This document shows, piece after piece, positions 1 through 64,000 of a stretch of DNA of 64,000 nucleotides; position 1 is the stretch's first letter; every line of letters begins with the position of its first letter. Location: IMG/VR virus record IMGVR_UViG_3300027759_000045, positions 282,857-346,856 of that record; one strand, given 5' to 3'. The translations under genes were made by a program, and so were the position numbers. The notes beneath the pieces were generated by a model that was not told the origin of the DNA, made no database searches, and saw nothing but the letters and a program-made list of their open reading frames with translations.

Positions 1-179
1 TTTGATCCATATTCTTCAAGATTCCAACATTTTTGACACGCCGAACTTTTAACTCCTGATAACAAGTCTGATTTAATTTGATCAATGTTGTAATTTCGAG
101 GTAGTAAACAGCAATGTGTTTCTTGGCCATTCCAAACTACTTCTTTTCCTACCCAGGGTAAAACACAAAATGTATCCAT
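1..179 (-). CDS. Radical SAM/Twitch-domain protein, N-terminal part (runs off window start)
   Basis: Manual translation MDTFCVLPWVGKEVVWNGQETHCCLLPRNYNIDQIKSDLLSGVKSSACQKCWNLEE matches the FCxxPW..CC..CxxCW..E N-terminus of the other radical SAM genes here; TAAATA at 184-189 on the minus strand. Confidence 0.8.
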   Translation of the reverse strand, partial: MDTFCVLPWVGKEVVWNGQETHCCLLPRNYNIDQIKSDLLSGVKSSACQKCWNLEEYGS

Positions 180-241
180 CTTTTATTTAAGTATAATGTA
201 TGTTAGAATCAAATAAATAACACAAAGGGTTCGGGACCAAA

Positions 242-490
242 ATGCAGAAGAAAACTCGTAGTTTATTAGAAGAATTAGACAGCATGTATGTGGAGCGCGA
301 CTCCCGCTATGTTATCGAAAATCGTGCTGGTAACATCATAGCCAGTGCTATACGCCTGCTAGAGCAGATTGACTCCAGTTATGAGCCCGAGGTGGCTAAA
401 AATTTGCAACGAAAGTTGATCAATGCTATCAACCTACGCGACCCTGGCAAATTTACAAGAACCGTGAGAAAAACTGATGCAAATTCATGA
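242..490 (+). CDS. Hypothetical phage protein (82 aa)
   Basis: ORF track; TAAATA at 214-219; overlaps the next gene. Confidence 0.7.
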   Translation: MQKKTRSLLEELDSMYVERDSRYVIENRAGNIIASAIRLLEQIDSSYEPEVAKNLQRKLINAINLRDPGKFTRTVRKTDANS

Positions 491-1964
491 GTTAAATCGT
501 CCACGTCGCACTGACGAAGGTGTTTGGGATGTGGTAAAAGGTGTTGGCAAAGCTGCCGCTACTGGACTCGCCCAAGCTGTATCTCCTGGAGCAGGAACAA
601 CGCAAGACTTCAGGGCATCAAGTGCAGGTATCCTTGATCCTGTAAAAAAATTAGCCGCTGTAAAGGCAAATTCAGCAATGGTCAAACTGGCAACAGAGTA
701 TGCTGATGCATGGTTAACAGATAAAAGATCACAAGTGTCGGCAGCTCCTGCACCTGCTCCTGCTCCTGCACCTGCGGCAGCTCCTGCTCCTGCACCTGCG
801 GCTGGTAAATTAACTCCAGCACAACAAAATGCATTGAAAGACAAATTGAAAGGGCAACGAGGCGCTGGCAAAACAACTGCCACCCAGACCGGCTCGGGAT
901 TCAAAGACTATGTTAGCGGAAGTCAAAACAAGTTAATTACCAATCCAGATGGTAGTACTTCAATGAAGAAACTACAGCGTGAATCAAACTATTATAATTT
1001 TGATTACATCTTAGAAAGCATTATTAACATCAACGAAAAAGCCGCAGTGGCCAATCAGCCTGTTACCAAACCAGCACCTGCCACTGGCAACGCTCAAGGA
1101 TTCAATTACAACAACGTGATGAAGATGCCGGGCATGGAAAAATATGCCACACCTGCAGGTCAGCCAAAGCCAGGACAGCCACCTGCAGGTCAGCCAAAGC
1201 CAGGGCAACCACCTGCAGGGCAACCCGATACTGACGCACAACCACCTGCAGGGCAACCAACGCCAGGGCAACCACCTGCTGGACAAGCACAACCACCTGC
1301 TGATGCAGGTGCCGGAGCAATGGGTGCTATGGCAGGACAACTAGCCAAAGGTGGAGCAGCAGGACCAAACACAATGGCTAATGCTCCAGTAAGCAAAACA
1401 AATAAAGCCAAGCCTGGAAATCCAAATGCCGGACAAGCACAACCACCTGACAATCCTGAATATATTAAAAACTTCTTAGAGTTTGCCAATGAAAAAGTTG
1501 CCATGCGCGATTCAGCCACGTACAAAATGCTTGGATTAACAGACGCTGAAGGATCTGAATTAGGGCCAGAGTTAGATGATGCCAAGCAAGCAGTTATTGA
1601 TGCCCAGGGCAATCCTGCCAACACTAAAACAGCAGTTAAAAATTATATTTTAACTGCTATGGCCGCACTACAACTGGTGACATCACAAAATTCTGTGAAG
1701 GCCGCATCACCCGAAGCACCTGCATATGGACAGCAACCACCACCGGCAGCCGGCACCACTGGAGCAGCCGCTGGCACTGCACCGGCTACAGGTCAATTGA
1801 CAGGAGCCAGTGCAGTGAAATTGTTAAACGATGCCGGGTTGACTGCTCAAATTTTAACCACAGCCGGGAAAAAAATTCAGGCCGCCACCGGCAACAAAAA
1901 ACTATCTACCTCAGGTGATTCGGTGATTGACACCATGCTACAAGGTATGGGATACACTGTATGA
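477..1964 (+). CDS. Pro/Ala/Gln-rich low-complexity protein, candidate internal head protein
   Basis: 495 aa; N-terminus MQIHEL; AP and PAGQP repeats. Confidence 0.7.
   Translation: MQIHELNRPRRTDEGVWDVVKGVGKAAATGLAQAVSPGAGTTQDFRASSAGILDPVKKLAAVKANSAMVKLATEYADAWLTDKRSQVSAAPAPAPAPAPAAAPAPAPAAGKLTPAQQNALKDKLKGQRGAGKTTATQTGSGFKDYVSGSQNKLITNPDGSTSMKKLQRESNYYNFDYILESIININEKAAVANQPVTKPAPATGNAQGFNYNNVMKMPGMEKYATPAGQPKPGQPPAGQPKPGQPPAGQPDTDAQPPAGQPTPGQPPAGQAQPPADAGAGAMGAMAGQLAKGGAAGPNTMANAPVSKTNKAKPGNPNAGQAQPPDNPEYIKNFLEFANEKVAMRDSATYKMLGLTDAEGSELGPELDDAKQAVIDAQGNPANTKTAVKNYILTAMAALQLVTSQNSVKAASPEAPAYGQQPPPAAGTTGAAAGTAPATGQLTGASAVKLLNDAGLTAQILTTAGKKIQAATGNKKLSTSGDSVIDTMLQGMGYTV
741..803 (+). repeat. 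Ala-Pro coding microrepeat
   Basis: gcwcct units encoding AAPAPAPAPAPAAAPAPAPAA. Confidence 0.85.
1152..1301 (+). repeat. Degenerate 30-bp tandem repeat (PAGQPKPGQP)
   Basis: Repeated cctgcaggtcagccaaagccagg / cctgcagggcaacc units. Confidence 0.85.
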
Positions 1965-3829
1965 TATTAAAAGAAGGCGGCAATGTTTTTAAAGACGCAA
2001 ATGGCCGTATACTAACACAGCGCATTAACCAAGCAGACGTTGCTCCCACACTCGCCTGGCTTGACCAAATGTTACCGGGCCTGGATCTACAAGACAATAC
2101 ATTAGGCTCCACAGGTAGAAAACCCACGTCGGGCGATTTGGATCTGGCAGTGGATGCCAATCAAGTCAGCAAAGAACAGTTGGTTACACGGCTGACACAA
2201 TGGTGTCAAAGCCATGGTTTCAAACCAGAAGACTACATTAAAAAGTCCGGCATTTCTGTACACTTTAAAACGCCCATCACTGGTAACCCCAATTCAGGTT
2301 ATGTGCAAACAGACTTTATGTTCTTGACTAATTTACCTTTTTCTAAATTTGTACTAAGTGCGCCTGCAGACAGTGCGTATCGTGGGCAAGACCGTAATGT
2401 GTTGATGAACAGCATTGCCAAAAGCATGGGTTACAAACTAAATCAAACTGCAGGCATTGCTGACCGTGCCACCAACAAGGTTATCACGGATGACCCGGAT
2501 AAGATTGCTCGACTGTTGTTGAATAAACAAGCAACTCGAGCAGACTTGAACAGTGTAGAAACCATTGTGGCCGCACTGGAAAATGATCCCAAGCGTGATG
2601 CCAAGCTGGCAGATGCACGTGAACACTTTGCCAAGATTGGCGTTCCTTTCATGGAAAGTGAAGAACCCTTATATAAAGAATACAACGAAGTGAACTTCTT
2701 GGCTCGACTGCGTGATCGCATTGTGAATCAAGGCATGTCAGTGATTGTGGAAGGCGCCAAGGATGCACGTATTGAACACCTGGAAGATCTAGTGTTTGAA
2801 AAAGGCACACGTGGTATTCGTGATGCAGTTGAAATCATGCGCCACGCCGCAGAAGACACACGCGGTACTACCACAGTGAAGTGGGATGGCAAGCCTGCTA
2901 TCATATTTGGCCGCAAGCCAGATGGCACGTTTGTGCTCACAGACAAAAGTGGATTTGGCGCCAAAGGATATGACGGCTTGGCCACATCTCCGGATCATAT
3001 TGCTAGAATGATGGCCATGCGGTCGGGAGATCGTACAGAGTTAATTGGGCTTTATCAAAAGTTGTTTCCATTGTTACGTGCTGCCACCCCAGACAACATG
3101 CGTGGGTTTGTACAGGGTGATTTACTGTACACCAACACACCTCCTGAACAGGCCGGCGCTTATGTGTTCCAGCCAAATTTTGTTGAATACAAGATACCTG
3201 CCAGCAGTAAACTGGGACAACGCATTGGCCGCAGTGAAGTGGGCGTGGCTGTACACACACGATATCGTGATGTTGATGCCGCTCCTGAAGCAATCAAACA
3301 GGTCACACTGAATGAAGTTCCGGGACTGTTGCTGATTGAGCCCAGTGTCAAAGACATTCGCAACGTTGAATTAAACAGTGGCCTAGTTAAACAGCTGAGT
3401 CAAATTGTGTCCACACAAGGCACTGCCATTGACAGTTTGTTCAACCCTGCTGACCTACGTGCTGCCGGCATTACTGATTTGCCACAGTTGTGCAAACGCT
3501 ACATCAACTCTAGAATTACCAGCAACTACGACAACTTGCTGAACGGCTTTGGAGACTGGCTAAAAACCAATGTAACACCACGCAAGTTCAACAACATTGT
3601 GGAATATCTGCAAAGTCCACGCACAAACATGGCGGGCATCACTTCGGCATTCACTGCATTCCTGTTGTTGCACGACATCAAAACAGACATGCTAGGGCAG
3701 TTAGATCGCCAACAGCCCGGGCAAGAAGGCTGGGTACTGGCCACCCCTGCAGGCCGTGCCAAACTGGTAAATCGCTTTGGATTCAGTGCCGGAAATCGTG
3801 CCCTAAACAATCCAGATCAAACAGCCTAA
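1961..3829 (+). CDS. Fusion of Pol-beta-type nucleotidyltransferase and DUF6267-like RNA-ligase-type adenylation domain
   Basis: N-half GSTG..SGDLDLAVD..QTDF; C-half KWDG, QGDLLY, EGWV, KLVN ligase motifs. Confidence 0.75.
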   Translation: MILKEGGNVFKDANGRILTQRINQADVAPTLAWLDQMLPGLDLQDNTLGSTGRKPTSGDLDLAVDANQVSKEQLVTRLTQWCQSHGFKPEDYIKKSGISVHFKTPITGNPNSGYVQTDFMFLTNLPFSKFVLSAPADSAYRGQDRNVLMNSIAKSMGYKLNQTAGIADRATNKVITDDPDKIARLLLNKQATRADLNSVETIVAALENDPKRDAKLADAREHFAKIGVPFMESEEPLYKEYNEVNFLARLRDRIVNQGMSVIVEGAKDARIEHLEDLVFEKGTRGIRDAVEIMRHAAEDTRGTTTVKWDGKPAIIFGRKPDGTFVLTDKSGFGAKGYDGLATSPDHIARMMAMRSGDRTELIGLYQKLFPLLRAATPDNMRGFVQGDLLYTNTPPEQAGAYVFQPNFVEYKIPASSKLGQRIGRSEVGVAVHTRYRDVDAAPEAIKQVTLNEVPGLLLIEPSVKDIRNVELNSGLVKQLSQIVSTQGTAIDSLFNPADLRAAGITDLPQLCKRYINSRITSNYDNLLNGFGDWLKTNVTPRKFNNIVEYLQSPRTNMAGITSAFTAFLLLHDIKTDMLGQLDRQQPGQEGWVLATPAGRAKLVNRFGFSAGNRALNNPDQTA

Positions 3830-3850
3830 ACCTGATTTTTTGTCAACTTG

Positions 3851-3858
3851 TATAAATA
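3851..3858 (+). promoter_or_regulatory. T4-type late promoter TATAAATA
   Basis: Exact T4 late consensus upstream of AAGGAG SD and the ATG at 3900. Confidence 0.8.
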
Positions 3859-3899
3859 ATTGCAGGTCCAACGTGACCATATACTAAGGAGATTTAAAA

Positions 3900-4310
3900 A
3901 TGGCTTATATTACACAAGTAAACGGCAACTTCGAACCAGTTGTTAATCAAGACTCAGGCACAGTTGCCGCATCACCTGGCGCAGGCTGGAACAGTGGTGC
4001 TAACACAGTGACCAGTGGCACAACAGTTAACGTTGCAGGCCCTAAGTTAGACTTCGGTACAGTTACTTTCACTGGTAACGCTACTGTAAGTGGTACTTCA
4101 TTGGGACAAGCATTCTTGACAATTCAGACACAATGCACAATTGCTATGTACGAATTCACAACCAACAGTAGTAACACTGCTACATTGGCTCTGGCTACAT
4201 ACCCAACTGGTGCATGGAACTATGCTAACGGTCAAGATCTAGACGTGGCATTGACTGCCGCTCTAGGCTATGCTGTTACCACAGCTGCCACAGCAACATT
4301 CACAAACTGA
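3900..4310 (+). CDS. Probable abundant virion structural/decoration protein (136 aa)
   Basis: Late promoter, strong SD, own terminator; Thr/Ala/Gly/Asn-rich, beta-strand-like composition. Confidence 0.65.
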   Translation: MAYITQVNGNFEPVVNQDSGTVAASPGAGWNSGANTVTSGTTVNVAGPKLDFGTVTFTGNATVSGTSLGQAFLTIQTQCTIAMYEFTTNSSNTATLALATYPTGAWNYANGQDLDVALTAALGYAVTTAATATFTN

Positions 4311-4330
4311 TCTAAACAGTTTTTGAAACA

Positions 4331-4363
4331 AAAACCCTGGAATAAAACCCAGGGTTTTCTTTT
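4331..4363 (+). terminator. Rho-independent terminator
   Basis: AAAACCCTGG-aataaaac-CCAGGGTTTT followed by ctttt. Confidence 0.85.
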
Positions 4364-4381
4364 GACGTTAAATACTTCATC

Positions 4382-4636
4382 ATGATGGTGAGCAAAATAA
4401 CTGAAGTAACAATATTTGAAAGCCCCGATGGTGGCCGCACAGTGTATGCTCGCCAACCTGGCAGTAGCGCAAGATCCTTGCACTATCAAGACCCCAAACT
4501 AAAACAAGAACTAGAAGATCTTGAAAACAAACGTCGTTGGGCAGAAATATTTGAATCACGTCACAACAGTGTAGCACTCAACGAACTATGCAACAAAGTT
4601 GAAGTGTTATACGAACTAATTAAAAAGACGCCATGA
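4382..4636 (+). CDS. Hypothetical protein (84 aa)
   Basis: ORF track; TAAATA 7 nt before ATG. Confidence 0.75.
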   Translation: MMVSKITEVTIFESPDGGRTVYARQPGSSARSLHYQDPKLKQELEDLENKRRWAEIFESRHNSVALNELCNKVEVLYELIKKTP

Positions 4637-5082
4637 GATTTGTAGTACAAACATTCTTTGACATCACTGCCACCGGCGTCACAGGACATTATAAACCTGC
4701 CCGGGTGCCGTTCCGAGATCACGCAGGCAATGTAATAACCGACGAGTTAGACTGGGGTCGTGCTAGAAATCAACAAAGAAACTGGGAAACACTCACACAA
4801 ATACTGGGACTACGTACACAGTTGTTCCGCATACAAGAACCCATGGTGGATGCATCAAATCGTGCATGGATGTTTGAATTTGAAACAGAAACTGACAACA
4901 TCTACGGCACAGATGATGATTTAACCTTGGTACTACGTGCAGATGCCGAAGGTGTGCCCATGCTGTTAGGACTGGACAATAGACCAGAAATGTCCACTGT
5001 GCTGATTACACATGGCCCCCAACAGAACATATGGTTCGCTCCGATCGCCATAAATAATGCATTGGAGACCCAACATGGTTGA
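4633..5082 (+). CDS. Hypothetical protein (149 aa)
   Basis: ATGA overlap with the upstream gene. Confidence 0.75.
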   Translation: MRFVVQTFFDITATGVTGHYKPARVPFRDHAGNVITDELDWGRARNQQRNWETLTQILGLRTQLFRIQEPMVDASNRAWMFEFETETDNIYGTDDDLTLVLRADAEGVPMLLGLDNRPEMSTVLITHGPQQNIWFAPIAINNALETQHG

Positions 5083-5338
5083 TACCACTGCTATTGAGAA
5101 AAAAAGTCTAGAAGCACACGTAGAACTGTGTGCAGAACGTTATAGTCAATTGGAACTGCGGTTAGATAACGTAGACTCTAAAATTGCCAGCCTGGAACAG
5201 ATGGTTGCACAGATACGTGATATGGTCAGAGACATGGCTGCCAAACGCAACGACCAATTGATTTCATGGGGTCTAGGTGCAATGGGCTCAATGGCCGCGG
5301 TCATTGGATGGCTGCTTGTGACTTATGTTTTTAAATGA
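5075..5338 (+). CDS. Coiled-coil protein with C-terminal TM helix (XhlA/holin-like topology)
   Basis: TAAATA at 5051 and GGAG SD favour ATG 5075; heptad region then ISWGLGAMGSMAAVIGWLLVTYVF. Confidence 0.65.
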   Translation: MVDTTAIEKKSLEAHVELCAERYSQLELRLDNVDSKIASLEQMVAQIRDMVRDMAAKRNDQLISWGLGAMGSMAAVIGWLLVTYVFK

Positions 5339-5832
5339 AAATAGATAAAGAAATTTCTCGAGAAATCCTTAAAGAATTCCCCACACTAGAACACAACAGT
5401 ATCTGGAAAAATTCTGATGGCGACTACACAGTATTTGGAAAATACAGTATTGTCAAAGAAAGTCAAGGCTACCGAGTACACTGTGCCTTAACTGATGTTG
5501 GCGTTTTTCACACTACTAAATCAGCATTGAGTTGGTGCATTGCCGACAAATTTAAACAATACAATGTGGCCCGCGATTTAATGCAGTTAGACAACAGTTT
5601 ACATCATTTAACCGTGGATATCGGCACCAGAGCCGCCATTGGTGATCGCACCAAAAATGCTGATCAACGTGAAATCATTCTAACCAAGTTAGAAAATAAG
5701 ATTTTAAAGAAAAAAGAAATAGAAAATAGATTAGCCAAATGTGTGAATTGGGCTAAATATTATCAACAACGAGGATTCGATAATGAAACTGCAAGAATTG
5801 GCCGTACTGCCGCAATCAAAACAAGTCGCTAA
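5335..5832 (+). CDS. Hypothetical protein (165 aa)
   Basis: ATGA overlap with the upstream gene. Confidence 0.7.
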   Translation: MKIDKEISREILKEFPTLEHNSIWKNSDGDYTVFGKYSIVKESQGYRVHCALTDVGVFHTTKSALSWCIADKFKQYNVARDLMQLDNSLHHLTVDIGTRAAIGDRTKNADQREIILTKLENKILKKKEIENRLAKCVNWAKYYQQRGFDNETARIGRTAAIKTSR

Positions 5833-6673
5833 AGTATTCGAAAGTTACTTTGGTAAAAGCATTACCTTTGAATCAATTTCAAAGCGTCAAGCACATGCCA
5901 TGTTAGGCCGTGTGCGTGGCTTACTGGGCGAACATCGCCGTACACCTGCATTCCATAAGAGCGAACAAGATTCAGCATACTTGAAATTAGTAATGCTAGA
6001 GCAGGTGTTGGCTAAAAAAATCAAAGAAGAGATTCCAGCGAACACAACAATGGGAATGCCAGATCCTAACAAAACAAAACAAGCTCTCAGTAAGATCACT
6101 GATCCTAAACTCAAGTCAGCAATGACCAAGAGTGCTGCCGGTCAAACGCTGTCACCAGACGAACAAAAGATGGTACAAGGTGCCGCATTATCTGCCGCCA
6201 TGGCCGCTGAAAGTCGTCGTAAAACAGGCCGTCGATTAGCCGAGAGCGAAGTACAACAAGCACAGGTTATCTTGGCCAGTCAAGACATGGTTGATCAAGT
6301 TCAGCGCATGATTGAACAAGTTACTTCTATTCAGTTCAAAGATTTGCCAGCCTTGGTTGATCAAATCCGTAACGAAATTGGCTATGACCAAGCTACCAAA
6401 TTCAATGCAGATGCCACAGCCGCACTGGGCGGAATGGTACAGAACCTACAGCAATCTAAGATTCAATTAGAAACTGCCATGGGCACAGTGACCGGACAAG
6501 CACCTGTGGTTCCGGGCGAAGTGGCTCCTGATGTTGGTGCAGAAATGCCTCCAATGGACGCTGGTGCAGAAATGCCTGCTGAACCCGGTGATGAACTAGA
6601 TGCACTGGCTGCCGATGCAGAAGCAGACCTCGAAGAGCCTGTTAAAACTGGACTAGGTCGCGAGCGTAGATAA
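5783..6673 (+). CDS. Helical acidic protein, candidate prohead core/scaffold-like
   Basis: MKLQEL N-terminus, coiled-coil composition, acidic Pro-rich tail. Confidence 0.6.
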   Translation: MKLQELAVLPQSKQVAKVFESYFGKSITFESISKRQAHAMLGRVRGLLGEHRRTPAFHKSEQDSAYLKLVMLEQVLAKKIKEEIPANTTMGMPDPNKTKQALSKITDPKLKSAMTKSAAGQTLSPDEQKMVQGAALSAAMAAESRRKTGRRLAESEVQQAQVILASQDMVDQVQRMIEQVTSIQFKDLPALVDQIRNEIGYDQATKFNADATAALGGMVQNLQQSKIQLETAMGTVTGQAPVVPGEVAPDVGAEMPPMDAGAEMPAEPGDELDALAADAEADLEEPVKTGLGRERR

Positions 6674-7014
6674 TGCGCCTACGAGAGTTTGACGAGTCTG
6701 CCAACAGCGCCCTTAAACTAGCGGCGCTGAGTCAGTTTCTCAGCGACAGAGCTGAAGACGAAGCAGCCTCAAAACAAATTAGTCAAGCAGCCTTTGTTGA
6801 CTTGGCACAGTCAATGGGTGTTAACGTAACTGAACAGAACCTAGGTGACATGATCAGCCGTGAACCATTGAGCAACTTGCTTGAACCACTTGAGCCAAAT
6901 TCGGGTGTGGTTAGATTCAAAGGCAACACCGAAGCCACAACAGGCATGAGTGTTGATCAAGCACGTGAAGTTGTTGACAGCAATGCCAAAGCAGCCTTGA
7001 AGCGTCGCCAATAA
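6673..7014 (+). CDS. Hypothetical protein, candidate head protein (113 aa)
   Basis: MRLREFDE N-terminus; TAATG overlap. Confidence 0.65.
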   Translation: MRLREFDESANSALKLAALSQFLSDRAEDEAASKQISQAAFVDLAQSMGVNVTEQNLGDMISREPLSNLLEPLEPNSGVVRFKGNTEATTGMSVDQAREVVDSNAKAALKRRQ

Positions 7015-7051
7015 AACACTCTCGCCAGACACTGGCATTAAATATCGCTAC

Positions 7052-7945
7052 ATGACACAAAAAATCTTGATTGACAAGTTAGAATTCTACATCACCAACG
7101 TGTGTAACTTAACTTGCAACGGCTGTAATCGCTACAACAATTATAAATTCAGCGGATGGCAAAGTTGGGCAGAAGCCGAACCTGTTCTCACTCGCTGGGC
7201 AGAAAAAATAGACATACGACATCCTGTAATCCTTGGTGGCGAGCCACTGCTTAATCCTGACATTGTTAAATGGATTAACGGTATTAGGCAATTGTGGCCC
7301 AAGCATTCGGGAGTTCAAGTGCAAAGCAACGGAACACGCATCGACTGCGTTAAAGGGTTAGATGAGGCTCTTAATCCTAAAGAGGGAAACTGGTTGGGCA
7401 TTAGTATACACAATCCCAATGACCGAGAAGAAATATTTGCTCGTGTACGAAACTTCTTAGGACCTACTGTAATAGAAACACAACGCAAAGATGATCCAAT
7501 TGGTAGCAATTATCAATTTATTAATGATAAAAAATTAACAATCCACGCCTGGATGAGCAACAAGTTTGTTCAAAGCAATATTATTGAACTTCCAGACAAC
7601 AAGTACACACTGTATCAGAGTGATCCTACACGGGCACACGAAAACTGTACCTTCCGTAGATTTAAAAACTATCACATGATCAATGGGAAAATCTACAAGT
7701 GCGGTCCAGCCGCTCTAATGCCCGAATTTGATGATCAATACCATTTTGAAATAAGCGATGAGGATCGTGCTATGCTACACAGCTATCGACCGTTGACCAT
7801 TGATGAGTTTGATCTACGTGGCAAAGAGTTTATTGACACGATTGATAACCAAATTGATCAATGCAAGTTTTGCCCAGAATCATACGAATACAAACCCATC
7901 ACATTCAGTGATCGTAAAAAACCCTGGATAAAAGAACCAAAATGA
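7052..7945 (+). CDS. Radical SAM protein
   Basis: TNVCNLTCNGC (CxxxCxxC), GGEPLL, C-terminal auxiliary Cys residues. Confidence 0.9.
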   Translation: MTQKILIDKLEFYITNVCNLTCNGCNRYNNYKFSGWQSWAEAEPVLTRWAEKIDIRHPVILGGEPLLNPDIVKWINGIRQLWPKHSGVQVQSNGTRIDCVKGLDEALNPKEGNWLGISIHNPNDREEIFARVRNFLGPTVIETQRKDDPIGSNYQFINDKKLTIHAWMSNKFVQSNIIELPDNKYTLYQSDPTRAHENCTFRRFKNYHMINGKIYKCGPAALMPEFDDQYHFEISDEDRAMLHSYRPLTIDEFDLRGKEFIDTIDNQIDQCKFCPESYEYKPITFSDRKKPWIKEPK

Positions 7946-8002
7946 TAGTAAATACATGCAGAATGTAGTATAATACATTTAATGTATGCAAAGGATACAA
8001 AG

Positions 8003-8299
8003 ATGAAAAAAATTCTTTTAGTCGTATTAATGACAATCGCAACAGCCGCATTTGCACAACACGGACACTTTAACCGTCACTACCATGGCGGGCATTGGCA
8101 ACGTGGGCACAGCGGCAATTGGGTTTGGATGGTCCCTGCAATCATTGGAGGTGCAATTGTATACGAAGCATCACGACAGGCACCACCGCAACCTGTAATT
8201 ATTCAACAGCAACAGTCTGTTGACACAAATTGTAGCCCTTGGACAGAAATACAAAATCCAGACGGCACAATAACCAGAACAAGAACTTGTACAAAGTAA
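8003..8299 (+). CDS. Exported His/Gly-rich small protein
   Basis: AAGGA SD; signal peptide MKKILLVVLMTIATAAFA-Q. Confidence 0.7.
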   Translation: MKKILLVVLMTIATAAFAQHGHFNRHYHGGHWQRGHSGNWVWMVPAIIGGAIVYEASRQAPPQPVIIQQQQSVDTNCSPWTEIQNPDGTITRTRTCTK

Positions 8300-8339
8300 T
8301 TGTAAATCAGTAAATTAAAACAGAAAGTAGTAGCAGTAT

Positions 8340-8543
8340 ATGGCATTAGGTAAAGTAAAGTGGTTTAATGAAACCAAAGGTTTTGGGTTTATTACTCCAG
8401 ACGAAGGTGGCGAAGAATTGTTTGCACACTATTCAGCAATTCAAACGCAAGGCTTCAAAGTCCTCAAAGAAAATCAACGTGTGACATACGATGTGGTTCA
8501 AGGACAAAAGGGCCTGCAGGCATCTAACATTAAACCAGAGTAA
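8340..8543 (+). CDS. cspA: Cold-shock protein
   Basis: [15 protein letters not shown] (RNP1), ELFAHYSAI (RNP2). Confidence 0.95.
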
Positions 8544-8549
8544 ACACAC

Positions 8550-8942
8550 ATGTCTTACAGCAAAAAGGTGGTCGATCACTATGAAAATCCCAGGAATGTC
8601 GGATCTTTTGACAAGACTGATACTGATATTGGTACTGGTATGGTTGGCGCACCTGCTTGCGGGGATGTCATGAAATTACAAATAAAGGTTGATAATGATA
8701 CAGGTATTATTACAGATGCAAAATTTAAAACGTATGGCTGCGGATCGGCTATTGCGAGCTCGAGCCTTATTACAGAGTGGGTCAAAGGCATGCACATCGA
8801 CCAAGCAGGAGCAATCAAAAACTCCGACATCGCTGAAGAATTGGCCTTACCCCCCGTGAAGATACATTGTAGCATTCTAGCCGAAGACGCAATCAAAGCG
8901 GCTGTGGACGACTATCGTAAGAAGCATGATCTCGTTAACTGA
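8550..8942 (+). CDS. iscU: Fe-S cluster scaffold IscU
   Basis: DHYENPRNVG, GAPACGD, FKTYGCGSA, LPPVKIHC. Confidence 0.95.
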   Translation: MSYSKKVVDHYENPRNVGSFDKTDTDIGTGMVGAPACGDVMKLQIKVDNDTGIITDAKFKTYGCGSAIASSSLITEWVKGMHIDQAGAIKNSDIAEELALPPVKIHCSILAEDAIKAAVDDYRKKHDLVN

Positions 8943-9246
8943 TGCTGCCGCTCGAAAAATACAACAAACAATAACTCGGCGTGGGCACGGTGAAGGAATA
9001 AGATTAGGTGTTAGAACCACTGGGTGTTCTGGACTTGCTTATGTGTTAGAATATGTGGATACACCGCAAGCAACAGATCAATGTTTTGACTGTACTGGTT
9101 GCCGAGTGTTTGTTGATCCCAAGTCTGGTGCTTACTTACAAGGTGTAACAGTTGACTATGTTCGCCAAGGGCTCAATGAAGGTTTTGAATTTCGCAATCC
9201 AAATGAACGTGATCGGTGTGGATGTGGAGAAAGTTTCCGTATTTAA
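8926..9246 (+). CDS. iscA: A-type Fe-S carrier IscA
   Basis: TTGCSG and CGCGESF motifs. Confidence 0.95.
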   Translation: MISLTDAAARKIQQTITRRGHGEGIRLGVRTTGCSGLAYVLEYVDTPQATDQCFDCTGCRVFVDPKSGAYLQGVTVDYVRQGLNEGFEFRNPNERDRCGCGESFRI

Positions 9247-9265
9247 AAGCCTCTAGACTAATAGT

Positions 9266-10084
9266 ATGAATTATTATTTTGAACCTGCTCCTTATCTTTC
9301 GTTAAATTTAAATCTAAAAACAGAATTGTCTAATTTAGATAGAAGCAAGTTAACAATTGCAGATGCAGCATTATATGACATGGATCCTGTGAGATTAAGT
9401 AACATAGTAGAAAACATTTATTCTGATGAAAAACAATGTTTTTTTGATTTTTACGGTGATAACTTTACTAATCTAGCATCATGCACCACCTGGTATCTGC
9501 CAGAGAAATTGGAAAAATTGTTACTCAGTGAGTATGAGTATTTTTTTAATTTAATCAACGAAGCTCCTGAAATACGATTACAAGCAATGACTGGTGTTCA
9601 ATTGCCTGTGCATGTTGATCGTCATAGAACTGTAAGTATCATACTTCCATTGAAGAATCATTCAAATACATGGACAAAATTTTATGATCACGACATTGAT
9701 ATTCTCCACTGGAACAACCACTATTCAAACAGCAAGGATCAGTCTTGGCCCGAATGCAAAACACTCTGGGATTTTAACTTTCTTCCCGAGTTCGTAAAAC
9801 AAGAATTGCTTGAAAATGCACACACTCATACACTGTTAACTGAAGGTATTCGTCGTCAACGAATACCACCCTTAGTTAATCCAACCCAGACAACTGAAGT
9901 TTGCGAAGTTGAAATTGATAAATTTCCTTATATACTCAATGTTGATAAATGCCACAGTGTTTACTGTCCTGACGCACCCACTGATGAGAATCCCCGCTTG
10001 GCAGTATTTTTCAAGTGGCGAGAAATTAAATTTACTCAAGTATTAGATGCTTATAATCAATTTGTCAAATTTAAAATTAATTAA
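9266..10084 (+). CDS. Putative 2OG-Fe(II) oxygenase/cupin
   Basis: PVHVD (HxD), distal KCHSV, PRLAV. Confidence 0.6.
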   Translation: MNYYFEPAPYLSLNLNLKTELSNLDRSKLTIADAALYDMDPVRLSNIVENIYSDEKQCFFDFYGDNFTNLASCTTWYLPEKLEKLLLSEYEYFFNLINEAPEIRLQAMTGVQLPVHVDRHRTVSIILPLKNHSNTWTKFYDHDIDILHWNNHYSNSKDQSWPECKTLWDFNFLPEFVKQELLENAHTHTLLTEGIRRQRIPPLVNPTQTTEVCEVEIDKFPYILNVDKCHSVYCPDAPTDENPRLAVFFKWREIKFTQVLDAYNQFVKFKIN

Positions 10085-10090
10085 AATTCA

Positions 10091-11374
10091 ATGATTACCC
10101 AAACAATTGAATGGATTAAAAATAATCCTACATTTTGCACAGCACCATATTCTGCCTACGATTTTAGATTCAACGTTGGCAAATTTAAAGTTACTACGTG
10201 CTGTAATTTAGACGTGTCCAAGACCAACCAAGCACTGGATTTTAATTTTATAGAAAACGTCAAACAAGACATGTCACAAGGACTAGTGCCCAAGGCTTGT
10301 TGGCGTTGTGCGTCCGAAGAACAAAACCAAGCACAGTCTGAACGTGTAAAGTACATGCTAGGACACACCGTTGCTGAATTAGAACAGTTTAAGGAAAATA
10401 AAAAAACAAACGAATTTCAAGTTGGTATGAAGTTTAGCAATCTTTGCAACTTAGCTTGTCGTAGTTGTAACGAAACTGACAGTAGTTTATGGGCCAAATT
10501 AATGAATACGCCTGCGCCTCCTGAATATGAAATTGACACGTCAACAGACCAGTTTCTTTGGGATCAAATGACCAATATGATTCGTTCTAAACATAAAGAA
10601 ACTGATAATTTCATTGTACATCCAATTGGCGGAGAAACAATGATTCAACCAGGATTTTTAAAATTAGTTGATTGGTTGATTGAAGAAAATTTAGCCAACA
10701 CCACTACACTACGAATTACCACCAGTCTTGTGCCCAGTATATCTGAAAAGTTTTCTGCAAAATTTGCACAGTTTCGCCGCATAGAATTTCTTTCCAGCAT
10801 CGACAGCATTGGAGAAAATTATCATTACGTCCGTTGGCCTGCCAGGTTCAACAAAATAGAAGATAACCTGGAAACATTCAATCTGTTGAGTCGGCAATAT
10901 CCTGGCAAATTTTCCTTGTCGGTCAGCCCGGTATTTTCATTAAATAACATTTTTTATGCAGTGGACTATCTTGATTGGTGGAAACGCTGGGCCGACCAAA
11001 CACAAACTGATTTATGGATGTCAAACATACACTTGTATAATCCTGAGCCATTGATGGTGGAAAGTTTATCATTACAATACTACCCGCAACTGATTGAACT
11101 GTTAGAGCAATGTGTAAACCACACAGTATTTAAAAAATACACACGCACTGCTGTGCTGAAAGAATTCTTTGTTGCCATGCTTGCAACAATTTCTAATAAC
11201 AAAAACAACAACAACGAGTTGCGTTTTCAAGAGTACCTGAAGTTCACTGCAGATTATGATAATCGCACAACCACCGATAGCTACACCTTAAATTCTAAAC
11301 TGTTTGATTTACTGTCAGACTCCCATAAACATATATACAACTCTCATTTGCAACATGTACAATCCAAAATTTAA
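10091..11374 (+). CDS. Radical SAM protein with N-terminal Twitch-like domain
   Basis: FCTAPY..CC..CWRC then SNLCNLACRSC, GGET. Confidence 0.9.
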   Translation: MITQTIEWIKNNPTFCTAPYSAYDFRFNVGKFKVTTCCNLDVSKTNQALDFNFIENVKQDMSQGLVPKACWRCASEEQNQAQSERVKYMLGHTVAELEQFKENKKTNEFQVGMKFSNLCNLACRSCNETDSSLWAKLMNTPAPPEYEIDTSTDQFLWDQMTNMIRSKHKETDNFIVHPIGGETMIQPGFLKLVDWLIEENLANTTTLRITTSLVPSISEKFSAKFAQFRRIEFLSSIDSIGENYHYVRWPARFNKIEDNLETFNLLSRQYPGKFSLSVSPVFSLNNIFYAVDYLDWWKRWADQTQTDLWMSNIHLYNPEPLMVESLSLQYYPQLIELLEQCVNHTVFKKYTRTAVLKEFFVAMLATISNNKNNNNELRFQEYLKFTADYDNRTTTDSYTLNSKLFDLLSDSHKHIYNSHLQHVQSKI

Positions 11375-12074
11375 TTACACACCAGTGCCACGTGTAGAAG
11401 TAAACGGCAAACGTTTCTATGCAACTCCCGACGGCAACAAGTTACCCAGTGTAACAACCATCCTTGACAAAACCAAGCCAGAAGAAAAGAAGTTAATTCT
11501 TGAACAGTGGCGACGACGTGTTGGCCACGAAAAGGCACAGCAGATCACCACTGAGGCTGCCAACCGTGGCACACGTATGCACACTTACTTAGAACACTAT
11601 GTAAAAAATGGTGAGCTTAAAGATCGTGGTACTAACCCATTTGGCTGGGCCAGTCATGCCATGGCACAAGTGGTAATTGACCAAGGAATTACCGACCGTG
11701 TGAATGAGTTTTGGGGGTATGAAGTTCCGCTGTATTTTTCCCAGGTGTATGCAGGCACAACAGATGCTGCCGGTGTACACCTAAACGAAGAAGCTATCCT
11801 AGACTATAAACAAACCAACAAGCCTAAAAAGCGTGAATGGATCGACGATTACTTTTTACAACTCTGCGCCTATGCAGAAGCACACAATGAACTGCACGGA
11901 ACTAACATTCGTAAGGGTGTTATTTTAATGTGTGTTAAGCCCACCACAGATGACATGGGCAACGTGCTTACTGAACCTGAATACCAGGAATTTGTGTTAG
12001 AAGGCGACGAGTTTGAAAAATATCGTGGACTTTGGTGGAAACGTGTGGAGCAGTATTATATGCTAAATAGTTAA
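11355..12074 (+). CDS. PD-(D/E)XK exonuclease
   Basis: LPSVTTIL, RGTRMH, YAGTTD..LDYK..YFLQLCAYA; start set at MYNPKF. Confidence 0.85.
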   Translation: MYNPKFNYTPVPRVEVNGKRFYATPDGNKLPSVTTILDKTKPEEKKLILEQWRRRVGHEKAQQITTEAANRGTRMHTYLEHYVKNGELKDRGTNPFGWASHAMAQVVIDQGITDRVNEFWGYEVPLYFSQVYAGTTDAAGVHLNEEAILDYKQTNKPKKREWIDDYFLQLCAYAEAHNELHGTNIRKGVILMCVKPTTDDMGNVLTEPEYQEFVLEGDEFEKYRGLWWKRVEQYYMLNS

Positions 12075-12092
12075 TCACAGAGGACAACTAAA

Positions 12093-13673
12093 TTGGCTAT
12101 TGTACAAATTTCGCGAATTACCCAGCGTAAAGGGTTACAGGAAAATCTACCACAACTGGCAGGCGCTGAATTCGGTTGGAGTATAGACGAACGCAGACTG
12201 TATATTGGTAACGGCACACTAGAAGACGGTGCTCCGGTCATTGGCAACACTGAAATACTGACAGAATTTTCTGAAATTATTCCATTGGTGCAGGACTATA
12301 CCTACAGCGGCGAAGAAGCCACTGGATACACAGTACAGACTGGTCCAAGTCCAGGAACTCCGGTGCAACTATCTCTCCAAAATTGGATGGATCAGTTTGC
12401 CACTGTGAAAGACTTTGGTGCAATGGGCGACGGCATCACAGATGACACTGCGGCCATTAACCGCGCACTGTATCAACTGTATTGTCGTGAAGTAAATCCT
12501 GCAATTCGTAGAAGTTTATTCTTCCCGGCTGGTGTGTATCTTGTCACTGGCACAATCAATGTTCCTCCTTATGCCACACTACAAGGTGAAGGCCCTAAGA
12601 ACAGTATCATTCAGATGGCGGCGGCTTCGGCTGCAACATATGTGGTACAAACCAGCGACAGTTTACAACAAACAGGTGCTAACATTGGCACCAATGGAGC
12701 CGAACCACCTACCAGTATCACCATTGAAAATATGTGTTTTCAGTCTTTAGACCCAATGGACATTGCTTTTGTTAATCGAGCATCCGAATGTATTTTTAAT
12801 CAAGTTCAGTTCATTGGACCATTGACCACAGCAGATCTCACAGTGGACACTGACAACACTGCTTGCGTTAGATTTGACAGTAGCGATGCGTTAGATGTAC
12901 ATCAAATTAAATTTGACAACTGCGGATTTACCGGAACAACGTACGGAGTTAGAACAGATCAACACGTTCGTGGAGTAGGCATCACCGGTACACATTTTTC
13001 AACCTTGTTCAAAGGCGTTCTATTAGAAGTCAATCCAGATGGTGCTGAATTCAGTCCACAGGGATTTGGAATCACCAGTTGCGATTTTGACACTATCTAT
13101 GATCAAGGCATTGTGTTTTATACTGATCGTAATGCCACTGCACAAAATACATTTGGCGACGTTGGCAACCACTTTGGTGGTGTAACACAACCTTACACTA
13201 GTATTATAGACTTCTTGTCTCCTAACAACCTGAGTGTTGGTGACATGTTTGAACGGGCAGATGCGTATGCTGTTGTTCATCCAAGAATTGATTTAAATGG
13301 CGAAGCAAGTATTGCATTTACAAACGGCCAACAGTTGGCCATGGGCACCTATGTTCGAAACTCCGGACTTACAGTTTCATTAACAAACAATGTCATTACT
13401 CCCACCAATGCAATTACCTACAGCCTTGGCGGTGTTGTTGCACTCAGCATCAACTATACCATTGTGAGAGGTACAGCGTACCGAACTGGTATTATCAATA
13501 TAACTACCACAGGAAGCGGCAGTTTAAACTACACAGATGATTTCACAGAAAATGCCAGTACTGGTATCACTCTCACTGTGACCCAGTCTGGCAGCACGGT
13601 TTTTGTAAAGTACATCAGTACCAACACCGGCGCTGCCGCGTCATTAACTTATAGTATAACACATTTGGCCTAA
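12093..13673 (+). CDS. Tail spike-like protein with pectate-lyase-type beta-helix
   Basis: TVKDFGAMGDGITDDTAAINRAL, FFPAGVY; TAAATA at 12064 and GAGG SD, TTG start. Confidence 0.75.
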   Translation: MAIVQISRITQRKGLQENLPQLAGAEFGWSIDERRLYIGNGTLEDGAPVIGNTEILTEFSEIIPLVQDYTYSGEEATGYTVQTGPSPGTPVQLSLQNWMDQFATVKDFGAMGDGITDDTAAINRALYQLYCREVNPAIRRSLFFPAGVYLVTGTINVPPYATLQGEGPKNSIIQMAAASAATYVVQTSDSLQQTGANIGTNGAEPPTSITIENMCFQSLDPMDIAFVNRASECIFNQVQFIGPLTTADLTVDTDNTACVRFDSSDALDVHQIKFDNCGFTGTTYGVRTDQHVRGVGITGTHFSTLFKGVLLEVNPDGAEFSPQGFGITSCDFDTIYDQGIVFYTDRNATAQNTFGDVGNHFGGVTQPYTSIIDFLSPNNLSVGDMFERADAYAVVHPRIDLNGEASIAFTNGQQLAMGTYVRNSGLTVSLTNNVITPTNAITYSLGGVVALSINYTIVRGTAYRTGIINITTTGSGSLNYTDDFTENASTGITLTVTQSGSTVFVKYISTNTGAAASLTYSITHLA

Positions 13674-13674
13674 C

Positions 13675-14103
13675 GTGGTTTGGCCTGTAACATTTGAATC
13701 TCGGCTTGATAGTTGGACACAACTACGCACTCGAGCCAATGCCTTGCCTGTCGATCAGGCATTAGACGCCATCAACACCTGGTGGTTCTCATCTCCCTGG
13801 ACTGGATATCACCTGCACTGGGATGATCAAACAGATTGGCCAGATCCCTGGCAATTATTGGATGACAACATGTTCTGCGAGGTTGCTCGCGGACTCGGAA
13901 TCCTGTATACTATAACTTTGTTGGACCGTGCGGATATACACTCAGCAGAACTGGTTTTAACAAAAAACGGTCATAATTTAGTCCTGGTCGACAAATCAAA
14001 ATATATACTGAATTGGGACAAGTCATCCATCGTAAATATCAATCCAGAAGCAAAAATAGTAAAAAAATTAACCCAATTACAGGTTAGTGAAAAGTACCGG
14101 TAA
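13675..14103 (+). CDS. Putative transglutaminase-like cysteine protease (BTLCP/LapG-like)
   Basis: WPDPWQLL..FCE..GHNLVLVD..ILNW gives a Cys-His-Asn order. Confidence 0.5.
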   Translation: MVWPVTFESRLDSWTQLRTRANALPVDQALDAINTWWFSSPWTGYHLHWDDQTDWPDPWQLLDDNMFCEVARGLGILYTITLLDRADIHSAELVLTKNGHNLVLVDKSKYILNWDKSSIVNINPEAKIVKKLTQLQVSEKYR

Positions 14104-14124
14104 CAAAAATAACAAGAGAAGCAG

Positions 14125-16446
14125 ATGTCAACAATAACAGTAGTAAAGCGCAGTGGGCAACGTGAACCCATTGCTATCGAAAAGTGGCAATCACAAGTAG
14201 CAAAAATATGTCAAGGTATAGCAGATGTCAGTCAAAGTATGGTGGAGATCAAAGCTCAACTGCACTTTTATGACGGCATCACAACCAAAGAAATTGATGG
14301 TATTACACTTAGAGCTATAGTGGATTTGATTGATGTTGAATCTAATCCCGACGTGGGGCATACCAACTATCAGTTTGTGGCCGGCAAGCAACGACTAAGC
14401 ATGTTGCGTAAAGATGTGTACGGATCATACGAGCCGCCACACCTATACGAAATAGTAAAAACCAATGTGGCCACAGGTTTGTATACTCCAGAACTACTGG
14501 AGTGGTACACAGAAGATGACTGGAATCGAATGAATGATATGATTGATCATTCCAAAGACGAACAGTACAGTTATGCTGCCATTGAACAACTGATAGAGAA
14601 GTACTTGGTAAAAAATAGAAGTACAAAGGAAATATATGAAACTCCGCAAGTTAGATATATGGTGGCAGCCGCTACAGTGTTTCACAAGGAAGAACCTAAC
14701 TCAGCCCGTATGCGCTATATTAAAGAATATTACAATGCTGCATCGGATGGCCTGTTTACTCTTGCTACCCCTGTACTTGCTGGTCTTGGTACACCAACCA
14801 AACAGTTTAGTAGTTGTGTGCTTATTCGCAGTGACGATGATCTTGACAGTATTTTTGCCTCCGGAGAAATGATGGCCAAATATGCCAGCAAGCGAGCAGG
14901 CATTGGTTTAGAAATTGGTCGACTACGTCCGTTGGGATCACCCATTCGTGGCGGTGAGATCATGCACACAGGTATGATACCATTCCTAAAAAAATGGTTT
15001 GGTGATTTACGCTCATGCTCACAAGGAGGTATCCGCAATGCAAGTGCTACTGTTTTCTATCCTATTTGGCATCATCAGTTTGATGATCTTATTGTACTTA
15101 AAAACAACCAAGGAACAGAAGAAACCCGAGTCCGTCATATGGATTATGGGGTTGTGCTTAGTGCTTTCTTCTGGAGACGATTTAAAAACAAAGAAAACAT
15201 AACCTTTTTTGACCCCAATGAAGTGCCCGACCTGTATGAAGCGTTCTACACAAACACTGCACTGTTTGAAGAACTGTATGTCAAGTACGAAAAGCGTAAG
15301 GACTTGCGTACAAAAACCATGGCAGCAGAAGAAGTATTCAAGTCGGGCATACTAAAAGAGCGCACTGATACCGGACGTATCTACCTTGTGTTCATTGACA
15401 ACGTGATGAAGCAAGGACCGTTTGATCCTGAGTATCACACCATTTACCAGAGTAACCTTTGCTGTGAAATACTTTTACCTACTAAATCCTTTAAACGTCT
15501 GGATGACGAGTCTGGTCGTATTGCACTTTGCACACTGGGCTCAATCAATTGGGGTGCGTTCCGTAACCCAGAAGATATGCGCCGTGCTTGTCGCATACTG
15601 CATCGTAGCCTCAACAACATTCTTGACTATCAAGACTTTCTTTCCATCCAGTCTAAGCTATCCAATGACGAAATCAGACCGCTTGGGATCGGCATCACCA
15701 ACCTTGCCTACTGGCACGCCAAGCGAAGCCTCAGTTACGGAGAGCGAGACTCCTTGGCTGAAGTCAAGACGTGGATGGAACACCAGGCCTACTACCTGAC
15801 AGAGATGTCAGTGGAACTGGCTAAGGAACGTGGTCGTTGTGTAGATTCTGACAGAACACGTTACGGCCAAGGTGTTTTTCCTTGGGAACTACGTGCCAAA
15901 GGTGTTAATGAACTTGCGGACTTTACACCAGAACTAAACTGGGAAAGTCTACGTGCAGAAATGCGCAGTTATGGTGTTCGCAATGCAACATCTATGGCCA
16001 TTGCTCCTGTGGAGAGTAGTTCAGTTGTGATCAACTCAACCAACGGCATCGAAATGCCAATGAGTTTGATCTCAGTTAAAGAATCCAAGGCAGGTTCGCT
16101 GACACAGGTTGTACCCGAGTATCACAAACTCAAGAATAAATATCAACAGATGTGGGCGCAGAAGGACTGCGATGGTTACTTGAAAACAGCGGCTGTGTTG
16201 GCGGCCTATGTTGACCAAAGTATCAGCACCAACACATTCTACAATCCAGCACACTTTGCTGACCGTAAAGTGCCAACTACATTGATTGCTCGGAACTTGA
16301 TGCAGGCACACCACTGGGGATTGAAAACATTCTACTACAGTTTGATCAACAAGGCCGGTAGTAAAATGAAAGTCACTGATGAAGCGGCACCTCTTGAAGC
16401 AATTGATTTTGATCTTGAGGAAGACTGCGAAAGCTGTAAACTGTGA
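14125..16446 (+). CDS. nrdA: Class Ia ribonucleotide reductase alpha subunit with ATP cone
   Basis: VVKRSG, FSSC, QSNLCCEI, KTFYY, C-terminal CESC. Confidence 0.97.
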   Translation: MSTITVVKRSGQREPIAIEKWQSQVAKICQGIADVSQSMVEIKAQLHFYDGITTKEIDGITLRAIVDLIDVESNPDVGHTNYQFVAGKQRLSMLRKDVYGSYEPPHLYEIVKTNVATGLYTPELLEWYTEDDWNRMNDMIDHSKDEQYSYAAIEQLIEKYLVKNRSTKEIYETPQVRYMVAAATVFHKEEPNSARMRYIKEYYNAASDGLFTLATPVLAGLGTPTKQFSSCVLIRSDDDLDSIFASGEMMAKYASKRAGIGLEIGRLRPLGSPIRGGEIMHTGMIPFLKKWFGDLRSCSQGGIRNASATVFYPIWHHQFDDLIVLKNNQGTEETRVRHMDYGVVLSAFFWRRFKNKENITFFDPNEVPDLYEAFYTNTALFEELYVKYEKRKDLRTKTMAAEEVFKSGILKERTDTGRIYLVFIDNVMKQGPFDPEYHTIYQSNLCCEILLPTKSFKRLDDESGRIALCTLGSINWGAFRNPEDMRRACRILHRSLNNILDYQDFLSIQSKLSNDEIRPLGIGITNLAYWHAKRSLSYGERDSLAEVKTWMEHQAYYLTEMSVELAKERGRCVDSDRTRYGQGVFPWELRAKGVNELADFTPELNWESLRAEMRSYGVRNATSMAIAPVESSSVVINSTNGIEMPMSLISVKESKAGSLTQVVPEYHKLKNKYQQMWAQKDCDGYLKTAAVLAAYVDQSISTNTFYNPAHFADRKVPTTLIARNLMQAHHWGLKTFYYSLINKAGSKMKVTDEAAPLEAIDFDLEEDCESCKL

Positions 16447-16634
16447 ACAGCGTAGAAAAGATCTGGGCTCGAGCAACTGGGCACTTGATGGGCGAGAGTG
16501 ATCATGACCGTCCTGATGTGCCTATACTAACACTTCGAGAAGCTCGAATAGCCTTGTTCTTTAAAACATTTTGGGTTATAATACATATTATAACTTGTGG
16601 TTTTATCATAGCCAACACAATTAGACACTGGTAA
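16443..16634 (+). CDS. Small membrane protein between nrdA and nrdB
   Basis: GTGA overlap; C-terminal hydrophobic helix. Confidence 0.7.
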   Translation: MNSVEKIWARATGHLMGESDHDRPDVPILTLREARIALFFKTFWVIIHIITCGFIIANTIRHW

Positions 16635-16638
16635 TACA

Positions 16639-17739
16639 ATGAGCCAACAACAATACAATTTAAAAACAAAAACAGACTATCTCAATCGCAAGATGTTTCT
16701 TGATCCTGCAGGCCCTGTGACTATCCAGCGATTTGAGGAGGTTAAATATCAGAAACTAGCCAAGTACGAGCAAGAGGCACGTGGATTCTTTTGGGTACCC
16801 GAAGAGATTTCGTTGACCAAAGATTCACAAGACTTTAAAGATGCGTCAGACACAGTCAAGCATATCTTCACCAGCAATCTGCTACGTCAAACTGCGCTGG
16901 ATAGTTTGCAAGGACGTGGTCCAAGTCAAATCTTTACGCCGGTAGTATCATTGCCAGAACTAGAAGCGTTGGTTTACAACTGGACGTTCTTTGAAACTAA
17001 CATTCATAGTCGCAGTTACAGTCATATTATTCGCAACATCTACAACGTGCCCAAGGAAATGTTCAACACAATTCATGACACTAAAGAAATTGTAGATATG
17101 GCATCAAGTGTAGGCAACTATTACGACCGACTACACATGATCAACTGCCGTAAAGAATTATTAGAAGACTTTCCCGAGCGTGAACACATCAAAGCAATCT
17201 GGATGGCCTTACATGCAAGCTACGCATTAGAAGCATTTCGCTTCATGGTATCATTTGCCACAAGTCTAGCCATGGTAGAGAACAAGATCTTCATTGGCAA
17301 CGGCAATATCATTCAGTTGATCCTGCAGGATGAAATCTTACACAAAGAGTGGACCGGTTGGATGATTAATCAAGTGGTCAAAGAAGATCCACGCTTTGCT
17401 GCCATCAAAGGTGAATGTGAAGCAGAAGTGTATCAGCTGTACATGGATGTTATTCGTGAAGAAAAAGAGTGGGCAGAATACCTGTTCAAGTTTGGGCCCG
17501 TGATTGGACTCAATGCCAACATCCTGCGTGACTTTGTGGACTTCACTGCTAAAAACGCACTCAATGAGATTGGCATTAAATATCTGGCACCTGCTCCTAA
17601 GTCAACACCAATCCCTTGGTTTAACAAACATGTCAACACGTCGAACAAACAAACTGCACTGCAAGAGAACGAGTCGACTAACTATGTTATCGGCATCATG
17701 AGTGACACGCTAGATTACGACGAATTACCAAATTTATAA
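16639..17739 (+). CDS. nrdB: Ribonucleotide reductase beta subunit
   Basis: FFWVPEEI, ETNIHSRSY, LEAFRF, DEILH. Confidence 0.97.
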   Translation: MSQQQYNLKTKTDYLNRKMFLDPAGPVTIQRFEEVKYQKLAKYEQEARGFFWVPEEISLTKDSQDFKDASDTVKHIFTSNLLRQTALDSLQGRGPSQIFTPVVSLPELEALVYNWTFFETNIHSRSYSHIIRNIYNVPKEMFNTIHDTKEIVDMASSVGNYYDRLHMINCRKELLEDFPEREHIKAIWMALHASYALEAFRFMVSFATSLAMVENKIFIGNGNIIQLILQDEILHKEWTGWMINQVVKEDPRFAAIKGECEAEVYQLYMDVIREEKEWAEYLFKFGPVIGLNANILRDFVDFTAKNALNEIGIKYLAPAPKSTPIPWFNKHVNTSNKQTALQENESTNYVIGIMSDTLDYDELPNL

Positions 17740-17749
17740 AAAGGAAAAT

Positions 17750-18007
17750 ATGAAAGCTACAGTATGGAGTAAAGATCAGTGCCCTTATTGCGACCAAGCC
17801 AAGGCATTGTTAAAGCAAAAGGGCATTGAGTTTGAAGAACGCAATGTGACTAGAGACTGGACTCGAGAACAACTATTAGAAGCAGTACCAACTGCTAGAA
17901 CAGTGCCGCAAATATTTTTAGATGATAAACTTGTTGGCGGATTTACAGAACTTAAAAAGTTATTTGAACAGGAAAACGCTGTTGGGTACAGCGACGGAGT
18001 ATTATAA
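17750..18007 (+). CDS. grx: Glutaredoxin
   Basis: CPYC, TVPQIF, VGGF. Confidence 0.95.
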   Translation: MKATVWSKDQCPYCDQAKALLKQKGIEFEERNVTRDWTREQLLEAVPTARTVPQIFLDDKLVGGFTELKKLFEQENAVGYSDGVL

Positions 18008-18008
18008 T

Positions 18009-18299
18009 ATGTTAATTGATAAAGGCGCCTCAATAGGTGAAGTAGTGACGTTTAAACTAACGTCCGGTGAAGAGTTAATTGGAAAATTAATTGAAGAAAC
18101 CGATGTATACTATAAACTGTCACGTCCAATGGTGATTGCCATGGGCGCCCAGGGTCCTGGACTGATGCCTTATTTGTTCACAGTGAGTCCGGACAAAGAT
18201 ATCAAACTGTCAAAGGGCACAGTCACAGTGGTGGCAGCCACAGATAAGGCCTTTGCTGATCAGTTTATTCAAAGCACCACCGGCATTATTGTACGATAA
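18009..18299 (+). CDS. Small beta-barrel (Sm/SH3-like) protein
   Basis: MLIDKG..VVTFKLTSGEELIGKL pattern; ATG directly after the grx stop. Confidence 0.55.
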   Translation: MLIDKGASIGEVVTFKLTSGEELIGKLIEETDVYYKLSRPMVIAMGAQGPGLMPYLFTVSPDKDIKLSKGTVTVVAATDKAFADQFIQSTTGIIVR

Positions 18300-18320
18300 A
18301 TAACGCACAAGGACAAACAC

Positions 18321-18614
18321 ATGCCAAACGTACAACGACAGGGTGACACAAACTCAGTAGGCGGAGCAGCCGGGGCAGGAGTGGCATCTGTGCGAGTAAA
18401 TGGCATACCTATTGTGGTTGACGGTACCAGTGTTTCGGCCCATGCACCATGGCCTCAACGTAGATACAACCCGCACCCACCACACGCTGCCGCAGGCACT
18501 GCTGGCGGCAGTGGCACAGTACGTGCCGGCGGCAAACCTGTTGTTAGAACAGGAGACGCTGACACATGTGGACATGCTCGTGTAGGCGGCAGTCCTGACG
18601 TAAGGGCAGGATAA
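18321..18614 (+). CDS. PAAR-repeat spike-tip protein (T4 gp5.4-like)
   Basis: QRQGD..VRVNGIP, VRAGGKPVVRTGD..CGH; TAAATA at 18297. Confidence 0.9.
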   Translation: MPNVQRQGDTNSVGGAAGAGVASVRVNGIPIVVDGTSVSAHAPWPQRRYNPHPPHAAAGTAGGSGTVRAGGKPVVRTGDADTCGHARVGGSPDVRAG

Positions 18615-20677
18615 TGGCCGGATCATTGTCGCCACTGCAACTGCAAGCTGCTGCTGGTTTATTTCAAAATCAAGGCTACATTATTGTTGCAAATTTAACT
18701 GCCAATGTTAATGCATATAACTCAACTGCGTTGTTGACTCCTTTGATAAATGCCATCGGCAATGCAGGACCCGCCGCCGGGAATTTAACACCAGAAACAA
18801 TAGCGTCACTACAAACATTTGCCAACACCACTTGCCCTGCACTAGCCGATTCCATAGTGGCCAACATTGTAGCACCTGTATCAACCACATTGAGTAATCC
18901 TGGAATGTCCGGCATTATTACACTGACCGCAGAAGCGTACATGGGCAACGTCGATCTCAGTATATTTGCACAGAATTTTATTCAGGCAAATAGTTATTGC
19001 TCAACTGTGAATAGTTTTATCAACAGCGCAGTAAACGCCAACGATTATTTAGGTCCTACATTTACTGGCATGGACAATCTTGTCACAGCAGGCCTTACTG
19101 AGATCAATCGTGCCACGGCAGCCACGGGCGATGACTTGTACAATGCTGGTCAATACATTGATCTAGGCAATCTTGACAACTACGGAACCCCGTTGGCACT
19201 GATACAACAGATATCTCGTCGTGCTGGAACCATTAGTCCGTTGATCTCAGTATTGAGCACAGCCGGCGTGCCCGATAACATTATTCTCAATCTCAATGAT
19301 CCTGCTGTGGTAGTTACTGACACTGTGCAAAAACTTATGTATAACGCATTGCTTGGTGTCACCGGTGACGAACTTGCAAATATATTAAGAATCCTAGATG
19401 TATGGACTCCAAACATCAACACATTGGCAGACTTATTGAATCCTGCTGTGATGTTGCCCAACAGTTATCCATCGCTGACAACACCAACTGCAGATGGTCC
19501 ACGTGCTATTTACATCACTGCTCCGGTGGAACCACCTGTTGACTACGATAATTTAACCCCTGAACAGAGTCAGTTAATACTCGACGAAGAAGCTGCCGTG
19601 AGAGCAATTGATCGTCCACTGGCCTGTGAGATACGTCAAAGTGAAAATCCAGTCACTGCAGGATCCACTGCCAGTCCTGTTACAGGAGACACTTCCGGCA
19701 ACACAGGATCTGGCAATCAATACACACCCAATAGTGCATTGTTACCAGCAGTGGCCGGCGACCAAGCTGGCATAAGTTATGAGCGACTGAGCGTGATGAC
19801 AACGCCAGGACTGGCACTGGTCAACAAAGCATTATCCTGCTCACTTGACCAAGTTACCAATATTGGTCGTATGAATTTACCACAGTTGTCTGCGGCATTT
19901 TTAGCAGCCGAGACCAACAAAGGGTTGCCAGCAATCCTAGACCAGACTGCTCCATTACCAACTGCAGACGTAAGCTACTATGCAAATAGTATAGCAACAG
20001 GATCTGGCGTAAATGGAACTATATTGTTGACTGATATTCTTGGAACTCCAGCAACCCAGAATGTTGCTGACAATATTGGAAACTGTGTTGCTATTATTAA
20101 TAATTTGCAAACAGCAAATGCATTGGGTAATTTGATTACCATATACAATGGCATATACGCAAACACAATTGCGTCAGACGAGGCCAATGTATTGTTGTTG
20201 ATTCCAATAGCAGTGACTGAGATTGGAAATATTATTGCTGCCTACCCTACAGAAACGGCCAGTCTTAACACAAACTTTTCAGCAATCAGCACACAGATAA
20301 CAAAAGAAACTGAATTACAAGTTCGAGCAGGTATGGATGTTGGCAATGTACTAGGCAATAACCAATCGGCTATTATGAGTTTTGTGTCGTCGCTACCGAG
20401 TTTTGGGCTTGACACCAAAGTAGGCGGTTCAGCGCAGTATCTAGAACTTGTGGCCAACATTGATTTGTCAACTGCCAATACCATTGCTGAAACAAGTGCA
20501 GGTCAATCTACTGTGGCAGTGCTACGTGAAGGCCGCACAACAGCCGCCCTTAATGTTGCAGGTGTAGGGACATCAGCTACCACTGTGGACCCAATACCAT
20601 CAACTCCGCCTCCGCAAGCTGTGTTAAGCAGTTCTAGAATCTTTGAAAGAGAAGCGCAGAGTCAAGTAATTTATTAA
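18614..20677 (+). CDS. Large probable virion/baseplate protein (687 aa)
   Basis: Translationally coupled to PAAR; Ala/Thr/Asn-rich. Confidence 0.6.
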   Translation: MAGSLSPLQLQAAAGLFQNQGYIIVANLTANVNAYNSTALLTPLINAIGNAGPAAGNLTPETIASLQTFANTTCPALADSIVANIVAPVSTTLSNPGMSGIITLTAEAYMGNVDLSIFAQNFIQANSYCSTVNSFINSAVNANDYLGPTFTGMDNLVTAGLTEINRATAATGDDLYNAGQYIDLGNLDNYGTPLALIQQISRRAGTISPLISVLSTAGVPDNIILNLNDPAVVVTDTVQKLMYNALLGVTGDELANILRILDVWTPNINTLADLLNPAVMLPNSYPSLTTPTADGPRAIYITAPVEPPVDYDNLTPEQSQLILDEEAAVRAIDRPLACEIRQSENPVTAGSTASPVTGDTSGNTGSGNQYTPNSALLPAVAGDQAGISYERLSVMTTPGLALVNKALSCSLDQVTNIGRMNLPQLSAAFLAAETNKGLPAILDQTAPLPTADVSYYANSIATGSGVNGTILLTDILGTPATQNVADNIGNCVAIINNLQTANALGNLITIYNGIYANTIASDEANVLLLIPIAVTEIGNIIAAYPTETASLNTNFSAISTQITKETELQVRAGMDVGNVLGNNQSAIMSFVSSLPSFGLDTKVGGSAQYLELVANIDLSTANTIAETSAGQSTVAVLREGRTTAALNVAGVGTSATTVDPIPSTPPPQAVLSSSRIFEREAQSQVIY

Positions 20678-20775
20678 ATCCACCCGCCAAAGTCGGTGGA
20701 TAAATTAATCGGATGAACTTCCCATCCGTCTTGTGCCCATCGTAGTAACATCAATAATGTGTCTAAATAGTTCAT
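20674..20775 (-). CDS. Microprotein (33 aa), not in ORF track
   Basis: MNYLDTLLMLLRWAQDGWEVHPINLSTDFGGWI; ATGA overlap with the upstream gene. Confidence 0.6.
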   Translation of the reverse strand: MNYLDTLLMLLRWAQDGWEVHPINLSTDFGGWI

Positions 20776-20855
20776 TTATCAAACTCCTGCACTAGATATA
20801 CGAGAATTATTGCCCCAAATATTATAATTTGAACCGCGACTAATCCTATGTCCAT
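20772..20855 (-). CDS. Single-TM microprotein (27 aa), not in ORF track
   Basis: MDIGLVAVQIIIFGAIILVYLVQEFDK; starts 2 nt after the upstream stop. Confidence 0.6.
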   Translation of the reverse strand: MDIGLVAVQIIIFGAIILVYLVQEFDK

Positions 20856-20857
20856 GA

Positions 20858-20962
20858 TTACTTCCAATAATTGTATTTGCTGGCAGGACTTTGACGATAT
20901 TCGTGAATCATCTCTGCCCAGGCAATTAACCCGTCATACACTGTGTTGATAATTTTTTTCAT
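20858..20962 (-). CDS. Microprotein (34 aa), not in ORF track
   Basis: MKKIINTVYDGLIAWAEMIHEYRQSPASKYNYWK; ATGA overlap. Confidence 0.6.
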   Translation of the reverse strand: MKKIINTVYDGLIAWAEMIHEYRQSPASKYNYWK

Positions 20963-21126
20963 AGATAACTTCCTTGCCGGCGGTCATATTCTCTAGTCCA
21001 ATGATCTACATCAGACACATCTTGTACATTCTTGCTTGCTAAGAAGGCTTCTAACTTGTTTTGATAGTTCTGTGATGGGAACATCTCGGCTAGACGCTCA
21101 ATTAGTTTTGCTATTGTTGCTGTCAT
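20959..21126 (-). CDS. DUF3563-like small protein (55 aa), not in ORF track
   Basis: MTATIAKLIERLAEMFPSQNYQNKLEAFLASKNVQDVSDVDHWTREYDRRQGSYL; AAGGA SD; TAAATA at 21172-21177. Confidence 0.7.
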   Translation of the reverse strand: MTATIAKLIERLAEMFPSQNYQNKLEAFLASKNVQDVSDVDHWTREYDRRQGSYL

Positions 21127-21171
21127 TGCTTTTTCCTTTAGTATTGTAGAAACTCGTGGTTTCTACTGAGT

Positions 21172-21191
21172 TATTTATGTTGCGTCGCAAT
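21172..21191 (-). promoter_or_regulatory. TGC-N3-GCA palindrome fused to a late promoter
   Basis: Minus strand TTGCGACGCAACATAAATA. Confidence 0.6.
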
Positions 21192-21226
21192 ATACCTAGT
21201 GGTTTCTACTAATAAAATAGTCAAAA

Positions 21227-21252
21227 ATAAACCCACTTGAAAGTGGGTTTAT
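21227..21252. terminator. Hairpin terminator
   Basis: Perfect inverted repeat ATAAACCCACTT-ga-AAGTGGGTTTAT; T-tract on the minus strand. Confidence 0.85.
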
Positions 21253-21426
21253 GTGGTACCGTGTGTTTCGTGATACCGTTTAAGCGCCAGCATTCTGGCC
21301 ACGTATAATCTATATTGAACGTAATCGGAAAGTTCGTCGTCCGGAACTAGTTGTCCAAACTCTGCGCTTCTCCGATTACGCCCAAATTTGACTTCATCAT
21401 CTATGACAAAGTCTTCATCATCAAGA

Positions 21427-21639
21427 TTATTTCGCGGCTGGAGTAGCGGCTTTGCTGTCTGCTTTAGGTGCGTCTTTCTTAGCAGGCTCACTTTTTGCAG
21501 GCGTTGCTGTCGCAGGAGCGGCAGGGGCTGTGGCAGCAGGTTTGGCTTCTGCTTTCTTTTCTTCTTTCTTGGCAGCAGGTGCTTGAGCAAATGCAGAAAG
21601 AGCAACAGTGGTGGCGATTAAAGCGATAAGTTGTTTCAT
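21427..21639 (-). CDS. Exported Ala/Lys/Pro-rich small protein
   Basis: AAGGAG SD; signal peptide MKQLIALIATTVALSAFA-Q. Confidence 0.8.
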   Translation of the reverse strand: MKQLIALIATTVALSAFAQAPAAKKEEKKAEAKPAATAPAAPATATPAKSEPAKKDAPKADSKAATPAAK

Positions 21640-21715
21640 GGTATCTCCTTGATTAGAAACTGTAGACCTGGACTTTCCTGGCTACACATATATAACGCCA
21701 CAGCCTGCACATCGG

Positions 21716-21744
21716 TTGACACAGAATTGGTATTTTGTTATAAT
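21716..21744 (+). promoter_or_regulatory. sigma70 early promoter P1
   Basis: TTGACA-17 bp-TATAAT. Confidence 0.85.
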
Positions 21745-21772
21745 TTGGGCATATAGTAAAAAAAAGGCACAT

Positions 21773-22174
21773 ATGGAATTGCACGTTGAAGCCGGACCCA
21801 AAACCAAACGCTACATTGAAGCACTGGTTCCCAGCATGTTGGCCCAGCTTGGACTTGCTAAAAATCAAAAATTGCTGATGATCAAAGTGGACCCTGATCT
21901 AGATGAATTGGGCACCACAATTCCCTTGACAGGAATTGACACTTACTTGGTGGTGTTAAAACCCACTAGAGATCTGTATGCCCTGGGCGTTACCCTGGCC
22001 CATGAGCTGGTGCATGTACGACAGATGGCTAGAGGCATACTAAAAATCATGCCAAAAGGCAAAAAATGGCGGGGCAAATACTATGGCAGAAATGTGGCAT
22101 ATTTACAACAGCCCTGGGAATTAGATGCCTTTGCCCGGCAAGAAATTGTGTTTCGCAGAGCAATTGAGTTGTGA
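21773..22174 (+). CDS. Zincin-like metallopeptidase
   Basis: LAHELVHVRQ (HExxH), PWELDA; start at MELHVE after an AAGG SD. Confidence 0.75.
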   Translation: MELHVEAGPKTKRYIEALVPSMLAQLGLAKNQKLLMIKVDPDLDELGTTIPLTGIDTYLVVLKPTRDLYALGVTLAHELVHVRQMARGILKIMPKGKKWRGKYYGRNVAYLQQPWELDAFARQEIVFRRAIEL

Positions 22175-22180
22175 TTTCGG

Positions 22181-22209
22181 TTGACCAATAATTCCCGAAC
22201 TGCTATAAT
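22181..22209 (+). promoter_or_regulatory. sigma70 early promoter P2
   Basis: TTGACC-aataattcccgaactgc-TATAAT. Confidence 0.85.
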
Positions 22210-22215
22210 CATAGT

Positions 22216-22449
22216 ATGAAATTAGATACAAATGAAATTTTGCAGTGGGCCGGGGCTATTTTTATAGTAGCAGGCCATAGCCTAAATGCAGTGGGTCCAA
22301 CAGCCCATCCTTACAATATCCTTACATTTTTTATTGGGACTATTTTGTTCCTGATCTGGACTGTGCGTGTTGCAAATAAACCACAGATGTTTGTAAATCT
22401 TGTAAGTGTTGCAATTGGGCTGATTGGGCTGATAAAAGCCATTGGTTGA
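22216..22449 (+). CDS. Small multi-TM membrane protein
   Basis: Three hydrophobic segments; ATG 6 nt after the -10 box. Confidence 0.75.
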   Translation: MKLDTNEILQWAGAIFIVAGHSLNAVGPTAHPYNILTFFIGTILFLIWTVRVANKPQMFVNLVSVAIGLIGLIKAIG

Positions 22450-22474
22450 CCGAATATTGCCCTTTTGCTATAAT
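22446..22474 (+). promoter_or_regulatory. sigma70 early promoter P3
   Basis: TTGACC-gaatattgcccttttgc-TATAAT. Confidence 0.85.
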
Positions 22475-22504
22475 ATAGCATAGTTTAACAAAAAGGAGCC
22501 AAAA

Positions 22505-22834
22505 ATGACTTTAAGATACGAAACAGTTGGTGAAATGATTACTCAAAACGAACAAGAAAAATCAATCCGCGTCGCGGTTGGACGAGACATGCAACGTCAA
22601 CGTGAAATTGGCATGTATGGCATCACCGAAGCTGACATGTGTGAAAACATCGAATCTTCGATCACATTCAAAACTTCGGGTCCTGCAATGATTGTGGCCA
22701 GCTTGATGAGTGATGCACAAGAGATGATGGCTTACGAAAAGCCCAATTCCCGCACTATTGAAGCTCAGCGTCAACTGCTCAATCGTGCTAAATTTGTCTT
22801 GTTTACCTACATCATGGACAAACAAAACGGTTGA
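22505..22834 (+). CDS. Hypothetical early protein (109 aa)
   Basis: AAGGAG SD. Confidence 0.75.
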   Translation: MTLRYETVGEMITQNEQEKSIRVAVGRDMQRQREIGMYGITEADMCENIESSITFKTSGPAMIVASLMSDAQEMMAYEKPNSRTIEAQRQLLNRAKFVLFTYIMDKQNG

Positions 22835-22859
22835 CCCGAAATTCCCAAACTGTTATAAT
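22831..22859 (+). promoter_or_regulatory. sigma70 early promoter P4
   Basis: TTGACC-cgaaattcccaaactgt-TATAAT. Confidence 0.85.
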
Positions 22860-22889
22860 ACTTGTATAGAAACTAAAAAGGATTCCGAA

Positions 22890-23243
22890 ATGACAGCAAT
22901 AGCAACACAGATCACAGAGCAGTTGGTACAAGATGCAACCAATGAAGCAGGCATTCAGGCACGTACAGCGGCCAAGGCATTCCACGCCAAACATGGCGAT
23001 CGTGATGCTTGTGGATTTGCTTGGGTCAATGTGTTTGGCGTTCGCTCAAACTCAAAATTGGGCAAGTGGTTGCAGGCCGCAGGCTTCCGTAAGGACTACA
23101 CAGGTGCATTGAGCCTGTGGAACCCCAGTGGCTTCCCAACACAGAGCATCAGCATTTTGGAAGCAGGTGCAGAAGCCTATGCCGAAGTACTGAAGACCAA
23201 ACTGGGCCTGACACAGGTCTACGCCGGAAGCAGATTAGATTGA
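22890..23243 (+). CDS. Hypothetical early protein
   Basis: AAGGA SD before MTAIATQ; CGFAWV motif. Confidence 0.75.
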   Translation: MTAIATQITEQLVQDATNEAGIQARTAAKAFHAKHGDRDACGFAWVNVFGVRSNSKLGKWLQAAGFRKDYTGALSLWNPSGFPTQSISILEAGAEAYAEVLKTKLGLTQVYAGSRLD

Positions 23244-23272
23244 TTGACCGATAATTCCCAAACTGCTATAAT
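23244..23272 (+). promoter_or_regulatory. sigma70 early promoter P5
   Basis: TTGACC-gataattcccaaactgc-TATAAT. Confidence 0.85.
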
Positions 23273-23301
23273 ATACACATAGTAAGAAAAAAGGAAAAAA
23301 G

Positions 23302-23502
23302 ATGTCAAGTTTTGCCGAAGATGTATTTGCAATTAATCCCAATATCACAGCAGAGAATGATGTTCTTGCACTAGGGTTTGAGGTTGTAAAAAAAGCACAA
23401 GGACTCAAGTCCGCCCGGTACTATTTTTGGTACCATGAAGATTTCCCTTCAGATTTAATTAATGAATATTTTTGGTTGCAACAACAGAAAGAGGTAGCGT
23501 AA
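23302..23502 (+). CDS. Hypothetical early protein (66 aa)
   Basis: AAGGA SD. Confidence 0.7.
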   Translation: MSSFAEDVFAINPNITAENDVLALGFEVVKKAQGLKSARYYFWYHEDFPSDLINEYFWLQQQKEVA

Positions 23503-23503
23503 A

Positions 23504-23980
23504 ATGGGTACACGTTCAAGAATTGGTGTCATGCACGGCGACGTTTGTAAATCAGTCTACTGTCACTGGGACGGCTATCTGGACCACAATGGTGTAATAT
23601 TGCAAGAGCACTATTATGACAGTGCCAAAGCCAACCACCTGGTGTCACTGGGCGACATTTCTTCTTTGGCTCGCAACATTGACTTTCCAGATGGCGAGTT
23701 TCATACTTTTGGTTCTCCTATGGAAAATGTAACTGTGTTTTACGGTCGTGACCGTGATGAAGACGGCACAGATTTTGCAACAGATCATACCTTTGAAGCG
23801 TTCTTTGAACGTGCCAAAAATTGCGGTGCAGAGTGGTATTACATTATGAAAGATGGTGTATGGTACGTGGGCAATACACATGAAAATGACGCCCGGTATT
23901 ACCAAAAGTTGGTGTTGTTATTGAAGGCCTTAGTGGACGAAATGGAAGTCAGCAAGACCTGGGACTCAGTTGACCTGTAA
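23504..23980 (+). CDS. Phage early protein (YCHWDGY motif)
   Basis: MGTRSRIG..YCHWDGY; GAGG SD. Confidence 0.75.
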   Translation: MGTRSRIGVMHGDVCKSVYCHWDGYLDHNGVILQEHYYDSAKANHLVSLGDISSLARNIDFPDGEFHTFGSPMENVTVFYGRDRDEDGTDFATDHTFEAFFERAKNCGAEWYYIMKDGVWYVGNTHENDARYYQKLVLLLKALVDEMEVSKTWDSVDL

Positions 23981-23998
23981 TTCCCAAACTGCTATAAT
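23970..23998 (+). promoter_or_regulatory. sigma70 early promoter P6
   Basis: TTGACC-tgtaattcccaaactgc-TATAAT. Confidence 0.85.
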
Positions 23999-24029
23999 AC
24001 ACACATAGTAAACGAAACAGGAGCCTGAG

Positions 24030-24302
24030 ATGGATATCAAAGAAATTAACTCTGCAATTATGTTTGGTAATTTGACCAATGATCAGTTGTCCAGTGTGAT
24101 TGATGCAGTGAAGTTTGCCCGAGCGCAACTGACCCAACAAAAGAAACGCAGTTTCTCAATCGGCGACAAGGTAAAGTTTACCAGCAATCGCAATGGATTG
24201 ACATACGTTGGCAACGTTCGTAAAGTTAAAATTAAATTTGTGCTGGTTAGTACGCCAGGCGGTGTGTTCAATGTGCCAGCCAACATGTTGGAGACAGCAT
24301 GA
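24030..24302 (+). CDS. Hypothetical early protein, SH3-like C-terminus
   Basis: AGGAG SD; FSIGDKVKF..GNVRKV. Confidence 0.75.
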   Translation: MDIKEINSAIMFGNLTNDQLSSVIDAVKFARAQLTQQKKRSFSIGDKVKFTSNRNGLTYVGNVRKVKIKFVLVSTPGGVFNVPANMLETA

Positions 24303-24478
24303 ACAACAAGATCTTCAGTTACAAAATGCAGATGCAACTGACCGAACAAGAACTGGCCCAGTTCCGTGCCGCGTTTGCCGAGTTACAAAATGAAGTAACA
24401 GAAATATTCTTAGAAACAGAACAGCACAATGGCTTTCAAGCCGCCAATAAAGTGATCAATCGTGTTCGGAACAGGTAA
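24299..24478 (+). CDS. Hypothetical protein (59 aa), not in ORF track
   Basis: MNNKIFSYKMQMQLTEQELAQFRAAF..; ATGA overlap and GGAG SD. Confidence 0.65.
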   Translation: MNNKIFSYKMQMQLTEQELAQFRAAFAELQNEVTEIFLETEQHNGFQAANKVINRVRNR

Positions 24479-24520
24479 GTGCCCGCACCTAGTTTCCGTC
24501 AACAAATCAGGAGAAAGACA

Positions 24521-24943
24521 ATGGGACTTGACATGTATGCATACGTGGCCGCAAAGGAAGGCCAACAACGTGAGTTTTATGAGAGTGCCGAATTTGATGA
24601 TGATACCAAAGATTTTGTTAACAAGACAGTAGAACAGCCTCGTGAGATTGCTTACTGGCGCAAGCATCCTAATCTGCATGGCTGGATGGAACAACTTTGG
24701 AAAAGTCGCAATGGCGGCAACTGTGATGGCAGCAACTTCAACGGCATTGAGTTAGAACTTACATGGGCGGATCTTGAAGCACTTGAACTGGATGTCATTG
24801 CTGGCACACTGCCCAGTACGTCAGGTTTCTTTTTTGGCAATGAAGCAGATGAACACTATCGAGAACAAGATCTCAAGTTTGTCCGCGACGCTCGTGCAGA
24901 ATTGTTTTGTGGATTGAAAGTATTTTACAATAGTAGTTGGTAA
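24521..24943 (+). CDS. Phage early protein (GLDMY/YWRKH motifs)
   Basis: AGGAG SD before MGLDMYAY. Confidence 0.75.
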   Translation: MGLDMYAYVAAKEGQQREFYESAEFDDDTKDFVNKTVEQPREIAYWRKHPNLHGWMEQLWKSRNGGNCDGSNFNGIELELTWADLEALELDVIAGTLPSTSGFFFGNEADEHYREQDLKFVRDARAELFCGLKVFYNSSW

Positions 24944-24949
24944 CATCAT

Positions 24950-25375
24950 ATGAAAATTGGACTTAGTTATAGCCGTTGCGTTCTAGACATTGTCGAAGGT
25001 CGTGTGGCCATTGAAGATGTGCTGGTATTAATCACTCGTACAGATTTTAATCCATGTGATGACGAACAGTGGGCAGGGATCTGGGATGGATACACCTTGG
25101 GTAGATTAAGCAATCCTGAATGGGGTCACTATGACTTTAACAGCAAGGACGACGAGGACAAGTTCCGTAGTGTGAGCTGTATGCTGTACGAAGATGGCAG
25201 AATGCATCAGCCTCGACAGTTTGGAGCTCGCCCAAGACGTCGACCCGAAATCTGGTTGGAAACAGTATTGCCTGACAGTGAGCTGGAATCTCGACCCGCT
25301 GTGAAAGATGCCTGGGATCAGTTTCAAACTCTAGCCGGTTTGACCAATGTCAAGCTAGACCGAGAATATCAATGA
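24950..25375 (+). CDS. Hypothetical protein (141 aa)
   Basis: ORF track; operon packing. Confidence 0.7.
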   Translation: MKIGLSYSRCVLDIVEGRVAIEDVLVLITRTDFNPCDDEQWAGIWDGYTLGRLSNPEWGHYDFNSKDDEDKFRSVSCMLYEDGRMHQPRQFGARPRRRPEIWLETVLPDSELESRPAVKDAWDQFQTLAGLTNVKLDREYQ

Positions 25376-25836
25376 AGAAAATCTATTACGAAAAAAAAGG
25401 CCGCAGGTATGTGCCTGTGAGTGAGTACGACAGCGAGTACTTGGACAGTTTCTCTCGAGGCACACATCTTGTAATGTGCTATCCGGGCGGACAGAGTCGT
25501 CGTTTCAATATTGATCCTGCTTATGCTCCTATGATTGCCGCTGGCCGTGTTGCTGAAGAAGCTATCTGCGAGGTGATTCGCAAAGTTAGCGAACTACGTC
25601 CACAACAAACTCCTATCACTCTGGGACAAAAGAAAGCCTGGGAGAAATTGGCCAAAGAATTTGGCAGCGAACTTGCCACATTGTCTGGGCTATGCATACG
25701 TGACTGTGCCGAAGCAGGGGTCAAGGCCATGCAGGCAGAAGCTGACAAATTGATGAAGCACGAAAGTGTTCGAGTGGCATATGAGCAATTCCTATTGGTA
25801 TGTAAACTAACACAATCTGACTCAGAACGAAAATAA
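25372..25836 (+). CDS. Hypothetical protein (154 aa)
   Basis: ATGA overlap. Confidence 0.7.
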   Translation: MKKIYYEKKGRRYVPVSEYDSEYLDSFSRGTHLVMCYPGGQSRRFNIDPAYAPMIAAGRVAEEAICEVIRKVSELRPQQTPITLGQKKAWEKLAKEFGSELATLSGLCIRDCAEAGVKAMQAEADKLMKHESVRVAYEQFLLVCKLTQSDSERK

Positions 25837-25840
25837 ATAT

Positions 25841-27214
25841 ATGAATGAAACAAACTTCTCAGACCCAAGGTTTGCGGGCACAATGGTAACAGGTTGGATT
25901 CATGACCTGGAAAGCTCGGACAGTCGAATACACAAAGAAAAAACTATTGAAAAGGCATTGGTAGCCGCCCAGTTGGGCAGTTCTGATGCACAGGCCTTCT
26001 TGTTCAATTGTTATCAGGCCTACAACCCTTTTTATGTGTTTGGCATCCGACAAGTGCCCGAGACTGAGGGCTTAACTGGTCAATCAAATCCATGGCCTAA
26101 GTTTTGGGCGTTGTTGGAAAGTCTACGTACCCGTAGCGTCACAGGTAATCGAGCACGTGAGGCCATTGATGAATGTAGCCAACAGTTTGACAGTGAAGAA
26201 TGGAACAACGTATGTCGTCGTGTCATTATTAAAGACCTGCGTTGTGGGATATCAGAGAAGACACTGAACAAAGTTCTGGGCCGAACTGAATGGAAGATCC
26301 CGGTGTTCAGTTGCCAACTGGCACAGGACAGTACAGACCATCCTAAGAAACTTCGAGGCATCAAACGTCTGGAAGTCAAGCTGGATGGTGTGCGTGTGTT
26401 GGCAGTTGTGAATGGATCTGCGTGTACATTGTACAGCCGTAATGGCAAAGAGTTTGAGAACTTCCCACAGATTGCAGACTTTATTGAAGAACATCGCAAA
26501 GCATTCCAACGTGATTCTGCCTTTGGCGGACAGTTTGTGTTGGATGGTGAGATTGTGGGCAAGAATTTCCAGGACTTGATGAAACAAGCACAACGCAAAC
26601 GAGATGCCAAAACCACAGACATGATTTATCATGTATTTGATATCTTGCCACTGAGTGAGTTCCGCGATGGTTTCTGTAATCTACAGCAACACAACCGTAT
26701 CGATCTGTTGAAACGTACACAAACACACCTGCCAGAATCTGGCTGTGTGCAGATCATGCCCGGCATGGATGTGGACTTGGACACAGCCGAAGGACATGAT
26801 GTCATGCGCAGGTTTGCCGAAGCCAGTGTGGAAGAAGGCTACGAAGGTATCATGATCAAAAGCATGGATGCGCCATATGAGTGCCGACGCAGTGACTTTT
26901 GGATGAAATGGAAACCCACAATCACAGTTGATCTCAATATTGTAGGTTTTGAAGAAGGAACTGGTCGCAATCAGGGCCGGTTGGGTGCTATAATATGTGA
27001 AGGAGTTGATAATGACAGAAATATTCGTGTTAATGTTGGTAGCGGTTTGTCTGATAGCAATCGCGATGAGTATTGGGCCGCTCGCGATGAGCTTCTTGCT
27101 CGGGTGGTTGAGGTTGAAGCGGACGCAGTTACTCAAAACCAAGACGGATCATACAGTTTGAGATTTCCTCGCTTTGTGCGATTCCGTGGATTTGAACCAG
27201 GAGAGAAATTGTGA
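25841..27214 (+). CDS. lig: ATP-dependent DNA ligase
   Basis: EVKLDGVR, LDGEI, EGIMIK, WMKWKP, OB-domain SLRFPRF. Confidence 0.95.
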   Translation: MNETNFSDPRFAGTMVTGWIHDLESSDSRIHKEKTIEKALVAAQLGSSDAQAFLFNCYQAYNPFYVFGIRQVPETEGLTGQSNPWPKFWALLESLRTRSVTGNRAREAIDECSQQFDSEEWNNVCRRVIIKDLRCGISEKTLNKVLGRTEWKIPVFSCQLAQDSTDHPKKLRGIKRLEVKLDGVRVLAVVNGSACTLYSRNGKEFENFPQIADFIEEHRKAFQRDSAFGGQFVLDGEIVGKNFQDLMKQAQRKRDAKTTDMIYHVFDILPLSEFRDGFCNLQQHNRIDLLKRTQTHLPESGCVQIMPGMDVDLDTAEGHDVMRRFAEASVEEGYEGIMIKSMDAPYECRRSDFWMKWKPTITVDLNIVGFEEGTGRNQGRLGAIICEGVDNDRNIRVNVGSGLSDSNRDEYWAARDELLARVVEVEADAVTQNQDGSYSLRFPRFVRFRGFEPGEKL

Positions 27215-27281
27215 AGGTACACCAAAAGTATTGACATATTAAACAGATTGTTATATACTACATGTTATTAAGGAAAACATC

Positions 27282-27494
27282 ATGGCGAAAACTAAAACAG
27301 TAAACAAAATCAGTGACAAATTGGTCAAGGTCGGCGAATCATTCTCAGTGTACATGTACGACAATGCATACATGATTGAAGTAAGTGGCCGCGACAGTGA
27401 AAACGACTACAAAACAGTCAAGCTCATGGTTCCTGCATTGGATCAATTGCAGGCCCTGATCAAAGAAACTACAGAAATGGACCGGGATGACTAA
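27282..27494 (+). CDS. Hypothetical protein (70 aa)
   Basis: TTGACA..TATACT promoter and AAGGA SD upstream. Confidence 0.7.
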   Translation: MAKTKTVNKISDKLVKVGESFSVYMYDNAYMIEVSGRDSENDYKTVKLMVPALDQLQALIKETTEMDRDD

Positions 27495-27496
27495 TC

Positions 27497-27907
27497 ATGG
27501 CAACTTGGATATTAAAAACCCTGCACAAAAAGTCTGCTGTTGAACGACAGTTCTGGTTCAAAGCCGGCAAAACAATCATTCGCGAAGAAGGTTATCGGTG
27601 GGGCGAATTCTATTGTGAAAGCGATGATCGACCAGAGATTGACTTGGTCAATGCTGATGGATATAATCTAAGCGAAAGCGACTACGACTGGGAACTGACC
27701 AGTCTTGATGATGGCTGTTGGGCTGATTGGACTTTTCCAGAAGACATGACGGAAGAAGAGCAAGCAGAGATTGAAGCAGCCTGGGATGAAGATTACTTTG
27801 ACGGCATGGAAGAATTGGGGTGGCGCAATGATGATACAGAATACATCTTACGAGGTCCGTTGGAACTGTCTGATGAAGATGGTACAGTAATAGCACAAGG
27901 AGAATGA
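27497..27907 (+). CDS. Acidic hypothetical protein (136 aa)
   Basis: Operon packing. Confidence 0.7.
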   Translation: MATWILKTLHKKSAVERQFWFKAGKTIIREEGYRWGEFYCESDDRPEIDLVNADGYNLSESDYDWELTSLDDGCWADWTFPEDMTEEEQAEIEAAWDEDYFDGMEELGWRNDDTEYILRGPLELSDEDGTVIAQGE

Positions 27908-28086
27908 TGATGGGTAAATTTTTAGAATGGTGTAATCGTAACAGTAAATCAATTAGCCTTACAATCGGCGGGTTGAATCTACTGTCTGGGCTAAGTGCAT
28001 TGATTAATAGCAACTATGCACTTGCTATAGTGGGATTTACAATTGGTGGCGCCCTTATATTTGACGCTTATCGGGGATTCAAATGA
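27904..28086 (+). CDS. Small 2-TM membrane protein
   Basis: GGAG SD; two hydrophobic segments. Confidence 0.65.
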   Translation: MMMGKFLEWCNRNSKSISLTIGGLNLLSGLSALINSNYALAIVGFTIGGALIFDAYRGFK

Positions 28087-28634
28087 TCACAATGCAACAG
28101 TTTATGGAAGCTATTAATTATCGTATCTCCGAAGGCGGCGATTACGGATGGGCTTGTTACGGTTCTAATTCACATCAACTGAGTGCGTGGAACGGTGTTC
28201 ACGGTACCGGCGGCTGGAGTGCCAATATTGTGTTTAGTACCAAAAGTCAAAAGGTATACGAAGTGACAGTGTGTGACTACACACACGAACGTGCATATCG
28301 CTTGATCAATCCCAAGTACCGAGACAAGAACACAGCCGAGGCTACCCGTCGTGGTGAGTTGGGTAATCAAGCATGGGACGATGTTGACTACATTGACTTG
28401 GAGATCGAAGAAGATTTCCTGGAAAAGATGGAGGCCATTGTGGCAGGTGAGATCTACGACACTCGTGTACAAATGCAAGTGGATTTTTCGGATGAAGAGC
28501 TGTTGACATACATGAAGCTAGCACATGACCAGGACATGACATTTAATGAATTTGTTGAACAAGCATTAAGAGCCGCAATTGAGCAACACAAGTCGGACAA
28601 GTTTGCAGATGACTATGCACAAGATTTAGGATAA
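28083..28634 (+). CDS. Hypothetical protein (183 aa)
   Basis: ATGA overlap. Confidence 0.7.
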   Translation: MITMQQFMEAINYRISEGGDYGWACYGSNSHQLSAWNGVHGTGGWSANIVFSTKSQKVYEVTVCDYTHERAYRLINPKYRDKNTAEATRRGELGNQAWDDVDYIDLEIEEDFLEKMEAIVAGEIYDTRVQMQVDFSDEELLTYMKLAHDQDMTFNEFVEQALRAAIEQHKSDKFADDYAQDLG

Positions 28635-28635
28635 T

Positions 28636-29100
28636 ATGGCCGTAATAAAAAGTGTACGGTCTGATTATTATTTAAATTTTATCAAGGACGATCCTGTTCG
28701 TCCTCACTTACCTGTCTTTTGGCGTGTGGATCCCAATCGTGAAGTGTATGTGTTAGAAGATGATACTACAAATGAAGTACTGGCCGTAATCTGTGCGGCA
28801 TTCTGCAATCAAGTTCCCACAGACGAAGGCGAGTTAGAAAAGTTTTCTACTCCTACCACTCCCGATGAACCTATTGGTGAAGTCGTGGTGTTCTACACAG
28901 TATGGAGTTACCGACCTGGTGCTGGCCGAGAACTTGTTTTGGGTGCAGCCAAACTGATCAAAGATACAATGCCAGTAAAACGATTTATAACATTAAGTCC
29001 GCAAACTGAAATGGCTCGTAAATTTCATTTGCGTAACGGTGCAGTTGTATTACAAGTCAACACAACATCGGTCAATTACGAATATCTATTCAATGAATGA
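28636..29100 (+). CDS. Possible GNAT-fold protein
   Basis: FYTVWSYRPGAGRELV resembles an acetyl-CoA-binding loop. Confidence 0.5.
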   Translation: MAVIKSVRSDYYLNFIKDDPVRPHLPVFWRVDPNREVYVLEDDTTNEVLAVICAAFCNQVPTDEGELEKFSTPTTPDEPIGEVVVFYTVWSYRPGAGRELVLGAAKLIKDTMPVKRFITLSPQTEMARKFHLRNGAVVLQVNTTSVNYEYLFNE

Positions 29101-29495
29101 TACAAGAAACCGAACAAGAAAAACTCATACGCTATCTTAAAGGCGTTCGGTATGTGGTCATTAACACATGCCATGGTGGATATGGGCTAAGTCAAGAAGC
29201 TGAGTTTTTATATCTTAAACAATCATTGACTGACTACACAACACAAGATCGAGAAAGCCGTTTTGATACTGAACGATACGGGCCGCTAATTCTGGTCAAT
29301 GGAAAGATCTGGTACAGCAGTGATATTCCGCGTGATGATCCAGTGCTGGTGTCAGTGGTGCGTGAGCTGGGTGACCGAGCCAATGGTAATTTTGCCGAGT
29401 TAAAAATTGTAGAGGTACCTGCCTCAGTAGACTGGCAAATAGACGAATATGACGGCAGAGAATGGATCGCCGAAGTGCATCGAACATGGGACTAA
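29097..29495 (+). CDS. Hypothetical phage protein (132 aa)
   Basis: VVINTCHGGYGLS..RDDPVLV..IDEYDGREW. Confidence 0.7.
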   Translation: MIQETEQEKLIRYLKGVRYVVINTCHGGYGLSQEAEFLYLKQSLTDYTTQDRESRFDTERYGPLILVNGKIWYSSDIPRDDPVLVSVVRELGDRANGNFAELKIVEVPASVDWQIDEYDGREWIAEVHRTWD

Positions 29496-29514
29496 AACAG
29501 ATAAATATTACACT

Positions 29515-31050
29515 ATGTTTCTAAGTTTAATTACGTTGGCAGTGGCACTGAGCCTGTCGGTCATTGCGGCCTGGTATTCAATTGCAGGCCTTGCGGCCAT
29601 ATTTGCCGCCGCTGTGGTGCCAATCATAATCATGGGTGGCATCCTAGAACTGGCCAAAGTAGTGGTCACGCTGTGGCTACATGAACACTGGCGCCAATGC
29701 CGTTGGTTAATGAAGGCTTATCTGGTACCAGCGGTGTTTATGCTGATGGTTATCACTTCCATGGGTATCTTTGGATTTCTTTCCAAAGCACATTCTGATC
29801 AAAGCATGGTGTCCGGCGACGTACAAGCCAAAATTGCTTTGTATGACGAAAAGATCAAAATTGAACGGGAAAACATAGATGCTAATCGCCGAGCACTCAA
29901 ACAGATGGATGAGGCTGTGGACCAAGTTATGGGTCGCAGTGCAGATGAAAAAGGGGCGGACAAAGCAGTTGCCATACGCAGAGCCCAGCAGAAAGAACGT
30001 GCTCGCCTCCTTACAGACATTGCAGAAGCTCAAAAGAAAATCACAGTTCTCAATGAACAACGTGCGCCGATTGCGGTCGAAGTACGCAAAGTAGAAGCCG
30101 AAGTTGGGCCGATCAAATACATAGCCGCACTTATCTATGGTGACAATCCTGACTCTAATCTATTAGAAAAAGCAGTACGCTGGGTGATTATAATATTGGT
30201 CACAGTGTTTGACCCATTGGCCATCATGATGCTGTTGGCTGCCAGTGAGAGTCTAAGGTGGCACAGAGAAAAAAAATACAAAGCAGACGACGGTCCATTG
30301 ACTGATGAACAAGTAGAACAGCTACGAGATCTAGTAGAAGATTTGCCTGCAGGAAACCCAGTTGTTGTCAGCACCTTGTTTCCAGAAGACACCACTATTA
30401 ACTGTGCCCGATGTGATACTACTCTGGTAGATGCACCTGGCATTGGACTATTTTGTCCCAACAAAGATTGTAACACAAACGGAGAGCAACATGACGCAGA
30501 CGAAGATTTACCCGTGGCAGAAGTTCCTACTGACAGGATTGATGAAACAGAAACAATCAAAAAGGATGTCGTTGCCGACAATATTGAAACACCCGATACA
30601 GAAGATGATCACCTGGACGAAATGGATGCTGAAACCAAAGCAGCCGCACGTCGGTGGAAAGAAGACCACCCGACCCGCACCTTAAAGGCACAACGACGTT
30701 TATACGAACTCGGTGCAATTGATAACCTACCTTGGATGGATCCTGCATATCTGGAACTAACACCTGACAACGCACCTGCAAAAGAAAACTCCACTGGATT
30801 TGGAACAGTATTTCCGTCGGCTCCAATGAAAGGTGACACTTTCTTGCGTGTTGATCGGTTGCCAAGTGTACTGTACAAGTACAATGGAAATAATTGGATA
30901 GAGGTAGACAAGCAATTAAACAATCGCTATGCTTACAATGAAGCCTACATTGATCACTTGATTGTGAAAATTGATTCAGGTGAATATGATCCGGACCTGT
31001 TGAGTGAAGCAGAACAAGAACAAATCAAACGCCGCTTGACTGGACAATAA
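29515..31050 (+). CDS. Multi-TM/coiled-coil membrane protein with Zn-ribbon-like and C-terminal virion-type motif
   Basis: TAAATA 7 nt before MFLSLI; several TMs; CARC..CPNKDC; GFGTVFP..GDTFLRVD. Confidence 0.75.
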   Translation: MFLSLITLAVALSLSVIAAWYSIAGLAAIFAAAVVPIIIMGGILELAKVVVTLWLHEHWRQCRWLMKAYLVPAVFMLMVITSMGIFGFLSKAHSDQSMVSGDVQAKIALYDEKIKIERENIDANRRALKQMDEAVDQVMGRSADEKGADKAVAIRRAQQKERARLLTDIAEAQKKITVLNEQRAPIAVEVRKVEAEVGPIKYIAALIYGDNPDSNLLEKAVRWVIIILVTVFDPLAIMMLLAASESLRWHREKKYKADDGPLTDEQVEQLRDLVEDLPAGNPVVVSTLFPEDTTINCARCDTTLVDAPGIGLFCPNKDCNTNGEQHDADEDLPVAEVPTDRIDETETIKKDVVADNIETPDTEDDHLDEMDAETKAAARRWKEDHPTRTLKAQRRLYELGAIDNLPWMDPAYLELTPDNAPAKENSTGFGTVFPSAPMKGDTFLRVDRLPSVLYKYNGNNWIEVDKQLNNRYAYNEAYIDHLIVKIDSGEYDPDLLSEAEQEQIKRRLTGQ

Positions 31051-31051
31051 C

Positions 31052-32251
31052 ATGATCTCTAAAACAACACCTACACATTGTAATTTTTGTAACAAGCACA
31101 AAGACCAAGTGGGCAAACTGATTGTAGGACACAATGTTGGTATATGCAACGAGTGTGTGGAATTCTGTCACGGGCTGTTGCTGTCAAAAGAACATGCTGT
31201 AAAATCTACTGTACAGTCTGTACTAGACCCACGTGAGATACACCAGTACCTGGATCAATATGTGATTGGACAGTCCGGTGCCAAGATTGTGTTAAGTGTA
31301 GCAATTACCAATCACTACAAACGAATTGGTAATCCAGATCCCCAAAACGAAATACAAAAAGCCAACATCTTAATGACTGGGCCAACCGGCACAGGTAAAA
31401 CACTTATGGCTCGCACAGTGGCCCGGTACTTGGATGTGCCGTTTGTTATTGCAGACGCCACAACACTGACAGAAGCAGGATATGTAGGTGACGATGTTGA
31501 CAGTTTAATTGCTAGACTATTCCATGCCAGCGGCAACGATGTTGAACGCACACAACGTGGAATTGTGTTCCTAGACGAAGTAGATAAGATTGCTCGCAAA
31601 GGTGAAAGTAGTACTGTATCACGTGATGTGAGTGGCGAAGGTGTTCAACAAGCACTGCTTAAACTGATCGAAGGCACACGATGTAAAGTGCCAAATCAAG
31701 GAGTGCGCAAAACATCCAGCAGTGAAACAATTGACATTGACACTGCCAACATACTGTTTATTGTAGGTGGTGCATTTGTTGGACTAGACAAAGTGATCAA
31801 AGCACGTACACAAGGCACGTCGATTGGGTTTGGCGCCAGCACTGTCAAAGAAAATGTATCCGAAGCAATCACACCCGACGATTTAGTACGTTATGGAATG
31901 ATTCCAGAGTTTGTGGGACGGTTCCCATCTATTATACAGTTGGAAGAACTAACTAAATCTCAACTTATTACTATTTTGACAGAAGTAAAAAACAACTTGG
32001 TCAGTCAGTACAGATGGTTGTTTAACCAGGATGGTGTGGCCCTGGACTTTGATGCCGACAGTATAGACCTAATTGCAGAACGCACAATCACCACAAAAAC
32101 TGGTGCTCGTGGATTACACACAGAACTCGAACGTGTACTCTTGCCCCATATGTACAACTTAAAAGATTATCAGTCTCGCAATATTTTAAAAATTGCCATT
32201 GATAAAACACAAGTTACTACTCCTATCCGATTAGAACAACAAAATTCGTAA
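31052..32251 (+). CDS. clpX: ClpX ATPase
   Basis: C4 zinc domain, GPTGTGKT, DEVDKI, RDVSGEGVQQALLK, IGF loop. Confidence 0.95.
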   Translation: MISKTTPTHCNFCNKHKDQVGKLIVGHNVGICNECVEFCHGLLLSKEHAVKSTVQSVLDPREIHQYLDQYVIGQSGAKIVLSVAITNHYKRIGNPDPQNEIQKANILMTGPTGTGKTLMARTVARYLDVPFVIADATTLTEAGYVGDDVDSLIARLFHASGNDVERTQRGIVFLDEVDKIARKGESSTVSRDVSGEGVQQALLKLIEGTRCKVPNQGVRKTSSSETIDIDTANILFIVGGAFVGLDKVIKARTQGTSIGFGASTVKENVSEAITPDDLVRYGMIPEFVGRFPSIIQLEELTKSQLITILTEVKNNLVSQYRWLFNQDGVALDFDADSIDLIAERTITTKTGARGLHTELERVLLPHMYNLKDYQSRNILKIAIDKTQVTTPIRLEQQNS

Positions 32252-32309
32252 CAGATCAGTTGACACAGCACTCAGCATGTGTTATAATTCATTATTATAA
32301 GGAAACACT

Positions 32310-32606
32310 ATGAAATTAATCCCTATTCGTGACCGCATCGTTGTGCAGTTGATTGAAGCAGAAACTACAACTGCCAGTGGTCTAATTATCCCAGATGCAG
32401 CCGCAGAAAAACCCAGCCAGGGCGATGTACTTGCTGTGGGCACAGGTCGTATTGCCGAAGATGGCGAACTAGTGCCGATGGTGGTTAAGGTCGGCGATCG
32501 TGTGTTGTTCAGCAAAACTGCTGTGCAAAAAGTCAAAGTTGACAACAAAGAATTTAACTTTGTGTACGAAACCGACATCATGGCAATTATAAAACAAACT
32601 GTATAA
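32310..32606 (+). CDS. groES: Co-chaperonin GroES
   Basis: PIRDRIVV, TASGLIIPD, VGTGR, VKVGDRVLF; TTGACA-17-TATAAT upstream. Confidence 0.93.
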   Translation: MKLIPIRDRIVVQLIEAETTTASGLIIPDAAAEKPSQGDVLAVGTGRIAEDGELVPMVVKVGDRVLFSKTAVQKVKVDNKEFNFVYETDIMAIIKQTV

Positions 32607-32684
32607 AATCTGTGATAAATAATATTGTAGTGCCCATAGTGGGGCTACATTATAAGTCATCTTGCTTAATAAAGGAGAAAACAA

Positions 32685-33140
32685 ATGACAAAAACTCTCA
32701 CCCTTCGCTCTTTCGACATTCCCGCACTGCACAAATTTGGTATCGGTTTTGATAACATGTTTGATGATCTTATGCGTGTGAGTGCTCAACAAGGCAACAC
32801 CAATTACCCGCCCTATAACATTGTACAAGTCAGCGATGACGAGTATAAGATCAGTATAGCTGTGGCCGGATTTAGTCTAGACAACTTGGCAGTGACCAAG
32901 GACAAAAAAATTCTAGTTATCGAAGGCAAACAAAATATAGGCGAGTTAATGGACGAAGAGTCTGTGAACTATTTGCACAAAGGAATCAGTGAGCGTAGTT
33001 TCCGTAGAGAATTCCAACTGGCGGACCATGTGGAAATTACCAATGCACATCTTGAACTTGGCATTTTAAGCATTCATCTAAAACGTGAAGTTCCAGAAGA
33101 AGCTCGGCCAAAGACCATTGCAATCACCTACACAGTCTAA
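32685..33140 (+). CDS. hsp20: Small heat-shock protein (IbpA/Hsp20)
   Basis: NYPPYNI, IAVAGF, YLHKGISERSFRREF, LGILSI. Confidence 0.95.
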   Translation: MTKTLTLRSFDIPALHKFGIGFDNMFDDLMRVSAQQGNTNYPPYNIVQVSDDEYKISIAVAGFSLDNLAVTKDKKILVIEGKQNIGELMDEESVNYLHKGISERSFRREFQLADHVEITNAHLELGILSIHLKREVPEEARPKTIAITYTV

Positions 33141-33158
33141 TATAATAGTGTAAATACA

Positions 33159-33181
33159 GTGGGGGCATGTCATGCCCCCAC
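33159..33181 (+). promoter_or_regulatory. GC-rich 5' hairpin after a late promoter, clpS leader
   Basis: TAAATA at 33151 then GTGGGGGCAT-gtc-ATGCCCCCAC. Confidence 0.7.
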
Positions 33182-33199
33182 ACTACAAAAGGATATAAA

Positions 33200-33505
33200 A
33201 TGGCAGATACAAATACAATACCAAAATCAAAAGTAGAATTTCGTGAGCCGCCATTATTCAAAATTATCTACTTGAACGATAACAAAACATCTGTGGATTT
33301 TGTAGTTGAAAGTTTGATACGACATTTTGAGTACACCGCAGAAACTGCTGTGACAATTACAGAAGATATTCACAATGCCGGATCTGCAATTGTTGCAATC
33401 TTGCCTTATGAAATTGCCGAACAAAAAGGCATTGAAGTTACACTGGATGCACGTAGTAACGATTATCCTTTGCAAATTAAATTAGAACCCGAAACCTCAC
33501 GTTAA
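33200..33505 (+). CDS. clpS: ClpS adaptor
   Basis: PPLFKIIYLNDNKT..DIHNAG..EIAEQK; AAGGA SD before ATG 33200. Confidence 0.9.
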   Translation: MADTNTIPKSKVEFREPPLFKIIYLNDNKTSVDFVVESLIRHFEYTAETAVTITEDIHNAGSAIVAILPYEIAEQKGIEVTLDARSNDYPLQIKLEPETSR

Positions 33506-34293
33506 CAATCAACCACAATGCGCTTGGGGTGATAAGTCGGAGTCCAGGTAGATGAATCTTCAACTCTGCCCCGGCAGTTGTTCACGTATCTAATGCCGTG
33601 CTGATGCTGGTCAATGGCATTATGATAGTGTCCAAAGCACCAAGTTTTAACTTTGTTTTCTGTATCGCCATCCAGTGCCATCTGCATAAGAGAATTTCCC
33701 ATTACATTAAACTTATAAGTTGACGTAATCTCCATGTCATAATTTATTAAATCTATGTTTGGCACAGTGTGTGTGACAAGAACAATTGATGTAACATCAG
33801 GATGTGTTTGAAGTTTTTTAATACTGTTTCTCAAGTAAGCAACATCGTTGTATGCCATGCTGTGTATAGCACTGGTAACAGGCATGCTGACATCCATGAC
33901 ATCGCAATACCATAATCTACACTGTTCATCATCAATGCTGGAATCTAGATCATATGTCCACCAGCCGTTGGTGCCAACAAATGCAACATTGTTAACAATC
34001 ACACAGTTGTCTTGTAGAAATACTACATTTTCTATTCCAGCAACAGCTTCTTGTAGTATGTTATAACTATCACTAAGTGAGTCTAAACTGTATCTATGTT
34101 CGTTGTTGCCGTCGATATAAAACACTGCTTGATAGCATTGACCAAGATGTTCTAATGTGTCTCGCACTATTTCAACATCCATGGAAATATCGCCGGCTAC
34201 GACACAGAATGGGCTGGTGGCTATTCCGGTCCAATCAAATGTGTCTGTGGGACCTAGGTGCAGGTCACTTATGAGATCAAATGTTAACGTCAC
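33502..34293 (-). CDS. Calcineurin-like metallophosphoesterase
   Basis: SDLH, AGD, GNNEH, THTVP, FGHYH. Confidence 0.9.
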   Translation of the reverse strand: MTLTFDLISDLHLGPTDTFDWTGIATSPFCVVAGDISMDVEIVRDTLEHLGQCYQAVFYIDGNNEHRYSLDSLSDSYNILQEAVAGIENVVFLQDNCVIVNNVAFVGTNGWWTYDLDSSIDDEQCRLWYCDVMDVSMPVTSAIHSMAYNDVAYLRNSIKKLQTHPDVTSIVLVTHTVPNIDLINYDMEITSTYKFNVMGNSLMQMALDGDTENKVKTWCFGHYHNAIDQHQHGIRYVNNCRGRVEDSSTWTPTYHPKRIVVDC

Positions 34294-34894
34294 GCTTTGT
34301 TCTCCTTGTTTTTTTAAATGTTGCTGACCGTAGTTTTTTTAATTTGGCTGCCTTCTCTGGTCCGTAAATTTCTTCGTATGTCTTGCCTTTGAGATGTTTT
34401 CTAGTGTTTTCACTTAGAAATTTTTTAGTCTCTTCTGAATGTGTTCGCCCCCACATACCGTTCTTTGATCCTGACATTGCTTTGCTATGATTTATCTTAG
34501 CCTCGTCACTGTGTAATTTACCAGTCATTATTTTAGAATGATTAATTTTCCATTCATCCGATTTTGACCGACCCTTCATTTTAGAGCTTACTATTTTCCT
34601 TGATTCTTCTCCCATAGCACCACCCGATCCGGATTCTTCTTTAAGATTAGCCCATGTTGGATCATTGACGATATTCCATAATTGACTGTAATATATTCCT
34701 TGATTTTTAATTTCTTCTTTATTATTACTTTCAAATAATATTTCGGTATGGACATTATCGCCGTGTTTTTTGAGATGCCTGCTCCAGTATTTTCCCGAAC
34801 CTTTGTATGTATAAGGGTCCTGAGAGGTGTACCCAAGATATTGTAATCCAGTTAGTAGGTGTGTTTTTTTGTACAGAGAAAGTTTATTCATCAT
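34277..34894 (-). mobile_element. Free-standing homing endonuclease (GIY-YIG/Seg-like with NUMOD3 repeats)
   Basis: YLGYT..YKGSG..W; repeated (H/K)S(D/E)ExK motifs; AT-rich; own TAAATA. Confidence 0.8.
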
Positions 34895-34917
34895 ACATAT
34901 TTAAAAGGAAACCGATC

Positions 34918-35280
34918 GTGAACATTATTATTGACCCTGCTCAAATTGAAACCTACCGTGAAAAGTACACAGTGCTAGAATTAGATACTATCCGAATTGT
35001 GCCCGAGAATAAACAAGTAACTGCATACTGTGTGGTTGACACAATTCCAATTATGGAATTGCCTCAGACCCAAAGCAAGATGGATCTTCATGCCAATCTG
35101 TTGACCAATTACCGTGCCCGTGATTGGAACTACTGCCATCAAGCACTGGATCATTTGATTGGTAGCTGGAACAAAGAACTGGATAGTTTCTACGAAGACA
35201 TTCGTAATCGTATTAACACATATATGGAAACAGATCCTGGCCCCGAGTGGGATGGAGTTATTGAAAAGCATCCTGATTGA
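34918..35280 (+). CDS. Protein resembling the C-terminal helical tail of class III adenylate cyclases
   Basis: GTG start after AAAGGA; YRARDW..WDGV. Confidence 0.55.
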   Translation: MNIIIDPAQIETYREKYTVLELDTIRIVPENKQVTAYCVVDTIPIMELPQTQSKMDLHANLLTNYRARDWNYCHQALDHLIGSWNKELDSFYEDIRNRINTYMETDPGPEWDGVIEKHPD

Positions 35281-35283
35281 TCC

Positions 35284-36438
35284 ATGACAAAATCATGTGT
35301 ACTTGCCAGACATGGTATAAGTGTAGAAACAAATGGTACTTTGAGGCCATGTTGTCAGTTTCACGAATTACCTCAAGATGAGCACAAATTTTATACATTC
35401 CATGAATACTCACAGTGGCGAATAGAAATGGACAAGCTATCCAACGATCTTGATGCAGGCATAGAAGATCCTAGGTGTCACCAGTGCTGGCATGATGAAA
35501 ATATTGGATACCGCAGTTTGCGAACAATGTCTAATACCCGTCATCAAGATGCTGATAAAAAGAATACCAAAAAAAATCGAGCATTTTTTAATCGGCATAC
35601 CTCACCATGGCATGTGGAATTTAAATTGGGAAATTTTTGTAATCTTCGATGTATAATGTGTAGTCCTTACTCAAGTTCAAGTATCTGGACAGAATATATA
35701 AAAAACAAACCAAGTTACAACTCTGCTAATATTTATTGGGATCCTCCAACTGGAGAGCACAAGTGGTGGGAAAGCAACGACTTTACTGAGTTCTGTGGTA
35801 GAATTTTACCAACAGTCAGATTTTTACATTTCTCCGGTGGCGAGCCGTTTATGGTTCCGGGACTGGCCAACATGCTGAATCAAGTTACCGAACCAAAAAA
35901 CGTAGATTTGTTATTTGTAACAAACATGACCATGATTGATAACACTGTGTTAGAACTGATAAAACAATTCAAATCAGTGAATTTTGCAATCAGTCTCGAA
36001 GGCACGGACCAACACAACGATTACATACGGTACGGAAGCGATTTTACTGTGATTGAAAAGAACATAGACCGAGTAAGAAATCTAATACCAGGACAAACTC
36101 ATTTGATCGTTAACCATACATTCCAACATACCAGCATTTATTCTCTTCCTGCGTTAATAGATTGGTGTCACGATCAAAATTTTAATATACACTTTTCTCT
36201 TCATGGCGGCGAGGATTACATGAGAATAAATTCTGTACCACCTGCGGACATGGCCCGGTTTAAGGATCAAATTGAGCAGTCTTTGACGGTTGACCCTGAT
36301 GTTAAATCATATGCGCTTAATGTAATCAAAGACTACCAATATGATTCTGAATTAAATGCTAAATTTCGCCGATATACCAACATGATTGACGGTGTCAGAG
36401 GCAACAACTATAATTTAACATTTGACCCTACTAATTAG
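35284..36438 (+). CDS. Radical SAM protein with N-terminal Twitch-like domain
   Basis: RPCC..CHQCW; LGNFCNLRCIMC; SGGEP. Confidence 0.9.
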   Translation: MTKSCVLARHGISVETNGTLRPCCQFHELPQDEHKFYTFHEYSQWRIEMDKLSNDLDAGIEDPRCHQCWHDENIGYRSLRTMSNTRHQDADKKNTKKNRAFFNRHTSPWHVEFKLGNFCNLRCIMCSPYSSSSIWTEYIKNKPSYNSANIYWDPPTGEHKWWESNDFTEFCGRILPTVRFLHFSGGEPFMVPGLANMLNQVTEPKNVDLLFVTNMTMIDNTVLELIKQFKSVNFAISLEGTDQHNDYIRYGSDFTVIEKNIDRVRNLIPGQTHLIVNHTFQHTSIYSLPALIDWCHDQNFNIHFSLHGGEDYMRINSVPPADMARFKDQIEQSLTVDPDVKSYALNVIKDYQYDSELNAKFRRYTNMIDGVRGNNYNLTFDPTN

Positions 36439-36492
36439 TTTTACAAATGTATTGGTAATGGTCTTTTGTATGTTGATATCAACTTCTTTTCT

Positions 36493-36975
36493 TTAAGATC
36501 GAACTATCATAGCAAAACTGAAAAGCACAACAGGGACAGATATTGCCATGAAACTTATGCCTATAAGTACTCTGTCTATCATGTCGGCCTGTGCTTGAAT
36601 TTTAGCATTTTTAATGTCTGCTTGTAGTTTGGCACGTTCTTTGTACATACGCACACGCTCAGCCATCATCTCATCCCAGACGTCTTTGTTGCCTGACCAT
36701 ATTAACATTTCTTTCAATTCTTTTTCAGCATCACGTAGAGCCTTACTCTGCATGGCAATTTGAATTGACATTGCCCTGATCTGTCCGTCAGTGAGAATAT
36801 TTTTGCTGGTTTGTGCTTTTATGTTTGCTTCATGGATGGTATCACTATTTTCAAAGAACTTGGCAAACTGTCCGTAAAGACTGTTAATATCTTTACCCAG
36901 GGCAATGGCTTTTTTAATATAACCAACTGATTGTTGAGCGGCTGTAAATGCCAGACCAAGGGTGATAGGATCCAT
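36493..36975 (-). CDS. Helical protein with C-terminal TM (160 aa)
   Basis: MDPITLGLAF..; last gene of the exported operon. Confidence 0.75.
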   Translation of the reverse strand: MDPITLGLAFTAAQQSVGYIKKAIALGKDINSLYGQFAKFFENSDTIHEANIKAQTSKNILTDGQIRAMSIQIAMQSKALRDAEKELKEMLIWSGNKDVWDEMMAERVRMYKERAKLQADIKNAKIQAQADMIDRVLIGISFMAISVPVVLFSFAMIVRS

Positions 36976-37127
36976 TATTTTTTCTTGGGCTCCTTGTCTT
37001 TAGGAGGAGGCTTGGACCATTCTAAACATACAACTACTCGGTTATAAACATCTCCTGACCAGGTCCATCTTACACATCTAGGCTCTTGGGCTAAAATGTA
37101 CAAGGATAACATGGTCGCGCCGATCAT
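36975..37127 (-). CDS. Small exported disulfide-hairpin peptide (50 aa)
   Basis: MIGATMLSLYILAQEPRCVRWTW..VCLEW; starts 1 nt after the upstream stop. Confidence 0.7.
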   Translation of the reverse strand: MIGATMLSLYILAQEPRCVRWTWSGDVYNRVVVCLEWSKPPPKDKEPKKK

Positions 37128-37128
37128 A

Positions 37129-37716
37129 TCACTTGTTGGCCAATGGATTATCAATGGCCTTTTGTATTTTGCTATCAACTTCTTTCTTTAACTGTACAAC
37201 TTCACGTTCAATTTCTCTACGTGCATCGGCCATTTCTCTACGAATAACACTGGCTTCGTTACGTGCCTTTTCTAAGTCCTCACGCACTGCCTTGCGCATG
37301 TCACGCATTTCTGCTTCAGTTTCACGCTGTGCTGTTTTAACACTGCGTTCTACCTGCTCAGTTACTGATTCGTTACGACGTAGATCATTCTTCAAGTCTG
37401 TTTTGATATCACGAGTGTAGTCCGAGGTCTTGGCTGAGTTTTCTTCTATGACTGCTAGGCGTTTGTCAAAGCCACTTAGGTCTGGTGCGGCATATTCAGC
37501 AATCTTTTTCTTCATGCCTACGTAGTCCTTGTACACTTCAAACGTGCCATACAGTCCGCCTAATATACTGCTGACAATAGTGGCGGCTACCATGAGTTTG
37601 GCAGGTGTGAACTCATAACCACCAATTGAGATCACAGTATCTTTTGAGGCATACTTCTTTGCAGCCGCCTCAAGTTCGTCAACCTTGGCATCAACGCTTT
37701 TAATTTCTTCAGTCAT
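37129..37716 (-). CDS. Single-TM coiled-coil protein
   Basis: GGAG SD before MTEEIK; TM LMVAATIVSSILGGLYG then long heptads. Confidence 0.75.
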   Translation of the reverse strand: MTEEIKSVDAKVDELEAAAKKYASKDTVISIGGYEFTPAKLMVAATIVSSILGGLYGTFEVYKDYVGMKKKIAEYAAPDLSGFDKRLAVIEENSAKTSDYTRDIKTDLKNDLRRNESVTEQVERSVKTAQRETEAEMRDMRKAVREDLEKARNEASVIRREMADARREIEREVVQLKKEVDSKIQKAIDNPLANK

Positions 37717-37718
37717 TT

Positions 37719-37880
37719 TTAAGCTCCTATTTTTATTCTTGTGGATACCATTCTTATCCATTCTTTTTTGGCTTCTAGATTGTCTCGGGCATTCTGCACT
37801 CGTGTACTATTTTTTGTTATGATGCTGGATGTTGATAATCCTAGACCAATCCCTATAATTACATAAACAATGTATTCCAT
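37719..37880 (-). CDS. Single-TM microprotein (53 aa), not in ORF track
   Basis: AAGGAG SD; MEYIVYVIIGIGLGLSTSS.. Confidence 0.6.
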   Translation of the reverse strand: MEYIVYVIIGIGLGLSTSSIITKNSTRVQNARDNLEAKKEWIRMVSTRIKIGA

Positions 37881-37890
37881 GTTGTTCTCC

Positions 37891-40122
37891 TTATTTGTAC
37901 TGCAAGTCTATCAACTGTTGGTGAAGTCTATCGCTACCCAGTCCGCGTAACAATCTTGCATTGTCAACATTGACTTGATTCCGGTATATTTCTCTTGGTG
38001 CATAAAATGCCACATCCGGCATGGCTGTTGAATATGATTGATAACCTGCCGGCTGTGTGGCCATTCTGGTCAAATCAACTCCGCCGGCCAGTTCATTTGA
38101 CTGCACATTTTTGTTTACTGAGTCTGTGCGCTGTTCTTGTGTGCCAGCACTTGGTAACACAGAACGTTGTTCCATGGCATCATTTAGTACAGAACGGCCG
38201 CCAATTTTGATACCTTCAATCTGTGGTGTTTCTAGTTCCGGTTGTGTGTTGTTGCGCCCTGGCGCTGATTGCAAACTGTACATATCAAACTGACCCGGCA
38301 TCATGCTTGATGACAAAGACATATTGGGATCAGCAAATACACTTGATGTTACTGGGCGTAGACCACCAATTGTGACCACAGTGGTCGATGCTACGCTGGC
38401 TACATTTACCATGGACATTTGTGATTGACTGCTAGATACCACTAATCCTGTGCCTGTGCTGGCCTGTGTCATGCTACCAGCAATGCTTTGAGCAGTAAGT
38501 GCGCCGGCCACATTCTCTGCTTGTTGTTGTGCTTGTTGCGCATCTTTGGCAGCGGCTGTTTCTGCGGCCTGTACAACAGACTTTGCTTCGTTGCCTATTC
38601 TAGCTTGATTGCTACTAATCATGCTCATAACACTGCCTAGACTTGGCGCTGACTTGCTGTTGCTATCGCTGGCTGTTTTAACTTCACCTGCTCGAGGTTG
38701 ACTACTACCACCCTGTGGAGGAGGTTGATTTGCTGGTGTGCTATTTGTATTGCTAGAAGCCGGAGGTGGTGCACCTTGAGGCGGGGGAGGGCTACCAGGA
38801 GGAGGTTCTGAACCTGGAGGAGGTGGACTGCCTGGTGGTGGGGGAGGGCTACCAGGAGGAGGCGCTGGCTGTGCGGGATCATTCACTGACATTCCCGTAG
38901 TTGGATCCATTGTTGTGATCTGTGTACCATCTGTAGTTGGTGTGCTTGCTGGCGCCAATTGTTTGGCTATAGCTAATGCGTATCCTTTACAATCAGGGCT
39001 GTATAAAGGATTAGCTAGACAAGGGTCAGCTGTGTAAATCATTGTTGCCCAGGCACCTTCTATAGACGAACCGGTGCCAGATGCTGACCCTACAATTCTA
39101 CCTGTGCCTAACAATGATTGATTCATGCTTGATGGCAACAAGTACTTTTCACTTACTGATCCACTGGTACCGTCACCTGTGAAACTATAACTCTTTGAAT
39201 GTATAGATTGGTTACTACTGTTAGTCAACGAAAAAGATGCATTAGCATACGCAGGTACGTTCATATACCACGAACACGATCCGTCTTGGTTGGTAGCAGT
39301 ACATCCGTACCAACTTTGTCCAACTCTCCAGTTAAACCCGTAATTAAATCCGTGTATCCTTGCACCAACGCCAGCACTTTCCAGTGCGGTATTAATTGCA
39401 AATGCTTGATTTAGACTTGAACCTCCCTTGGTTGAATCTAATAAATTATTAGTGTTAATAATGTTACCAAAGCCAGCACAAGTTGAACTATAAGCAGGAT
39501 TGTTAGCACAAGGATCAATTGAGTACTTTAATTTAGCATACACATCGGTAACCACTGGTCCATACAAACCAGCCCAGCCCCCTGAGTCAACACCTGAGAA
39601 TGAAATGTTTAATTTGTTAAGTCCGGTAAGTGAGTACGGTGTTGCAAAGTTAACATTTTGATTTTCTTGTTGCCATGCATATACCCATGTGTTATAATTA
39701 AAATTCTGAGAATATACATTAGTACCAGCAGAGTTAGTTAAACTAACATTGGCACTTAATTGGTCAACTATGCCATTTGAATCAAAGCAAGATTGTTCCC
39801 CGCCTATTTTGTTCTTACACCAGTTGGCATATCGCCATCCATATTGTAGTCCACTAACAATAATACCGGTGCCAGTCAAGGCTTGATTGACTGCAATTGA
39901 TTGTGATACTGTGCCAGCTTGCCAACTAAATTGATACCCGTCACTGCCGCCAGCGCCAAACATTCCAGCGGTGCCGTTTCCAGTTGTAGTCCATCCAGTG
40001 GAGCCATTGGTAAATCCTGGATTGGTAATTAAATTACCGCTGACGTAATCCTGTGCGTTAGAATAACTTGTGGACAAGAACGCCAAGGATAGCGCCAATG
40101 CCAACTTTCTTATAAGTGTCAT
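37891..40122 (-). CDS. Large exported protein: two jelly-roll/lectin-like domains, Pro-rich linker, C-terminal domain
   Basis: Signal peptide SNA-Q; DPCxxNPxYSxxC twice; PPPGS repeats. Confidence 0.75.
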   Translation of the reverse strand: MTLIRKLALALSLAFLSTSYSNAQDYVSGNLITNPGFTNGSTGWTTTGNGTAGMFGAGGSDGYQFSWQAGTVSQSIAVNQALTGTGIIVSGLQYGWRYANWCKNKIGGEQSCFDSNGIVDQLSANVSLTNSAGTNVYSQNFNYNTWVYAWQQENQNVNFATPYSLTGLNKLNISFSGVDSGGWAGLYGPVVTDVYAKLKYSIDPCANNPAYSSTCAGFGNIINTNNLLDSTKGGSSLNQAFAINTALESAGVGARIHGFNYGFNWRVGQSWYGCTATNQDGSCSWYMNVPAYANASFSLTNSSNQSIHSKSYSFTGDGTSGSVSEKYLLPSSMNQSLLGTGRIVGSASGTGSSIEGAWATMIYTADPCLANPLYSPDCKGYALAIAKQLAPASTPTTDGTQITTMDPTTGMSVNDPAQPAPPPGSPPPPPGSPPPPGSEPPPGSPPPPQGAPPPASSNTNSTPANQPPPQGGSSQPRAGEVKTASDSNSKSAPSLGSVMSMISSNQARIGNEAKSVVQAAETAAAKDAQQAQQQAENVAGALTAQSIAGSMTQASTGTGLVVSSSQSQMSMVNVASVASTTVVTIGGLRPVTSSVFADPNMSLSSSMMPGQFDMYSLQSAPGRNNTQPELETPQIEGIKIGGRSVLNDAMEQRSVLPSAGTQEQRTDSVNKNVQSNELAGGVDLTRMATQPAGYQSYSTAMPDVAFYAPREIYRNQVNVDNARLLRGLGSDRLHQQLIDLQYK
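38761..38870 (-). repeat. PPPGS coding repeats
   Basis: APPPGSPPPPPGSPPPPGSEPPPGSPPPP. Confidence 0.85.
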
Positions 40123-41179
40123 CTAGTTTTGCCTCGTCAATCTTTGGAATCCGGTCTGGATTTGCTTCCCAACTTGCTTTTGCTTGTTCACCAATCTTGC
40201 CTTCGTATGGGCAAGGTGTGCCAGCTGCCAACATGGCATCAAACACACGACGGTCTTGACACATGGTAGCAACTGCCGCTACCTTCATGCCCATGTCATA
40301 TAGAGTTTTACTTAACTTCAAGCGTTCGCAATTCATGTCACGTACTGTTCCACCTGAACTTACGCCAAACACTTGTGTCTGCACAGATCCCGAACTGCCA
40401 GTTGAACATAAGTCAGCATTGCCACCACTCAGCATAGCAGGAGCAACCGCAGTTGGCGGAGGTTGAATGATTCGTTGTGTAATCTCACTGGTGTTAATAT
40501 TACGATTGGTCATATCACCAGTCTGCATGTTTTGATTAACTGCTGTACTTTGATTAACGTTATTGTTAACATTGTTGCTGGTGCTGGTCGACGTGTTGAT
40601 ATTACGATTGGTCATATCACCAGTATTAACGTTGTTGTTGGTGGCTGTGCTGGTGTTAACGTTGTTGTTATTGTTGGTGGCTGTGCTGACATTGTTGTTG
40701 TTGTAGGTCATTGTGCCACTATTAATATTATTGTTGGTGTTTACATTGGTAGCAGTACTGGCGTTGACATTGTTGTTGTTATAAGTCATTGTGCCTGAGT
40801 TGACATTGTTATTGTTGTAGGTCATTGAACCTGAATTAACGTTGTTGTTGTTAATGGTACTTGTGCCAGAGTTAATATTGTTATTGGTATTGACACTGGT
40901 GTTAGCATTGGTATTGTTACTGGTACTGTTGACCGCGGCTGTGCTAGTGCTGTTGCTATTACTAGTAGTATTGCTGTTGGAAGTAACGGTGCTGGTACTA
41001 TTGCTGGTACTATTAGTGTCAACCAGGCTCTTAGAGTCGTAGGTACCTTGATTGATCAGTGTGCTTGTGCCTGTGGTCGTTCCACCGGTTGTGCCAGACG
41101 TAGTGGTTGTTTGTGCTGTTGCCGTTGCTGATACTACTAAAACAAGCCAGGCTACGCCCCTGAATAGTCTCTGTTTCAT
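40058..41179 (-). CDS. Exported Asn/Thr-rich repeat protein with Cys-rich C-terminal domain
   Basis: Signal peptide ATA-Q; NNNNVNSGTMTY-type repeats; four Cys; TAAATA at 41211-41216. Confidence 0.8.
   Translation of the reverse strand: MKQRLFRGVAWLVLVVSATATAQTTTTSGTTGGTTTGTSTLINQGTYDSKSLVDTNSTSNSTSTVTSNSNTTSNSNSTSTAAVNSTSNNTNANTSVNTNNNINSGTSTINNNNVNSGSMTYNNNNVNSGTMTYNNNNVNASTATNVNTNNNINSGTMTYNNNNVSTATNNNNNVNTSTATNNNVNTGDMTNRNINTSTSTSNNVNNNVNQSTAVNQNMQTGDMTNRNINTSEITQRIIQPPPTAVAPAMLSGGNADLCSTGSSGSVQTQVFGVSSGGTVRDMNCERLKLSKTLYDMGMKVAAVATMCQDRRVFDAMLAAGTPCPYEGKIGEQAKASWEANPDRIPKIDEAKLDDTYKKVGIGAILGVLVHKLF
40490..40990 (-). repeat. Asn-rich degenerate coding repeats (boundaries approximate)
   Basis: gttgttgtt arrays; TGDMTNRNINTS twice; SG(T/S)MTYNNNNV three times. 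Confidence 0.8.
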
Positions 41180-41365
41180 GCTATCACCTTTATAGTTATT
41201 ATTATCTTGATATTTATTGCGTTAGAGCAATAAAATTCAGTGGGCATAGATCCGTTTACTTTTTTTGGGCATGGTACTGTAAACCGATAAATTAATACAC
41301 AATCAATAAAATTGTTCTACAAATAGAACACAGTAATACAATCTATCCGAAAGAATACTCATAAT

Positions 41366-42610
41366 ATGAAAAATATAGGCTTCATTGGCATTGGAAAATT
41401 AGGTCTGGAATGTGCAGAAGTACTGGCTGAAAAGTTCACAGTCCGGGGCTACGACACAAGCCCAAGAACCAGTGACCTGGTACGAGTTTGCAGTATTGAA
41501 GAAACCATAAACAAAAGTGAGTGGATTTTTATTGCTGTTCCTACTCCTCATGCTGAGGGGTATGACGGAAGCACTCCGTCAAGTCATTTGACTCCCAAAG
41601 ATTTTGGACATGACGCAGTCAAAGAAGCCATTACAAACATCAACCAGTATGCTACATCACCTAAGAAAGTTGTGCTGATTTCCACAGTGTTGCCCGGTAC
41701 CACTCGCAAATACTTTGTACCATTGTTAGATGCAAAACATCAATTTTTATATAACCCATATTTGATTGCCATGGGATCAGTTAAATGGGACATGGTCAAC
41801 CCAGAAATGATTATGATTGGTACAGAAGATGGCAATCCAAATGCACTGGCTGGAGAGTTGGTAGAAATTTACAATCAAGTTATGCAAAACAACCCACGCT
41901 ACGAAATTGGCACCTGGGATGAATGCGAAGCAATCAAGATCTTCTACAACACATTCATTTCGGCCAAGATCGGTCTTGCAAACATGATTCAAGACTTTGC
42001 ACTAAAAATTGGCAACATCAATGTGGATGTGGTAACCAATGCATTGGCTCGTTCAACCATGCGTATTATGGGTCCCAAATACATGACAGCAGGTATGGGG
42101 GATGCAGGTGCATGTCATCCCAGAGACAACATTGCCCTGCGTTGGTTAGCCGAAGAATATGATCTTGGCTATGACATGTTTGATACTATCATGTATGCTC
42201 GCGAAATACAAGCAAAAAATCTTGCTAAGTTTTTAGTAGACACCGCAAAAGAACGCGGCATGAGCATTGTAATTCATGGCAAAGCCTACAAGCCAGATGT
42301 TGCGTACTGTATTGGATCGTACTCAACTCTGATTGGACATTTTGTAAAAGAATTTGGATTTAATGTTAGATATGTTGATCCTCTAGCAGATGATCCAACA
42401 GAAGTAGTGTCAGAGTTGATTGGTCCTTGTGTGCTGTTGCTGGCACACAACCGCCAGGTGACATACGGCTACACCGGAAACACAGTCAAGGATGGATTCT
42501 ATTGCGACATACCTAAAGGCAGTGTTGTTGTTGATCCTTGGCGCTCAATGCTGTCACCAACAGCCAACCTTGAAGTAATACACTACGGAAACACACGAAA
42601 CAAAAAATGA
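41366..42610 (+). CDS. UDP-glucose/GDP-mannose dehydrogenase family
   Basis: GIGKLG, IAVPTP, STVLPGT, IKIFYN, GACHPRD. Confidence 0.9.
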   Translation: MKNIGFIGIGKLGLECAEVLAEKFTVRGYDTSPRTSDLVRVCSIEETINKSEWIFIAVPTPHAEGYDGSTPSSHLTPKDFGHDAVKEAITNINQYATSPKKVVLISTVLPGTTRKYFVPLLDAKHQFLYNPYLIAMGSVKWDMVNPEMIMIGTEDGNPNALAGELVEIYNQVMQNNPRYEIGTWDECEAIKIFYNTFISAKIGLANMIQDFALKIGNINVDVVTNALARSTMRIMGPKYMTAGMGDAGACHPRDNIALRWLAEEYDLGYDMFDTIMYAREIQAKNLAKFLVDTAKERGMSIVIHGKAYKPDVAYCIGSYSTLIGHFVKEFGFNVRYVDPLADDPTEVVSELIGPCVLLLAHNRQVTYGYTGNTVKDGFYCDIPKGSVVVDPWRSMLSPTANLEVIHYGNTRNKK

Positions 42611-43122
42611 TATACAATCCACGGAAATACCAATTATATAAATTCTGGGATGAAGAGTTTAAAAACTTGGATTACATTCAAGAGCCTTTTAACGATCCTG
42701 CAAGTTTAGAACTATGGCAAAGTCAAGGATATCAAAGTAAAATTTGTGGCGAACTATGTGACATGCGACACAGACTTCCGGACTGGGCACCAAAGTTTAT
42801 AGATATGTACCGGGCACAAGGCTGGCAAGACATTGGCCTAGCGTTTTATCGCATGCCCACCGGCACAGTTATGCCGGTGCATAGAGATCTGTACAAGCGT
42901 TATATCGAACTGTTTAATTTGCAAGGTCGAGAACGATCAATACGTCGAGCATTGGTGTTGTTAGAAGATTGGAAACCCGGACACTACCTTGAAGTAGATG
43001 GTGTTCCTTATGTCAATTGGAAAGCAGGACAAACATCAGAATGGGTGTATGATGCACCGCACATGGCAGCCAACATTGGACTTGAAGATCGGTACACATT
43101 GCAAATTACAGGGCACCTATGA
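42607..43122 (+). CDS. 2OG-Fe(II) oxygenase
   Basis: MPVHRD, APHMAAN, RYTLQITG. Confidence 0.75.
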   Translation: MIYNPRKYQLYKFWDEEFKNLDYIQEPFNDPASLELWQSQGYQSKICGELCDMRHRLPDWAPKFIDMYRAQGWQDIGLAFYRMPTGTVMPVHRDLYKRYIELFNLQGRERSIRRALVLLEDWKPGHYLEVDGVPYVNWKAGQTSEWVYDAPHMAANIGLEDRYTLQITGHL

Positions 43123-44036
43123 TAGACAGCCGTAACGAATGGGATCCACTGGAAGCCATAGTAGTTGGCAGTGCAACCAACGCCAATTGGCCCAGCAATG
43201 ATCCGGTATTTGCTATAGAATCGTCTAAAACATCCTGGACCGAAACACCTGTGCCAACTGGTCCTGTACCCAACTGGATTGTTGAAGAAGCCAACGCGGA
43301 ACTTGATCGCCTGTCAGAGATATTAGCTGACTACGGCGCAGTAGTGTACAGACCCAAACCGATGGACTTTGTTGAGTTAGGTGGAATGTACAACTATTGT
43401 CCACGTGATAGATTGTTAGTAGCAGGCGACACTGTGGTTGATGTAAACATGATGTATCCTTGCCGGAATCAAGAAACCGAAGGCCTACAACAAATTATTC
43501 AACAAGCTAACACAGTGTTAACAATGCCCCGGGATCAAGGCATGATTTTAGATGCTGCCAATGTATGCAGACTAGGTGGCACCTGGTTATACCTACAAAG
43601 TCACAGTGGTAATTTGGCCGCATATGATTGGCTGTGCAATCAATTCCCTGCGATTGACATTGAGCTGTGTAACTTTTATTCCGGAGTACACATTGACAGT
43701 ACCATTGTGCCTGTGCGGGAAGGATTGGTATTGTTGAATGCCAGTCGTGTAACTGAATCAAATTGTCCGGCAGCGTTTGATTCCTGGGAAAAAATCTACA
43801 TCGACGATGTAGTGCCACAGGGCTTTTATCAATATCCGTATGCATCCAAATGGATTGCCATGAATATGTTGGTGCTGGATCCCCGAACAGTTATTGTAGA
43901 TGCCGCACAAACAGCACTAATTACTGTATTAAAGTCAAAAGGCATTGATGCTATACCTCATACGCTAAGCCACAGCCGTACATTAGGTGGTGGGTTTCAT
44001 TGCGTGACACTTGACACACGGAGAAAACATGATTGA
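43119..44036 (+). CDS. Amidinotransferase (glycine/inosamine-phosphate amidinotransferase family)
   Basis: NEWDPLEAIVVG, YCPRD, HIDST, GGGFHCVT. Confidence 0.9.
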   Translation: MIDSRNEWDPLEAIVVGSATNANWPSNDPVFAIESSKTSWTETPVPTGPVPNWIVEEANAELDRLSEILADYGAVVYRPKPMDFVELGGMYNYCPRDRLLVAGDTVVDVNMMYPCRNQETEGLQQIIQQANTVLTMPRDQGMILDAANVCRLGGTWLYLQSHSGNLAAYDWLCNQFPAIDIELCNFYSGVHIDSTIVPVREGLVLLNASRVTESNCPAAFDSWEKIYIDDVVPQGFYQYPYASKWIAMNMLVLDPRTVIVDAAQTALITVLKSKGIDAIPHTLSHSRTLGGGFHCVTLDTRRKHD

Positions 44037-45306
44037 TACTGATGTAATAACACGCATGATAGAACAGCAAATTGCTGACACAGTCAATGATCATGTGTAC
44101 GGAGTGCTTACATCAACTGAGTGGTCCAAACCTCTTGAAGATAAGATATTAAAGTACACACAAGATCGTATACTTTCAAAATTTGCCAACTCAACAACCA
44201 TGCCTGAAATCCTTGAAGCTGTTAAAACCACGGTTGCCGAATTATTTGCTGCTGGCACAGTTCCTGGCGTTGCACAGTTTGTCAACAACAATCTCATTAA
44301 GACCACTGTTGACCAAGAAGTAGATCGCATCACACGAACCGCAGTTACAGAATTGTTCACGGACGTGGTATGGTTAGAAAAGATTGAAAAAACGCTTAAT
44401 CAAATGGTAGTGCACCGCACAGTGGCAACCATTGGGTCAATTGACATCAACACTGTTATTCATCAGCGTGTGGATGAAAATATGGCTCGATTAAAAATTG
44501 AATTGTTAAACAATTTTTCCAGCACAGGCATTGATGACCAGGCCACATCTTGCCAACTGACAATCTTAGATGAAACAACAGTGATTGAAAATGTGTTAAC
44601 TGCCCGTGCTGCCAAGTTTGTAGAGTCAGTCACAGTTAAAGACCTGGCAGTTACCGGATCTATCAACACAGATAATCAAAGTTGGAATGTGTTGGCTGCC
44701 GACATAAGTGCCAAGACGCTAGCACAACTGAATCAAGACTGGAAAGATCGTTTGGTTGAGCAGGTTGCAGAAGAAATTAAACGGAATGGCATTAAATTTG
44801 ACAATGTCACTGTTGATGACCAGTTGTTGGTGTCCGGCAACCAGTTGGCACGAACTATCACACAAAGTAATTTACAAAAAGTAGGTCGGCTTCGAGATCT
44901 GACAGTGGAAGGTGAAACCAGTCTAAACGAAACTGTTGTTGTAGTTAAAAAGCGGCTGGGTGTCAATACAGAACATCCGGACTCTGCACTGAATGTATGG
45001 GACGAAGAAATCAGTATATCCGCAGGCAAGTACAAGAATCAAGAAGCATATATTGGTACCAGTCGCGACCAAGCACTGAACATTGGCGTTAATAAACTAC
45101 CTCAACTGACCATTGGAACAGATGGCATAACTGCTGTCAAAAAATTACGTGTGGCACAGTACATGATAGGACACGGAACAACTGTTCCTAACTATTCCGG
45201 AACCAAGGGCGACATCGTATTCAATGCTGATCCCATGCCCAATGGTGCCTTTGCCTGGGTGTGTCTAGGCAACTACAAATGGAAAACACTAAAGGCTGTT
45301 GAATGA
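44029..45306 (+). CDS. Probable virion/fibre-associated protein (425 aa)
   Basis: GGAG SD; C-terminal GDIVFN..AWVCLG..W motif. Confidence 0.6.
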   Translation: MIDTDVITRMIEQQIADTVNDHVYGVLTSTEWSKPLEDKILKYTQDRILSKFANSTTMPEILEAVKTTVAELFAAGTVPGVAQFVNNNLIKTTVDQEVDRITRTAVTELFTDVVWLEKIEKTLNQMVVHRTVATIGSIDINTVIHQRVDENMARLKIELLNNFSSTGIDDQATSCQLTILDETTVIENVLTARAAKFVESVTVKDLAVTGSINTDNQSWNVLAADISAKTLAQLNQDWKDRLVEQVAEEIKRNGIKFDNVTVDDQLLVSGNQLARTITQSNLQKVGRLRDLTVEGETSLNETVVVVKKRLGVNTEHPDSALNVWDEEISISAGKYKNQEAYIGTSRDQALNIGVNKLPQLTIGTDGITAVKKLRVAQYMIGHGTTVPNYSGTKGDIVFNADPMPNGAFAWVCLGNYKWKTLKAVE

Positions 45307-45860
45307 GAATCAATTGGGTTGTGTCAGACTCCACTGTGTTACCACCAGACGTTGATGTCACTGTGCTCAAAGACATTGCAGCCATCTGGGGTGGCTGGCG
45401 CACCTGGCGCGGTTGTAGCACTGACAATGTTGTGTGTGATGATGCAGGCAAAGCACGTGAGTTGCTAAAACGCAAAATGAATGAAATGTGCAACATGTAT
45501 GTGCCTTCATCAATCTATGCCGAGCTTGACCGACCCCGAGGCGTACAACTGTACGAAGGGCAGTTTACTTTTGAAATAGACAACAAAGACGAATTGATCA
45601 GTATTCAGTTAGTGGCCGGTCAAAGTGATGTTGTGTTGCTTGTGGGATTTGACTGGACCGAACGACCCAAGAGTGCAGATCGGTTAACAGCGCATCGAGC
45701 AACAAATTATCAGCGTTTTGTCAAAGATGCCATTTCGAGCAATCCCGCAGTGCAATGGGTTTTGGTTGACCATGCAGGAGAAGTCTGGCCCGAATTGGCT
45801 GAATTCGAAAATCTTACCAAAGACACGTTGGACAACGTGATCGAACTACTAAAGACTTGA
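45303..45860 (+). CDS. Hypothetical protein, possible glycosyltransferase-like fold
   Basis: ATGA overlap; DNVVCDD and LLVGFD motifs. Confidence 0.5.
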   Translation: MRINWVVSDSTVLPPDVDVTVLKDIAAIWGGWRTWRGCSTDNVVCDDAGKARELLKRKMNEMCNMYVPSSIYAELDRPRGVQLYEGQFTFEIDNKDELISIQLVAGQSDVVLLVGFDWTERPKSADRLTAHRATNYQRFVKDAISSNPAVQWVLVDHAGEVWPELAEFENLTKDTLDNVIELLKT

Positions 45861-45896
45861 CACCTTAGAAAATGTAATATCTCAGTTTAAGTAATG

Positions 45897-46166
45897 TTAC
45901 TCAACCACAATGTCAACGTTGACATCTGGGTATAGATCGATCCAACAAGATAGTACTAAATTTTTATAGGCTTCTGCAGTAGCGTTATCGACCCAGGCCC
46001 AGCGGTTGACACACCTAACCCCTGTGCTAGGATTGTTTGTAAACTCAAGTTCTCCGGTGTATTTTCCTTCAGCTTGCCAGGCAGCGCATTGATTCATAAT
46101 ATTATCATGCTGTGGCTGTAAGTGAAACGGTGTAGTTTGGGTAAGTGTAAGGATGGTTTTAATCAT
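45897..46166 (-). CDS. Hypothetical protein, tandem copy 2
   Basis: Paralog of 46193-46459. Confidence 0.75.
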   Translation of the reverse strand: MIKTILTLTQTTPFHLQPQHDNIMNQCAAWQAEGKYTGELEFTNNPSTGVRCVNRWAWVDNATAEAYKNLVLSCWIDLYPDVNVDIVVE

Positions 46167-46192
46167 ATGATATTCTACAATTTTAAGTAATG

Positions 46193-46459
46193 TTACTCAA
46201 CCACAATGTCAACGTTGATATCTGGGTATAGATCGATCCAACTAGCCAGTACTAAATTTTTATAGGCTTCTGCAGTAGCGTTATCGACCCAGGCCCAGCG
46301 TTCAACACGTCTAACTCCTGTAACAGTATTGTGTGTGATGTCAAGTTCTCCGGTGTATTTTCCTTCGGTTTGCCAGGTAGCGCATTGGTTCATAATATTA
46401 TCCATTTGTGGCTGTGGAAATGGTGCAGTGTGGGTAATTGTAAGGATGGTTTTAATCAT
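46193..46459 (-). CDS. Hypothetical protein, tandem copy 1
   Basis: TAAATA at 46479-46484 and GGAG SD. Confidence 0.75.
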   Translation of the reverse strand: MIKTILTITHTAPFPQPQMDNIMNQCATWQTEGKYTGELDITHNTVTGVRRVERWAWVDNATAEAYKNLVLASWIDLYPDINVDIVVE

Positions 46460-46495
46460 ATGGTATTCTCCGATGAATTATTTATCAAAAAGCAT

Positions 46496-46524
46496 TTGAC
46501 TTTTAATTAAACATACTGTACAAT
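46496..46524 (+). promoter_or_regulatory. sigma70 promoter for uvdE
   Basis: TTGACT-17 bp-TACAAT; ATG 6 nt downstream. Confidence 0.7.
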
Positions 46525-46530
46525 TACAGC

Positions 46531-47547
46531 ATGACTACACCTAGAATTGGCTTTTGTTGCAAGTGGCTAAATGACCCCACAGAATGTGGTGGCATGAAAG
46601 TCAATGCACGGGACCGTGACCTAAACGGCAGATCAACTACCATGAGGTGGCTTCGCGAACATGCCAGCGAAGCAGACCAGCGTCAGTGGGACATTATGAA
46701 TCACAACACCGCTGCCGCTGTGAAGATGATCGAACGTGTGGCCACATTGCCAGAAGGTCGTAGAATGGTACGGTTAGGTAGCGAAATGCTACAGGGCTAT
46801 ACCGAACCTTCGTGGATTGACTGGTGGCAACGTACAGAGATCCAGGATCACTGTGCCCAAATCTTTGCACCCATTGGTGAAACTGCTCGTAGACTGGGAG
46901 TTAGATTGAGTTTTCACCCTGGGCAGTTCTGTGTTTTGGCCAGTGAGAATCCCGGCATCGTAAATAGAAGTATACAGGAGTTTGAATATCATGCAGATAT
47001 GGTCAGGTGGATGGGATACGGCAAGACTTTTCAGGATTTTAAAATCAACGTACACATCTCGGGTAAACAAGGCCCCGCAGGTATTCGCTCTGCCCTCCAG
47101 CGTCTTAGTCCCGAAGCAAGAAACTGTATCACCATCGAAAACGACGAAAACGCCTGGGGAATTGATTCAAGCCTTGAACTTGCCAACGACTGTGCCCTTG
47201 TGCTTGATATACACCATCACTGGATCCGTACAGGAGACTACATTCAACCCTCCGACGATAGAGTTTCGCGTGTGATTGATTCCTGGCGCGGAGTAAGGCC
47301 GGCACTGCATTATTCAGTCAGCCGAGAAGACTTTCTGGTGGGGCATGACGCAGATGTATTGCCGGACATGGCCGCATTGTTGGCACAGGGCTATAAAAAA
47401 CAAAAACTACGAGCACACAGTGACTTCTATTGGAATTCAGCTGTGACTGACTGGGCATTGACCTTTGCTGAAAAGTTTGATATCCAATGCGAAGCCAAAG
47501 GCAAAAATTTGGCCAGTGAACAGGTTTATGAACGATATATTGCTTAA
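46531..47547 (+). CDS. uvdE: UV-damage endonuclease
   Basis: RIGFCC, RLGSE, SFHPGQF, IEND, LDIHHH, HYS, AHSD, EAKGK. Confidence 0.9.
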   Translation: MTTPRIGFCCKWLNDPTECGGMKVNARDRDLNGRSTTMRWLREHASEADQRQWDIMNHNTAAAVKMIERVATLPEGRRMVRLGSEMLQGYTEPSWIDWWQRTEIQDHCAQIFAPIGETARRLGVRLSFHPGQFCVLASENPGIVNRSIQEFEYHADMVRWMGYGKTFQDFKINVHISGKQGPAGIRSALQRLSPEARNCITIENDENAWGIDSSLELANDCALVLDIHHHWIRTGDYIQPSDDRVSRVIDSWRGVRPALHYSVSREDFLVGHDADVLPDMAALLAQGYKKQKLRAHSDFYWNSAVTDWALTFAEKFDIQCEAKGKNLASEQVYERYIA

Positions 47548-47815
47548 CACATTTGACTGGATACGAGATGATTTTAAGTCCCACCGAACTCGCTTTGTTA
47601 TTGAGTTGCTTGCTTGGGCTATTAGTATTGGCTGTTCAATTACTATGGCACTTACCGTACCCACGCCTCCGCTTCTTGCTCTTTACCCTGTGTGGATCTT
47701 TGGCTGTGCTCTGTATGCTTGGGCTAGTTGGACTAGGAAATCTTTTGGCATGCTGGCTAACTATCTATTGTTAACCACAATCGATAGTGTGGGATTAATT
47801 CGCATGCTTACATAA
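47528..47815 (+). CDS. Small multi-TM membrane protein
   Basis: Three hydrophobic helices; start at MNDILL. Confidence 0.7.
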   Translation: MNDILLNTFDWIRDDFKSHRTRFVIELLAWAISIGCSITMALTVPTPPLLALYPVWIFGCALYAWASWTRKSFGMLANYLLLTTIDSVGLIRMLT

Positions 47816-47833
47816 TATGCTCAATAAATAGAT

Positions 47834-48478
47834 GTGATGAAAACTATTGCACTATTTGTACATCAACCCAAATGCTCTGTGCAAAGCGGCAACGGAATTA
47901 TACAAGCATTAAGCCCACATTACAGTTTTAAAATTTTTACCCGCCACGAAGTTGAGCGGGATTTCTTTGACGATGTAGATTGTGTAGCAATACCCGGGGG
48001 CATTGGTGATGCTAGTAGTTTTAAATATTTGTTAAAAGACAACGGGTCACGTATACGTGACTTTGTAAACAATGGCGGAGCATATTTAGGAATCTGCATG
48101 GGCGCATATTGGGCCGGTAGCAATTACTTTGATATAATTAAAGATGTTGATGCAGAACAATACATGTGCAGGCCAGGGACAGATACAAGACGCCCCCATG
48201 CTAAGAATATTGATATAACTTGGAACAATACGCCAATGAAGATGTTTTGGTATGATGGGTGTGCTCTAGTAGGTGATGAGTCAAAGTTCAAAACTGTGGC
48301 TCGTTATACAGGAAATAACGACCCCATGGCTATTGTGCAAGGCCGTACAGGATTAATCGGGTGCCACCCCGAAAGCACACCTCATTGGTATTCTTCCTAC
48401 AGTTGGATGCGTGATCAATTCCACAACGGCCAACATCATCAATTATTGTTAAGATTTGTTAACGAATTACTGTTGTAA
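47834..48478 (+). CDS. BPL-N / class I glutamine amidotransferase-like protein
   Basis: PGG, YLGICMGAY, GCHPE. Confidence 0.8.
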   Translation: MMKTIALFVHQPKCSVQSGNGIIQALSPHYSFKIFTRHEVERDFFDDVDCVAIPGGIGDASSFKYLLKDNGSRIRDFVNNGGAYLGICMGAYWAGSNYFDIIKDVDAEQYMCRPGTDTRRPHAKNIDITWNNTPMKMFWYDGCALVGDESKFKTVARYTGNNDPMAIVQGRTGLIGCHPESTPHWYSSYSWMRDQFHNGQHHQLLLRFVNELLL

Positions 48479-48511
48479 CAAAATTGTAACAGTCTTTGTC
48501 TTAAATAACAG

Positions 48512-49375
48512 ATGAAGACATATCGCTCAATCTTTGTTAGTGATGTCCACCTTGGAACCAAAGATTGTCAAGCCGATCGTCTCAATAACTTCCTCAAACA
48601 CAACTCTTGCGACACACTGTACCTAGTAGGCGATATTATCGACGCCTGGAAGATTCAACAAAACAAGTGGCGTTGGAAACAAAGCCACACTAATGTAGTT
48701 CGTCGTGTATTAGGTCATGCCAAGCGTGGCACTAGAGTTGTATTCATTGCAGGCAACCATGATGAATTCTTAAGACCTATGATACCATATGGTTTTAGTT
48801 TTGGTCTTGTTGAGATACACAATCAAATAGAGCACATAGGTGCAGATGGTCGACACTATCTAGTTGTTCACGGAGACCTGTTTGACGGCATTACCCGTCT
48901 GGCACCGTGGATAGCATTCCTGGGAGACAAAGCATATGACTTTGTTCTTGAACTCAACAATAAGTTTAATTGGATACGTCGTCGTATGGGTTTCGGCTAC
49001 TGGAGCCTTAGCCGTTATCTTAAATACAAGGTTAAAAAAGCTGTAGACTTTGTGTTCAAGTTTGAAGAGAACTTGGCTAACTACTGCAAGAAGCGTGGAT
49101 TTGATGGTGTCATCTGTGGGCACATACATCACGCAGAGATAAAAGAAATCAATGGCGTAACTTATATGAATGACGGTGACTGGGTCGAGTCATGTACCGC
49201 ACTGGTAGAGCACTGGGACGGTAAGTGGGAAATCATAACCTGGACCAAGGAGAAGGACGATGTGGATACTGATAATACTGGCAGTTCACTTAAACGACTC
49301 AAAAGACGTGCCGGGGCGAGTGGAATTGACATTCCAGGACCAACACACTTGCCTGCAGGTGTTAAGTACAATTAA
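48512..49375 (+). CDS. LpxH-like UDP-2,3-diacylglucosamine hydrolase family
   Basis: SDVHLG, GDIID, GNHD, HGD, GHIH. Confidence 0.85.
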   Translation: MKTYRSIFVSDVHLGTKDCQADRLNNFLKHNSCDTLYLVGDIIDAWKIQQNKWRWKQSHTNVVRRVLGHAKRGTRVVFIAGNHDEFLRPMIPYGFSFGLVEIHNQIEHIGADGRHYLVVHGDLFDGITRLAPWIAFLGDKAYDFVLELNNKFNWIRRRMGFGYWSLSRYLKYKVKKAVDFVFKFEENLANYCKKRGFDGVICGHIHHAEIKEINGVTYMNDGDWVESCTALVEHWDGKWEIITWTKEKDDVDTDNTGSSLKRLKRRAGASGIDIPGPTHLPAGVKYN

Positions 49376-49414
49376 GTACAAACTGAAATTTGAAAATTTT
49401 AAGGTGGTAGCAGA

Positions 49415-50131
49415 ATGCAAACGACAATAAGTGATAAAATTACCATAGTGGTACCTTGCAAGAATGAGGAAACGTACATTCATCATTTGTTAAACTCTCT
49501 AAGAGAACAAAACATTGGCACAACTAGAATCATCATTGCTGACTGCTCAACTGACAGTACTAGACAGGTTATACTAGACAACAAGGGTTTGTTAAATGTA
49601 GAAATCATTGAGGGTGGGCCTGTTAGCGTGGCCAAAAACTGTGGCGCACGGTTGGTCACTACTCCGTACATCTTGTTCATTGATGCTGATGTGCGTTTTT
49701 TTAAAAATACAGTGATTCAGGATGCTGTTGACACAATAGAATCAAAAAACTTGGACCTAATAGGTTTAAAAATAAAATGTTATGATCGAGACCCAAGAAC
49801 CAAGATTGGTTTTGTTATCTTTAACACCATAAATCACGCATTGAAATTCTTCTCTCCTTTTGCTGTAGGAGCATTTATGTTGACACGCAGAGATCGTTTT
49901 GAAGAATTTGGTGGGTTCCCTGAACAGTTTGCAACGTCAGAAGATTTCTTCTTAAGTCGCAAGTACAGTCCTAAAAAGTTTAAAATTGTTCGACACCACT
50001 TTGGTCAGGATAGTCGTAGATTCAAGAAGATGGGGTACATGGGCATGGCCAAATACCTTGTCAAGAACTTTGTCAATCGCAATAATCGAGCGTACTGGGA
50101 CAAGTTAGATTCATCCAAGTACTGGAATTAA
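49415..50131 (+). CDS. Glycosyltransferase family 2
   Basis: IVVPCKNE, DCSTD, FIDAD, SED. Confidence 0.9.
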   Translation: MQTTISDKITIVVPCKNEETYIHHLLNSLREQNIGTTRIIIADCSTDSTRQVILDNKGLLNVEIIEGGPVSVAKNCGARLVTTPYILFIDADVRFFKNTVIQDAVDTIESKNLDLIGLKIKCYDRDPRTKIGFVIFNTINHALKFFSPFAVGAFMLTRRDRFEEFGGFPEQFATSEDFFLSRKYSPKKFKIVRHHFGQDSRRFKKMGYMGMAKYLVKNFVNRNNRAYWDKLDSSKYWN

Positions 50132-50152
50132 AAAAGTCTCTTTCGAGACTTT

Positions 50153-50365
50153 TTACTTTACAACTGGTTTTTTGGGTGCCCGTGGTTTTGCTGGTGCTTT
50201 AGGCTTGGGCGCTGTCTTGGGTTTGGCAATTGGTTTAGCAACTGGGGTAGGGTCTGCTTTTGCCACCGGTGCTGGTGTCTCAACCTTGTAGGGTGCAGAC
50301 GCCTGGACTTCTACTTCGAGTTGAGTTGGTTTACCAAACAAGAATTCTTTGATTTTTGTTAACAT
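50153..50365 (-). CDS. Small Pro/Lys/Ala-rich protein
   Basis: TAAATA at 50384-50389; AGGAG SD. Confidence 0.75.
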   Translation of the reverse strand: MLTKIKEFLFGKPTQLEVEVQASAPYKVETPAPVAKADPTPVAKPIAKPKTAPKPKAPAKPRAPKKPVVK

Positions 50366-50445
50366 AATGTTCTCCTATACAGTTATTTATTACTCGTAAA
50401 CGGCTAACAAAATTAGTGACCATTCACTAATAAAAATACCAAAAG

Positions 50446-50467
50446 ATGTTGCGTTGCAACATAAATA
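50446..50467 (+). promoter_or_regulatory. TGC-N3-GCA palindrome fused to a late promoter
   Basis: ATGTTGCGTTGCAACATAAATA. Confidence 0.6.
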
Positions 50468-50537
50468 ATGTTACAATAGAACATAGGGTGCTGAATAGGT
50501 CGGGCCTTATGGTAAACTCGCTTAATAGGAGAAAATT

Positions 50538-50816
50538 ATGTTTACATTAGACGCAACAATCGACGCCGTTCAAACCGGTAAAAAACAATTTGTCAAGACA
50601 TTTGTTCAAAACGAAAAGGTAGCAGACGCAATGAACACTTTCATTGATGAGCAAGCTTCTTATACCAAAAAAGCTGCCAAAGTTGGTTCTGACACATTTG
50701 CTGTATTGTCCAGTGAAATGGTTAAAACTGCACAAGAAGCCACCAAGTTTGACTACACCAAGTTTGGTGAAGGTATCATGAAGGCTTACCAAACTACTCA
50801 ATCCAAAGCCAAATAA
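50538..50816 (+). CDS. Amphipathic helical protein, phasin-like
   Basis: AGGAG SD; Ala/Lys/Thr-rich helices; function inferred from composition and the upstream operator. Confidence 0.45.
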   Translation: MFTLDATIDAVQTGKKQFVKTFVQNEKVADAMNTFIDEQASYTKKAAKVGSDTFAVLSSEMVKTAQEATKFDYTKFGEGIMKAYQTTQSKAK

Positions 50817-50838
50817 TAACCGTTTGGCCCAAAAGGCA

Positions 50839-50867
50839 TTGACCAATTAATCCAGTTCGTGTATAAT
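50839..50867 (+). promoter_or_regulatory. sigma70 promoter
   Basis: TTGACC-17 bp-TATAAT. Confidence 0.8.
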
Positions 50868-50944
50868 ACACACATGAACTGGATTTTTCTTGGGTGTAAA
50901 CAAACCATATCGGTTAACCGGAAAAAGACACAAAAGGTATCGAA

Positions 50945-51637
50945 ATGAAAAGTCGTATTTTATCTGCCACAGCCGTAGCAGTGCTGGTAACATTGGCTGG
51001 ATGCAGTTCCAATCCGCTGAGCCAAAATAGTAGCATTGCACCCGGGTCCAATGCCACTGCTCCTATTAGCGAACAAACTGCCACTAGCGACTTTACTCGC
51101 CAAGGTGTCACGATCAAGTATAGTCTGTGGTCTGGTGCTGTTGAGAGCATTGAGGTCATTGGCTACGCACCTGTCTGGGGCAACAGCCAAAACGCACTGC
51201 GTGAATCGTTCCGTGTGGCTGAACTTGAAGCTAAGAAAAGTCTCAATGACTTTATCAATAAAGAGAACATCACAAGTCGTACATCTGTGCGCATGATCAG
51301 TAGCAACCTGGAACAGGCCAACGACAACAAGAAAAACAACTTTACCACCAATGTTGTTAAATCTACAGATGACACAGACGTTGCGGCCGACCTAAATCCG
51401 CAAAAGAATAGTGGTACCTCTTCCAAAGAAGATAACACTGCTGTTCGTAATGATGCGTTAAGAATTGCCAGCAGAGTCAACAATGTCATCACCACACAGA
51501 ATGCTGGCATCCTGTCGGGCTTGTATCTGGTCAAGGGTGAAGTGATCAACAGTGGTAAAAACGTTAAGGTGGTGTATCGTTGGGACAAAAAATCCAACGC
51601 AGTGCGCCCAGTGGTACGTGGCCTGATGATGCAGTAA
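50945..51637 (+). CDS. Lipoprotein (LPP20-like)
   Basis: Lipobox LAGC. Confidence 0.75.
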   Translation: MKSRILSATAVAVLVTLAGCSSNPLSQNSSIAPGSNATAPISEQTATSDFTRQGVTIKYSLWSGAVESIEVIGYAPVWGNSQNALRESFRVAELEAKKSLNDFINKENITSRTSVRMISSNLEQANDNKKNNFTTNVVKSTDDTDVAADLNPQKNSGTSSKEDNTAVRNDALRIASRVNNVITTQNAGILSGLYLVKGEVINSGKNVKVVYRWDKKSNAVRPVVRGLMMQ

Positions 51638-51638
51638 C

Positions 51639-52709
51639 ATGTTAAGGCGTTTACTGGTTGCAGTCAGTGCTGTTGTGGTCGTGACTGCCGCACACAGCGT
51701 TACTATTGCCGATGTTATTCGCAGTCCTATTGGAAATGGAATAACTGTGGCTCGTTGGATCTACGAAGCTGCCAACTCTGAAAAGGTCTTGTATGTGGAA
51801 GTTATCAGTGAAGGCAACACTTTTGAGCAAGCCAAACAACAAGGTTTTAGATTGGCAGTAGAACATGCAGTTGGAACAGTTGTGTCTTCTGAAACAGAAG
51901 TGCGCAATGACCGGCAGACACGGGATGAAATCATCACCTATGCATCGGGCTACGTAGATCGATTTGAAGTGGTTGAACAGCAAAGAGTAGGTAACCGAGT
52001 TCTTGTTAATATGAAGGTTTGGGTCCGGCCTAGCAAAATTGCCAACCGTTTGTTAAATAAATCTGCCACAGCAGGCACAGTGGAAGGTGGACGCATCAGT
52101 ACACAAATACAAACGCTACAGCATGAAAGGACGTCCGGTGATAGGTTGCTTAAATCTGTACTAGCTGACTATCCCAAACGAGCGTTTGTGATTGAAATGG
52201 ATAAAACACAGGTCATGTTTGATGCTAACCGTACTGGACAATTAGAAGTTGCGTTTTGGTTATCATGGAGTAAAGAGTACCTTGAAAGCATTGCAGAAGC
52301 ACTCTCCGCAATAAACCAACGCTCGGACTGTGGCGGCCTATTTGGATGCAGAAATGTTGCATCTCAGATTGATGTGATACGCCCAGGATTCGGATCAACT
52401 ACCCAAACTTGGTTCAACGATAAAGTTGCCGATCAAATGGTGCGTAAAGAGATGATCCAAAGCCAGCCCACTATCCGTATTGCCATTGTGGACACTGCAG
52501 GAAAAGAGCAATTTAAACAGTGTTTTTATGCTAAAGAATTGGACTACCGCGATCATTCTGCTTGGTACTATGTAAATCAGGATCATGACCGAGTGGCAAT
52601 TAATGGCAAAGCAGTCAAAAGATTCAACACTTTTATTGATCTCAGCCGGTTGCCCACAGCCAATTTAGACCAGATTAAAATAGCCATGGTTCGCGGTCCA
52701 AATTGTTAA
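51639..52709 (+). CDS. Exported protein with LPP20/FlgT-N-like domain
   Basis: Signal peptide; AKQQGFRLAVEHAVGTVVSSET..GYVDRFEVV. Confidence 0.65.
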   Translation: MLRRLLVAVSAVVVVTAAHSVTIADVIRSPIGNGITVARWIYEAANSEKVLYVEVISEGNTFEQAKQQGFRLAVEHAVGTVVSSETEVRNDRQTRDEIITYASGYVDRFEVVEQQRVGNRVLVNMKVWVRPSKIANRLLNKSATAGTVEGGRISTQIQTLQHERTSGDRLLKSVLADYPKRAFVIEMDKTQVMFDANRTGQLEVAFWLSWSKEYLESIAEALSAINQRSDCGGLFGCRNVASQIDVIRPGFGSTTQTWFNDKVADQMVRKEMIQSQPTIRIAIVDTAGKEQFKQCFYAKELDYRDHSAWYYVNQDHDRVAINGKAVKRFNTFIDLSRLPTANLDQIKIAMVRGPNC

Positions 52710-52800
52710 TTTTTGGCGCCAACATTGCGCCATAAGTAGTTGTGCATCTTGACAGTTCAGTAGTATAATACTGAACACACACAAATTAACTGATTTAAAC

Positions 52801-53376
52801 ATGGCCACACAGCAAGATTTTGACACCGTTAAAGACCACACACAAGCACTAGCAGATAATGGCATGTACGTTTTCATGGGCGAAGTAGACCATGAAAGTA
52901 TAAAGCCTGCAATCGAATGGATTCTGCACGAGAACTTTGTTGTAAAGAGAAAACGCAAAGAACTGTTGTTGATGATCTGTTCAGAGGGCGGAGACATGAG
53001 TGCTGCCTTTGCCCTGATTGATGTGATGCGCAGTTCCAACATATTCATTAAGACTGTGGGCCTGGGTCAGATTGCCAGTGCTGGCCTGTTGATCTTTTTA
53101 GCAGGATCCCCGGGTCGTAGAACACTCACCCCCAACACTAGTATCATGAGTCATCAGTATGCCTGGGGTAATGATGGCAAGCATCACGAGTTAATGGCCA
53201 CAATGAAAGAGTTTGATCTCACACAAAAGCGCATGGTTGCACACTATGTGCAGTGTACAGGATTATCAGAAGAAGAAATCAAACGAACATTGTTGCCAGC
53301 ACACGATGTGTATCTCAGTGCAGAAGAAGCCTTGAAGCTTGGCATCTGCGACAACATCTCTATACTAAATCGTTAA
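52801..53376 (+). CDS. Divergent ClpP-family protease
   Basis: CSEGGD, IASAG (Ser), MSHQ (His). Confidence 0.85.
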   Translation: MATQQDFDTVKDHTQALADNGMYVFMGEVDHESIKPAIEWILHENFVVKRKRKELLLMICSEGGDMSAAFALIDVMRSSNIFIKTVGLGQIASAGLLIFLAGSPGRRTLTPNTSIMSHQYAWGNDGKHHELMATMKEFDLTQKRMVAHYVQCTGLSEEEIKRTLLPAHDVYLSAEEALKLGICDNISILNR

Positions 53377-54818
53377 CGCTGACGCTTGCGTCCCAGCGTT
53401 TTATCGTTACCAATCTGCACAGGTTTTGCAGGTTCTACCGTTTCTTCAACTGCACCAGTGGGACTTAATTTAAAATTAAACCCTCCGCCTCCTGGGTCTA
53501 CAGCACTGCTTTTATTTTCCATAGTAATCTTGCCATCTAGTTTGGCTGGCCACTGTGTGTTAAACACAAGAGAACCCGATTTTCTCACTAAACTTGTGTA
53601 CTGCTGAATAAAATTATAATCTAAAATTTCTAAAACAGCAGCCTGAAATTCTGGAACAGCACCGCTATTAACAATATTCTTCACAGCCTGTTTAGTAACA
53701 TAAGTTAATTTGCCGCCGTCGGTGCCGGTACTATCGACCATGCTGGTTATTTTTTTGTACTTGGGAAGATCAACTCGTTGGCTTCTTGGTGCAAGTCTAC
53801 TTGCATTTATTTCATCAACGATTGATGACGGCCATGGCAAGAAAGGTTTAAACACCGCAGGAATAGACTCTGGAATCCGTTCGTTTAACAGATTCATTGC
53901 TTGGAATGCCTGACTGATTGCAGTAGGTTTAGGTAAATTTGCATTTTGCGTCAAATCAATTAGGTCAATTGCAGTACGGTATGATTTTTTCTTTCTAAGA
54001 TGATCCGGAATACGTAAGCCACTCACTGCTGGTGATGCGCCACCGCCAGTGCCTTTACTAGAAATGTTGATTTGATGATTGGTGGTAGGGTTAGTAATCT
54101 CAGCAATACTGTCGGCCAGTGGATTATTTTCTTTACTTGGAAAATTTAAAATTAAACTGTCAAGACTTCCGCCCAGCCACTTGGTAAAATCTGCTTGATT
54201 GGGAAAATTAGTTCGACCGTAGATCAGGGCCAGCACGCCTAGATATTCTCCAGCATAGTCAACAATGGCAGCAGTTACAGGCCCTGATGCTAAAATTTCT
54301 TTAGGGATCACTGGAGTTTGCCCGGCTATGATTGCCTTGGCACAGGCAACGACTGCCTGGCCGTGCGGTGTACTATTTAGAATTGGGTTGTTGATGATGA
54401 CCCGACCAAGTTGACCTGCTTTGATCGGTTGGTCAGTAATGCCAATCTGATTGGGCTTTAAGCCAGCAGCATCTTTGCTGAGCTTGCTAGCATCATCATC
54501 GGGTTTAGCAGTGGCTCCACCGAAGTCAGCAGTTTTACTAAAGCTACTCAATGGCCAGATGTTTCCTTTGGCATCAGTGCCGGTTAATCCACCTTTAAAT
54601 TTGTTTTCTCTTGCTAGTGCTAAAAAGCGTTCAGCCTCTGAAGGGTCTAGTATAACTTCGGTTCCCTTGGGGAACCCGTTAACATCTTTGTCAAGATAAA
54701 ATGGCTTGCCATTTGCAATATGTCCAATGAAGGCATTAAACCGATCTTCATACTTGTTAATCTCACCGGCTGATAATGCCACTTCGTGAAGGTCAATTAA
54801 ATTAAGTAGGTCGCGCAT
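53373..54818 (-). CDS. Hypothetical protein with possible PD-(D/E)XK fold
   Basis: MRDLLNLIDLHE start; PLADSIAE..NISSKG. Confidence 0.6.
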   Translation of the reverse strand: MRDLLNLIDLHEVALSAGEINKYEDRFNAFIGHIANGKPFYLDKDVNGFPKGTEVILDPSEAERFLALARENKFKGGLTGTDAKGNIWPLSSFSKTADFGGATAKPDDDASKLSKDAAGLKPNQIGITDQPIKAGQLGRVIINNPILNSTPHGQAVVACAKAIIAGQTPVIPKEILASGPVTAAIVDYAGEYLGVLALIYGRTNFPNQADFTKWLGGSLDSLILNFPSKENNPLADSIAEITNPTTNHQINISSKGTGGGASPAVSGLRIPDHLRKKKSYRTAIDLIDLTQNANLPKPTAISQAFQAMNLLNERIPESIPAVFKPFLPWPSSIVDEINASRLAPRSQRVDLPKYKKITSMVDSTGTDGGKLTYVTKQAVKNIVNSGAVPEFQAAVLEILDYNFIQQYTSLVRKSGSLVFNTQWPAKLDGKITMENKSSAVDPGGGGFNFKLSPTGAVEETVEPAKPVQIGNDKTLGRKRQR

Positions 54819-54862
54819 GGTGTATTCTTTTCCGTTGTTGTTTACTTATCATAAATCAATAT

Positions 54863-56137
54863 ATGAAACAAAGTAATTTATACTGTATTTTGGCCGACAA
54901 AGGACTGGGCTTGCACAATTCTGGCCGAACGTATCTGTGCTGCCACAGTAGAAAATACCTAGAAGATGCACAGGGTGAACAGATATATCTAGACACCCAC
55001 ACGTTAGAACAGGCGTGGACCAGCCCTACACGCAGAGAAATACAAGAATCTTTGGAAAACAATCAAGAGCATGCTAGTTGCCAGGCCTGCTGGGACGATG
55101 AACACGCCGGCAAAAAGTCACGCAGACAGTGGCACAACGGTATGAATCATCCTGTGACTGACCGTGATGATCAGCCGCAAATACTAGATTTAAAAATGGG
55201 CAACACCTGCAACATGAAATGCAGAACCTGTAACCCAGAAGTGTCCAGTCAATGGTATCGAGAAGATTGGGAATTGGCAGCACAGCCTGCAGAAGGCGTT
55301 TCATATTCCGAGTATCTCAAACGCTGGCGCAGAATTCCTGCCAGTTATAGTGACAACAATCAAGACCTTTGGAACACCATGAGCAAGTGGGTGCCCAACA
55401 CAGTGTACATTGACTATTACGGTGCAGAGCCCATGCTGATCAAAAAGAACTTTGATGTGTTACAGACCGCAGTGGATCAAGGCACAGCAAAAAACATAGA
55501 CTTGCATTTTAGCACCAATGGCACTGTTTGGAATGATGAGTTAGAAAACTTATTAAAACAATTTAAACAAGTTTACTTTGATTTGAGCATCGATGACATT
55601 GAAGATAGGTGTGGATATATTCGCTATTCTAGTACCTGGGATCTGGTGGCCAGCAATCTTGAACGATTCCTACAGGCACAACGCACAAACAAAAACTTTC
55701 AATTTGGCGTGTGTATCACTGTCAACAGTTTGAATGTGTATTACCTGGATGAGATATTTGATTTCTTTGCAAAGAAAGGACTAGGCTGCAACTTCAACAT
55801 GTTGCACTTGCCATATCAACTGTGCGTGAAAAGTTTGCCTGATGCTGTTAAAACCGCAATCACTGATAAATTGTCAAAGTATGTGACGGGAGATGATATT
55901 GGGCCGTGGCACCAACGCTACTGGAAAGACCATTGTGAAATTGTGTTGAACTTTTTGAATACGCCAATGGAAGGACAACAGCATCACTTCCGGGAATTTC
56001 ATCGCTATACTCGCGGACTTGATCTCAGTCGTGACCAAACATTTGAAACAGCCTTACCTGAATTTGCAGAGTTAATCAAGCCGTGGTTTGCACCGCTTGA
56101 TCAGTTGCTTGTGGTTGATTCTCCAGTTTCAAAGTGA
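54863..56137 (+). CDS. Radical SAM protein with N-terminal Twitch-like domain
   Basis: YC..LCC..CQACW; MGNTCNMKCRTC; YGAEP. Confidence 0.9.
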   Translation: MKQSNLYCILADKGLGLHNSGRTYLCCHSRKYLEDAQGEQIYLDTHTLEQAWTSPTRREIQESLENNQEHASCQACWDDEHAGKKSRRQWHNGMNHPVTDRDDQPQILDLKMGNTCNMKCRTCNPEVSSQWYREDWELAAQPAEGVSYSEYLKRWRRIPASYSDNNQDLWNTMSKWVPNTVYIDYYGAEPMLIKKNFDVLQTAVDQGTAKNIDLHFSTNGTVWNDELENLLKQFKQVYFDLSIDDIEDRCGYIRYSSTWDLVASNLERFLQAQRTNKNFQFGVCITVNSLNVYYLDEIFDFFAKKGLGCNFNMLHLPYQLCVKSLPDAVKTAITDKLSKYVTGDDIGPWHQRYWKDHCEIVLNFLNTPMEGQQHHFREFHRYTRGLDLSRDQTFETALPEFAELIKPWFAPLDQLLVVDSPVSK

Positions 56138-56735
56138 GTCCCAACAAGATACTGTAGCGTGTTTTGTCAGTGCGATTCCATCCGTCGTGCCAGGTGTTCC
56201 AGTCGTTGCTGTGTATCCATCCGGCGCCGTAACCAGTGGCAACACGACGCGGATTGTGTCGATCCGGATGATCATAAAAACAACTGGCTGAGTCCGGATC
56301 GTCACCCTCGGCCAGGTATATCATACCGGTGCCCACCAATCGTCGCATGTCGCAGTGAATACCGTTTTCAAAGCCCGGCAAGTCTTTGGTAAATTCTGCA
56401 TGCAGTTCAGTATTTGTACTCATGCGCCAAGGATACATCTGCCAGTTGACTTGCAGTATAGCCTTGTCTCGATACAGACATTCAATAACGTAATCTTTTA
56501 CAGAATCCTGCCTGAAGAATTGAGAAATTTGTTGCAACTTAGGGCTACGAGGACGATGTACTTTAAACCGTTTGCCGGTCCATTCGTCATGTTTAACAGC
56601 AGTTTCGGCTCCGTATGGTTTCCAGTCTTCCTGCTCAAAGTCAGCTATTAATTCTTCTCGGCTCCATGGAAAGGTTGTCTGAACTCGAGAGTACGCATAG
56701 TCTTCTGGAAAAATTTCAAATTTAATGTCTTGCAT
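56076..56735 (-). CDS. 2OG-Fe(II) oxygenase-like protein
   Basis: GIHCD, GMIYL, TWHDG, RYSILL; start at MQDIKF. Confidence 0.7.
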   Translation of the reverse strand: MQDIKFEIFPEDYAYSRVQTTFPWSREELIADFEQEDWKPYGAETAVKHDEWTGKRFKVHRPRSPKLQQISQFFRQDSVKDYVIECLYRDKAILQVNWQMYPWRMSTNTELHAEFTKDLPGFENGIHCDMRRLVGTGMIYLAEGDDPDSASCFYDHPDRHNPRRVATGYGAGWIHSNDWNTWHDGWNRTDKTRYSILLGLTLKLENQPQATDQAVQTTA

Positions 56736-56796
56736 ATGATCACTTTGTGTGTTATACTTACTTATATTACACACCCATGCATAACAAGGAAATTCC

Positions 56797-57420
56797 ATGC
56801 CTAATTTAGTACCTATTGTTCTAGAACAAACTGCCAAAGGCGAACGTTCATATGACATCTACAGTCGACTGCTACGTGACCGTGTGATCATGCTGGACAC
56901 AGAAGTCAGCGAACATTCAGCCAGTTTAATTGTGGCACAGATGCTGTTCTTGGAAAGCGAAAATCCTGACAAGGATATCTCATTGTACATCAATTCACCT
57001 GGCGGTGCTGTCACAGCCGGCCTGGCCATTTACGATACCATGCAGTTTATCAAATGCGATGTACAGACCATTGTGCTGGGCCAGGCTGCAAGTATGGGAT
57101 CCATGTTGGCACAAGCAGGTGCCGCAGGTAAACGTATGGTGCTACCCGAAGCACGTACAATGATACACCGTGTGAGTTCTGGCACACCGGGCACACGTGG
57201 TTCAGTTCATGTGCAGGATCTGCAGTTCGAAGATTCAAAACGTGCGTTTGAAGAAAGTGTACGAATAAATAAACGTCTTACCGAGCTGTACGTCAAGCAC
57301 AACACCGCCAGCAAGACCTATGAAGAACTGTATGAAACTATGAAGTTTGATACATTCTTAAGCGCACAGCAAGCAGTTGATTTTGGACTTGCTGATAAAA
57401 TTATTGAAAAACGAGTTTAA
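56797..57420 (+). CDS. clpP: ClpP protease
   Basis: [35 protein letters not shown]. Confidence 0.95.
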
Positions 57421-58718
57421 TGAGTTTCGAGCAAACATTCTGCGCTAGTCCGTGGTTGCATATGAGGATCACTAACTCTGGCACCTACGAACCCTGCAGA
57501 TGGATGGCTCACACCAACAGCACTCGAGTCAGCATTGATCGCAGTATACAAACAGTATCTCCGTTAACATACTTTCAACAGCACATGGCTCCGTTGCGAG
57601 CAGAATTACTCGAAGGCAACGCACCGGCAATGTGCAATGACTGCTTGGTTATGGAACAGCATGGCAAGCCAAGTGGGCGTCAGCGACAGTTGCTCAAGGT
57701 TGGAATACAAGACGAGTATTTTGAAAAAAGACTGGCCAGTTCTCCGTTAAAGACTGCATTTGATTACAGCAACAATAATGCCGGCCATACCGACCGCACA
57801 GTAACAGACTGGCAAATAGACCTGGGTAATTACTGCAATGGTGCTTGTGTGTTTTGTAATCCGGAGAGTTCAAGCAGTTTAGCCACGGAATTTAAAAAGC
57901 TAGGCTTGATTGAACAAGCGCCGACATCTGCCTGGTGTGACGATCCTGTGTTGTTGGAAAAGTTTATCAACGACCTGTCTCAAACTCCTAATCTACACTA
58001 CTTACACTTCCTTGGCGGCGAAACAGTGATCACTCCAGGATTTAAAAAGATACTGGCAGCATTGATTACCTCCGGTCTAGCAAAACAAATAACAATTGGC
58101 TTTACCACTAATCTCACTGTGTGGTCTGACTCAGTGGTTGAACTATTAATGCAGTTTCACCAAGTCAATCTGGGAATGAGCATAGAAACACTAACGCCTG
58201 TTAATGACTATGTAAGATACCCCAGCCAAATTGGATTGGTACAGCAGACATTGGATCGTTGGGTACAACTAGGACAGAAACAAAATTGGTTAATGCAGTT
58301 ACGCATTACTCCTACGTGTCTAACTGTACACGAATTACACACTGTGTATGATTATGCTTGGCAGAATATGATTGCTGTTGAAAGTTGTAACTTTATCAAT
58401 CGTCCAGAAGTAATGCGCATTGGTGTATTGCCAAAATATCAACGTGATCAAGCTGTACACGTTTTGAAAACTTGGATTGATCAACATCCAATTGCTGACC
58501 ATGCACAGATTATCAACACACGAGATCCAAACATTGCTAGAGAACAAATTATTCAAGACGCCACAAGTTATTTGACCTATCTCGAATCAGCTGTAGATGA
58601 AAGCGCAAGACTACCGGACCTGATTGCGTATCTTAAAAGATTAGAAGGCAATCGTGGCAATAGCATTTTAACTTATATTCCTCAATATGAAAACCTATTC
58701 AGATCTGCAGGATATTGA
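57420..58718 (+). CDS. Radical SAM protein with N-terminal Twitch-like domain
   Basis: FCASPW..CNDC; LGNYCNGACVFC; GGET. Confidence 0.9.
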   Translation: MSFEQTFCASPWLHMRITNSGTYEPCRWMAHTNSTRVSIDRSIQTVSPLTYFQQHMAPLRAELLEGNAPAMCNDCLVMEQHGKPSGRQRQLLKVGIQDEYFEKRLASSPLKTAFDYSNNNAGHTDRTVTDWQIDLGNYCNGACVFCNPESSSSLATEFKKLGLIEQAPTSAWCDDPVLLEKFINDLSQTPNLHYLHFLGGETVITPGFKKILAALITSGLAKQITIGFTTNLTVWSDSVVELLMQFHQVNLGMSIETLTPVNDYVRYPSQIGLVQQTLDRWVQLGQKQNWLMQLRITPTCLTVHELHTVYDYAWQNMIAVESCNFINRPEVMRIGVLPKYQRDQAVHVLKTWIDQHPIADHAQIINTRDPNIAREQIIQDATSYLTYLESAVDESARLPDLIAYLKRLEGNRGNSILTYIPQYENLFRSAGY

Positions 58719-59112
58719 TCAATCGATCAATGTTAAAATTAACTTGCGTCCTGTTGGTATGCCGAATATCAGTGTGTCAATCAATCAAACAATGTTTGAA
58801 TATACTGTATTATTAAATCCTGTTGTGTTGGAATATCGGGTAGGATTATTGGATAATATCAATATTATTATAAAATTATATGATAAAGAATATGATATCA
58901 ATAACAAAACTGCGGTAATAATTGATAATATTGTTATTGATAATATTGATATTGTTCCTAAGTTTGATTATCTGGCAGAGTACATTAATGATCACAACAA
59001 TAACAATCCCACCAGTTACTTGGGATTCAATGGCACATGGCAATTGAATATCGATCAGCCATTTTATCATTGGTTACACAAACACACTGGCCAAGGTTGG
59101 CTTTTAACATAA
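58687..59112 (+). CDS. Hypothetical AT-rich protein (141 aa)
   Basis: ORF track; overlaps the radical SAM 3' end. Confidence 0.65.
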   Translation: MKTYSDLQDIDQSINVKINLRPVGMPNISVSINQTMFEYTVLLNPVVLEYRVGLLDNINIIIKLYDKEYDINNKTAVIIDNIVIDNIDIVPKFDYLAEYINDHNNNNPTSYLGFNGTWQLNIDQPFYHWLHKHTGQGWLLT

Positions 59113-59125
59113 CAAGTATATGATA

Positions 59126-59210
59126 ATAGATAATCGATAATATTATCTATAATCCCCCAAGGTAATACTCAAGTATTACCTTTTTTTTGTGGTTTTTTTA
59201 CCACAAAAAA
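59126..59210. repeat. Three consecutive inverted repeats
   Basis: ATAGATAAT/ATTATCTAT, GGTAATACT/AGTATTACC, TTTTTTGTGGT/ACCACAAAAAA. Confidence 0.85.
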
Positions 59211-59214
59211 CTGT

Positions 59215-59243
59215 TTGACCAGAAATTCTCGATTTGCTATAAT
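59215..59243 (+). promoter_or_regulatory. sigma70 early promoter P7
   Basis: TTGACC-agaaattctcgatttgc-TATAAT. Confidence 0.85.
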
Positions 59244-59249
59244 ACTTGT

Positions 59250-59588
59250 ATGGAACTTAAAAAGCAATCACGTAAAAAACGCACCGACCGTACTCACATC
59301 ATTTATATGATTGAAAGCGGCACAGACTTCTACATTGGCGTCACTGCCAAGACAATGAGCACTGTGAAGAAGAGCGTGTTGGTTCGTTGCAACAAGCACA
59401 TGTACCGCATGCGCTCGGAAGACAAATCATGGATGCTGTATGAGACCATGCGTGAACGTGGTACTGACGCATTCACTGTTCGTGTTGTGGCTGTGGTTCG
59501 TGGCAAAGCAGAAGCACACACTGTTGAACGTGACATGATCCGTACTATGAAACCTAACCTTAACACTGATACTCGTGGTGTTGCGTAA
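59250..59588 (+). CDS. GIY-YIG nuclease family protein
   Basis: HIIYMI..FYIGVT..R..H..E; ATG 6 nt after the -10 box. Confidence 0.75.
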   Translation: MELKKQSRKKRTDRTHIIYMIESGTDFYIGVTAKTMSTVKKSVLVRCNKHMYRMRSEDKSWMLYETMRERGTDAFTVRVVAVVRGKAEAHTVERDMIRTMKPNLNTDTRGVA

Positions 59589-59606
59589 AAGCAACAGAAA
59601 GAACAT

Positions 59607-59747
59607 ATGAAACGGTTTATTATTTCTGCAATTTTAATGGGCGTTGTCACAGTGGCATCTGCTCAAAAACCCCGGTGTATGAAATGGACTTGGTATAACA
59701 TTGACGGTGTTCAGCACACGGTATGCCTGCTGTGGGCCAATCGTTAA
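59607..59747 (+). CDS. Small exported disulfide-hairpin peptide (46 aa), not in ORF track
   Basis: MKRFIISAILMGVVTVASA-QKPRCMKWTWYNIDGVQHTVCLLWANR. Confidence 0.7.
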   Translation: MKRFIISAILMGVVTVASAQKPRCMKWTWYNIDGVQHTVCLLWANR

Positions 59748-59752
59748 AACGG

Positions 59753-59781
59753 TTGACCCGAAATTGCCAATTTGCTATAAT
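59753..59781 (+). promoter_or_regulatory. sigma70 early promoter P8
   Basis: TTGACC-cgaaattgccaatttgc-TATAAT. Confidence 0.85.
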
Positions 59782-59811
59782 ATAGCATAGTTTAACAAAA
59801 AGGAATAGAAA

Positions 59812-60087
59812 ATGAAAGCACTTACTGCATACATTGATCGTCAAAACAAATACCAGGCCCTGTTCCGAGGCCAACGTACAGAACCCCTGTACGAAGTCAC
59901 CACTGCCGCAGGCCGCAAGCGTGTGGCAGACATGATTGATTGCGCACTGAGCCCTGAAAATCTTTCATGTGATGGCGAACTGCCTCGTGCAGAAGTTAAC
60001 CGTCGCTATCGTGAACTCACAGCGGCCGCAAAGGATCTGATCAAGTTGGATCCTACTATGGCTCAACACATGTACGAATTTGGTTGA
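59812..60087 (+). CDS. Hypothetical early protein (91 aa)
   Basis: AAGGA SD; LSPENLSCDGE. Confidence 0.75.
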   Translation: MKALTAYIDRQNKYQALFRGQRTEPLYEVTTAAGRKRVADMIDCALSPENLSCDGELPRAEVNRRYRELTAAAKDLIKLDPTMAQHMYEFG

Positions 60088-60112
60088 CCCGAAATTGCTG
60101 ATTTGCTATAAT
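60084..60112 (+). promoter_or_regulatory. sigma70 early promoter P9
   Basis: TTGACC-cgaaattgctgatttgc-TATAAT. Confidence 0.85.
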
Positions 60113-60142
60113 ATGAACATAGTAAGAAATAAGGAGCTCGAA

Positions 60143-60508
60143 ATGGAACAGTTTAAAAGTTGGGAAGAGTTGACAGAGTTGGAACAGGCTCAGGCCACCT
60201 ACTGGGACATGTACAAGGATGCCCATAACTTCCGTCCACGTCACGTTGACACCAGCACCTGGACCCTGGCTGACTTTGATCGCGAGTTCACAGAATTGGG
60301 TCAGATCATGACAGCCAACCATGAGGCAGAGCAAATTGCCCAGGCCGCGGCAGTAGAAGCATTCGAACGCCGTGTAGCAGAGATGCTGACACTGGGTGCC
60401 AAAGACATAGAAATGGCCATGCGTTGGATTCACGAAGCCGAAGACACCAACGGTGATGAAGACTACCTTGCATGGACTCTGGGCTTGCCTTACAGATATT
60501 TTGCGTAA
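60143..60508 (+). CDS. Hypothetical early protein (DMYKDAHNFRPR motif)
   Basis: AAGGAG SD before MEQFKSW. Confidence 0.75.
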   Translation: MEQFKSWEELTELEQAQATYWDMYKDAHNFRPRHVDTSTWTLADFDREFTELGQIMTANHEAEQIAQAAAVEAFERRVAEMLTLGAKDIEMAMRWIHEAEDTNGDEDYLAWTLGLPYRYFA

Positions 60509-60521
60509 CTGGGAGACGGAT

Positions 60522-60725
60522 ATGTCATACGATAAAACACACGGTAGTTGGTATGATCGAGGTGCCGCAGACAATTACTACGGTCGCAGACCCAACCCAC
60601 ATCGTGGCGGTGTAGGTGGCGAATCCGGCCCAAGAATTGAAGCAGGGCATCCTGAAGAAGTTGAGGCCTACATGGCCGGCTATAAAGATAACGAAGCCTC
60701 TGGCGATAAGAAAGATTGGAACTGA
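60522..60725 (+). CDS. Hypothetical protein
   Basis: GGAG SD; MSYDKTHGSWYDRG. Confidence 0.7.
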   Translation: MSYDKTHGSWYDRGAADNYYGRRPNPHRGGVGGESGPRIEAGHPEEVEAYMAGYKDNEASGDKKDWN

Positions 60726-60726
60726 T

Positions 60727-60888
60727 ATGAGCAAGATGAGCGATTTAACTGTGGAAATTTCTGACATGCTGGAAGCAGGCTACTTGCCTGTGACAGTGGC
60801 TAGACTGTTGGAAATCCCTGTGAACTGGGTTTACGAAACTGCTGATCCAGAAGAAGAACTTAGCCCTTTTCAAACTGTGAATTCCTAA
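60727..60888 (+). CDS. Hypothetical protein (53 aa)
   Basis: MSKMSDL..; abuts the upstream stop. Confidence 0.65.
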   Translation: MSKMSDLTVEISDMLEAGYLPVTVARLLEIPVNWVYETADPEEELSPFQTVNS

Positions 60889-60898
60889 GGAGAACACA

Positions 60899-61030
60899 AT
60901 GACTAAACTGCAATATCTTTTGTTAAGTGTGATACTGATCACTGTGTCAGGTTGCGGCACAATGGGCGGTGCTGTGAGTGGCGCAGGTCAAGACTTGTCT
61001 CGTGCAGGCGAGTGGATTCGGTCACGATGA
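60899..61030 (+). CDS. Entericidin EcnA/B-like lipoprotein (43 aa), not in ORF track
   Basis: AAGGAG SD; lipobox VSGC then GTMGGAVSGAGQDLSRAGEWI. Confidence 0.7.
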   Translation: MTKLQYLLLSVILITVSGCGTMGGAVSGAGQDLSRAGEWIRSR

Positions 61031-61380
61031 AAGTCGTACAGGAAACTACAGATTGGGGCAACACCGACAGCCCCAATCATGTGTACTTTTTAAACAACAG
61101 CCGCGACAAGATGTTTGCCTATGTCCGGCATGGATCAGTACAGGTCAAGCAGTTTCGGAGCCCAATCAGTTTTTACACTCGTGGACGCAAGTTTCAGGAA
61201 GTGCCAAATACCTGGGGATATTCACCGGGTCAAGCGGCAGAACCAGAAGGCCGCTCTTGGACTGTGGCCGGATCAAAAGGTGCAGAATACACTGTGACAG
61301 AACTGAATGGTCAGATCACGTGTTCCTGCCCTGGTCACAAATATCGTGGCGCTTGTAAACACATCAAGGAAAAAGCATAA
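61027..61380 (+). CDS. SWIM zinc-finger protein
   Basis: ATGA overlap; CSCPG..CKHI. Confidence 0.75.
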   Translation: MKVVQETTDWGNTDSPNHVYFLNNSRDKMFAYVRHGSVQVKQFRSPISFYTRGRKFQEVPNTWGYSPGQAAEPEGRSWTVAGSKGAEYTVTELNGQITCSCPGHKYRGACKHIKEKA

Positions 61381-61586
61381 TGTGGACATTGTTATTAGTC
61401 ACAGCAATCAACACCGCACCTGCTCCGGTTGGAACATTCGCCACACAACAGGCCTGCCAAACCTCTGCCAAAGAATGGCAAGTGCAGGGTGTCAAAGCCG
61501 GATGCGTTCAACAGCCGTCTGTCGAGGATGCTATGAAACAGGCCATTGCTATGATGAATGTGTTTATAAACAGCATGCCGAAATAA
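61380..61586 (+). CDS. Small exported protein (68 aa)
   Basis: TAATG overlap; hydrophobic N-terminus; two Cys. Confidence 0.65.
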   Translation: MWTLLLVTAINTAPAPVGTFATQQACQTSAKEWQVQGVKAGCVQQPSVEDAMKQAIAMMNVFINSMPK

Positions 61587-61701
61587 CCCTGTATAATGAC
61601 AAAAGTGATCCATTACTGGGCCCAACAGCCCTGTTTCACGCCGTCACTCTTAAATAAATGTACGGGCCTTACGGGCCTGTTAACTTAAAGGAGTCTATTA
61701 A

Positions 61702-61932
61702 ATGGACAAAGCATTTGCAGTAGCAGGAAATCTTGTTAGTAACATCACTTCAATTGGTATCAAACTAATTGCAGTCACAGTGGTTCTCCAAATTTTATTT
61801 GGCGCCGCAGTACCATTCTTAGGATTGGATGTGATCACTAACATTACCAAAATAGTTGCATCACTTGGTAGTCAAGGCCTAGTTGGCTTGGTTGCAGTGG
61901 CAGTGCTGTATTGGAGTTTCAACAAAGCCTAA
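61702..61932 (+). CDS. Small 2-3 TM membrane protein
   Basis: TAAATA at 61651, AAGGAG SD, terminator downstream. Confidence 0.8.
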   Translation: MDKAFAVAGNLVSNITSIGIKLIAVTVVLQILFGAAVPFLGLDVITNITKIVASLGSQGLVGLVAVAVLYWSFNKA

Positions 61933-61955
61933 TAGACTCTGAGTCTATCTAATAG

Positions 61956-61983
61956 AAAGCCACTTCACAGTGGCTTTTCTTTT
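61956..61983. terminator. Bidirectional terminator between convergent genes
   Basis: AAAGCCACT-tcac-AGTGGCTTT then tctttt. Confidence 0.85.
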
Positions 61984-61986
61984 GGC

Positions 61987-62712
61987 TTATAATCCGTAGT
62001 CAAGTGCTAGAGCATTGTAGTTCTGTTTTATTTGGTCAGCATTTAATGCTCGTCCATATACCGCAGTGACACCAATATCGCCATACCAGAAGTTGTCGAG
62101 TCGACCTACATTTTCAGTTGAACTGCTCTGATACTGGGCAAATGTCTGCCCGGCCACAGTTCCTACCGCTTGTCCGTTGAAATAGAAAGTCACTACACCA
62201 CCGGTGGTCTGTGTCACAGCAACAATCACCCAGGTGTTTGCGGGAATTGACACATTGTTACTGAGTCCGCCAAAACTGTTTGCACTGTAATGTATTTGTA
62301 AATTGTTCGAAACATCGTGGTGTATATAAGTGTTGAAGTTTCTAAGGCCAGTGTTTGTGCCAAATATTCCACGGTAAGAATCAAGCCCAGGAGTCCAAGC
62401 ACTGGCATTAATTCTTATGGCCGCCATGACAGTTTTGCCAGTGTAGGTTTGATTGTATTTGTTAGAGACAGTGGACGCATACTGTGAACCGGTGCCGTTG
62501 AGACTGAAGTAACTGGCTGTGCCAGCATTGGTCCAAGTTGGACTACCCACTAATGTGGCTGTGTTGTTGTTGCCCGACAGGTCAGTCCATGTGGTTCCAG
62601 AACCAGGATAACTGGCAGTGTTTCCTGGATCTAAATACAGTAGCGCACCCGTTGAATTGAACGATGCATCGTACACAACGGTATTGCTGAGTTTTACGCC
62701 TTGTATGATCAT
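61987..62712 (-). CDS. LamG/concanavalin-A-like lectin domain virion protein
   Basis: LYLDPGN..SYPGSGTTWTDLSGNNN; W(V/I)IVAVT..FYFNG; YGRAL..QIKQNY. Confidence 0.85.
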   Translation of the reverse strand: MIIQGVKLSNTVVYDASFNSTGALLYLDPGNTASYPGSGTTWTDLSGNNNTATLVGSPTWTNAGTASYFSLNGTGSQYASTVSNKYNQTYTGKTVMAAIRINASAWTPGLDSYRGIFGTNTGLRNFNTYIHHDVSNNLQIHYSANSFGGLSNNVSIPANTWVIVAVTQTTGGVVTFYFNGQAVGTVAGQTFAQYQSSSTENVGRLDNFWYGDIGVTAVYGRALNADQIKQNYNALALDYGL

Positions 62713-62722
62713 TGTTGATCCA

Positions 62723-64000
62723 TTAACTGATTGCTATCCAACCGTAACGCACAGTGACATTACCGCCGCTGGTGTTGTTGATGCCAAAGTCAAATCTATT
62801 GGTAGTTGCACTTGGCGCGGTATTACTACGAACTATGGCGTTTGCTGTACCTACAAACTGATTGGGTATGTTGGTAAAGTCAATGGGTGTGCCGCCACCG
62901 TCGTAGACCCAGGCATACTGATAACCCACTACAGGCACATTGGTGTTGGTAACGGTAGCTGTGGCGTTCCAAACCAAGATACCATTGGGAATATTGCAAT
63001 CAACCCACATTTGATAGGTCTCGTTGATACCCACAGTGAAACTTTGAGTGCTGTTGCCCACAGGCACAGTCCAGGAGCTTTCAAATCTTGTGACTGGATT
63101 CACTGGTGTATTGTTGGCATAGTTTACGGCAAATGTGTTACCTGGTAGTGTTAGATTGCCTGTGTTGTCAAACACAGTTGAATAACTACCGGCAACTAAA
63201 GTAACATTTGGTTGTGTGCCCACAACATTGCCGGTGATACTAATATTGCCTACAAAGTTGCTGGCAGTGACGTTGCCTGTGGTGCTGATAGCATTGCTGC
63301 CAAATGCAGCCAGGAAGGTGGCCACATTGGCGTTGCCATAACTTGCGGCTATGCCAGTTAATTGGCTACCATTGCCAATAAAAAAGTTGCCAGACACATT
63401 GCCAGTGGCACTAACAATGCCTGCAGTTAGAATGTTGCCACTAGTGACGTTGCCAGTTGAACTGATCAATCCAACAGTTCTAATGTTACCACCAACAACG
63501 TTACCAGTGGCACTGATATTTCCAGAAGATTTTATAGTGCCGGTAGCAGGTTCAACAGTGGCATAGTTTACATATTTTAGGTTGCCATCATAGGTCATCA
63601 TGCTCATATCACCAGTGGAGGCAATATCTTGTGCAACTGTGGGAGCTGGTAAACTGGTCAATTCACTGCCGTTGCCTTTGATATAAACACCGGTAACGTT
63701 GCCCGTAGCACTGATGTTGCCAGGAGCAGTCAAGTTGCCAGCAGTGTCAAATGTCCAGGTTTTGGTCCCACTGACATTGCCGGCCTGTATGGCCACATTG
63801 CCTCCTTGTAAAACGGCAATATTGGCTTCCTCATCTGTGCCCAAAATCAAATTGGCGCCAGCGGCCCCGGCTGCCACATGTATATCCGCGGCCCCGGTCA
63901 AGTAAATATTTACATATGCGGCAGCATCAGCAGGGTCTGGTTGTAGGTTCAAGTTACCTGTGCCAATGATATTGACGTCATTGAATGTGACATTGCCTGT
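62723..64000 (-). CDS. Tail fibre-like protein, C-terminal part (open to window end)
   Basis: Frame open through 64000; repeated ISATGNV and GNGSQLTG units. Confidence 0.8.
   Translation of the reverse strand, partial: TGNVTFNDVNIIGTGNLNLQPDPADAAAYVNIYLTGAADIHVAAGAAGANLILGTDEEANIAVLQGGNVAIQAGNVSGTKTWTFDTAGNLTAPGNISATGNVTGVYIKGNGSELTSLPAPTVAQDIASTGDMSMMTYDGNLKYVNYATVEPATGTIKSSGNISATGNVVGGNIRTVGLISSTGNVTSGNILTAGIVSATGNVSGNFFIGNGSQLTGIAASYGNANVATFLAAFGSNAISTTGNVTASNFVGNISITGNVVGTQPNVTLVAGSYSTVFDNTGNLTLPGNTFAVNYANNTPVNPVTRFESSWTVPVGNSTQSFTVGINETYQMWVDCNIPNGILVWNATATVTNTNVPVVGYQYAWVYDGGGTPIDFTNIPNQFVGTANAIVRSNTAPSATTNRFDFGINNTSGGNVTVRYGWIAIS

What the first reader, a model, noticed from the sequence alone, without database searches (positions are those of the whole stretch)
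1..11374. Six radical-SAM enzymes with phage-encoded IscU/IscA placed between two of them
Seen: radical SAM genes at <1-179, 7052, 10091, 35284, 54863 and 57420. Five start with a Cys-rich Twitch-like segment ahead of CxxxCxxC; for the truncated one only that segment is in the window. iscU/iscA lie between the 7052 and 10091 genes. 2OG oxygenases (9266, 56735) directly abut radical SAM genes. Established: SPASM/Twitch domains are normally C-terminal and bind auxiliary Fe-S clusters. Inference: the phage runs a multi-enzyme modification programme (DNA bases, virion proteins/glycans or peptides) whose cluster demand selects for its own Fe-S scaffold and carrier.
Basis: partly seen in the sequence, partly recalled or inferred. 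Interest (0 to 1): 0.6.

Follow-up and report, generated by a model that had tools for sequence, protein, structure and literature searches.

The report
Phage radical-SAM expansion with Fe-S helpers
A 347-kb freshwater jumbo phage carries 21 radical-SAM enzymes, 16 of an uncharacterised family with its extra iron-sulfur domain at the front, plus its own IscU and IscA; this enzyme-plus-helper combination has been reported in marine phages, but a conserved five-enzyme cassette found here points to an undescribed sugar-tailoring pathway.

Summary
The window has five complete radical-SAM genes and the N-terminal piece of a sixth. Five belong to NCBIfam NF033640 (N-terminal Twitch). The gene at 7052 carries the same four-Cys signature at its C-terminus. 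A canonical iscU-iscA pair lies between 7052 and 10091.

The window is the last 64 kb of a complete 346,856-bp lake phage related to Rak2/Atu_ph07-type jumbo myoviruses. That genome has 21 radical-SAM genes, 16 above the NF033640 cut-off. Thirty-five large related viral contigs each carry 2-12 copies. A cassette of five tandem copies plus a carbamoyltransferase and an amidinotransferase is syntenic across them.

All eight near-complete relatives carry IscU or an A-type carrier. However, copy number does not track IscU, adjacency is rare (4 of 48 loci), and a 156-kb cyanophage-family (Kyanoviridae) phage has IscU with one radical-SAM gene. The phage lacks IscS and ferredoxin.

Neighbours in phages and in cellular genomes are sugar-pathway enzymes. 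No peptide precursor was found.

Best reading: two-cluster tailoring enzymes of an amino-sugar or glycan pathway, helped by phage-boosted Fe-S assembly. The Fe-S supply idea and multi-enzyme phages were published in 2010 and 2017. The cassette and the family's chemistry are not described in the papers I could search.

The parts
3..179 (-). N-terminal 59 residues (the four Twitch Cys) of a 357-aa N_Twi radical-SAM gene that continues upstream of the window (genome 281962-283035)
   Evidence: NF033640 partial match; the full gene scores 207 bits; Cys at 5, 23/24, 48, 51
7052..7945 (+). 297-aa radical-SAM enzyme with CxxxCxxC at 18-25 and a C-terminal Twitch-like C-x17-C-x53-CxxC
   Evidence: PF04055 46 bits; Cys positions; two genome paralogues share the C-terminal pattern
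8550..8942 (+). IscU Fe-S scaffold with three Cys, Asp, His and the LPPVK chaperone motif
   Evidence: TIGR01999 220.8 bits, cut-off 192.4; sequence read
8926..9246 (+). IscA-type A-type Fe-S carrier, overlapping the end of iscU
   Evidence: TIGR00049 114 bits (cut-off 58.8); TIGR02011 145.7 bits (cut-off 150.6); adjacent to iscU in 61 of 69 related loci
9266..10084 (+). Divergent Fe(II)/2OG-oxygenase-like protein between iscA and the N_Twi gene
   Evidence: No Pfam hit; invariant HxD...H; AF2 pLDDT 91; Foldseek top hits are JmjC/2OG oxygenases
10091..11374 (+). N_Twi radical-SAM enzyme (427 aa)
   Evidence: NF033640 183 bits
35284..36438 (+). N_Twi radical-SAM enzyme (384 aa)
   Evidence: NF033640 232.5 bits
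41366..42610 (+). UDP-glucose dehydrogenase-like enzyme; candidate partner supplying sugar precursors
   Evidence: phrog_9148 E 4e-86
43119..44036 (+). StrB1-type amidinotransferase, paralogue of the one in the conserved cassette
   Evidence: PDB 1BWD inosamine-phosphate amidinotransferase E 5e-61; paralogy
54863..56137 (+). N_Twi radical-SAM enzyme (424 aa); this is the copy that was modelled
   Evidence: NF033640 290.8 bits; AF2 pLDDT 93; radical-SAM core matches at Z about 10
56076..56858 (-).
   Evidence: No Pfam hit; HxD...H...RxS by eye; some Atlas neighbours carry 2OG-FeII_Oxy_3
56797..57420 (+). ClpP protease subunit, overlapping the start of the next N_Twi gene by one base
   Evidence: PF00574 214 bits; NF001368 251 bits
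57420..58718 (+). N_Twi radical-SAM enzyme (432 aa)
   Evidence: NF033640 232.3 bits

Best explanation
The window is the end of a complete 347-kb freshwater jumbo myovirus that encodes 21 radical-SAM enzymes. Sixteen belong to the uncharacterised family NF033640.

Shown: each of the 16 has a four-Cys Twitch-like module (C-x17-C-x~45-CxxC, with a predicted beta-hairpin between the first two Cys) placed ahead of the CxxxCxxC radical-SAM core. So each should hold two [4Fe-4S] clusters.

Inferred: because all four auxiliary ligands are Cys, as in BtrN and unlike MoaA, the second cluster is most likely an electron relay. The reactions would then be oxidative tailoring steps such as dehydrogenation, epimerisation or cross-linking.

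Inferred from gene context: the enzymes work as a multi-step tailoring set on amino-sugar, nucleotide-sugar or glycan substrates. Their partners would be a NodU/TobZ-type carbamoyltransferase, StrB1/AGAT-type amidinotransferases, a DegT aminotransferase, a UDP-glucose dehydrogenase, glycosyl- and methyltransferases, and cupin/2OG oxygenases.

Inferred: the phage IscU scaffold and its two A-type carriers raise the infected cell's capacity to build and deliver [4Fe-4S] clusters. They would draw on host IscS, ferredoxin and HscBA, which the phage lacks. One set of the 21 enzymes would need at least 42 clusters.

The local order (7052 radical SAM, csp, iscU, iscA, oxygenase, N_Twi) is an operon of one sub-lineage. 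It is not a general rule.
For: Family membership and conserved Cys. SPASM Pfam match on the N-terminal segment. The model has strands 14-17 and 22-24 between C8 and C26, and a radical-SAM core at Z about 10 to anSME, BlsE, DesII, viperin, CteB and MoaA. BtrN has four Cys and does a 2-electron oxidation; MoaA has three Cys and an open Fe site: PMC9012708.

Lineage-wide expansion: 35 of 35 large relatives carry 2-12 copies. Syntenic cassette of five tandem copies plus carbamoyltransferase and amidinotransferase, with overlapping genes.

Cellular arrays occur in Parcubacteria, Microthrixaceae and Iamiaceae. Their neighbours include GT2, GT1/GT4, carbamoyltransferase, AsnB-type amidotransferase and YdjC. 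Phage sugar genes.

IscU and IscA have all ligand residues and LPPVK. There is a second A-type carrier at genome 19.5 kb, and 8 of 8 near-complete relatives carry at least one assembly gene. IscU and the carrier are very rare in GenBank phages. No IscS or ferredoxin. Radical-SAM genes recur inside isc operons of some relatives (in L076 the 7052-like gene sits between iscU and iscA).
Against: No member of NF033640 has a known reaction, and nothing was found in the searchable literature. The fold search cannot separate sugar-, nucleotide- and peptide-acting radical-SAM enzymes, which all tie at Z about 10. Most cassette partners have no detectable family. No cyclitol-forming enzyme was found. 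Several 'cellular' loci are probably mis-binned phage contigs, which weakens the first neighbour tally.

IscU is not tied to copy number and is usually not adjacent. IscU also occurs with a single radical-SAM gene in phage C48C1. No expression data exist: no RNA run holds the locus.
Confidence: 0.45

Rival explanations
1. iscU/iscA are general auxiliary metabolic genes. They keep the host's own Fe-S proteins (respiration, nucleotide synthesis, repair) working during infection under iron limitation or oxidative stress. Their co-occurrence with radical-SAM genes reflects shared ancestry in one lineage, not demand.
For: More than 600 viral contigs encode close IscU relatives, and only 8 of 80 sampled have an N_Twi gene within 10 kb. 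Phage C48C1 has IscU and one radical-SAM gene. Within the lineage, copy number does not track IscU. Marine phages with these genes are scattered among relatives that lack them (PMC5332604).
Against: All 8 near-complete N_Twi-rich relatives carry at least one assembly gene, while both genes are nearly absent from 50,697 GenBank phage records. Radical-SAM genes are inserted in or next to the isc operon in several relatives. Most sampled IscU contigs are short, so lack of a nearby gene says little about the whole genome.
Confidence: 0.25
2. The N_Twi enzymes are peptide or protein maturases (RiPP-type, or modifiers of virion or host proteins), like most SPASM/Twitch enzymes.
For: The best Foldseek matches are CteB, SkfB and anSME. 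There are weak NCBIfam matches to many peptide maturases. A weak Nif11-like hit (E 0.005) lies in the 113-aa ORF just upstream of the 7052 gene. ClpP abuts one copy.
Against: There is no RRE or PqqD-like domain, because the N-terminus is the Twitch module. No conserved small ORF lies in or beside the cassette in eight relatives, and the genes overlap tightly. The Nif11 hit is below Pfam's cut-off and that ORF has no Cys. The neighbours are sugar enzymes.
Confidence: 0.15
3. The enzymes build a hypermodified DNA base or a DNA-linked sugar that protects the phage genome from host nucleases.
For: Campylobacter phages CP220 and CPt10 carry 11-12 radical-SAM genes, including a five-gene module with an amidinotransferase (PMC2853527). 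From general knowledge, radical-SAM enzymes take part in known phage base hypermodifications. UDP-sugar enzymes are present.
Against: The same tandem arrays occur in cellular genomes next to glycosyltransferases and other glycan-type genes. The CP220 enzymes are not N_Twi members. I did not search for a base-exchange enzyme (TGT/DpdA) or a hydroxymethylase, so this rival is under-tested rather than excluded.
Confidence: 0.1
4. The products are diffusible small molecules (antibiotic-like or signalling amino-sugar derivatives), or nucleotide analogues used against competitors or host defences.
For: The enzyme classes match aminoglycoside or nucleoside-antibiotic tailoring: StrB1-like amidinotransferase at E 5e-61, TobZ/NodU-type carbamoyltransferase, BtrN-like Twitch logic, and KanJ among the oxygenase fold hits. 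Viperin ties in the fold search. A cyanophage paper already called such genes 'antibiotic synthesis genes' (PMC12801897).
Against: No scaffold-forming enzyme was found: no DOI synthase and no inositol dehydrogenase family. No exporter was identified. The resemblance is at the level of enzyme class only.
Confidence: 0.05

Closest known systems
NCBIfam NF033640, N_Twi_rSAM (twitch domain-containing radical SAM protein)
   Same: Sixteen genome copies (four complete in the window) score above the curated cut-off over the full model length. They share the N-terminal four-Cys module followed by CxxxCxxC.
   Different: The family is a curated sequence model with no reaction assigned, and no paper in the library describes an N-terminal Twitch or SPASM. 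The paralogues here are only 16-29% identical to each other.
BtrN and other Twitch/SPASM radical-SAM enzymes (MoaA, anSME, CteB, SkfB)
   Same: Two-cluster architecture. The auxiliary cluster has four Cys ligands with C-x17-C...CxxC spacing and a hairpin between the first two. The radical-SAM cores superpose at Z about 10 (PMC9012708).
   Different: The auxiliary module is N-terminal here, whereas SPASM and Twitch are defined as C-terminal extensions (PMC9012708). There is no significant sequence match to any PDB chain. Substrates are unknown.
Marine environmental viral genomes with IscU/A-type carrier plus many radical-SAM genes (Nishimura et al. 2017, PMC5332604)
   Same: T4-related phages that combine Fe-S scaffold or carrier genes with up to 12 radical-SAM genes, ClpP, Cas4-like nuclease and others. 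That paper suggested the phage genes coordinate Fe-S supply and recycling.
   Different: This is a freshwater 347-kb jumbo phage related to Rak2/Atu_ph07 types. It has 21 radical-SAM genes, a defined enzyme family and a conserved cassette. The paper did not analyse the enzymes' family, auxiliary clusters or neighbours.
Campylobacter phages CP220/CPt10 (Timms et al. 2010, PMC2853527)
   Same: They have 11-12 radical-SAM genes per genome, including an exchangeable module of five radical-SAM genes plus a putative amidinotransferase. That is the same gene-class combination as the cassette here.
   Different: The CP220 enzymes match only the radical-SAM core of NF033640 (31 bits or less, model positions 92 onward), so they lack the N-terminal Twitch. 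No IscU was reported. The host and phage lineage differ.
Bacterial ISC system (IscS-IscU-IscA-HscBA-Fdx)
   Same: IscU and IscA are canonical, with ligand Cys, Asp and His and the LPPVK motif. Gene order is iscU then iscA.
   Different: Only the scaffold and carriers are phage-encoded. No IscS or ferredoxin was found. HscBA was not searched.

Membership tests
Radical SAM superfamily (PF04055) | CxxxCxxC motif for the SAM-binding [4Fe-4S] cluster | tested here: met
   Present in all 21 genes, and invariant in the 16 N_Twi copies
Radical SAM superfamily (PF04055) | Profile match above the gathering score, and a partial TIM-barrel core | tested here: met
   PF04055 at 31-48 bits (cut-off 29.5) for four window genes. 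The 10091 gene has no Pfam hit but scores 183 bits on NF033640. The model's core aligns to anSME, MoaA and viperin at Z about 10. The GGE motif is invariant.
NF033640 N_Twi_rSAM | Full-length score above the curated cut-off of 170 bits | tested here: met
   183, 232.5, 290.8 and 232.3 bits for the four complete window genes. Sixteen genome copies score 183-403 bits.
NF033640 N_Twi_rSAM | Cys-rich Twitch-like module N-terminal to the radical-SAM motif | tested here: met
   C8, C26, C73 and C76 (numbering of the 54863 protein) are conserved in the 16 copies; in one copy the first Cys is unaligned but present by eye. PF13186 SPASM matches residues 8-77 at 20.4 bits, just under its 21.5 cut-off, and matches a seventeenth divergent copy at 28.6 bits.
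Twitch domain (as in BtrN, MoaA) | One auxiliary [4Fe-4S] cluster, with Cys ligands flanking a beta-hairpin | tested here: inconclusive
   The predicted strands 14-17 and 22-24 lie between C8 and C26.
Twitch domain (as in BtrN, MoaA) | C-terminal extension of the radical-SAM core | tested here: not met
   The module is N-terminal in the 16 copies. It is C-terminal in the 7052 gene and two paralogues.
IscU (TIGR01999) | Score above the cut-off, three ligand Cys, conserved Asp and His, and LPPVK | tested here: met
   220.8 bits against a cut-off of 192.4; residues read in the sequence
IscA (TIGR02011 equivalog) / A-type carrier (TIGR00049) | Score above the cut-off, and Cys...CGCG ligands | tested here: inconclusive
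   TIGR02011 scores 145.7 against 150.6, just below. TIGR00049 scores 114.2 against 58.8, so that is met. The ligand Cys are present. It is safely an A-type carrier; the IscA-versus-SufA/ErpA subtype is not settled.
Complete ISC machinery | Cysteine desulfurase IscS and ferredoxin | tested here: not met
   PF00266 scores only 17 bits, on a DegT-type aminotransferase. PF00111 has no match.
Fe(II)/2OG oxygenase (gene 9266-10084) | HxD/E...H iron triad on a double-stranded beta-helix | tested here: inconclusive
   The triad is invariant in 17 homologues. Foldseek's best hits are JmjC/2OG enzymes, but with low TM-scores (0.2-0.33) and E 1e-4 to 1e-3. There is no Pfam match.
RiPP radical-SAM maturase | Precursor peptide gene nearby, and a leader-recognition (RRE) domain | tested here: not met
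   No conserved small ORF in the cassette of eight relatives. No RRE match. The only hit is a sub-threshold Nif11 match at 6673-7014.
Aminoglycoside-type pathway | Cyclitol-forming enzyme (DOI synthase or inositol dehydrogenase family) alongside the tailoring enzymes | tested here: not met
   PF01761 and PF01408 are absent from the genome. The tailoring classes are present.

The most novel reading that the evidence does not exclude
The syntenic cassette is a virus-borne biosynthetic gene cluster for a heavily tailored amino-sugar or glycan, or a small molecule derived from one. It comprises five tandem N_Twi radical-SAM enzymes, a carbamoyltransferase, an amidinotransferase and several families of unknown proteins, and is shared by a widespread uncultured lineage of lake jumbo phages and by some CPR and actinobacterial genomes. 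Each N_Twi paralogue would carry out a distinct radical step, so NF033640 would be a new functional class of carbohydrate-acting two-cluster radical-SAM enzymes with a permuted Twitch domain.
Probability: 0.3. Interest if true: 0.8.

Novelty: new variant of a known kind. Interest (0 to 1): 0.6.

Why it matters
Phages that combine many radical-SAM enzymes with Fe-S assembly genes have been known since 2010 and 2017, but nobody has said what the enzymes do. This case narrows the question. The enzymes are one curated but uncharacterised family with a front-mounted auxiliary cluster. A five-gene core is conserved with carbamoyl- and amidinotransferases across an abundant group of freshwater jumbo phages. 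The same arrays sit in glycan-type gene clusters of cellular genomes.

That gives enzymologists a defined set of orthologous targets. It gives phage biologists a testable idea: a costly, iron-hungry sugar-tailoring pathway that makes it worthwhile for the virus to carry its own Fe-S scaffold. If confirmed, it would add a new reaction class to radical-SAM chemistry and a new kind of viral metabolic investment relevant to iron budgets in lakes.

Tried and rejected
- Near-identity DNA search of the region against GenBank phages found no match. No tRNAs are in the window.
- Sequence search of an N_Twi protein against PDB chains gave only chance hits.
- Fold searches returned generic radical-SAM cores tied at Z about 10, so they allow no substrate call.
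- Pfam, NCBIfam and PDB-profile searches of the cassette's unknown proteins gave nothing. These are the 355-aa family, the roughly 370-aa six-member family, and the 262- and 232-aa genes. From memory, a 'TEK'-type motif in the 370-aa family recalls some glycosyltransferases, but Pfam did not support it, so I make no claim.
- An alignment of the 16 paralogues was too divergent to seed a collection scan; an alignment of closer homologues worked.
- An HMM of the N-terminal module did not significantly match the C-terminal Cys region of the three short radical-SAM proteins. A circular-permutation relationship therefore rests on the shared Cys spacing only.
- The six-member 'paralogue family' of the 9266 protein shares only a roughly 40-residue motif, not the oxygenase core. 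It was rejected as evidence for 2OG-oxygenase identity.
- Promoter and terminator scans of 6.5-12.2 kb were at chance level.
- The first neighbour tally from MAG loci is partly contaminated by probable phage contigs. I repeated it on loci from large cellular contigs.
- The large representative protein search, the complex prediction and alternative genetic codes were not used. Nothing called for them, and all reading was in table 11.

Full report
**What the window is.** The 64-kb window is the last 64 kb (282,857-346,856) of a 346,856-bp virus record with a 134-bp terminal repeat. The record is estimated 100% complete and has 43.6% G+C. Its family-B DNA polymerase is closest (42-51% identity) to the jumbo myoviruses Sinorhizobium phage Phosso, Agrobacterium phage Atu_ph07, Vibrio phage 2.275.O and the 121Q/Rak2-like group. 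The genome also has a T4-type large terminase. Near-identical sequence occurs in freshwater and lake metagenomes from 16 studies, and no RNA run holds it. There is no near-DNA match among 50,697 GenBank phage records. It is therefore an uncultured freshwater jumbo phage.

**Check of the observation.**
- The genes at 10091, 35284, 54863 and 57420 score 183-291 bits on NCBIfam NF033640, 'twitch domain-containing radical SAM protein' (cut-off 170).
- The ORF at 3-179(-) is the first 59 residues of a 357-aa member whose whole gene scores 207 bits.
- The 7052 gene is a radical-SAM protein without the N-terminal segment.
- iscU (TIGR01999, 221 bits, above cut-off) and an A-type carrier lie between the 7052 and 10091 genes. 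The carrier scores 114 bits on TIGR00049, above cut-off, and 146 bits on the IscA equivalog, just under 150.6.
- IscU keeps its three Cys, the Asp and His, and the LPPVK chaperone motif. The carrier keeps its Cys...CGCG ligands.

The two '2OG oxygenases' are less firm. The 9266 protein has no Pfam hit. It does have an invariant HxD...H triad in 17 homologues, and a confident model (pLDDT 91) whose best PDB matches are almost all JmjC/2OG oxygenases at modest scores. The '56735' gene is a minus-strand ORF with an HxD...H...RxS pattern and some Atlas neighbours that carry 2OG-oxygenase domains, but no profile hit. The + strand gene that actually touches the 57420 gene is ClpP.

**Anatomy of the enzymes.** In an alignment of all 16 genome copies, the Cys at positions 8, 26, 73 and 76 (numbering of the 54863 protein) are conserved, and position 27 is often Cys too. 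They are followed by the invariant C116xxxC120xxC123, a GGE motif and a few other residues. In one copy the first Cys is unaligned but present by eye. The spacing is C-x17-C-x~45-CxxC.

The AlphaFold model (pLDDT 93) puts two short strands (14-17 and 22-24) between the first two Cys. That is the hairpin-between-ligands layout of SPASM/Twitch modules. Pfam's SPASM model matches residues 8-77 just under its cut-off. It matches a seventeenth, more divergent copy above it.

SPASM and Twitch are defined as C-terminal extensions (PMC9012708). Here the module sits in front of the core. The 7052 protein and two paralogues carry C-x17-C-x53-56-CxxC at the C-terminus, and a fifth outlier has a similar C-terminal set. 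So all 21 radical-SAM proteins of the genome have a predicted auxiliary site. One molecule of each would need at least 42 [4Fe-4S] clusters.

Four Cys ligands resemble BtrN, which has a closed cluster and does a two-electron oxidation. They do not resemble MoaA, which has three Cys and an open Fe that binds substrate (PMC9012708). On that basis I infer an electron-relay role and oxidative tailoring chemistry. This is inference, not a result.

**Scale.** The genome holds 16 copies above the NF033640 cut-off and five further radical-SAM genes. The paralogues are only 16-29% identical to each other, whereas orthologues in related phages are 45-73% identical. The paralogy is therefore old.

Thirty-five large related IMG/VR contigs (50-608 kb) all carry 2-12 copies. 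A core cassette is syntenic in at least nine of them, with tightly overlapping genes. It holds:
- five tandem N_Twi genes;
- a NodU/CmcH/TobZ-type carbamoyltransferase (Pfam E 1e-48);
- an AGAT/StrB1-type amidinotransferase (PDB E 3.5e-14);
- a 355-aa unknown protein;
- members of a roughly 370-aa unknown family.

Among GenBank phages the family is almost absent. It was found only in Vibrio phages K566 and K567, Ralstonia phage RsoM2USA and a marine single-cell virus.

**Test of the Fe-S link.** I sampled 80 IscU-bearing viral loci out of more than 600.
- IscA is present in 69 of the 80 and directly follows iscU in 61.
- An N_Twi gene lies anywhere in the flank of up to 10 kb in only 8.
- One lies within 3 kb downstream in 4 of the 48 loci that have enough flank.
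- A 7052-like gene lies in 4 loci. In one relative it sits between iscU and iscA.

At genome level, the eight records that are at least 89% complete give these counts (N_Twi / IscU / A-type carrier):

| Record | N_Twi | IscU | A-type carrier |
|---|---|---|---|
| G000 (this genome) | 16 | 1 | 2 |
| G002 | 6 | 1 | 2 |
| G006 (608 kb) | 9 | 0 | 1 |
| G007 | 11 | 1 | 2 |
| G008 | 7 | 1 | 2 |
| G009 | 11 | 1 | 2 |
| G010 | 6 | 0 | 1 |
| G011 | 8 | 1 | 0 |

Every one has at least one assembly gene, but copy number does not predict IscU. G002 was found through its IscU, so it is not an independent sample. Both genes are very rare in GenBank phages, and most hits there look like host contigs. One true case, phage C48C1 of the cyanophage family Kyanoviridae (host not given in the record), has IscU with a single radical-SAM gene.

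The phage has no IscS and no ferredoxin. Any benefit must therefore come from extra scaffold and carrier working with host sulfur and electron donors. These data fit a lineage-level association. They neither prove nor exclude a demand-driven one, because the relatives are not independent.

**What the enzymes act on.** Fold comparison is uninformative. anSME, viperin, BlsE, DesII, CteB, MoaA and SkfB all tie near Z 10. Context is the only guide.

In the phage, the relevant genes are:
- a DegT-type sugar aminotransferase just upstream of the cassette (203 bits);
- the carbamoyl- and amidinotransferases;
- a second, StrB1-like amidinotransferase in the window at 43119-44036 (E 5e-61 to PDB 1BWD), next to a UDP-glucose dehydrogenase-like gene;
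- a GT2 glycosyltransferase, a mannose-6-phosphate-isomerase-type cupin, a cytidylyltransferase and three class-I methyltransferases;
- three Asp/Arg-hydroxylase-type oxygenases, one directly after a radical-SAM gene.

The first look at 'bacterial' loci was partly misleading. Two Haliscomenobacter MAG contigs carry the phage cassette at 64-84% identity with phage-like G+C, and are probably mis-binned phage. Arrays also exist on large cellular contigs:
- seven tandem copies, plus four more radical-SAM genes upstream, in a Parcubacteria genome on a 1.27-Mb contig;
- nine, five and four copies in two Microthrixaceae genomes and one Iamiaceae genome.

Their neighbours include GT2 (three), GT1/GT4 (two), carbamoyltransferases (two), AsnB-type amidotransferases (two), YdjC and an LPG-synthase-type membrane protein.

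No conserved small ORF or leader-recognition domain was found, which argues against a RiPP role. No cyclitol-forming enzyme is present, which argues against a true aminoglycoside pathway. I therefore favour tailoring of amino-sugars, nucleotide-sugars or glycans, with moderate confidence. Whether the product decorates virions, DNA, the host envelope or is released is open.

**Comparison with what is known.**
- Nishimura et al. (2017) described marine T4-like viral genomes with IscU or A-type carriers, up to 12 radical-SAM genes, ClpP, Cas4, Grx and PaaD. They suggested that the phage genes coordinate supply and recycling of Fe-S clusters (PMC5332604).
- Timms et al. (2010) reported 11-12 radical-SAM genes in Campylobacter phages CP220 and CPt10, including an exchangeable module of five plus an amidinotransferase (PMC2853527). 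Those enzymes are not N_Twi members.
- A 2025 cyanophage paper noted an amidinotransferase beside a radical-SAM 'maturase' (PMC12801897).
- NF033640 is a curated family, but I found no paper on an N-terminal Twitch or SPASM.

What is new here:
- the scale (21 genes, the most in any single genome among those I examined or found reported);
- the assignment to one family with conserved auxiliary ligands;
- the conserved cassette and its partners;
- its presence in cellular glycan-type clusters;
- the finding that adjacency to iscU/iscA is a sub-lineage trait.

**Verdict.** The best explanation has confidence 0.45: two-cluster tailoring enzymes of a sugar or glycan pathway, with phage-boosted Fe-S assembly. 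The main rival is that iscU/iscA are general host-support genes. Interest is 0.6, as a new variant of a known kind.

Noticed in passing
window 52801-53376, 56797-57420, 31052-32251; genome 48732-51020; ClpS and Hsp20 somewhere in genome 246-346 kb (tally only): The phage carries a near-complete Clp system: two ClpP paralogues, a ClpX-like ATPase, a 762-aa ClpA/B-like ATPase, a ClpS adaptor and an Hsp20. The two ClpP genes flank the 54863 radical-SAM gene, and one overlaps the start of the 57420 gene by one base.
   Followed up: partly
window 43119-44036 and genome 136557-137576: There are two amidinotransferase paralogues. The window copy matches streptomycin StrB1 (PDB 1BWD) at E 5e-61 and sits beside a UDP-glucose dehydrogenase-like gene.
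   Followed up: partly
window 6673-7014: A 113-aa ORF directly upstream of the 7052 radical-SAM gene has a sub-threshold Nif11 (RiPP leader-type) hit at E 0.005. It has no Cys, so this is probably chance.
   Followed up: partly
window 9266-10084 and genome 38623, 40042, 108058, 250014, 275409: Six otherwise dissimilar proteins share a motif of about 40 residues (roughly KDPSWPxC...DF..LPE.I.QE). Two of the six lie directly next to N_Twi genes, and one carries a clear Asp/Arg-hydroxylase domain. The role of the motif is unknown.
   Followed up: partly
L189 and L192 (Haliscomenobacter sp. MAG contigs of 148 and 183 kb): These contigs carry the phage cassette at 64-84% protein identity with 44% G+C. 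They look like jumbo-phage contigs binned into a bacterial MAG, or a large prophage.
   Followed up: partly
genome 148545-149548 (outside the window): There is a 1-kb gap between the fourth and fifth cassette genes. Three relatives have a 364-388-aa gene in that place, so this phage has probably lost a gene there.
   Followed up: no
L221/L214/L222 (Parcubacteria genome, contig of 1.27 Mb, about 822-846 kb): At least eleven radical-SAM genes lie on one strand within about 24 kb of a genome of about 1.7 Mb. That is a very large share of such a small genome.
   Followed up: partly
window 11304-12074: A PD-(D/E)XK (Cas4-like) nuclease ORF overlaps the 3' end of the 10091 gene by 71 bases as called from its TTG start. 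The true start is probably further downstream.
   Followed up: no
window 34277-34894 (-): A NUMOD3-motif protein (homing-endonuclease type) lies just upstream of the 35284 radical-SAM gene.
   Followed up: no
window 8340-8543: A 67-aa cold-shock-type (CspA-like by eye) gene directly precedes iscU. The csp-iscU pair recurs in 5 related loci.
   Followed up: partly
genome 19519-19827: A second A-type Fe-S carrier gene lies far from the iscU-iscA pair. Most near-complete relatives also carry two.
   Followed up: partly

What the first reader, a model, noticed from the sequence alone, without database searches (positions are those of the whole stretch)
242..7014. Late gene block whose N-termini resemble T4 capsid-targeting and prohead-protease signals
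Seen: MQIHEL (477), MILKEG (1961), MKLQEL (5783), MRLREF (6673), SLLEEL (242), and MRDLLNLIDLHEV (53373). Similar sites recur at domain junctions: ILES/LQRES in 477, FMESEE..IVEG between the two domains of 1961, and LAESE in 5783. Established: T4 internal proteins carry a capsid-targeting sequence (e.g. MKTYQEFIAE) and gp21 cleaves after (I/L)-x-E. Inference: these are packaged, processed and ejected head proteins, the cargo that acts first on infection.
Basis: partly seen in the sequence, partly recalled or inferred. Interest (0 to 1): 0.6.

Follow-up and report, generated by a model that had tools for sequence, protein, structure and literature searches.

The report
Protease-cut leaders on jumbo-phage virion proteins
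A cluster of late genes in an uncultured 347-kb T4-related jumbo phage encodes proteins whose first 5-10 residues end in the (I/L)-x-E signature cut by T4-type head proteases, so they are probably trimmed, head-packaged proteins, a known T4 mechanism seen here in a new phage group.

Summary
The named N-termini are all present, and four M-x-(I/L)-x-E starts fall within ten adjacent genes (scan permutation p≈0.003).

The window is the last 64 kb of a 346,856-bp RaK2/PA5oct-type jumbo phage. The genome has a T4-like head module that includes a Peptidase_S77 (gp21-type) prohead protease.

Evidence for a functional signal:
- Across about 80 related metagenomic loci, P3 (I/L) and P1 (E) are invariant, while P2 takes up to 7 residues and P3 uses 6-7 different codons. 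Selection therefore acts on the protein.
- The same signature starts the phage's own capsid protein, protease and gp67-position protein.
- The scaffold protein has 16 such sites where 2.7 are expected.
- Homologues of ORF5783, ORF6673, ORF477 and the N-half of ORF1961 were detected by mass spectrometry in PA5oct and/or RaK2 virions.
- In PA5oct the motif is about 4-fold enriched among MS-detected proteins (p=0.019).

Internal sites LAE-154 (ORF5783) and FME-232/IVE-264 (ORF1961) lie in predicted disordered linkers.

Still unproven: cleavage itself, targeting and ejection. ORF1961, a PolX-like domain fused to DUF6267, may instead be a replication or repair enzyme. Four genes in the block lack the signal.

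Verdict: a new member of a known kind, of moderate interest.

The parts
213..219 (+). ATAAATA, the core of a T4-type late promoter, 22 nt upstream of the ORF242 start
   Evidence: Sequence. The heptamer lies within 60 nt upstream of 29 gene starts genome-wide, against 1.8 expected, and these include tail tube, wedge and neck genes. A homologue of the gp55-like late sigma factor is present in the genome.
242..490 (+). ORF242, 82 aa, basic. It belongs to the PHROG 11854 'virion structural protein' family. The predicted 10-residue leader ends in LLE-10.
   Evidence: PHROG match at E 2e-15. Homologues follow the DnaB helicase in PA5oct (gp259), Vibrio phage 2.275.O and RaK2 (ORF129). [SN]-[LI]-L-E-E-L is invariant in the window's relatives, PA5oct and the Vibrio phage. 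RaK2 has NLLDS instead.
477..1964 (+). ORF477, 495 aa, low-complexity, with PA and PGQP-type repeats. Leader is MQIHE.
   Evidence: MQIHEL is invariant in orthologues of 38-74% identity. Tandem repeats lie at 744-802 and 1150-1290. It occupies the position of PA5oct gp258 (MS-detected, starts MKKVFE) and shares a short PEY[IV]K.FL stretch with it by eye; phmmer found no match.
1961..3829 (+). ORF1961, 622 aa. It has a leader MILKE, a PolX-like nucleotidyltransferase domain (about residues 6-232), a disordered linker (233-271) and a DUF6267 domain (271-612).
   Evidence: Pfam DUF6267 at E 9e-37. AF2 model. Domain 1 matches Pol beta with Z 9.6 over 163 aa and ASFV PolX with Z 8.5 (Foldseek). Orthologues read M-x-[IL]-x-E-GGN, with 7 residues at P2 and 7 codons at P3. 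One orthologue has a 7-residue leader, MSTSLFE.
2648..2752 (+). Interdomain linker of ORF1961, bounded by FME-232 and IVE-264, the candidate internal cleavage sites
   Evidence: Both sites are invariant in 28 orthologues. The linker has pLDDT of about 28. By eye, IVE-264 lines up with the N-terminal MNIAE of the separate DUF6267 gene gp256 of PA5oct, which starts MNIAEI and then has IKHLDNL where the window has IEHLEDL. The PolX-like half corresponds to PA5oct gp253, which was MS-detected.
3851..3858 (+). Exact TATAAATA, the T4 late-promoter consensus, 41 nt upstream of ORF3900
   Evidence: It is the only exact match in the window and lies in the 1961/3900 intergenic gap.
3900..4310 (+). ORF3900, 136 aa, acidic, with no N-terminal (I/L)-x-E
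   Evidence: No family match.
4382..4636 (+). ORF4382, 84 aa, with five (I/L)-x-E sites including ITE-8 and IFE-13. It is a candidate small core protein that is cut into pieces.
   Evidence: 5 sites against 0.6 expected, the third-highest density in the genome after the scaffold. ITE-8 is 90% conserved and IFE-13 is 100% conserved.
4633..5082 (+). ORF4633, 149 aa, with no leader signal
5050..5056 (+). ATAAATA abutting the first ATG of ORF5057. The true start is probably Met7, at 5075.
5057..5338 (+). ORF5057, 93 aa, a coiled coil with a C-terminal hydrophobic segment. No leader signal.
5335..5832 (+). ORF5335, 165 aa, basic, with no conserved leader signal
   Evidence: the hydrophobic P3 is conserved in only 34% of orthologues.
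5783..6673 (+). ORF5783, 296 aa. It has a leader MKLQE, a basic N-half (pI 10.1), the site LAE-154, an acidic helical-hairpin C-domain (155-236) and a disordered acidic tail ending in LGRxRR.
   Evidence: PHROG 14154 'virion structural protein' matches residues 151-267. Alignment A2. In the AF2 model, residues 1-9 and 141-149 have low confidence and the hairpin 153-236 is confident. Charge. Homologues PA5oct gp247 (MS) and RaK2 gp135 (MS, 36% coverage, 7 peptides; Table S3 of PMC3622015).
6236..6244 (+). LAE-154 of ORF5783, a candidate maturation cleavage site just before the conserved C-domain
   Evidence: L and E are invariant and P2 takes 6 residues. Variants reading RLRE|ASE keep L-x-E with a shifted register. 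The same site reads KLNE|NEV in PA5oct, KLFE|SEI in Vibrio 2.275.O and QINE|SNI in RaK2. The RaK2 protein starts only 24 residues before it.
6673..7014 (+). ORF6673, 113 aa, acidic. Leader is MRLRE, followed by a second site FDE-8.
   Evidence: Orthologues read M-[RLK]-[LI]-x-E-[FV], with 7 residues at P2, 6 codons at P3 and both GAA and GAG at P1. The positional counterparts are PA5oct gp246 (MS; MKIKDILVE), RaK2 ORF136 (MKFRDIVKITE) and Vibrio (MRYKDLCE). phmmer found no match for these, so the correspondence rests on position and N-terminal pattern.
53373..54818 (-). 481-aa ORF starting MRDLLNLIDLHEV (LHE-12). It lies outside the block, between two ClpP genes.
   Evidence: No family match and no homologue among PA5oct MS proteins. 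Its link to the block is unsupported.

Best explanation
The block 242-7014 is a late-transcribed cluster of fast-evolving accessory virion proteins in a RaK2/PA5oct-type jumbo myophage that builds a T4-like head.

ORF242, 477, 1961, 5783 and 6673, and probably ORF4382, carry a very short N-terminal leader of 5-10 residues ending in (I/L)-x-E. This is the P3-P1 signature cut by T4 gp21.

The most likely mechanism has three steps:
1. The proteins are built into the prohead core.
2. The phage's own Peptidase_S77 protease removes the leaders. It also cuts ORF5783 after LAE-154 and ORF1961 within its disordered interdomain linker (FME-232, IVE-264).
3. The mature fragments stay inside the DNA-filled head.

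Shown:
- The protease gene is present.
- The motif is under protein-level selection.
- The motif is present on the phage's bona fide head proteins.
- Homologues are present in purified virions of two cultured relatives.

Inferred:
- Cleavage itself.
- A capsid-targeting role for the leader, by analogy with T4 IPs and Alt.
- Any ejection into the host.
For: Genome context:
- The genome has Peptidase_S77 (E 1.5e-25) and Gp23, in the T4 order portal, small protein, acidic protein, protease, scaffold, capsid protein.
- The nearest capsid proteins are those of PA5oct, Vibrio 2.275.O and Phosso.

Selection on the motif:
- In orthologues from 80 IMG/VR loci, P3 and P1 are invariant while P2 and position 2 vary freely.
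- P3 uses 6-7 synonymous or I/L codons, and P1 uses both GAA and GAG.
- A variant with a 7-residue leader keeps L-F-E directly before the conserved GGN.

Internal controls in the same genome:
- Scaffold: 16 sites against 2.7 expected, p=3e-8, the highest density in the genome. The protease ranks 4th.
- Capsid protein: L-x-E at 5-7, and LKE just before the mature core, both conserved in PA5oct.
- The gp67-position protein starts MILNEL.

T4's own head proteins read the same way:
- gp67 MEGLIE, gp24 MAKINELLRE, gp21 LIE-9.
- Alt loses 6 residues at ITE-6 (PMC5694885).

Virion evidence from relatives:
- PA5oct gp258, gp253, gp247 and gp246 are MS-detected.
- RaK2 gp135 is MS-detected.
- In PA5oct, 6 of 93 MS proteins start with the strict motif against 6 of 368 others (odds ratio 4.2, p=0.019). 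Allowing E or D gives 9 of 93 against 9 of 368 (p=0.004).
- In this genome, [IL]-x-E within residues 2-12 is 3.3-fold enriched among genes that have a PA5oct-MS homologue (p=0.0025).

Accessibility and timing:
- The putative sites lie in low-confidence, probably disordered segments.
- Late-promoter-like ATAAATA precedes ORF242, 3900 and 5057.
Against: - There is no direct evidence of cleavage, packaging or ejection for this uncultured phage.
- The PA5oct MS list also contains ribonucleotide reductase, thymidylate synthase, ligase, UvsX and SSB. Detection is therefore a noisy proxy for true virion membership.
- About a third of ORF5783 orthologues have Asp at position 5, as do the PA5oct homologue of ORF5783 and the PA5oct, RaK2 and Vibrio counterparts of ORF6673. 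In T4, Asp at P1 blocks processing (PMC9026906).
- A 5-residue leader is shorter than any documented T4 propeptide.
- PolX-like and DUF6267 genes sit next to primase/helicase. The cyanophage DUF6267 protein has no such leader, and PA5oct gp256 was not MS-detected.
- Four of the ten genes in the block lack the signal.
- Genome-wide, the strict motif alone is only about 2-fold over expectation (9 against 4.9).
Confidence: 0.6

Rival explanations
1. The proteins are head or virion proteins, but the N-terminal M-x-(I/L)-x-(E/D)-hydrophobic element is only a docking or targeting motif. It might, for example, bind the scaffold core, and it is not cleaved. Only internal sites such as LAE-154 would be processed, if any are.
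For: Asp replaces Glu at position 5 in 33% of ORF5783 orthologues, in PA5oct gp247, gp246 and gp333, and in RaK2 ORF136. In T4, Asp at P1 abolishes processing but keeps targeting (PMC9026906). Position 6 is also conserved as hydrophobic (7 of 9 genes), and gp21 is not known to need that.
Against: ORF1961, 6673 and 477 orthologues keep Glu strictly. The variant MSTSLFE|GGN keeps the distance to the mature part, not the distance to Met1. The same signature is over-represented in the scaffold, which is expected to be degraded.
Confidence: 0.2
2. The block encodes replication, repair or other intracellular proteins that are not packaged. The conserved N-terminal element would serve another purpose, for example as a degron or recognition tag for the phage-encoded ClpXP system. 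MS detection of homologues would reflect co-purifying contaminants.
For: The block lies between primase/DnaB helicase (synteny) and exonuclease/RNR. ORF1961 is PolX-like plus DUF6267. In cyanophage S-CAM9, DUF6267 sits beside primase/helicase and a cytidyltransferase. The window encodes ClpX and two ClpP paralogues. The PA5oct MS list contains many enzymes.
Against: RaK2 gp135 was found independently with 36% coverage. The signature is shared with the capsid protein, the protease and the gp67-position protein, and it matches gp21 specificity exactly. ORF5783, 6673, 242 and 477 have no enzyme-like features, and two of them match PHROG 'virion structural protein' families. Late-promoter-like elements precede the operons.
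Confidence: 0.12
3. The motif is a chance resemblance that has been kept by shared ancestry among close relatives.
For: Genome-wide, the strict motif is only 9 against 4.9 expected. ORF477's leader is invariant at the DNA level in only 3 distinct sequences.
Against: Codon and P2 turnover with invariant P3 and P1 in ORF1961 and ORF6673. Recurrence in unrelated proteins, and in PA5oct, Vibrio and RaK2 homologues or positional counterparts at or below about 40% identity. Clustering p=0.003. Enrichment among PA5oct MS proteins. Site excess in the scaffold.
Confidence: 0.05

Closest known systems
T4 Alt N-terminal propeptide (ITE-6) and the N-termini of T4 gp67 and gp24
   Same: A very short N-terminal leader ends in (I/L)-x-E and is removed by the gp21 S77 protease inside the prohead. 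Alt is a packaged, ejected enzyme that also has an internal C-terminal site, LTE-619 (PMC5694885). T4 gp67 starts MEGLIE and gp24 starts MAKINELLRE.
   Different: The leaders here are 5 residues, against 6-10 in T4. The proteins have no sequence similarity to Alt, gp67 or gp24. Cleavage and ejection have not been shown here.
T4 internal proteins IPI/IPII/IPIII and their capsid-targeting sequence (CTS)
   Same: Small, fast-evolving accessory head proteins carry an N-terminal tag ending in I-x-E. The tag both targets the protein to the scaffold core and is then cut off (PMC9026906). ORF242 has a 10-residue leader ending in LLE, the same length as the CTS.
   Different: Most leaders here are half that length, and there is no similarity to MKTYQEFIAE beyond the P3/P1 pattern. 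A targeting function is untested. The genes lie after the helicase gene and not in an IP-type locus.
Propeptides of phiKZ, 201phi2-1 and SPN3US head and ejection proteins
   Same: These are jumbo phages with a diverged gp21-like protease that processes many inner-head proteins after Glu, including long N-terminal propeptides (PMC9026906, PMC5694885). ORF5783 would lose a 154-residue N-part in the same manner.
   Different: Those phages use S/A-x-E and mostly propeptides longer than 100 residues. This phage belongs to the T4-core RaK2/PA5oct lineage and keeps the T4-type L/I-x-E pattern.
PA5oct gp259-gp245 and RaK2 ORF129-ORF136 virion-protein clusters
   Same: These are syntenic clusters after primase/helicase. 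Homologues detected by search are gp259/ORF129 for ORF242, gp253 for the N-half of ORF1961, and gp247/ORF135 for ORF5783. gp246/ORF136 correspond to ORF6673 by position and N-terminal pattern only. Several were detected by virion MS.
   Different: The published analyses did not report leaders or cleavage. In PA5oct the PolX-like and DUF6267 parts are separate genes.

Membership tests
gp21-processed T4-type head proteins (CTS/propeptide class) | The phage encodes a gp21-family (Peptidase_S77) prohead protease | tested here: met
   PF03420 at 87 bits, over the cut-off, at G000 204405-205052. It is 54% identical to the PA5oct protease.
gp21-processed T4-type head proteins (CTS/propeptide class) | An N-terminal leader ends in L/I-x-E | tested here: met
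   ORF477, 1961, 5783 and 6673 have it at residues 3-5, ORF242 at 8-10 and ORF4382 at 6-8.
gp21-processed T4-type head proteins (CTS/propeptide class) | P3 and P1 are constrained and P2 is free, as expected from the protease's specificity | tested here: met
   The exception is ORF5783, where E alternates with D (67% and 33%).
gp21-processed T4-type head proteins (CTS/propeptide class) | The protein is present in the virion or prohead | tested here: inconclusive
   Only homologues are known. PA5oct gp258, gp253, gp247 and gp246 are MS-detected, and so is RaK2 gp135. The PA5oct list also holds evident non-structural enzymes.
gp21-processed T4-type head proteins (CTS/propeptide class) | Demonstrated cleavage after the P1 Glu in mature particles | not testable with these tools
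   This needs semi-tryptic or N-terminal proteomics. The published RaK2 search used full tryptic specificity only.
gp21-processed T4-type head proteins (CTS/propeptide class) | The leader is sufficient to target a foreign protein into the head | not testable with these tools
   This needs a fusion experiment in a cultured relative.
T4 IP-type CTS (MKTYQEFIAE) | A leader of about 10 residues with sequence similarity to the IP CTS | tested here: not met
   Four leaders are 5 residues long. Only the P3/P1 pattern is shared. ORF242 has 10 residues but no further similarity (CTS as quoted in the finding).
Family X DNA polymerase / Pol beta-type nucleotidyltransferase (ORF1961 residues 6-232) | A palm-plus-thumb fold with a conserved GS...DxD and a third acidic residue | tested here: met
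   Pol beta Z 9.6 (rmsd 3.4 over 163 aa) and ASFV PolX Z 8.5. G58, D59, D61 and D118 are invariant in 16 orthologues. Polymerase activity is untested.
Pfam DUF6267 (ORF1961 residues 271-612) | A match over Pfam's gathering score | tested here: met
   127.7 bits against a cut-off of 27. Atlas clusters agree.
ATP-dependent ligase / RNA ligase superfamily (for DUF6267) | Profile similarity to a ligase nucleotidyltransferase domain | tested here: not met
   A KWDG motif is visible by eye, but hhalign against T4 Rnl2 and against the phage's own DNA ligase gives probability 0.2%. There is no PDB sequence hit and no clear fold match.

The most novel reading that the evidence does not exclude
In RaK2/PA5oct-type jumbo phages, a five-residue tag M-x-(I/L)-x-E would be a portable capsid-targeting and cleavage signal. 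It would load a changing set of cargo into the head, including a minimal PolX-like polymerase fused to DUF6267. That cargo would be released by cleavage at its linker and ejected with the genome to act on DNA at the start of infection.
Probability: 0.15. Interest if true: 0.65.

Novelty: new member of a known kind. Interest (0 to 1): 0.45.

Why it matters
If the leaders are real processing and targeting tags, they give a simple sequence rule for predicting the packaged proteome of a large, mostly uncultured clade of T4-related jumbo phages. At least 369 related contigs carry the ORF5783 gene alone.

They would also be the shortest natural tag available for loading foreign proteins into such capsids, as was done with the T4 CTS. 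The result would flag a PolX-like/DUF6267 enzyme as possible virion cargo.

The idea is directly testable in the cultured relatives PA5oct, RaK2 and Vibrio phage 2.275.O. The underlying mechanism itself is already well known from T4.

Tried and rejected
- DNA search of the block against cultured phages found no match. tblastn of ORF5783 also found no match, so homologues were found through ORF242, PHROGs and phmmer instead.
- Complex prediction of the S77 protease with ORF6673 gave 'no answer' (score 0.00). This is not evidence either way.
- Fold search of the ORF5783 model found no significant match, only generic helical hits.
- The DUF6267 domain gave no PDB sequence hit and no convincing fold match. 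hhalign against T4 Rnl2 and against the phage's DNA ligase was negative. The 'ligase-like' reading of KWDG/EGWV/KLVNR is therefore dropped to a mere impression.
- The sigma-70 promoter scan found nothing on the + strand of the block.
- Exact TATAAATA is rare in the genome, with 8 copies. Only the shorter core ATAAATA is informative.
- Literature searches for RaK2-group propeptides and for DUF6267 found nothing. The PA5oct supplements are not held, so peptide-level data could not be checked.
- ORF53373 could not be linked to the block or to any virion homologue.
- LQRES in ORF477 is not an (I/L)-x-E site. ILES in ORF477 is conserved in only half of 6 orthologues.


Full report
**What the window is.** The window is the last 64 kb (282,857-346,856) of a 346,856-bp IMG/VR virus record with direct terminal repeats. 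The genome carries a T4-type head module in the T4 order: portal, a 73-aa protein, an acidic 255-aa protein, a Peptidase_S77 (gp21-type) prohead protease, a 366-aa scaffold-position protein and a Gp23-family major capsid protein. The capsid protein is 68-72% identical to those of Sinorhizobium phage Phosso, Vibrio phage 2.275.O and Pseudomonas phage PA5oct. The phage therefore belongs to the RaK2/PA5oct group of T4-core jumbo myophages. A homologue of the gp55-like late sigma factor is present.

**The observation.** ORF477 starts MQIHEL, ORF1961 MILKEG, ORF5783 MKLQEL and ORF6673 MRLREF. ORF242 has SLLEEL at residues 7-12. The minus-strand ORF at 53373-54818 starts MRDLLNLIDLHEV. The internal strings are also present, but LQRES is not an (I/L)-x-E site.

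In my crude call of 431 genes, nine start M-x-[IL]-x-E against 4.9 expected. Seven also have a hydrophobic sixth residue against 1.6 expected. Four of the nine lie within ten consecutive genes (permutation scan p=0.003). One of the others is the 73-aa gene in the gp67 position, next to the protease (MILNEL).

**Is the motif functional?** I fetched 80 related IMG/VR loci using ORF5783; 369 relatives were found in all. I then compared the orthologues.
- ORF1961 orthologues (62-95% identity) read M-x-[IL]-x-E-GGN. Position 2 and P2 take many residues, and P3 uses seven different I/L codons. One variant has a seven-residue leader, MSTSLFE, which keeps L-x-E directly in front of GGN.
- ORF6673 orthologues read M-[RLK]-[LI]-x-E-[FV]. 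P2 takes seven residues, P3 uses six codons, and P1 uses both GAA and GAG.
- ORF477 keeps MQIHEL down to 38% identity.
- ORF242 keeps [SN]-[LI]-LEEL even in PA5oct and the Vibrio phage, at 34-42% identity.
- ORF5783 keeps MKL-x-[E/D]-LA, with Asp in a third of the sequences.

This is selection on the protein, with exactly the pattern of constrained P3 and P1 and free P2 described for T4 gp21 (L/I-x-E; PMC9026906).

**Internal controls within the same genome.**
- The scaffold-position protein has 16 [IL]-x-E sites against 2.7 expected (p=3e-8). This is the highest density in the genome, as expected for a protein that a gp21-like enzyme shreds. The protease itself ranks fourth. The 84-aa ORF4382 inside the block ranks third, with five sites.
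- The capsid protein and the protease both start with L-x-E at residues 5-7, and this is conserved in PA5oct.
- The capsid propeptide aligns with T4 gp23's LLEG and IFEN segments. It ends in a conserved [YF]-L-x-E-N just before the mature core.
- T4's own head proteins read alike in the T4 record: gp67 MEGLIE, gp24 MAKINELLRE, gp68 MLLIPE and gp21 LIE-9.
- T4 Alt loses only six residues at ITE-6, plus a C-terminal piece at LTE-619 (PMC5694885). Alt, not the 10-residue IP capsid-targeting sequence, is therefore the closest precedent for 5-residue leaders.

**Internal sites.**
- In ORF5783, L-x-E at 152-154 is invariant with six residues at P2. Variants reading RLRE|ASE keep L-x-E in a shifted register.
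- The site sits in a low-confidence loop, just before a confidently predicted acidic helical hairpin (153-236). The PHROG 'virion structural protein' match also begins there. The N-half is basic (pI 10.1) and the C-half acidic (pI 4.05).
- The same site reads KLNE|NEV in PA5oct gp247, KLFE|SEI in the Vibrio phage and QINE|SNI in RaK2 ORF135. The RaK2 protein begins only 24 residues upstream of it.
- In ORF1961, FME-232 and IVE-264 are invariant and flank a 39-residue linker with pLDDT of about 28. By eye, IVE-264 lines up with the N-terminal MNIAE of PA5oct gp256, where the DUF6267 part is a separate gene.

**Virion evidence from cultured relatives.** The block is syntenic with the genes that follow primase/DnaB in PA5oct, the Vibrio phage and RaK2.
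- In PA5oct, gp258, gp257, gp254-249 and gp247-245 are annotated as detected by ESI-MS/MS. This set includes the positional counterpart of ORF477 (gp258), the homologue of the PolX-like half of ORF1961 (gp253), the homologue of ORF5783 (gp247) and the positional counterpart of ORF6673 (gp246).
- RaK2 gp135 was detected with 36% coverage and 7 peptides (Table S3 of PMC3622015).
- Genome-wide in PA5oct, the strict motif starts 6 of 93 MS-detected proteins against 6 of 368 others (odds ratio 4.2, one-sided p=0.019). With E or D the counts are 9 of 93 against 9 of 368 (p=0.004). gp103, gp104 and gp105 form an adjacent trio that all carry it.
- In the present genome, [IL]-x-E within residues 2-12 is 3.3-fold enriched among genes with a PA5oct-MS homologue (p=0.0025).

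Caveat: the PA5oct list also contains RNR, thymidylate synthase, ligase, UvsX and an SSB. Detection is therefore not proof of true packaging. Neither paper analysed cleavage or leaders.

**Late expression.** ATAAATA, the core of the T4 late promoter, occurs 57 times in the genome. In 29 cases it lies within 60 nt upstream of a start codon, against 1.8 expected, and these genes include tail tube, wedge and neck genes. In the block it precedes ORF242 (22 nt), ORF3900 (41 nt, as a full TATAAATA) and ORF5057, where it abuts the first ATG. The true start of ORF5057 is therefore probably Met7. 'Late gene block' is thus plausible but inferred.

**What the proteins are.**
- ORF1961 domain 1 is a minimal family-X-polymerase-like nucleotidyltransferase. 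It matches Pol beta with Z 9.6 and ASFV PolX with Z 8.5, and has an invariant GDLD plus D118.
- ORF1961 domain 2 is DUF6267, which is uncharacterised. My impression of ligase motifs was not borne out by profile comparison.
- In cyanophage S-CAM9 the DUF6267 gene lies after primase/helicase, beside a cytidyltransferase, and has no leader. PA5oct gp256 was not MS-detected. ORF1961 is therefore the least secure 'head protein' of the set.
- ORF477 is a repeat-rich, probably disordered protein.
- ORF242, 5783 and 6673 have no enzymatic features.
- ORF3900, 4633, 5057 and 5335 lack the signal.

**Conclusion.** The best reading (about 0.6) is that this is a late cluster of accessory virion proteins. 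Their short (I/L)-x-E leaders, and some internal linkers, are cut by the phage's gp21-type protease, as for T4 Alt, gp24, gp67 and the IPs.
- A targeting-only, uncleaved motif is the main rival (about 0.2). It is favoured by the Asp variants, since Asp at P1 blocks T4 processing but not targeting.
- A non-virion role, for example recognition by the phage's own ClpXP, is less likely (about 0.12).
- Chance is unlikely (about 0.05).
- Ejection and 'acting first on infection' remain pure inference.
- The structure-based test of protease-substrate binding gave no answer.

The finding extends a well-known T4 mechanism to a new, largely uncultured jumbo-phage lineage. It is not a new kind of system.

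Noticed in passing
Genome-wide; in the window at 213-219, 3851-3858, 5050-5056, and upstream of 18321, 25841, 47837 and others: ATAAATA is 16-fold enriched just upstream of start codons. In about 13 genes it ends only 4-7 nt before the ATG, including the gp67-position gene and the ORF starting at window 47837. This suggests leaderless or near-leaderless late mRNAs, or mis-called starts.
   Followed up: partly
window 31052-32251, 52801-53376, 56797-57420: The phage encodes a ClpX-type unfoldase (zf-C4_ClpX plus AAA_2) and two ClpP paralogues. One ClpP homologue in PA5oct is annotated 'head maturation protease' and was MS-detected.
   Followed up: partly
window 3-179 (-), 7052-7945, 8340-8543, 8550-8942, 8926-9246, 10091-11374, 35284-36438, 54863-56137: An unusual load of Fe-S biology: IscU (NifU_N), IscA (Fe-S_biosyn) and at least five radical-SAM genes, plus a cold-shock-domain protein.
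   Followed up: partly
window 1961-3829; PA5oct gp253/gp256; S-CAM9 (L104 2525-3727): A PolX-like nucleotidyltransferase and DUF6267 are fused here, split in PA5oct, and next to a cytidyltransferase in a cyanophage. The Atlas also holds cytidylyltransferase-DUF6267 fusions. DUF6267 therefore seems to work with a nucleotidyltransferase partner.
   Followed up: partly
G000 205055-206155 (outside the window) and window 4382-4636: The scaffold-position protein has 16 [IL]-x-E sites (2.7 expected, p=3e-8). The 84-aa ORF4382 has five (0.6 expected), which makes it a candidate small core protein that is cut into peptides.
   Followed up: partly
window 744-802 and 1150-1290: ORF477 contains in-frame tandem repeats encoding (AP)n and PAGQPKPGQP-type units. 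Orthologue length varies from 280 to 520 aa.
   Followed up: no
window 5783-5832: ORF5335 and ORF5783 overlap by 50 nt in different frames. The ORF5783 start is supported by a GAGGA Shine-Dalgarno sequence and by conservation of the encoded N-terminus in all orthologues.
   Followed up: partly
window 6659-6673 (C-terminus of ORF5783): The extreme C-terminus LGR-x-RR is invariant across orthologues, although it follows a highly variable acidic tail. PA5oct gp247 has a related EPLGR.
   Followed up: no
window 53373-54818 (-): A 481-aa ORF of unknown function with LHE-12 near its N-terminus lies between the two ClpP genes on the opposite strand. It has no family match and no PA5oct homologue.
   Followed up: partly

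Follow-up and report, generated by a model that had tools for sequence, protein, structure and literature searches.

A PhaR-box-type palindrome shared by two promoters of a freshwater jumbo phage

Why would two promoters lying 29 kb apart in the genome of a freshwater jumbo phage share an almost identical palindrome, and which protein could recognize it? The question was raised by a preliminary description of a 64,000-nucleotide stretch (hereafter the window; positions 282,857 to 346,856 of the 346,856-bp IMG/VR record IMGVR_UViG_3300027759_000045), in which two 20-mers with a TGC-N3-GCA core, each abutting TAAATA, were proposed to be operators of PhaR, the repressor that senses polyhydroxybutyrate (PHB) storage granules, placed in front of late genes, one of them phasin-like. 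We observed that the two 20-mers are indeed present, TTGCGACGCAACATAAATAA on the minus strand at 21171-21190 and TTGCGTTGCAACATAAATAA on the plus strand at 50449-50468, and that they agree at 18 of 20 positions, so that the observation itself is confirmed. Allowing up to 3 mismatches, they are the only two matches in the window (0.13 expected from shuffled sequences) and also the only two in the whole genome. The palindrome is longer than initially described: the site at 50446-50462 (+) is a perfect 7+3+7 inverted repeat, ATGTTGC-GTT-GCAACAT, whereas that at 21177-21193 (-), ATATTGC-GAC-GCAACAT, has 6 of 7 arm positions symmetric. In both cases the right arm shares its CAT with the first three bases of CATAAATA, the late-promoter word of this phage.

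At the first of these loci, the palindrome at 50446-50462 (+) covers the -35 and the spacer of a sigma-70-like core promoter (50449-50477, +), composed of TTGCGT (50449-50454), a 17-bp spacer and a TGtTACAAT extended -10 (TACAAT at 50472-50477). This promoter was read from the sequence and was not listed by a stricter consensus scan, but the TTGC..N17..TA(C/T)AAT arrangement is kept in relatives even where TAAATA is lost. CATAAATA is located at 50460-50467 (+). A conserved stem-loop is present at the 5' end of the leader (50485-50508, +), for which RNAalifold on 16 relatives gives 9 pairs, 5 of them with compensatory changes, and a weak, sub-threshold ROSE_3 match was observed at 50482-50543. 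The gene that follows (50538-50816, +; class A) encodes a 92-aa protein predicted to form three helices (AF2 model with pLDDT 71). Its family is large (452 cluster representatives) and was found only in phage and metagenome sequences, with no homologue in 401 Burkholderiales genomes; in lake metatranscriptome contigs the gene is the most covered part of the 3.5-kb stretch examined. A hairpin plus T-run at 50849-50888 (+), AATCCAGTTC ... GAACTGGATT followed by TTT, reads as the terminator of a monocistronic unit, although a terminator scan of 50100-51000 did not list it, probably because the loop is long.

At the second locus, CATAAATA (21172-21179, -) overlaps the right arm of the palindrome at 21177-21193 (-) and no sigma-70 -10 follows it; TAAATA followed by N3 and CAGTAGAAACC is kept in the relatives. 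A GTAGAAAC-CACGA-GTTTCTAC hairpin (21146-21166, -) is located at the predicted 5' end of the mRNA and belongs to the downstream copy (21156-21167) of the repeat AGTAGAAACCAC, whose upstream copy is at 21199-21210, 43 nt away, both the motif and its 43-nt spacing being conserved in relatives. An intrinsic terminator of the upstream gene (21227-21252, -), with an 11-pair stem followed by a T-run, sets the downstream genes apart as a transcription unit of their own. The first of these genes (20959-21126, -; class B) encodes a 55-aa DUF3563-like microprotein with the invariant motif ERLAEMFP..YQ..L, from a family of at least 3,960 clusters, and is followed by three further microprotein genes (20674-20962, -), of 34 aa (20858-20962), about 27 aa and hydrophobic (20772-20855), and 33 aa with a GWEVHP motif (20674-20775), in an order also found in relatives.

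Is the resemblance between the two sites more than coincidence? Chance alone is not a sufficient argument, since, by our own estimate, several pairs of arbitrary places matching at 18 of 20 positions are expected in 64 kb, and the loose published consensus TGNTGCN3GCAA occurs 9 times in the genome against 8.3 expected, although only the hits at these two loci are intergenic. The comparative evidence carries the weight. The exact 20-mer with a free spacer occurs at 71 IMG/VR loci, about 60 of them in front of the same two gene families, while the flanking sequence has diverged freely. In upstream regions chosen by protein only, the core is present in 27 of 34 class A and 26 of 49 class B regions, with about 1 expected from shuffles, the spacer varying freely and the outer arm base changing symmetrically. 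The palindrome also shifts relative to the promoter words between lineages, being found over the -35, inside the spacer, abutting TAAATA or about 10 bp further upstream, and therefore behaves as a separate module. In some phages, namely L110 and L160, class A and class B genes share one operon.

We then asked whether the element is of the PhaR type. It matches the footprinted Herbaspirillum seropedicae PhbF/PhaR consensus TG[N]TGC[N]3GCAA (PMC3206438), the class A site on both strands and the class B site when read on the plus strand, as well as the TGC/GCA core of R. sphaeroides PhaR (PMC3206438). In 151 sampled Burkholderiales genomes, 28 of the 30 best Phasin_2 genes have TGC-N3-GCA within 250 nt upstream, against 22 of 131 control windows, and the stricter form [TG]TGC-N3-GCA[AC] occurs in 17 of 30 against 0 of 131. 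Not every phasin gene carries such a box, as two phasin genes on Cupriavidus megaplasmids lack an obvious N3 box. A weight matrix built only from 54 sites of these 30 bacterial promoters ranks the two phage sites first (21177-21193, score 19.9) and second (50446-50462, score 18.7) among all positions of the phage genome; the training median is 21.1 and, apart from one site scoring 17.0 inside a coding region, the rest score 12.1 or less. In addition, TGTTGC-N3-GCAACA occurs in 210 of 401 Burkholderiales genomes, against 64 for the backwards control, whereas in Bacteroidota the figures are 28 of 151 against about 18, and Phasin_2 is the commonest neighbouring family at 30 sampled sites. Bacterial DUF3563 genes carry the same box (13 of 19 against 17 of 110 controls), one of them (L269) having, at -25, arms identical to those of the class B site, and all 21 DUF3563-bearing genomes have PhaR. 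The phage promoters differ from most of the 30 bacterial phasin promoters: the latter usually carry two boxes about 56 nt apart (about 55-60 nt), and each phage promoter carries one.

Are the genes behind these promoters late genes, and is the first a phasin, as was initially suggested? The word NATAAATA lies 15-22 nt before the start codons of baseplate wedge (E 7e-275), tail tube, head-tail adaptor and virion protein genes, and ATAAATA has 57 copies, 36 of them in the 6.9% of the genome that is intergenic, in agreement with a T4-type late-promoter word. However, in more distant relatives the class A promoter is of the sigma-70 type without TAAATA, so a late regulon is only part of the picture. 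The 92-aa protein is not demonstrably a phasin. The window protein has no Pfam hit, and Phasin_2 (PF09361), although the only recurrent family among relatives (7 of 27 and 7 of 99), is matched only below threshold, at best with 23.0 bits against a cut-off of 24.9. A profile-profile comparison (hhalign) with 30 genuine Burkholderiales phasins gives 2.8% probability, and comparisons with single phasins give less than 1%; fold searches were uninformative, and the all-helical model is compatible with binding to PHB granules but not diagnostic. For class B, the window protein also has no Pfam hit, whereas 4 of 29 relatives hit DUF3563 (PF12086), the top recurrent family, with a best E of 9.8e-5, and 77 of 100 named hits in an atlas search were DUF3563; hhalign against 14 bacterial DUF3563 proteins gives 85% probability (E 6e-6).

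No PhaR N-domain was found in the phage, and of the two sensors initially considered, one from the host or one of the phage's own, the former is therefore the one that fits. PhaR was identified in 107 of 151 Burkholderiales genomes. Nevertheless, the only cellular record holding a relative is a 62.5-kb contig in a Haliscomenobacter (Bacteroidota) MAG that has no PhaR, which we read, by inference, as a mis-binned phage contig. No PHB depolymerase or synthase was detected in the phage, so the suggestion that granules are mobilized to fuel virion production remains speculation. The preliminary interpretation is thus supported in part: the operator assignment holds up well, the phasin assignment does not.

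We propose, with a probability of roughly 0.65, that both sites are operators of the PhaR/PhbF type, dimer-symmetric palindromes with an invariant TGC-N3-GCA core, most likely bound by the PhaR of the host, inferred to be a PHB-making Burkholderiales bacterium. PhaR leaves DNA when it binds nascent PHB granules and returns when phasins cover the granule surface (model as reviewed in PMC9049629). In this view, free PhaR would block RNA polymerase at both promoters, which is consistent with the position of the box over the -35 and spacer at class A and against the late-promoter word at both sites, relative to predicted start sites. When the infected cell holds or makes PHB, both units would be released together, yielding the abundant 92-aa helical protein and the DUF3563-like microprotein with its three small partners. 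The analysis establishes the sequence identity of the operator, its deep conservation in phages, the presence of the same box at bacterial phasin and DUF3563 promoters and its position relative to promoter words, whereas PhaR binding, repression, release by PHB and any role of the products at granules, including PHB binding by the 92-aa protein, are inferred from sequence alone. The absence of detectable homology between class A and phasins also means that the logic of a phasin under PhaR does not transfer directly.

Other readings seem less likely. A different regulator, phage-encoded or from the host, with the same TTGC-N3-GCAA preference cannot be excluded in the absence of binding evidence; two sites per genome would suit a small phage-specific circuit and, since some automatic JGI names call class B proteins 'ArsR family' or 'HTH regulator', an autoregulating microprotein is conceivable. 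We consider this unlikely, because the same extended palindrome is enriched in Burkholderiales chromosomes, where it sits at phasin and DUF3563 promoters, so a cellular factor recognizes it, because it equals the footprinted PhbF site, and because class B is neutral to acidic and predicted as three short helices with no significant structural match. It is about as doubtful that the box is a passenger, captured together with a DUF3563 gene or promoter and persisting without mattering to the phage, or serving only as -35/spacer sequence. The similarity of class B to box-carrying bacterial genes makes such a capture plausible, and in class A the left arm doubles as a TTGC -35 element, but class A has no bacterial homologue in the genomes searched and yet keeps the box in diverged upstream regions, both arms are retained, including the right arm, which has no promoter role, and the box persists while its position relative to the -10 changes.

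A nucleic-acid hairpin, acting as a weak bidirectional terminator, an insulator or an RNA stem, is still less probable. A scan did flag ATGTTGCAACGCAACAT followed by CTTTTGG as terminator-like on the minus strand at 50446-50462, and symmetric arm changes are also what a stem would show; however, no gene ends upstream on that strand, a T-run is not consistently found on either side in class B relatives, the element lies upstream of the predicted start sites and so outside the mRNAs, and identical sites lie in divergent phasin-phaR intergenic regions in bacteria. Chance resemblance between two AT-rich promoter regions is, in our reading, already refuted by the comparative data and the matrix ranking.

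A broader hypothesis, which we regard as tentative and less likely than not, is that a widespread clade of freshwater jumbo phages has wired two highly expressed small-protein units into the PHB-granule sensor of the host, reading the carbon store of the cell through PhaR and answering with proteins that act at or on the granules, a phage-only analogue of phasins and a DUF3563 microprotein set. A further possibility is that the many replicating phage genome copies soak up PhaR and so switch on the host's own PHB regulon. Either way, DUF3563 would become a new member of the PhaR regulon in bacteria. Phages listen to host signals such as DNA damage or quorum signals, but our literature searches found no report of a phage promoter carrying the operator of the PHB-granule sensor. 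The element is conserved in a very large freshwater phage group, with thousands of class B and hundreds of class A clusters and, if it works as inferred, infection outcome in abundant lake bacteria depends on their carbon-storage state. The finding also gives a testable function for two large families of unknown small proteins, predicts that bacterial DUF3563 belongs to the PhaR regulon, and points to a PhaR-bearing, probably Burkholderiales, host for an uncultured jumbo phage clade.

The closest known elements are the PhaR/PhbF (AniA) operators of phasin and phaR promoters in Proteobacteria (H. seropedicae TG[N]TGC[N]3GCAA, R. sphaeroides CTGC-N3-GCAG), with which the phage sites share the core, the flanking bases, the dimer symmetry and the position over the core promoter, with scores within the range of bacterial sites; they differ in being in a virus genome, in front of genes that are not recognizable phasins, with one box instead of the usual pair, and in being fused to a phage late-promoter word that bacterial promoters lack. 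T4-type late promoters (TATAAATA, read by a phage late sigma) similarly precede structural genes at a short distance, but are not known to have been described with an abutting host-repressor operator. As with LexA/SOS boxes on prophage promoters, a host DNA-binding sensor would gate phage genes through an operator kept in the phage genome, but here the sensor reports carbon storage instead of DNA damage or phosphate, and the phage is a lytic-type jumbo myophage. Finally, the DUF3563 (PF12086) small proteins of Burkholderiales share with class B their size, helical layout, profile similarity and upstream box, whereas class B has its own invariant ERLAEMFP motif, fails the Pfam cut-off and leads an operon of three more microproteins that we did not see next to the bacterial genes.

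The two 20-mers of the preliminary description lie exactly where it placed them and are the only copies in the window and in the whole phage genome, so its observation is confirmed, although each site is longer than had been noted. Site 2 is a perfect 7+3+7 palindrome, ATGTTGC-GTT-GCAACAT (50446-50462), and site 1 is ATATTGC-GAC-GCAACAT (21177-21193, minus strand); the last three bases of each right arm are the first three of CATAAATA. The genome is a single complete record of 346,856 bp with terminal repeats, of which the window is the last 64 kb, and it belongs to a jumbo myophage for which no close relative was found in the GenBank phage collection, either by DNA or by protein, whereas its many relatives come from lake metagenomes. 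The word ATAAATA occurs 57 times, 36 of them in the 6.9% of the genome that our rough gene call leaves intergenic, and NATAAATA lies 15-22 nt before the start codons of a baseplate wedge gene (phrog_10646, E 7e-275), a tail tube gene, a head-tail adaptor gene and virion protein genes. This is the layout of T4-type late promoters, so the preliminary labelling of TAAATA as a late promoter is justified.

Site 2 precedes a monocistronic gene coding for a 92-aa protein, predicted to be formed by three helices (class A). The gene has a strong ribosome-binding site, a 5' leader hairpin with compensatory changes in 5 of 9 pairs among 16 relatives, and, after the stop codon, a hairpin plus T-run that we read as its terminator, although a terminator scan did not list it. 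The left arm of the palindrome also reads as a -35 (TTGCGT), followed 17 bp later by TGtTACAAT, so that a sigma-70-type promoter and a late-promoter word overlap under one palindrome. The leader (50482-50543), whose first hairpin is the one showing covariation, also gave a weak, sub-threshold match to the ROSE_3 RNA thermometer family (24 bits against 43, E 0.008). We also noticed a second palindrome, TTAGTGA-CCAT-TCACTAA (50413-50430), centred about 62 bp upstream of the predicted class A start site and conserved in most class A relatives, and a similar TTAGTAC-N4-GTACTAA in some class B upstream regions; its position suggests an activator site. Downstream, a near-consensus sigma-70 promoter (TTGACC, 17 bp, TATAAT; 11 of 12; 50839-50867) overlaps the class A terminator hairpin and faces the next gene (50945-51637). 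In lake metatranscriptome contigs the class A gene is the most covered part of the 3.5-kb stretch considered, which is only weak evidence of high expression.

Site 1 follows a terminator and precedes four microprotein genes (55, 34, about 27 and 33 aa), the 55-aa protein being the class B family. A direct repeat, AGTAGAAACCAC (21156-21167 and 21199-21210, minus strand), flanks this operator with a 43-nt spacing that is conserved in relatives, and its downstream copy forms the 5' hairpin GTAGAAAC-CACGA-GTTTCTAC. Just upstream of the microprotein operon, a 70-aa ORF (21427-21639, minus strand) has a signal peptide followed by an Ala/Lys/Pro-rich low-complexity tail, and overlaps a 118-aa ORF in another frame (21249-21605).

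A scan of IMG/VR for TTGC-N3-GCAACATAAATAA gave 71 loci, of which about 28 lie before class A genes and about 27 before class B genes, while a few lie before more distant small helical proteins and about ten look random. In order to avoid circularity, we then collected upstream regions chosen by protein only, and the TGC-N3/4-GCA core was present in 27 of 34 distinct class A regions and in 26 of 49 class B regions, against about one expected from shuffles. The three spacer bases vary freely, whereas the base outside the core changes on both arms together (TTGC..GCAA, GTGC..GCAC, CTGC..). The palindrome also moves relative to the promoter words, being found over the -35, inside the spacer after a consensus TTGACT, directly against TAAATA, or about 10 bp further upstream, which is how a separate protein-binding module behaves and not how part of a core promoter behaves. 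In distant class A relatives TAAATA is lost, but the palindrome and a TATAAT -10 remain. In two related phages (loci L110, 2006-2251, and L160, 1811-2131) a class A family gene (hhalign 97%) lies in the same operon as the class B gene, behind a single palindrome and TAAATA word, which links the two families functionally.

The PhbF (PhaR) site of H. seropedicae, confirmed by footprinting, is TG[N]TGC[N]3GCAA, and the PhaR site of R. sphaeroides is CTGC-N3-GCAG, the TGC and GCA triplets being described as essential (PMC3206438). Site 2 matches the Herbaspirillum consensus on both strands and site 1 on one strand. We tested this resemblance in bacterial genomes, using a Cupriavidus necator genome, reached through its plasmid phasin, as the centre for sampling its order. 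TGTTGC-N3-GCAACA occurs in 210 of 401 Burkholderiales genomes, against 64 for the backwards control (our count; one of the 401, G296, is unpublished and contributes only to this tally), while in Bacteroidota the figures are 28 of 151 against about 18. At 30 sampled sites, Phasin_2 is the commonest neighbouring family, but the same palindrome also lies next to kup potassium transporter genes (two genomes), minC (two genomes, one of them shared with a divergent phasin gene) and a DUF3141/acetate kinase pair in C. necator (loci L232, L235, L239, L256 and L257). In the other direction, 28 of the 30 best phasin genes have the core within 250 nt upstream, usually twice about 56 nt apart, against 22 of 131 control windows, and the stricter form was found in 17 of 30 against 0 of 131. 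Two phasin genes on Cupriavidus megaplasmids showed no clear N3 box, and were thus a poor test.

A weight matrix built only from these 54 bacterial sites and run over the whole phage genome puts the two phage sites first and second (19.9 and 18.7, for a training median of 21.1), a test that is independent of how the sites were first noticed. The third-best hit (CATTTTGCACAGCACCATA, 10131-10149) scores 17.0 and lies about 40 nt inside the start of the ORF at 10091-11374; it is probably due to chance but stands well above the next hits, as everything else scores 12.1 or less. No PhaR N-domain was found in the phage genome, whereas 107 of 151 Burkholderiales genomes have one. Searches of the phage genome also found no Phasin_2, no intracellular or extracellular PHB depolymerase and no PhaC N-domain, and neither DUF3563 nor PhaR was found on three Burkholderiales megaplasmids.

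Class B seems to be related to DUF3563, which is the top recurrent Pfam family among its relatives and dominates the atlas hits; a profile comparison with 14 bacterial DUF3563 proteins gave 85% probability over the full length. DUF3563 is present in 16-21 of 151 Burkholderiales genomes and in none of 14 control genomes. Of 19 bacterial DUF3563 genes, 13 have the N3 core upstream, against 17 of 110 controls, and one has the same arms as site 1; bacterial DUF3563 genes (loci L260-L283) often have a PhaR-type box within 200 nt upstream, and all 21 DUF3563-bearing genomes have PhaR. DUF3563 is therefore a predicted member of the PhaR regulon, and the phage appears to have kept both the gene type and the operator. 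Class A is a different matter: Phasin_2 is the only Pfam family that recurs among its relatives, but always below the cut-off, a profile comparison with 30 genuine phasins gave 2.8%, and the family has no member in the 401 Burkholderiales genomes. Class A may be a functional analogue of phasins, but we cannot assign it to them. Fold searches with both AF2 models returned only short helical matches with E above 1, a profile search of PDB sequences gave nothing meaningful, and tblastn of class A and class B relatives against plasmids found nothing useful.

The operator type and the DUF3563 link point to a PhaR-bearing Burkholderiales bacterium as the presumed host, and the 43% G+C of the phage would suit a low-G+C member, although this is a guess. 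The single related contig in a cellular record (L205, NZ_JBBAKG010000036.1, 62.5 kb), which encodes a class B relative, lies in a Haliscomenobacter MAG. We rejected Haliscomenobacter as host, since only this contig of the MAG is phage-like, the two palindrome hits of the MAG lie inside bacterial genes, the rest of the MAG shows no phage-type sites and the MAG has no PhaR. Furthermore, the phage uses Shine-Dalgarno sites (32% of crude gene starts against 6% in controls) and TTGACA/TATAAT-type, proteobacterial promoter words. We therefore read this contig as a mis-binned contig of this phage clade.

The best reading is that host PhaR would occupy both palindromes, block the overlapping promoters and be drawn off when PHB granules are present, so that the two units would be expressed together according to the carbon store of the cell (PhaR cycle as reviewed in PMC9049629). 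The sequence of the palindromes, their conservation in phages, their position relative to the promoter words and the presence of the same box at bacterial phasin and DUF3563 promoters are observed directly, whereas PhaR binding, repression, release by PHB and any role of the gene products at granules are inferred. We consider it very likely that the element is a real, selected operator, and give a probability of about 0.65 to PhaR being the binder with PHB-dependent control. The preliminary interpretation, in which late genes are placed under a carbon-storage sensor and a phasin-like product may act on PHB granules, is thus only partly supported: the late-promoter label and the operator type hold, but the class A protein cannot be classified as a phasin.

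The main alternatives are that another regulator with the same sequence preference binds the palindromes, that the element is a passenger, or that it functions as a hairpin; a reading of the palindrome as a terminator was rejected.

Literature searches for phage phasins, DUF3563 or Polynucleobacter jumbo phages gave nothing relevant, and we found no report of this operator in conserved use on the promoters of a large phage clade. The operator type itself is known; what differs here from the known PhaR-type operators is its conserved use on the promoters of such a clade, where it is fused to a late-promoter word.
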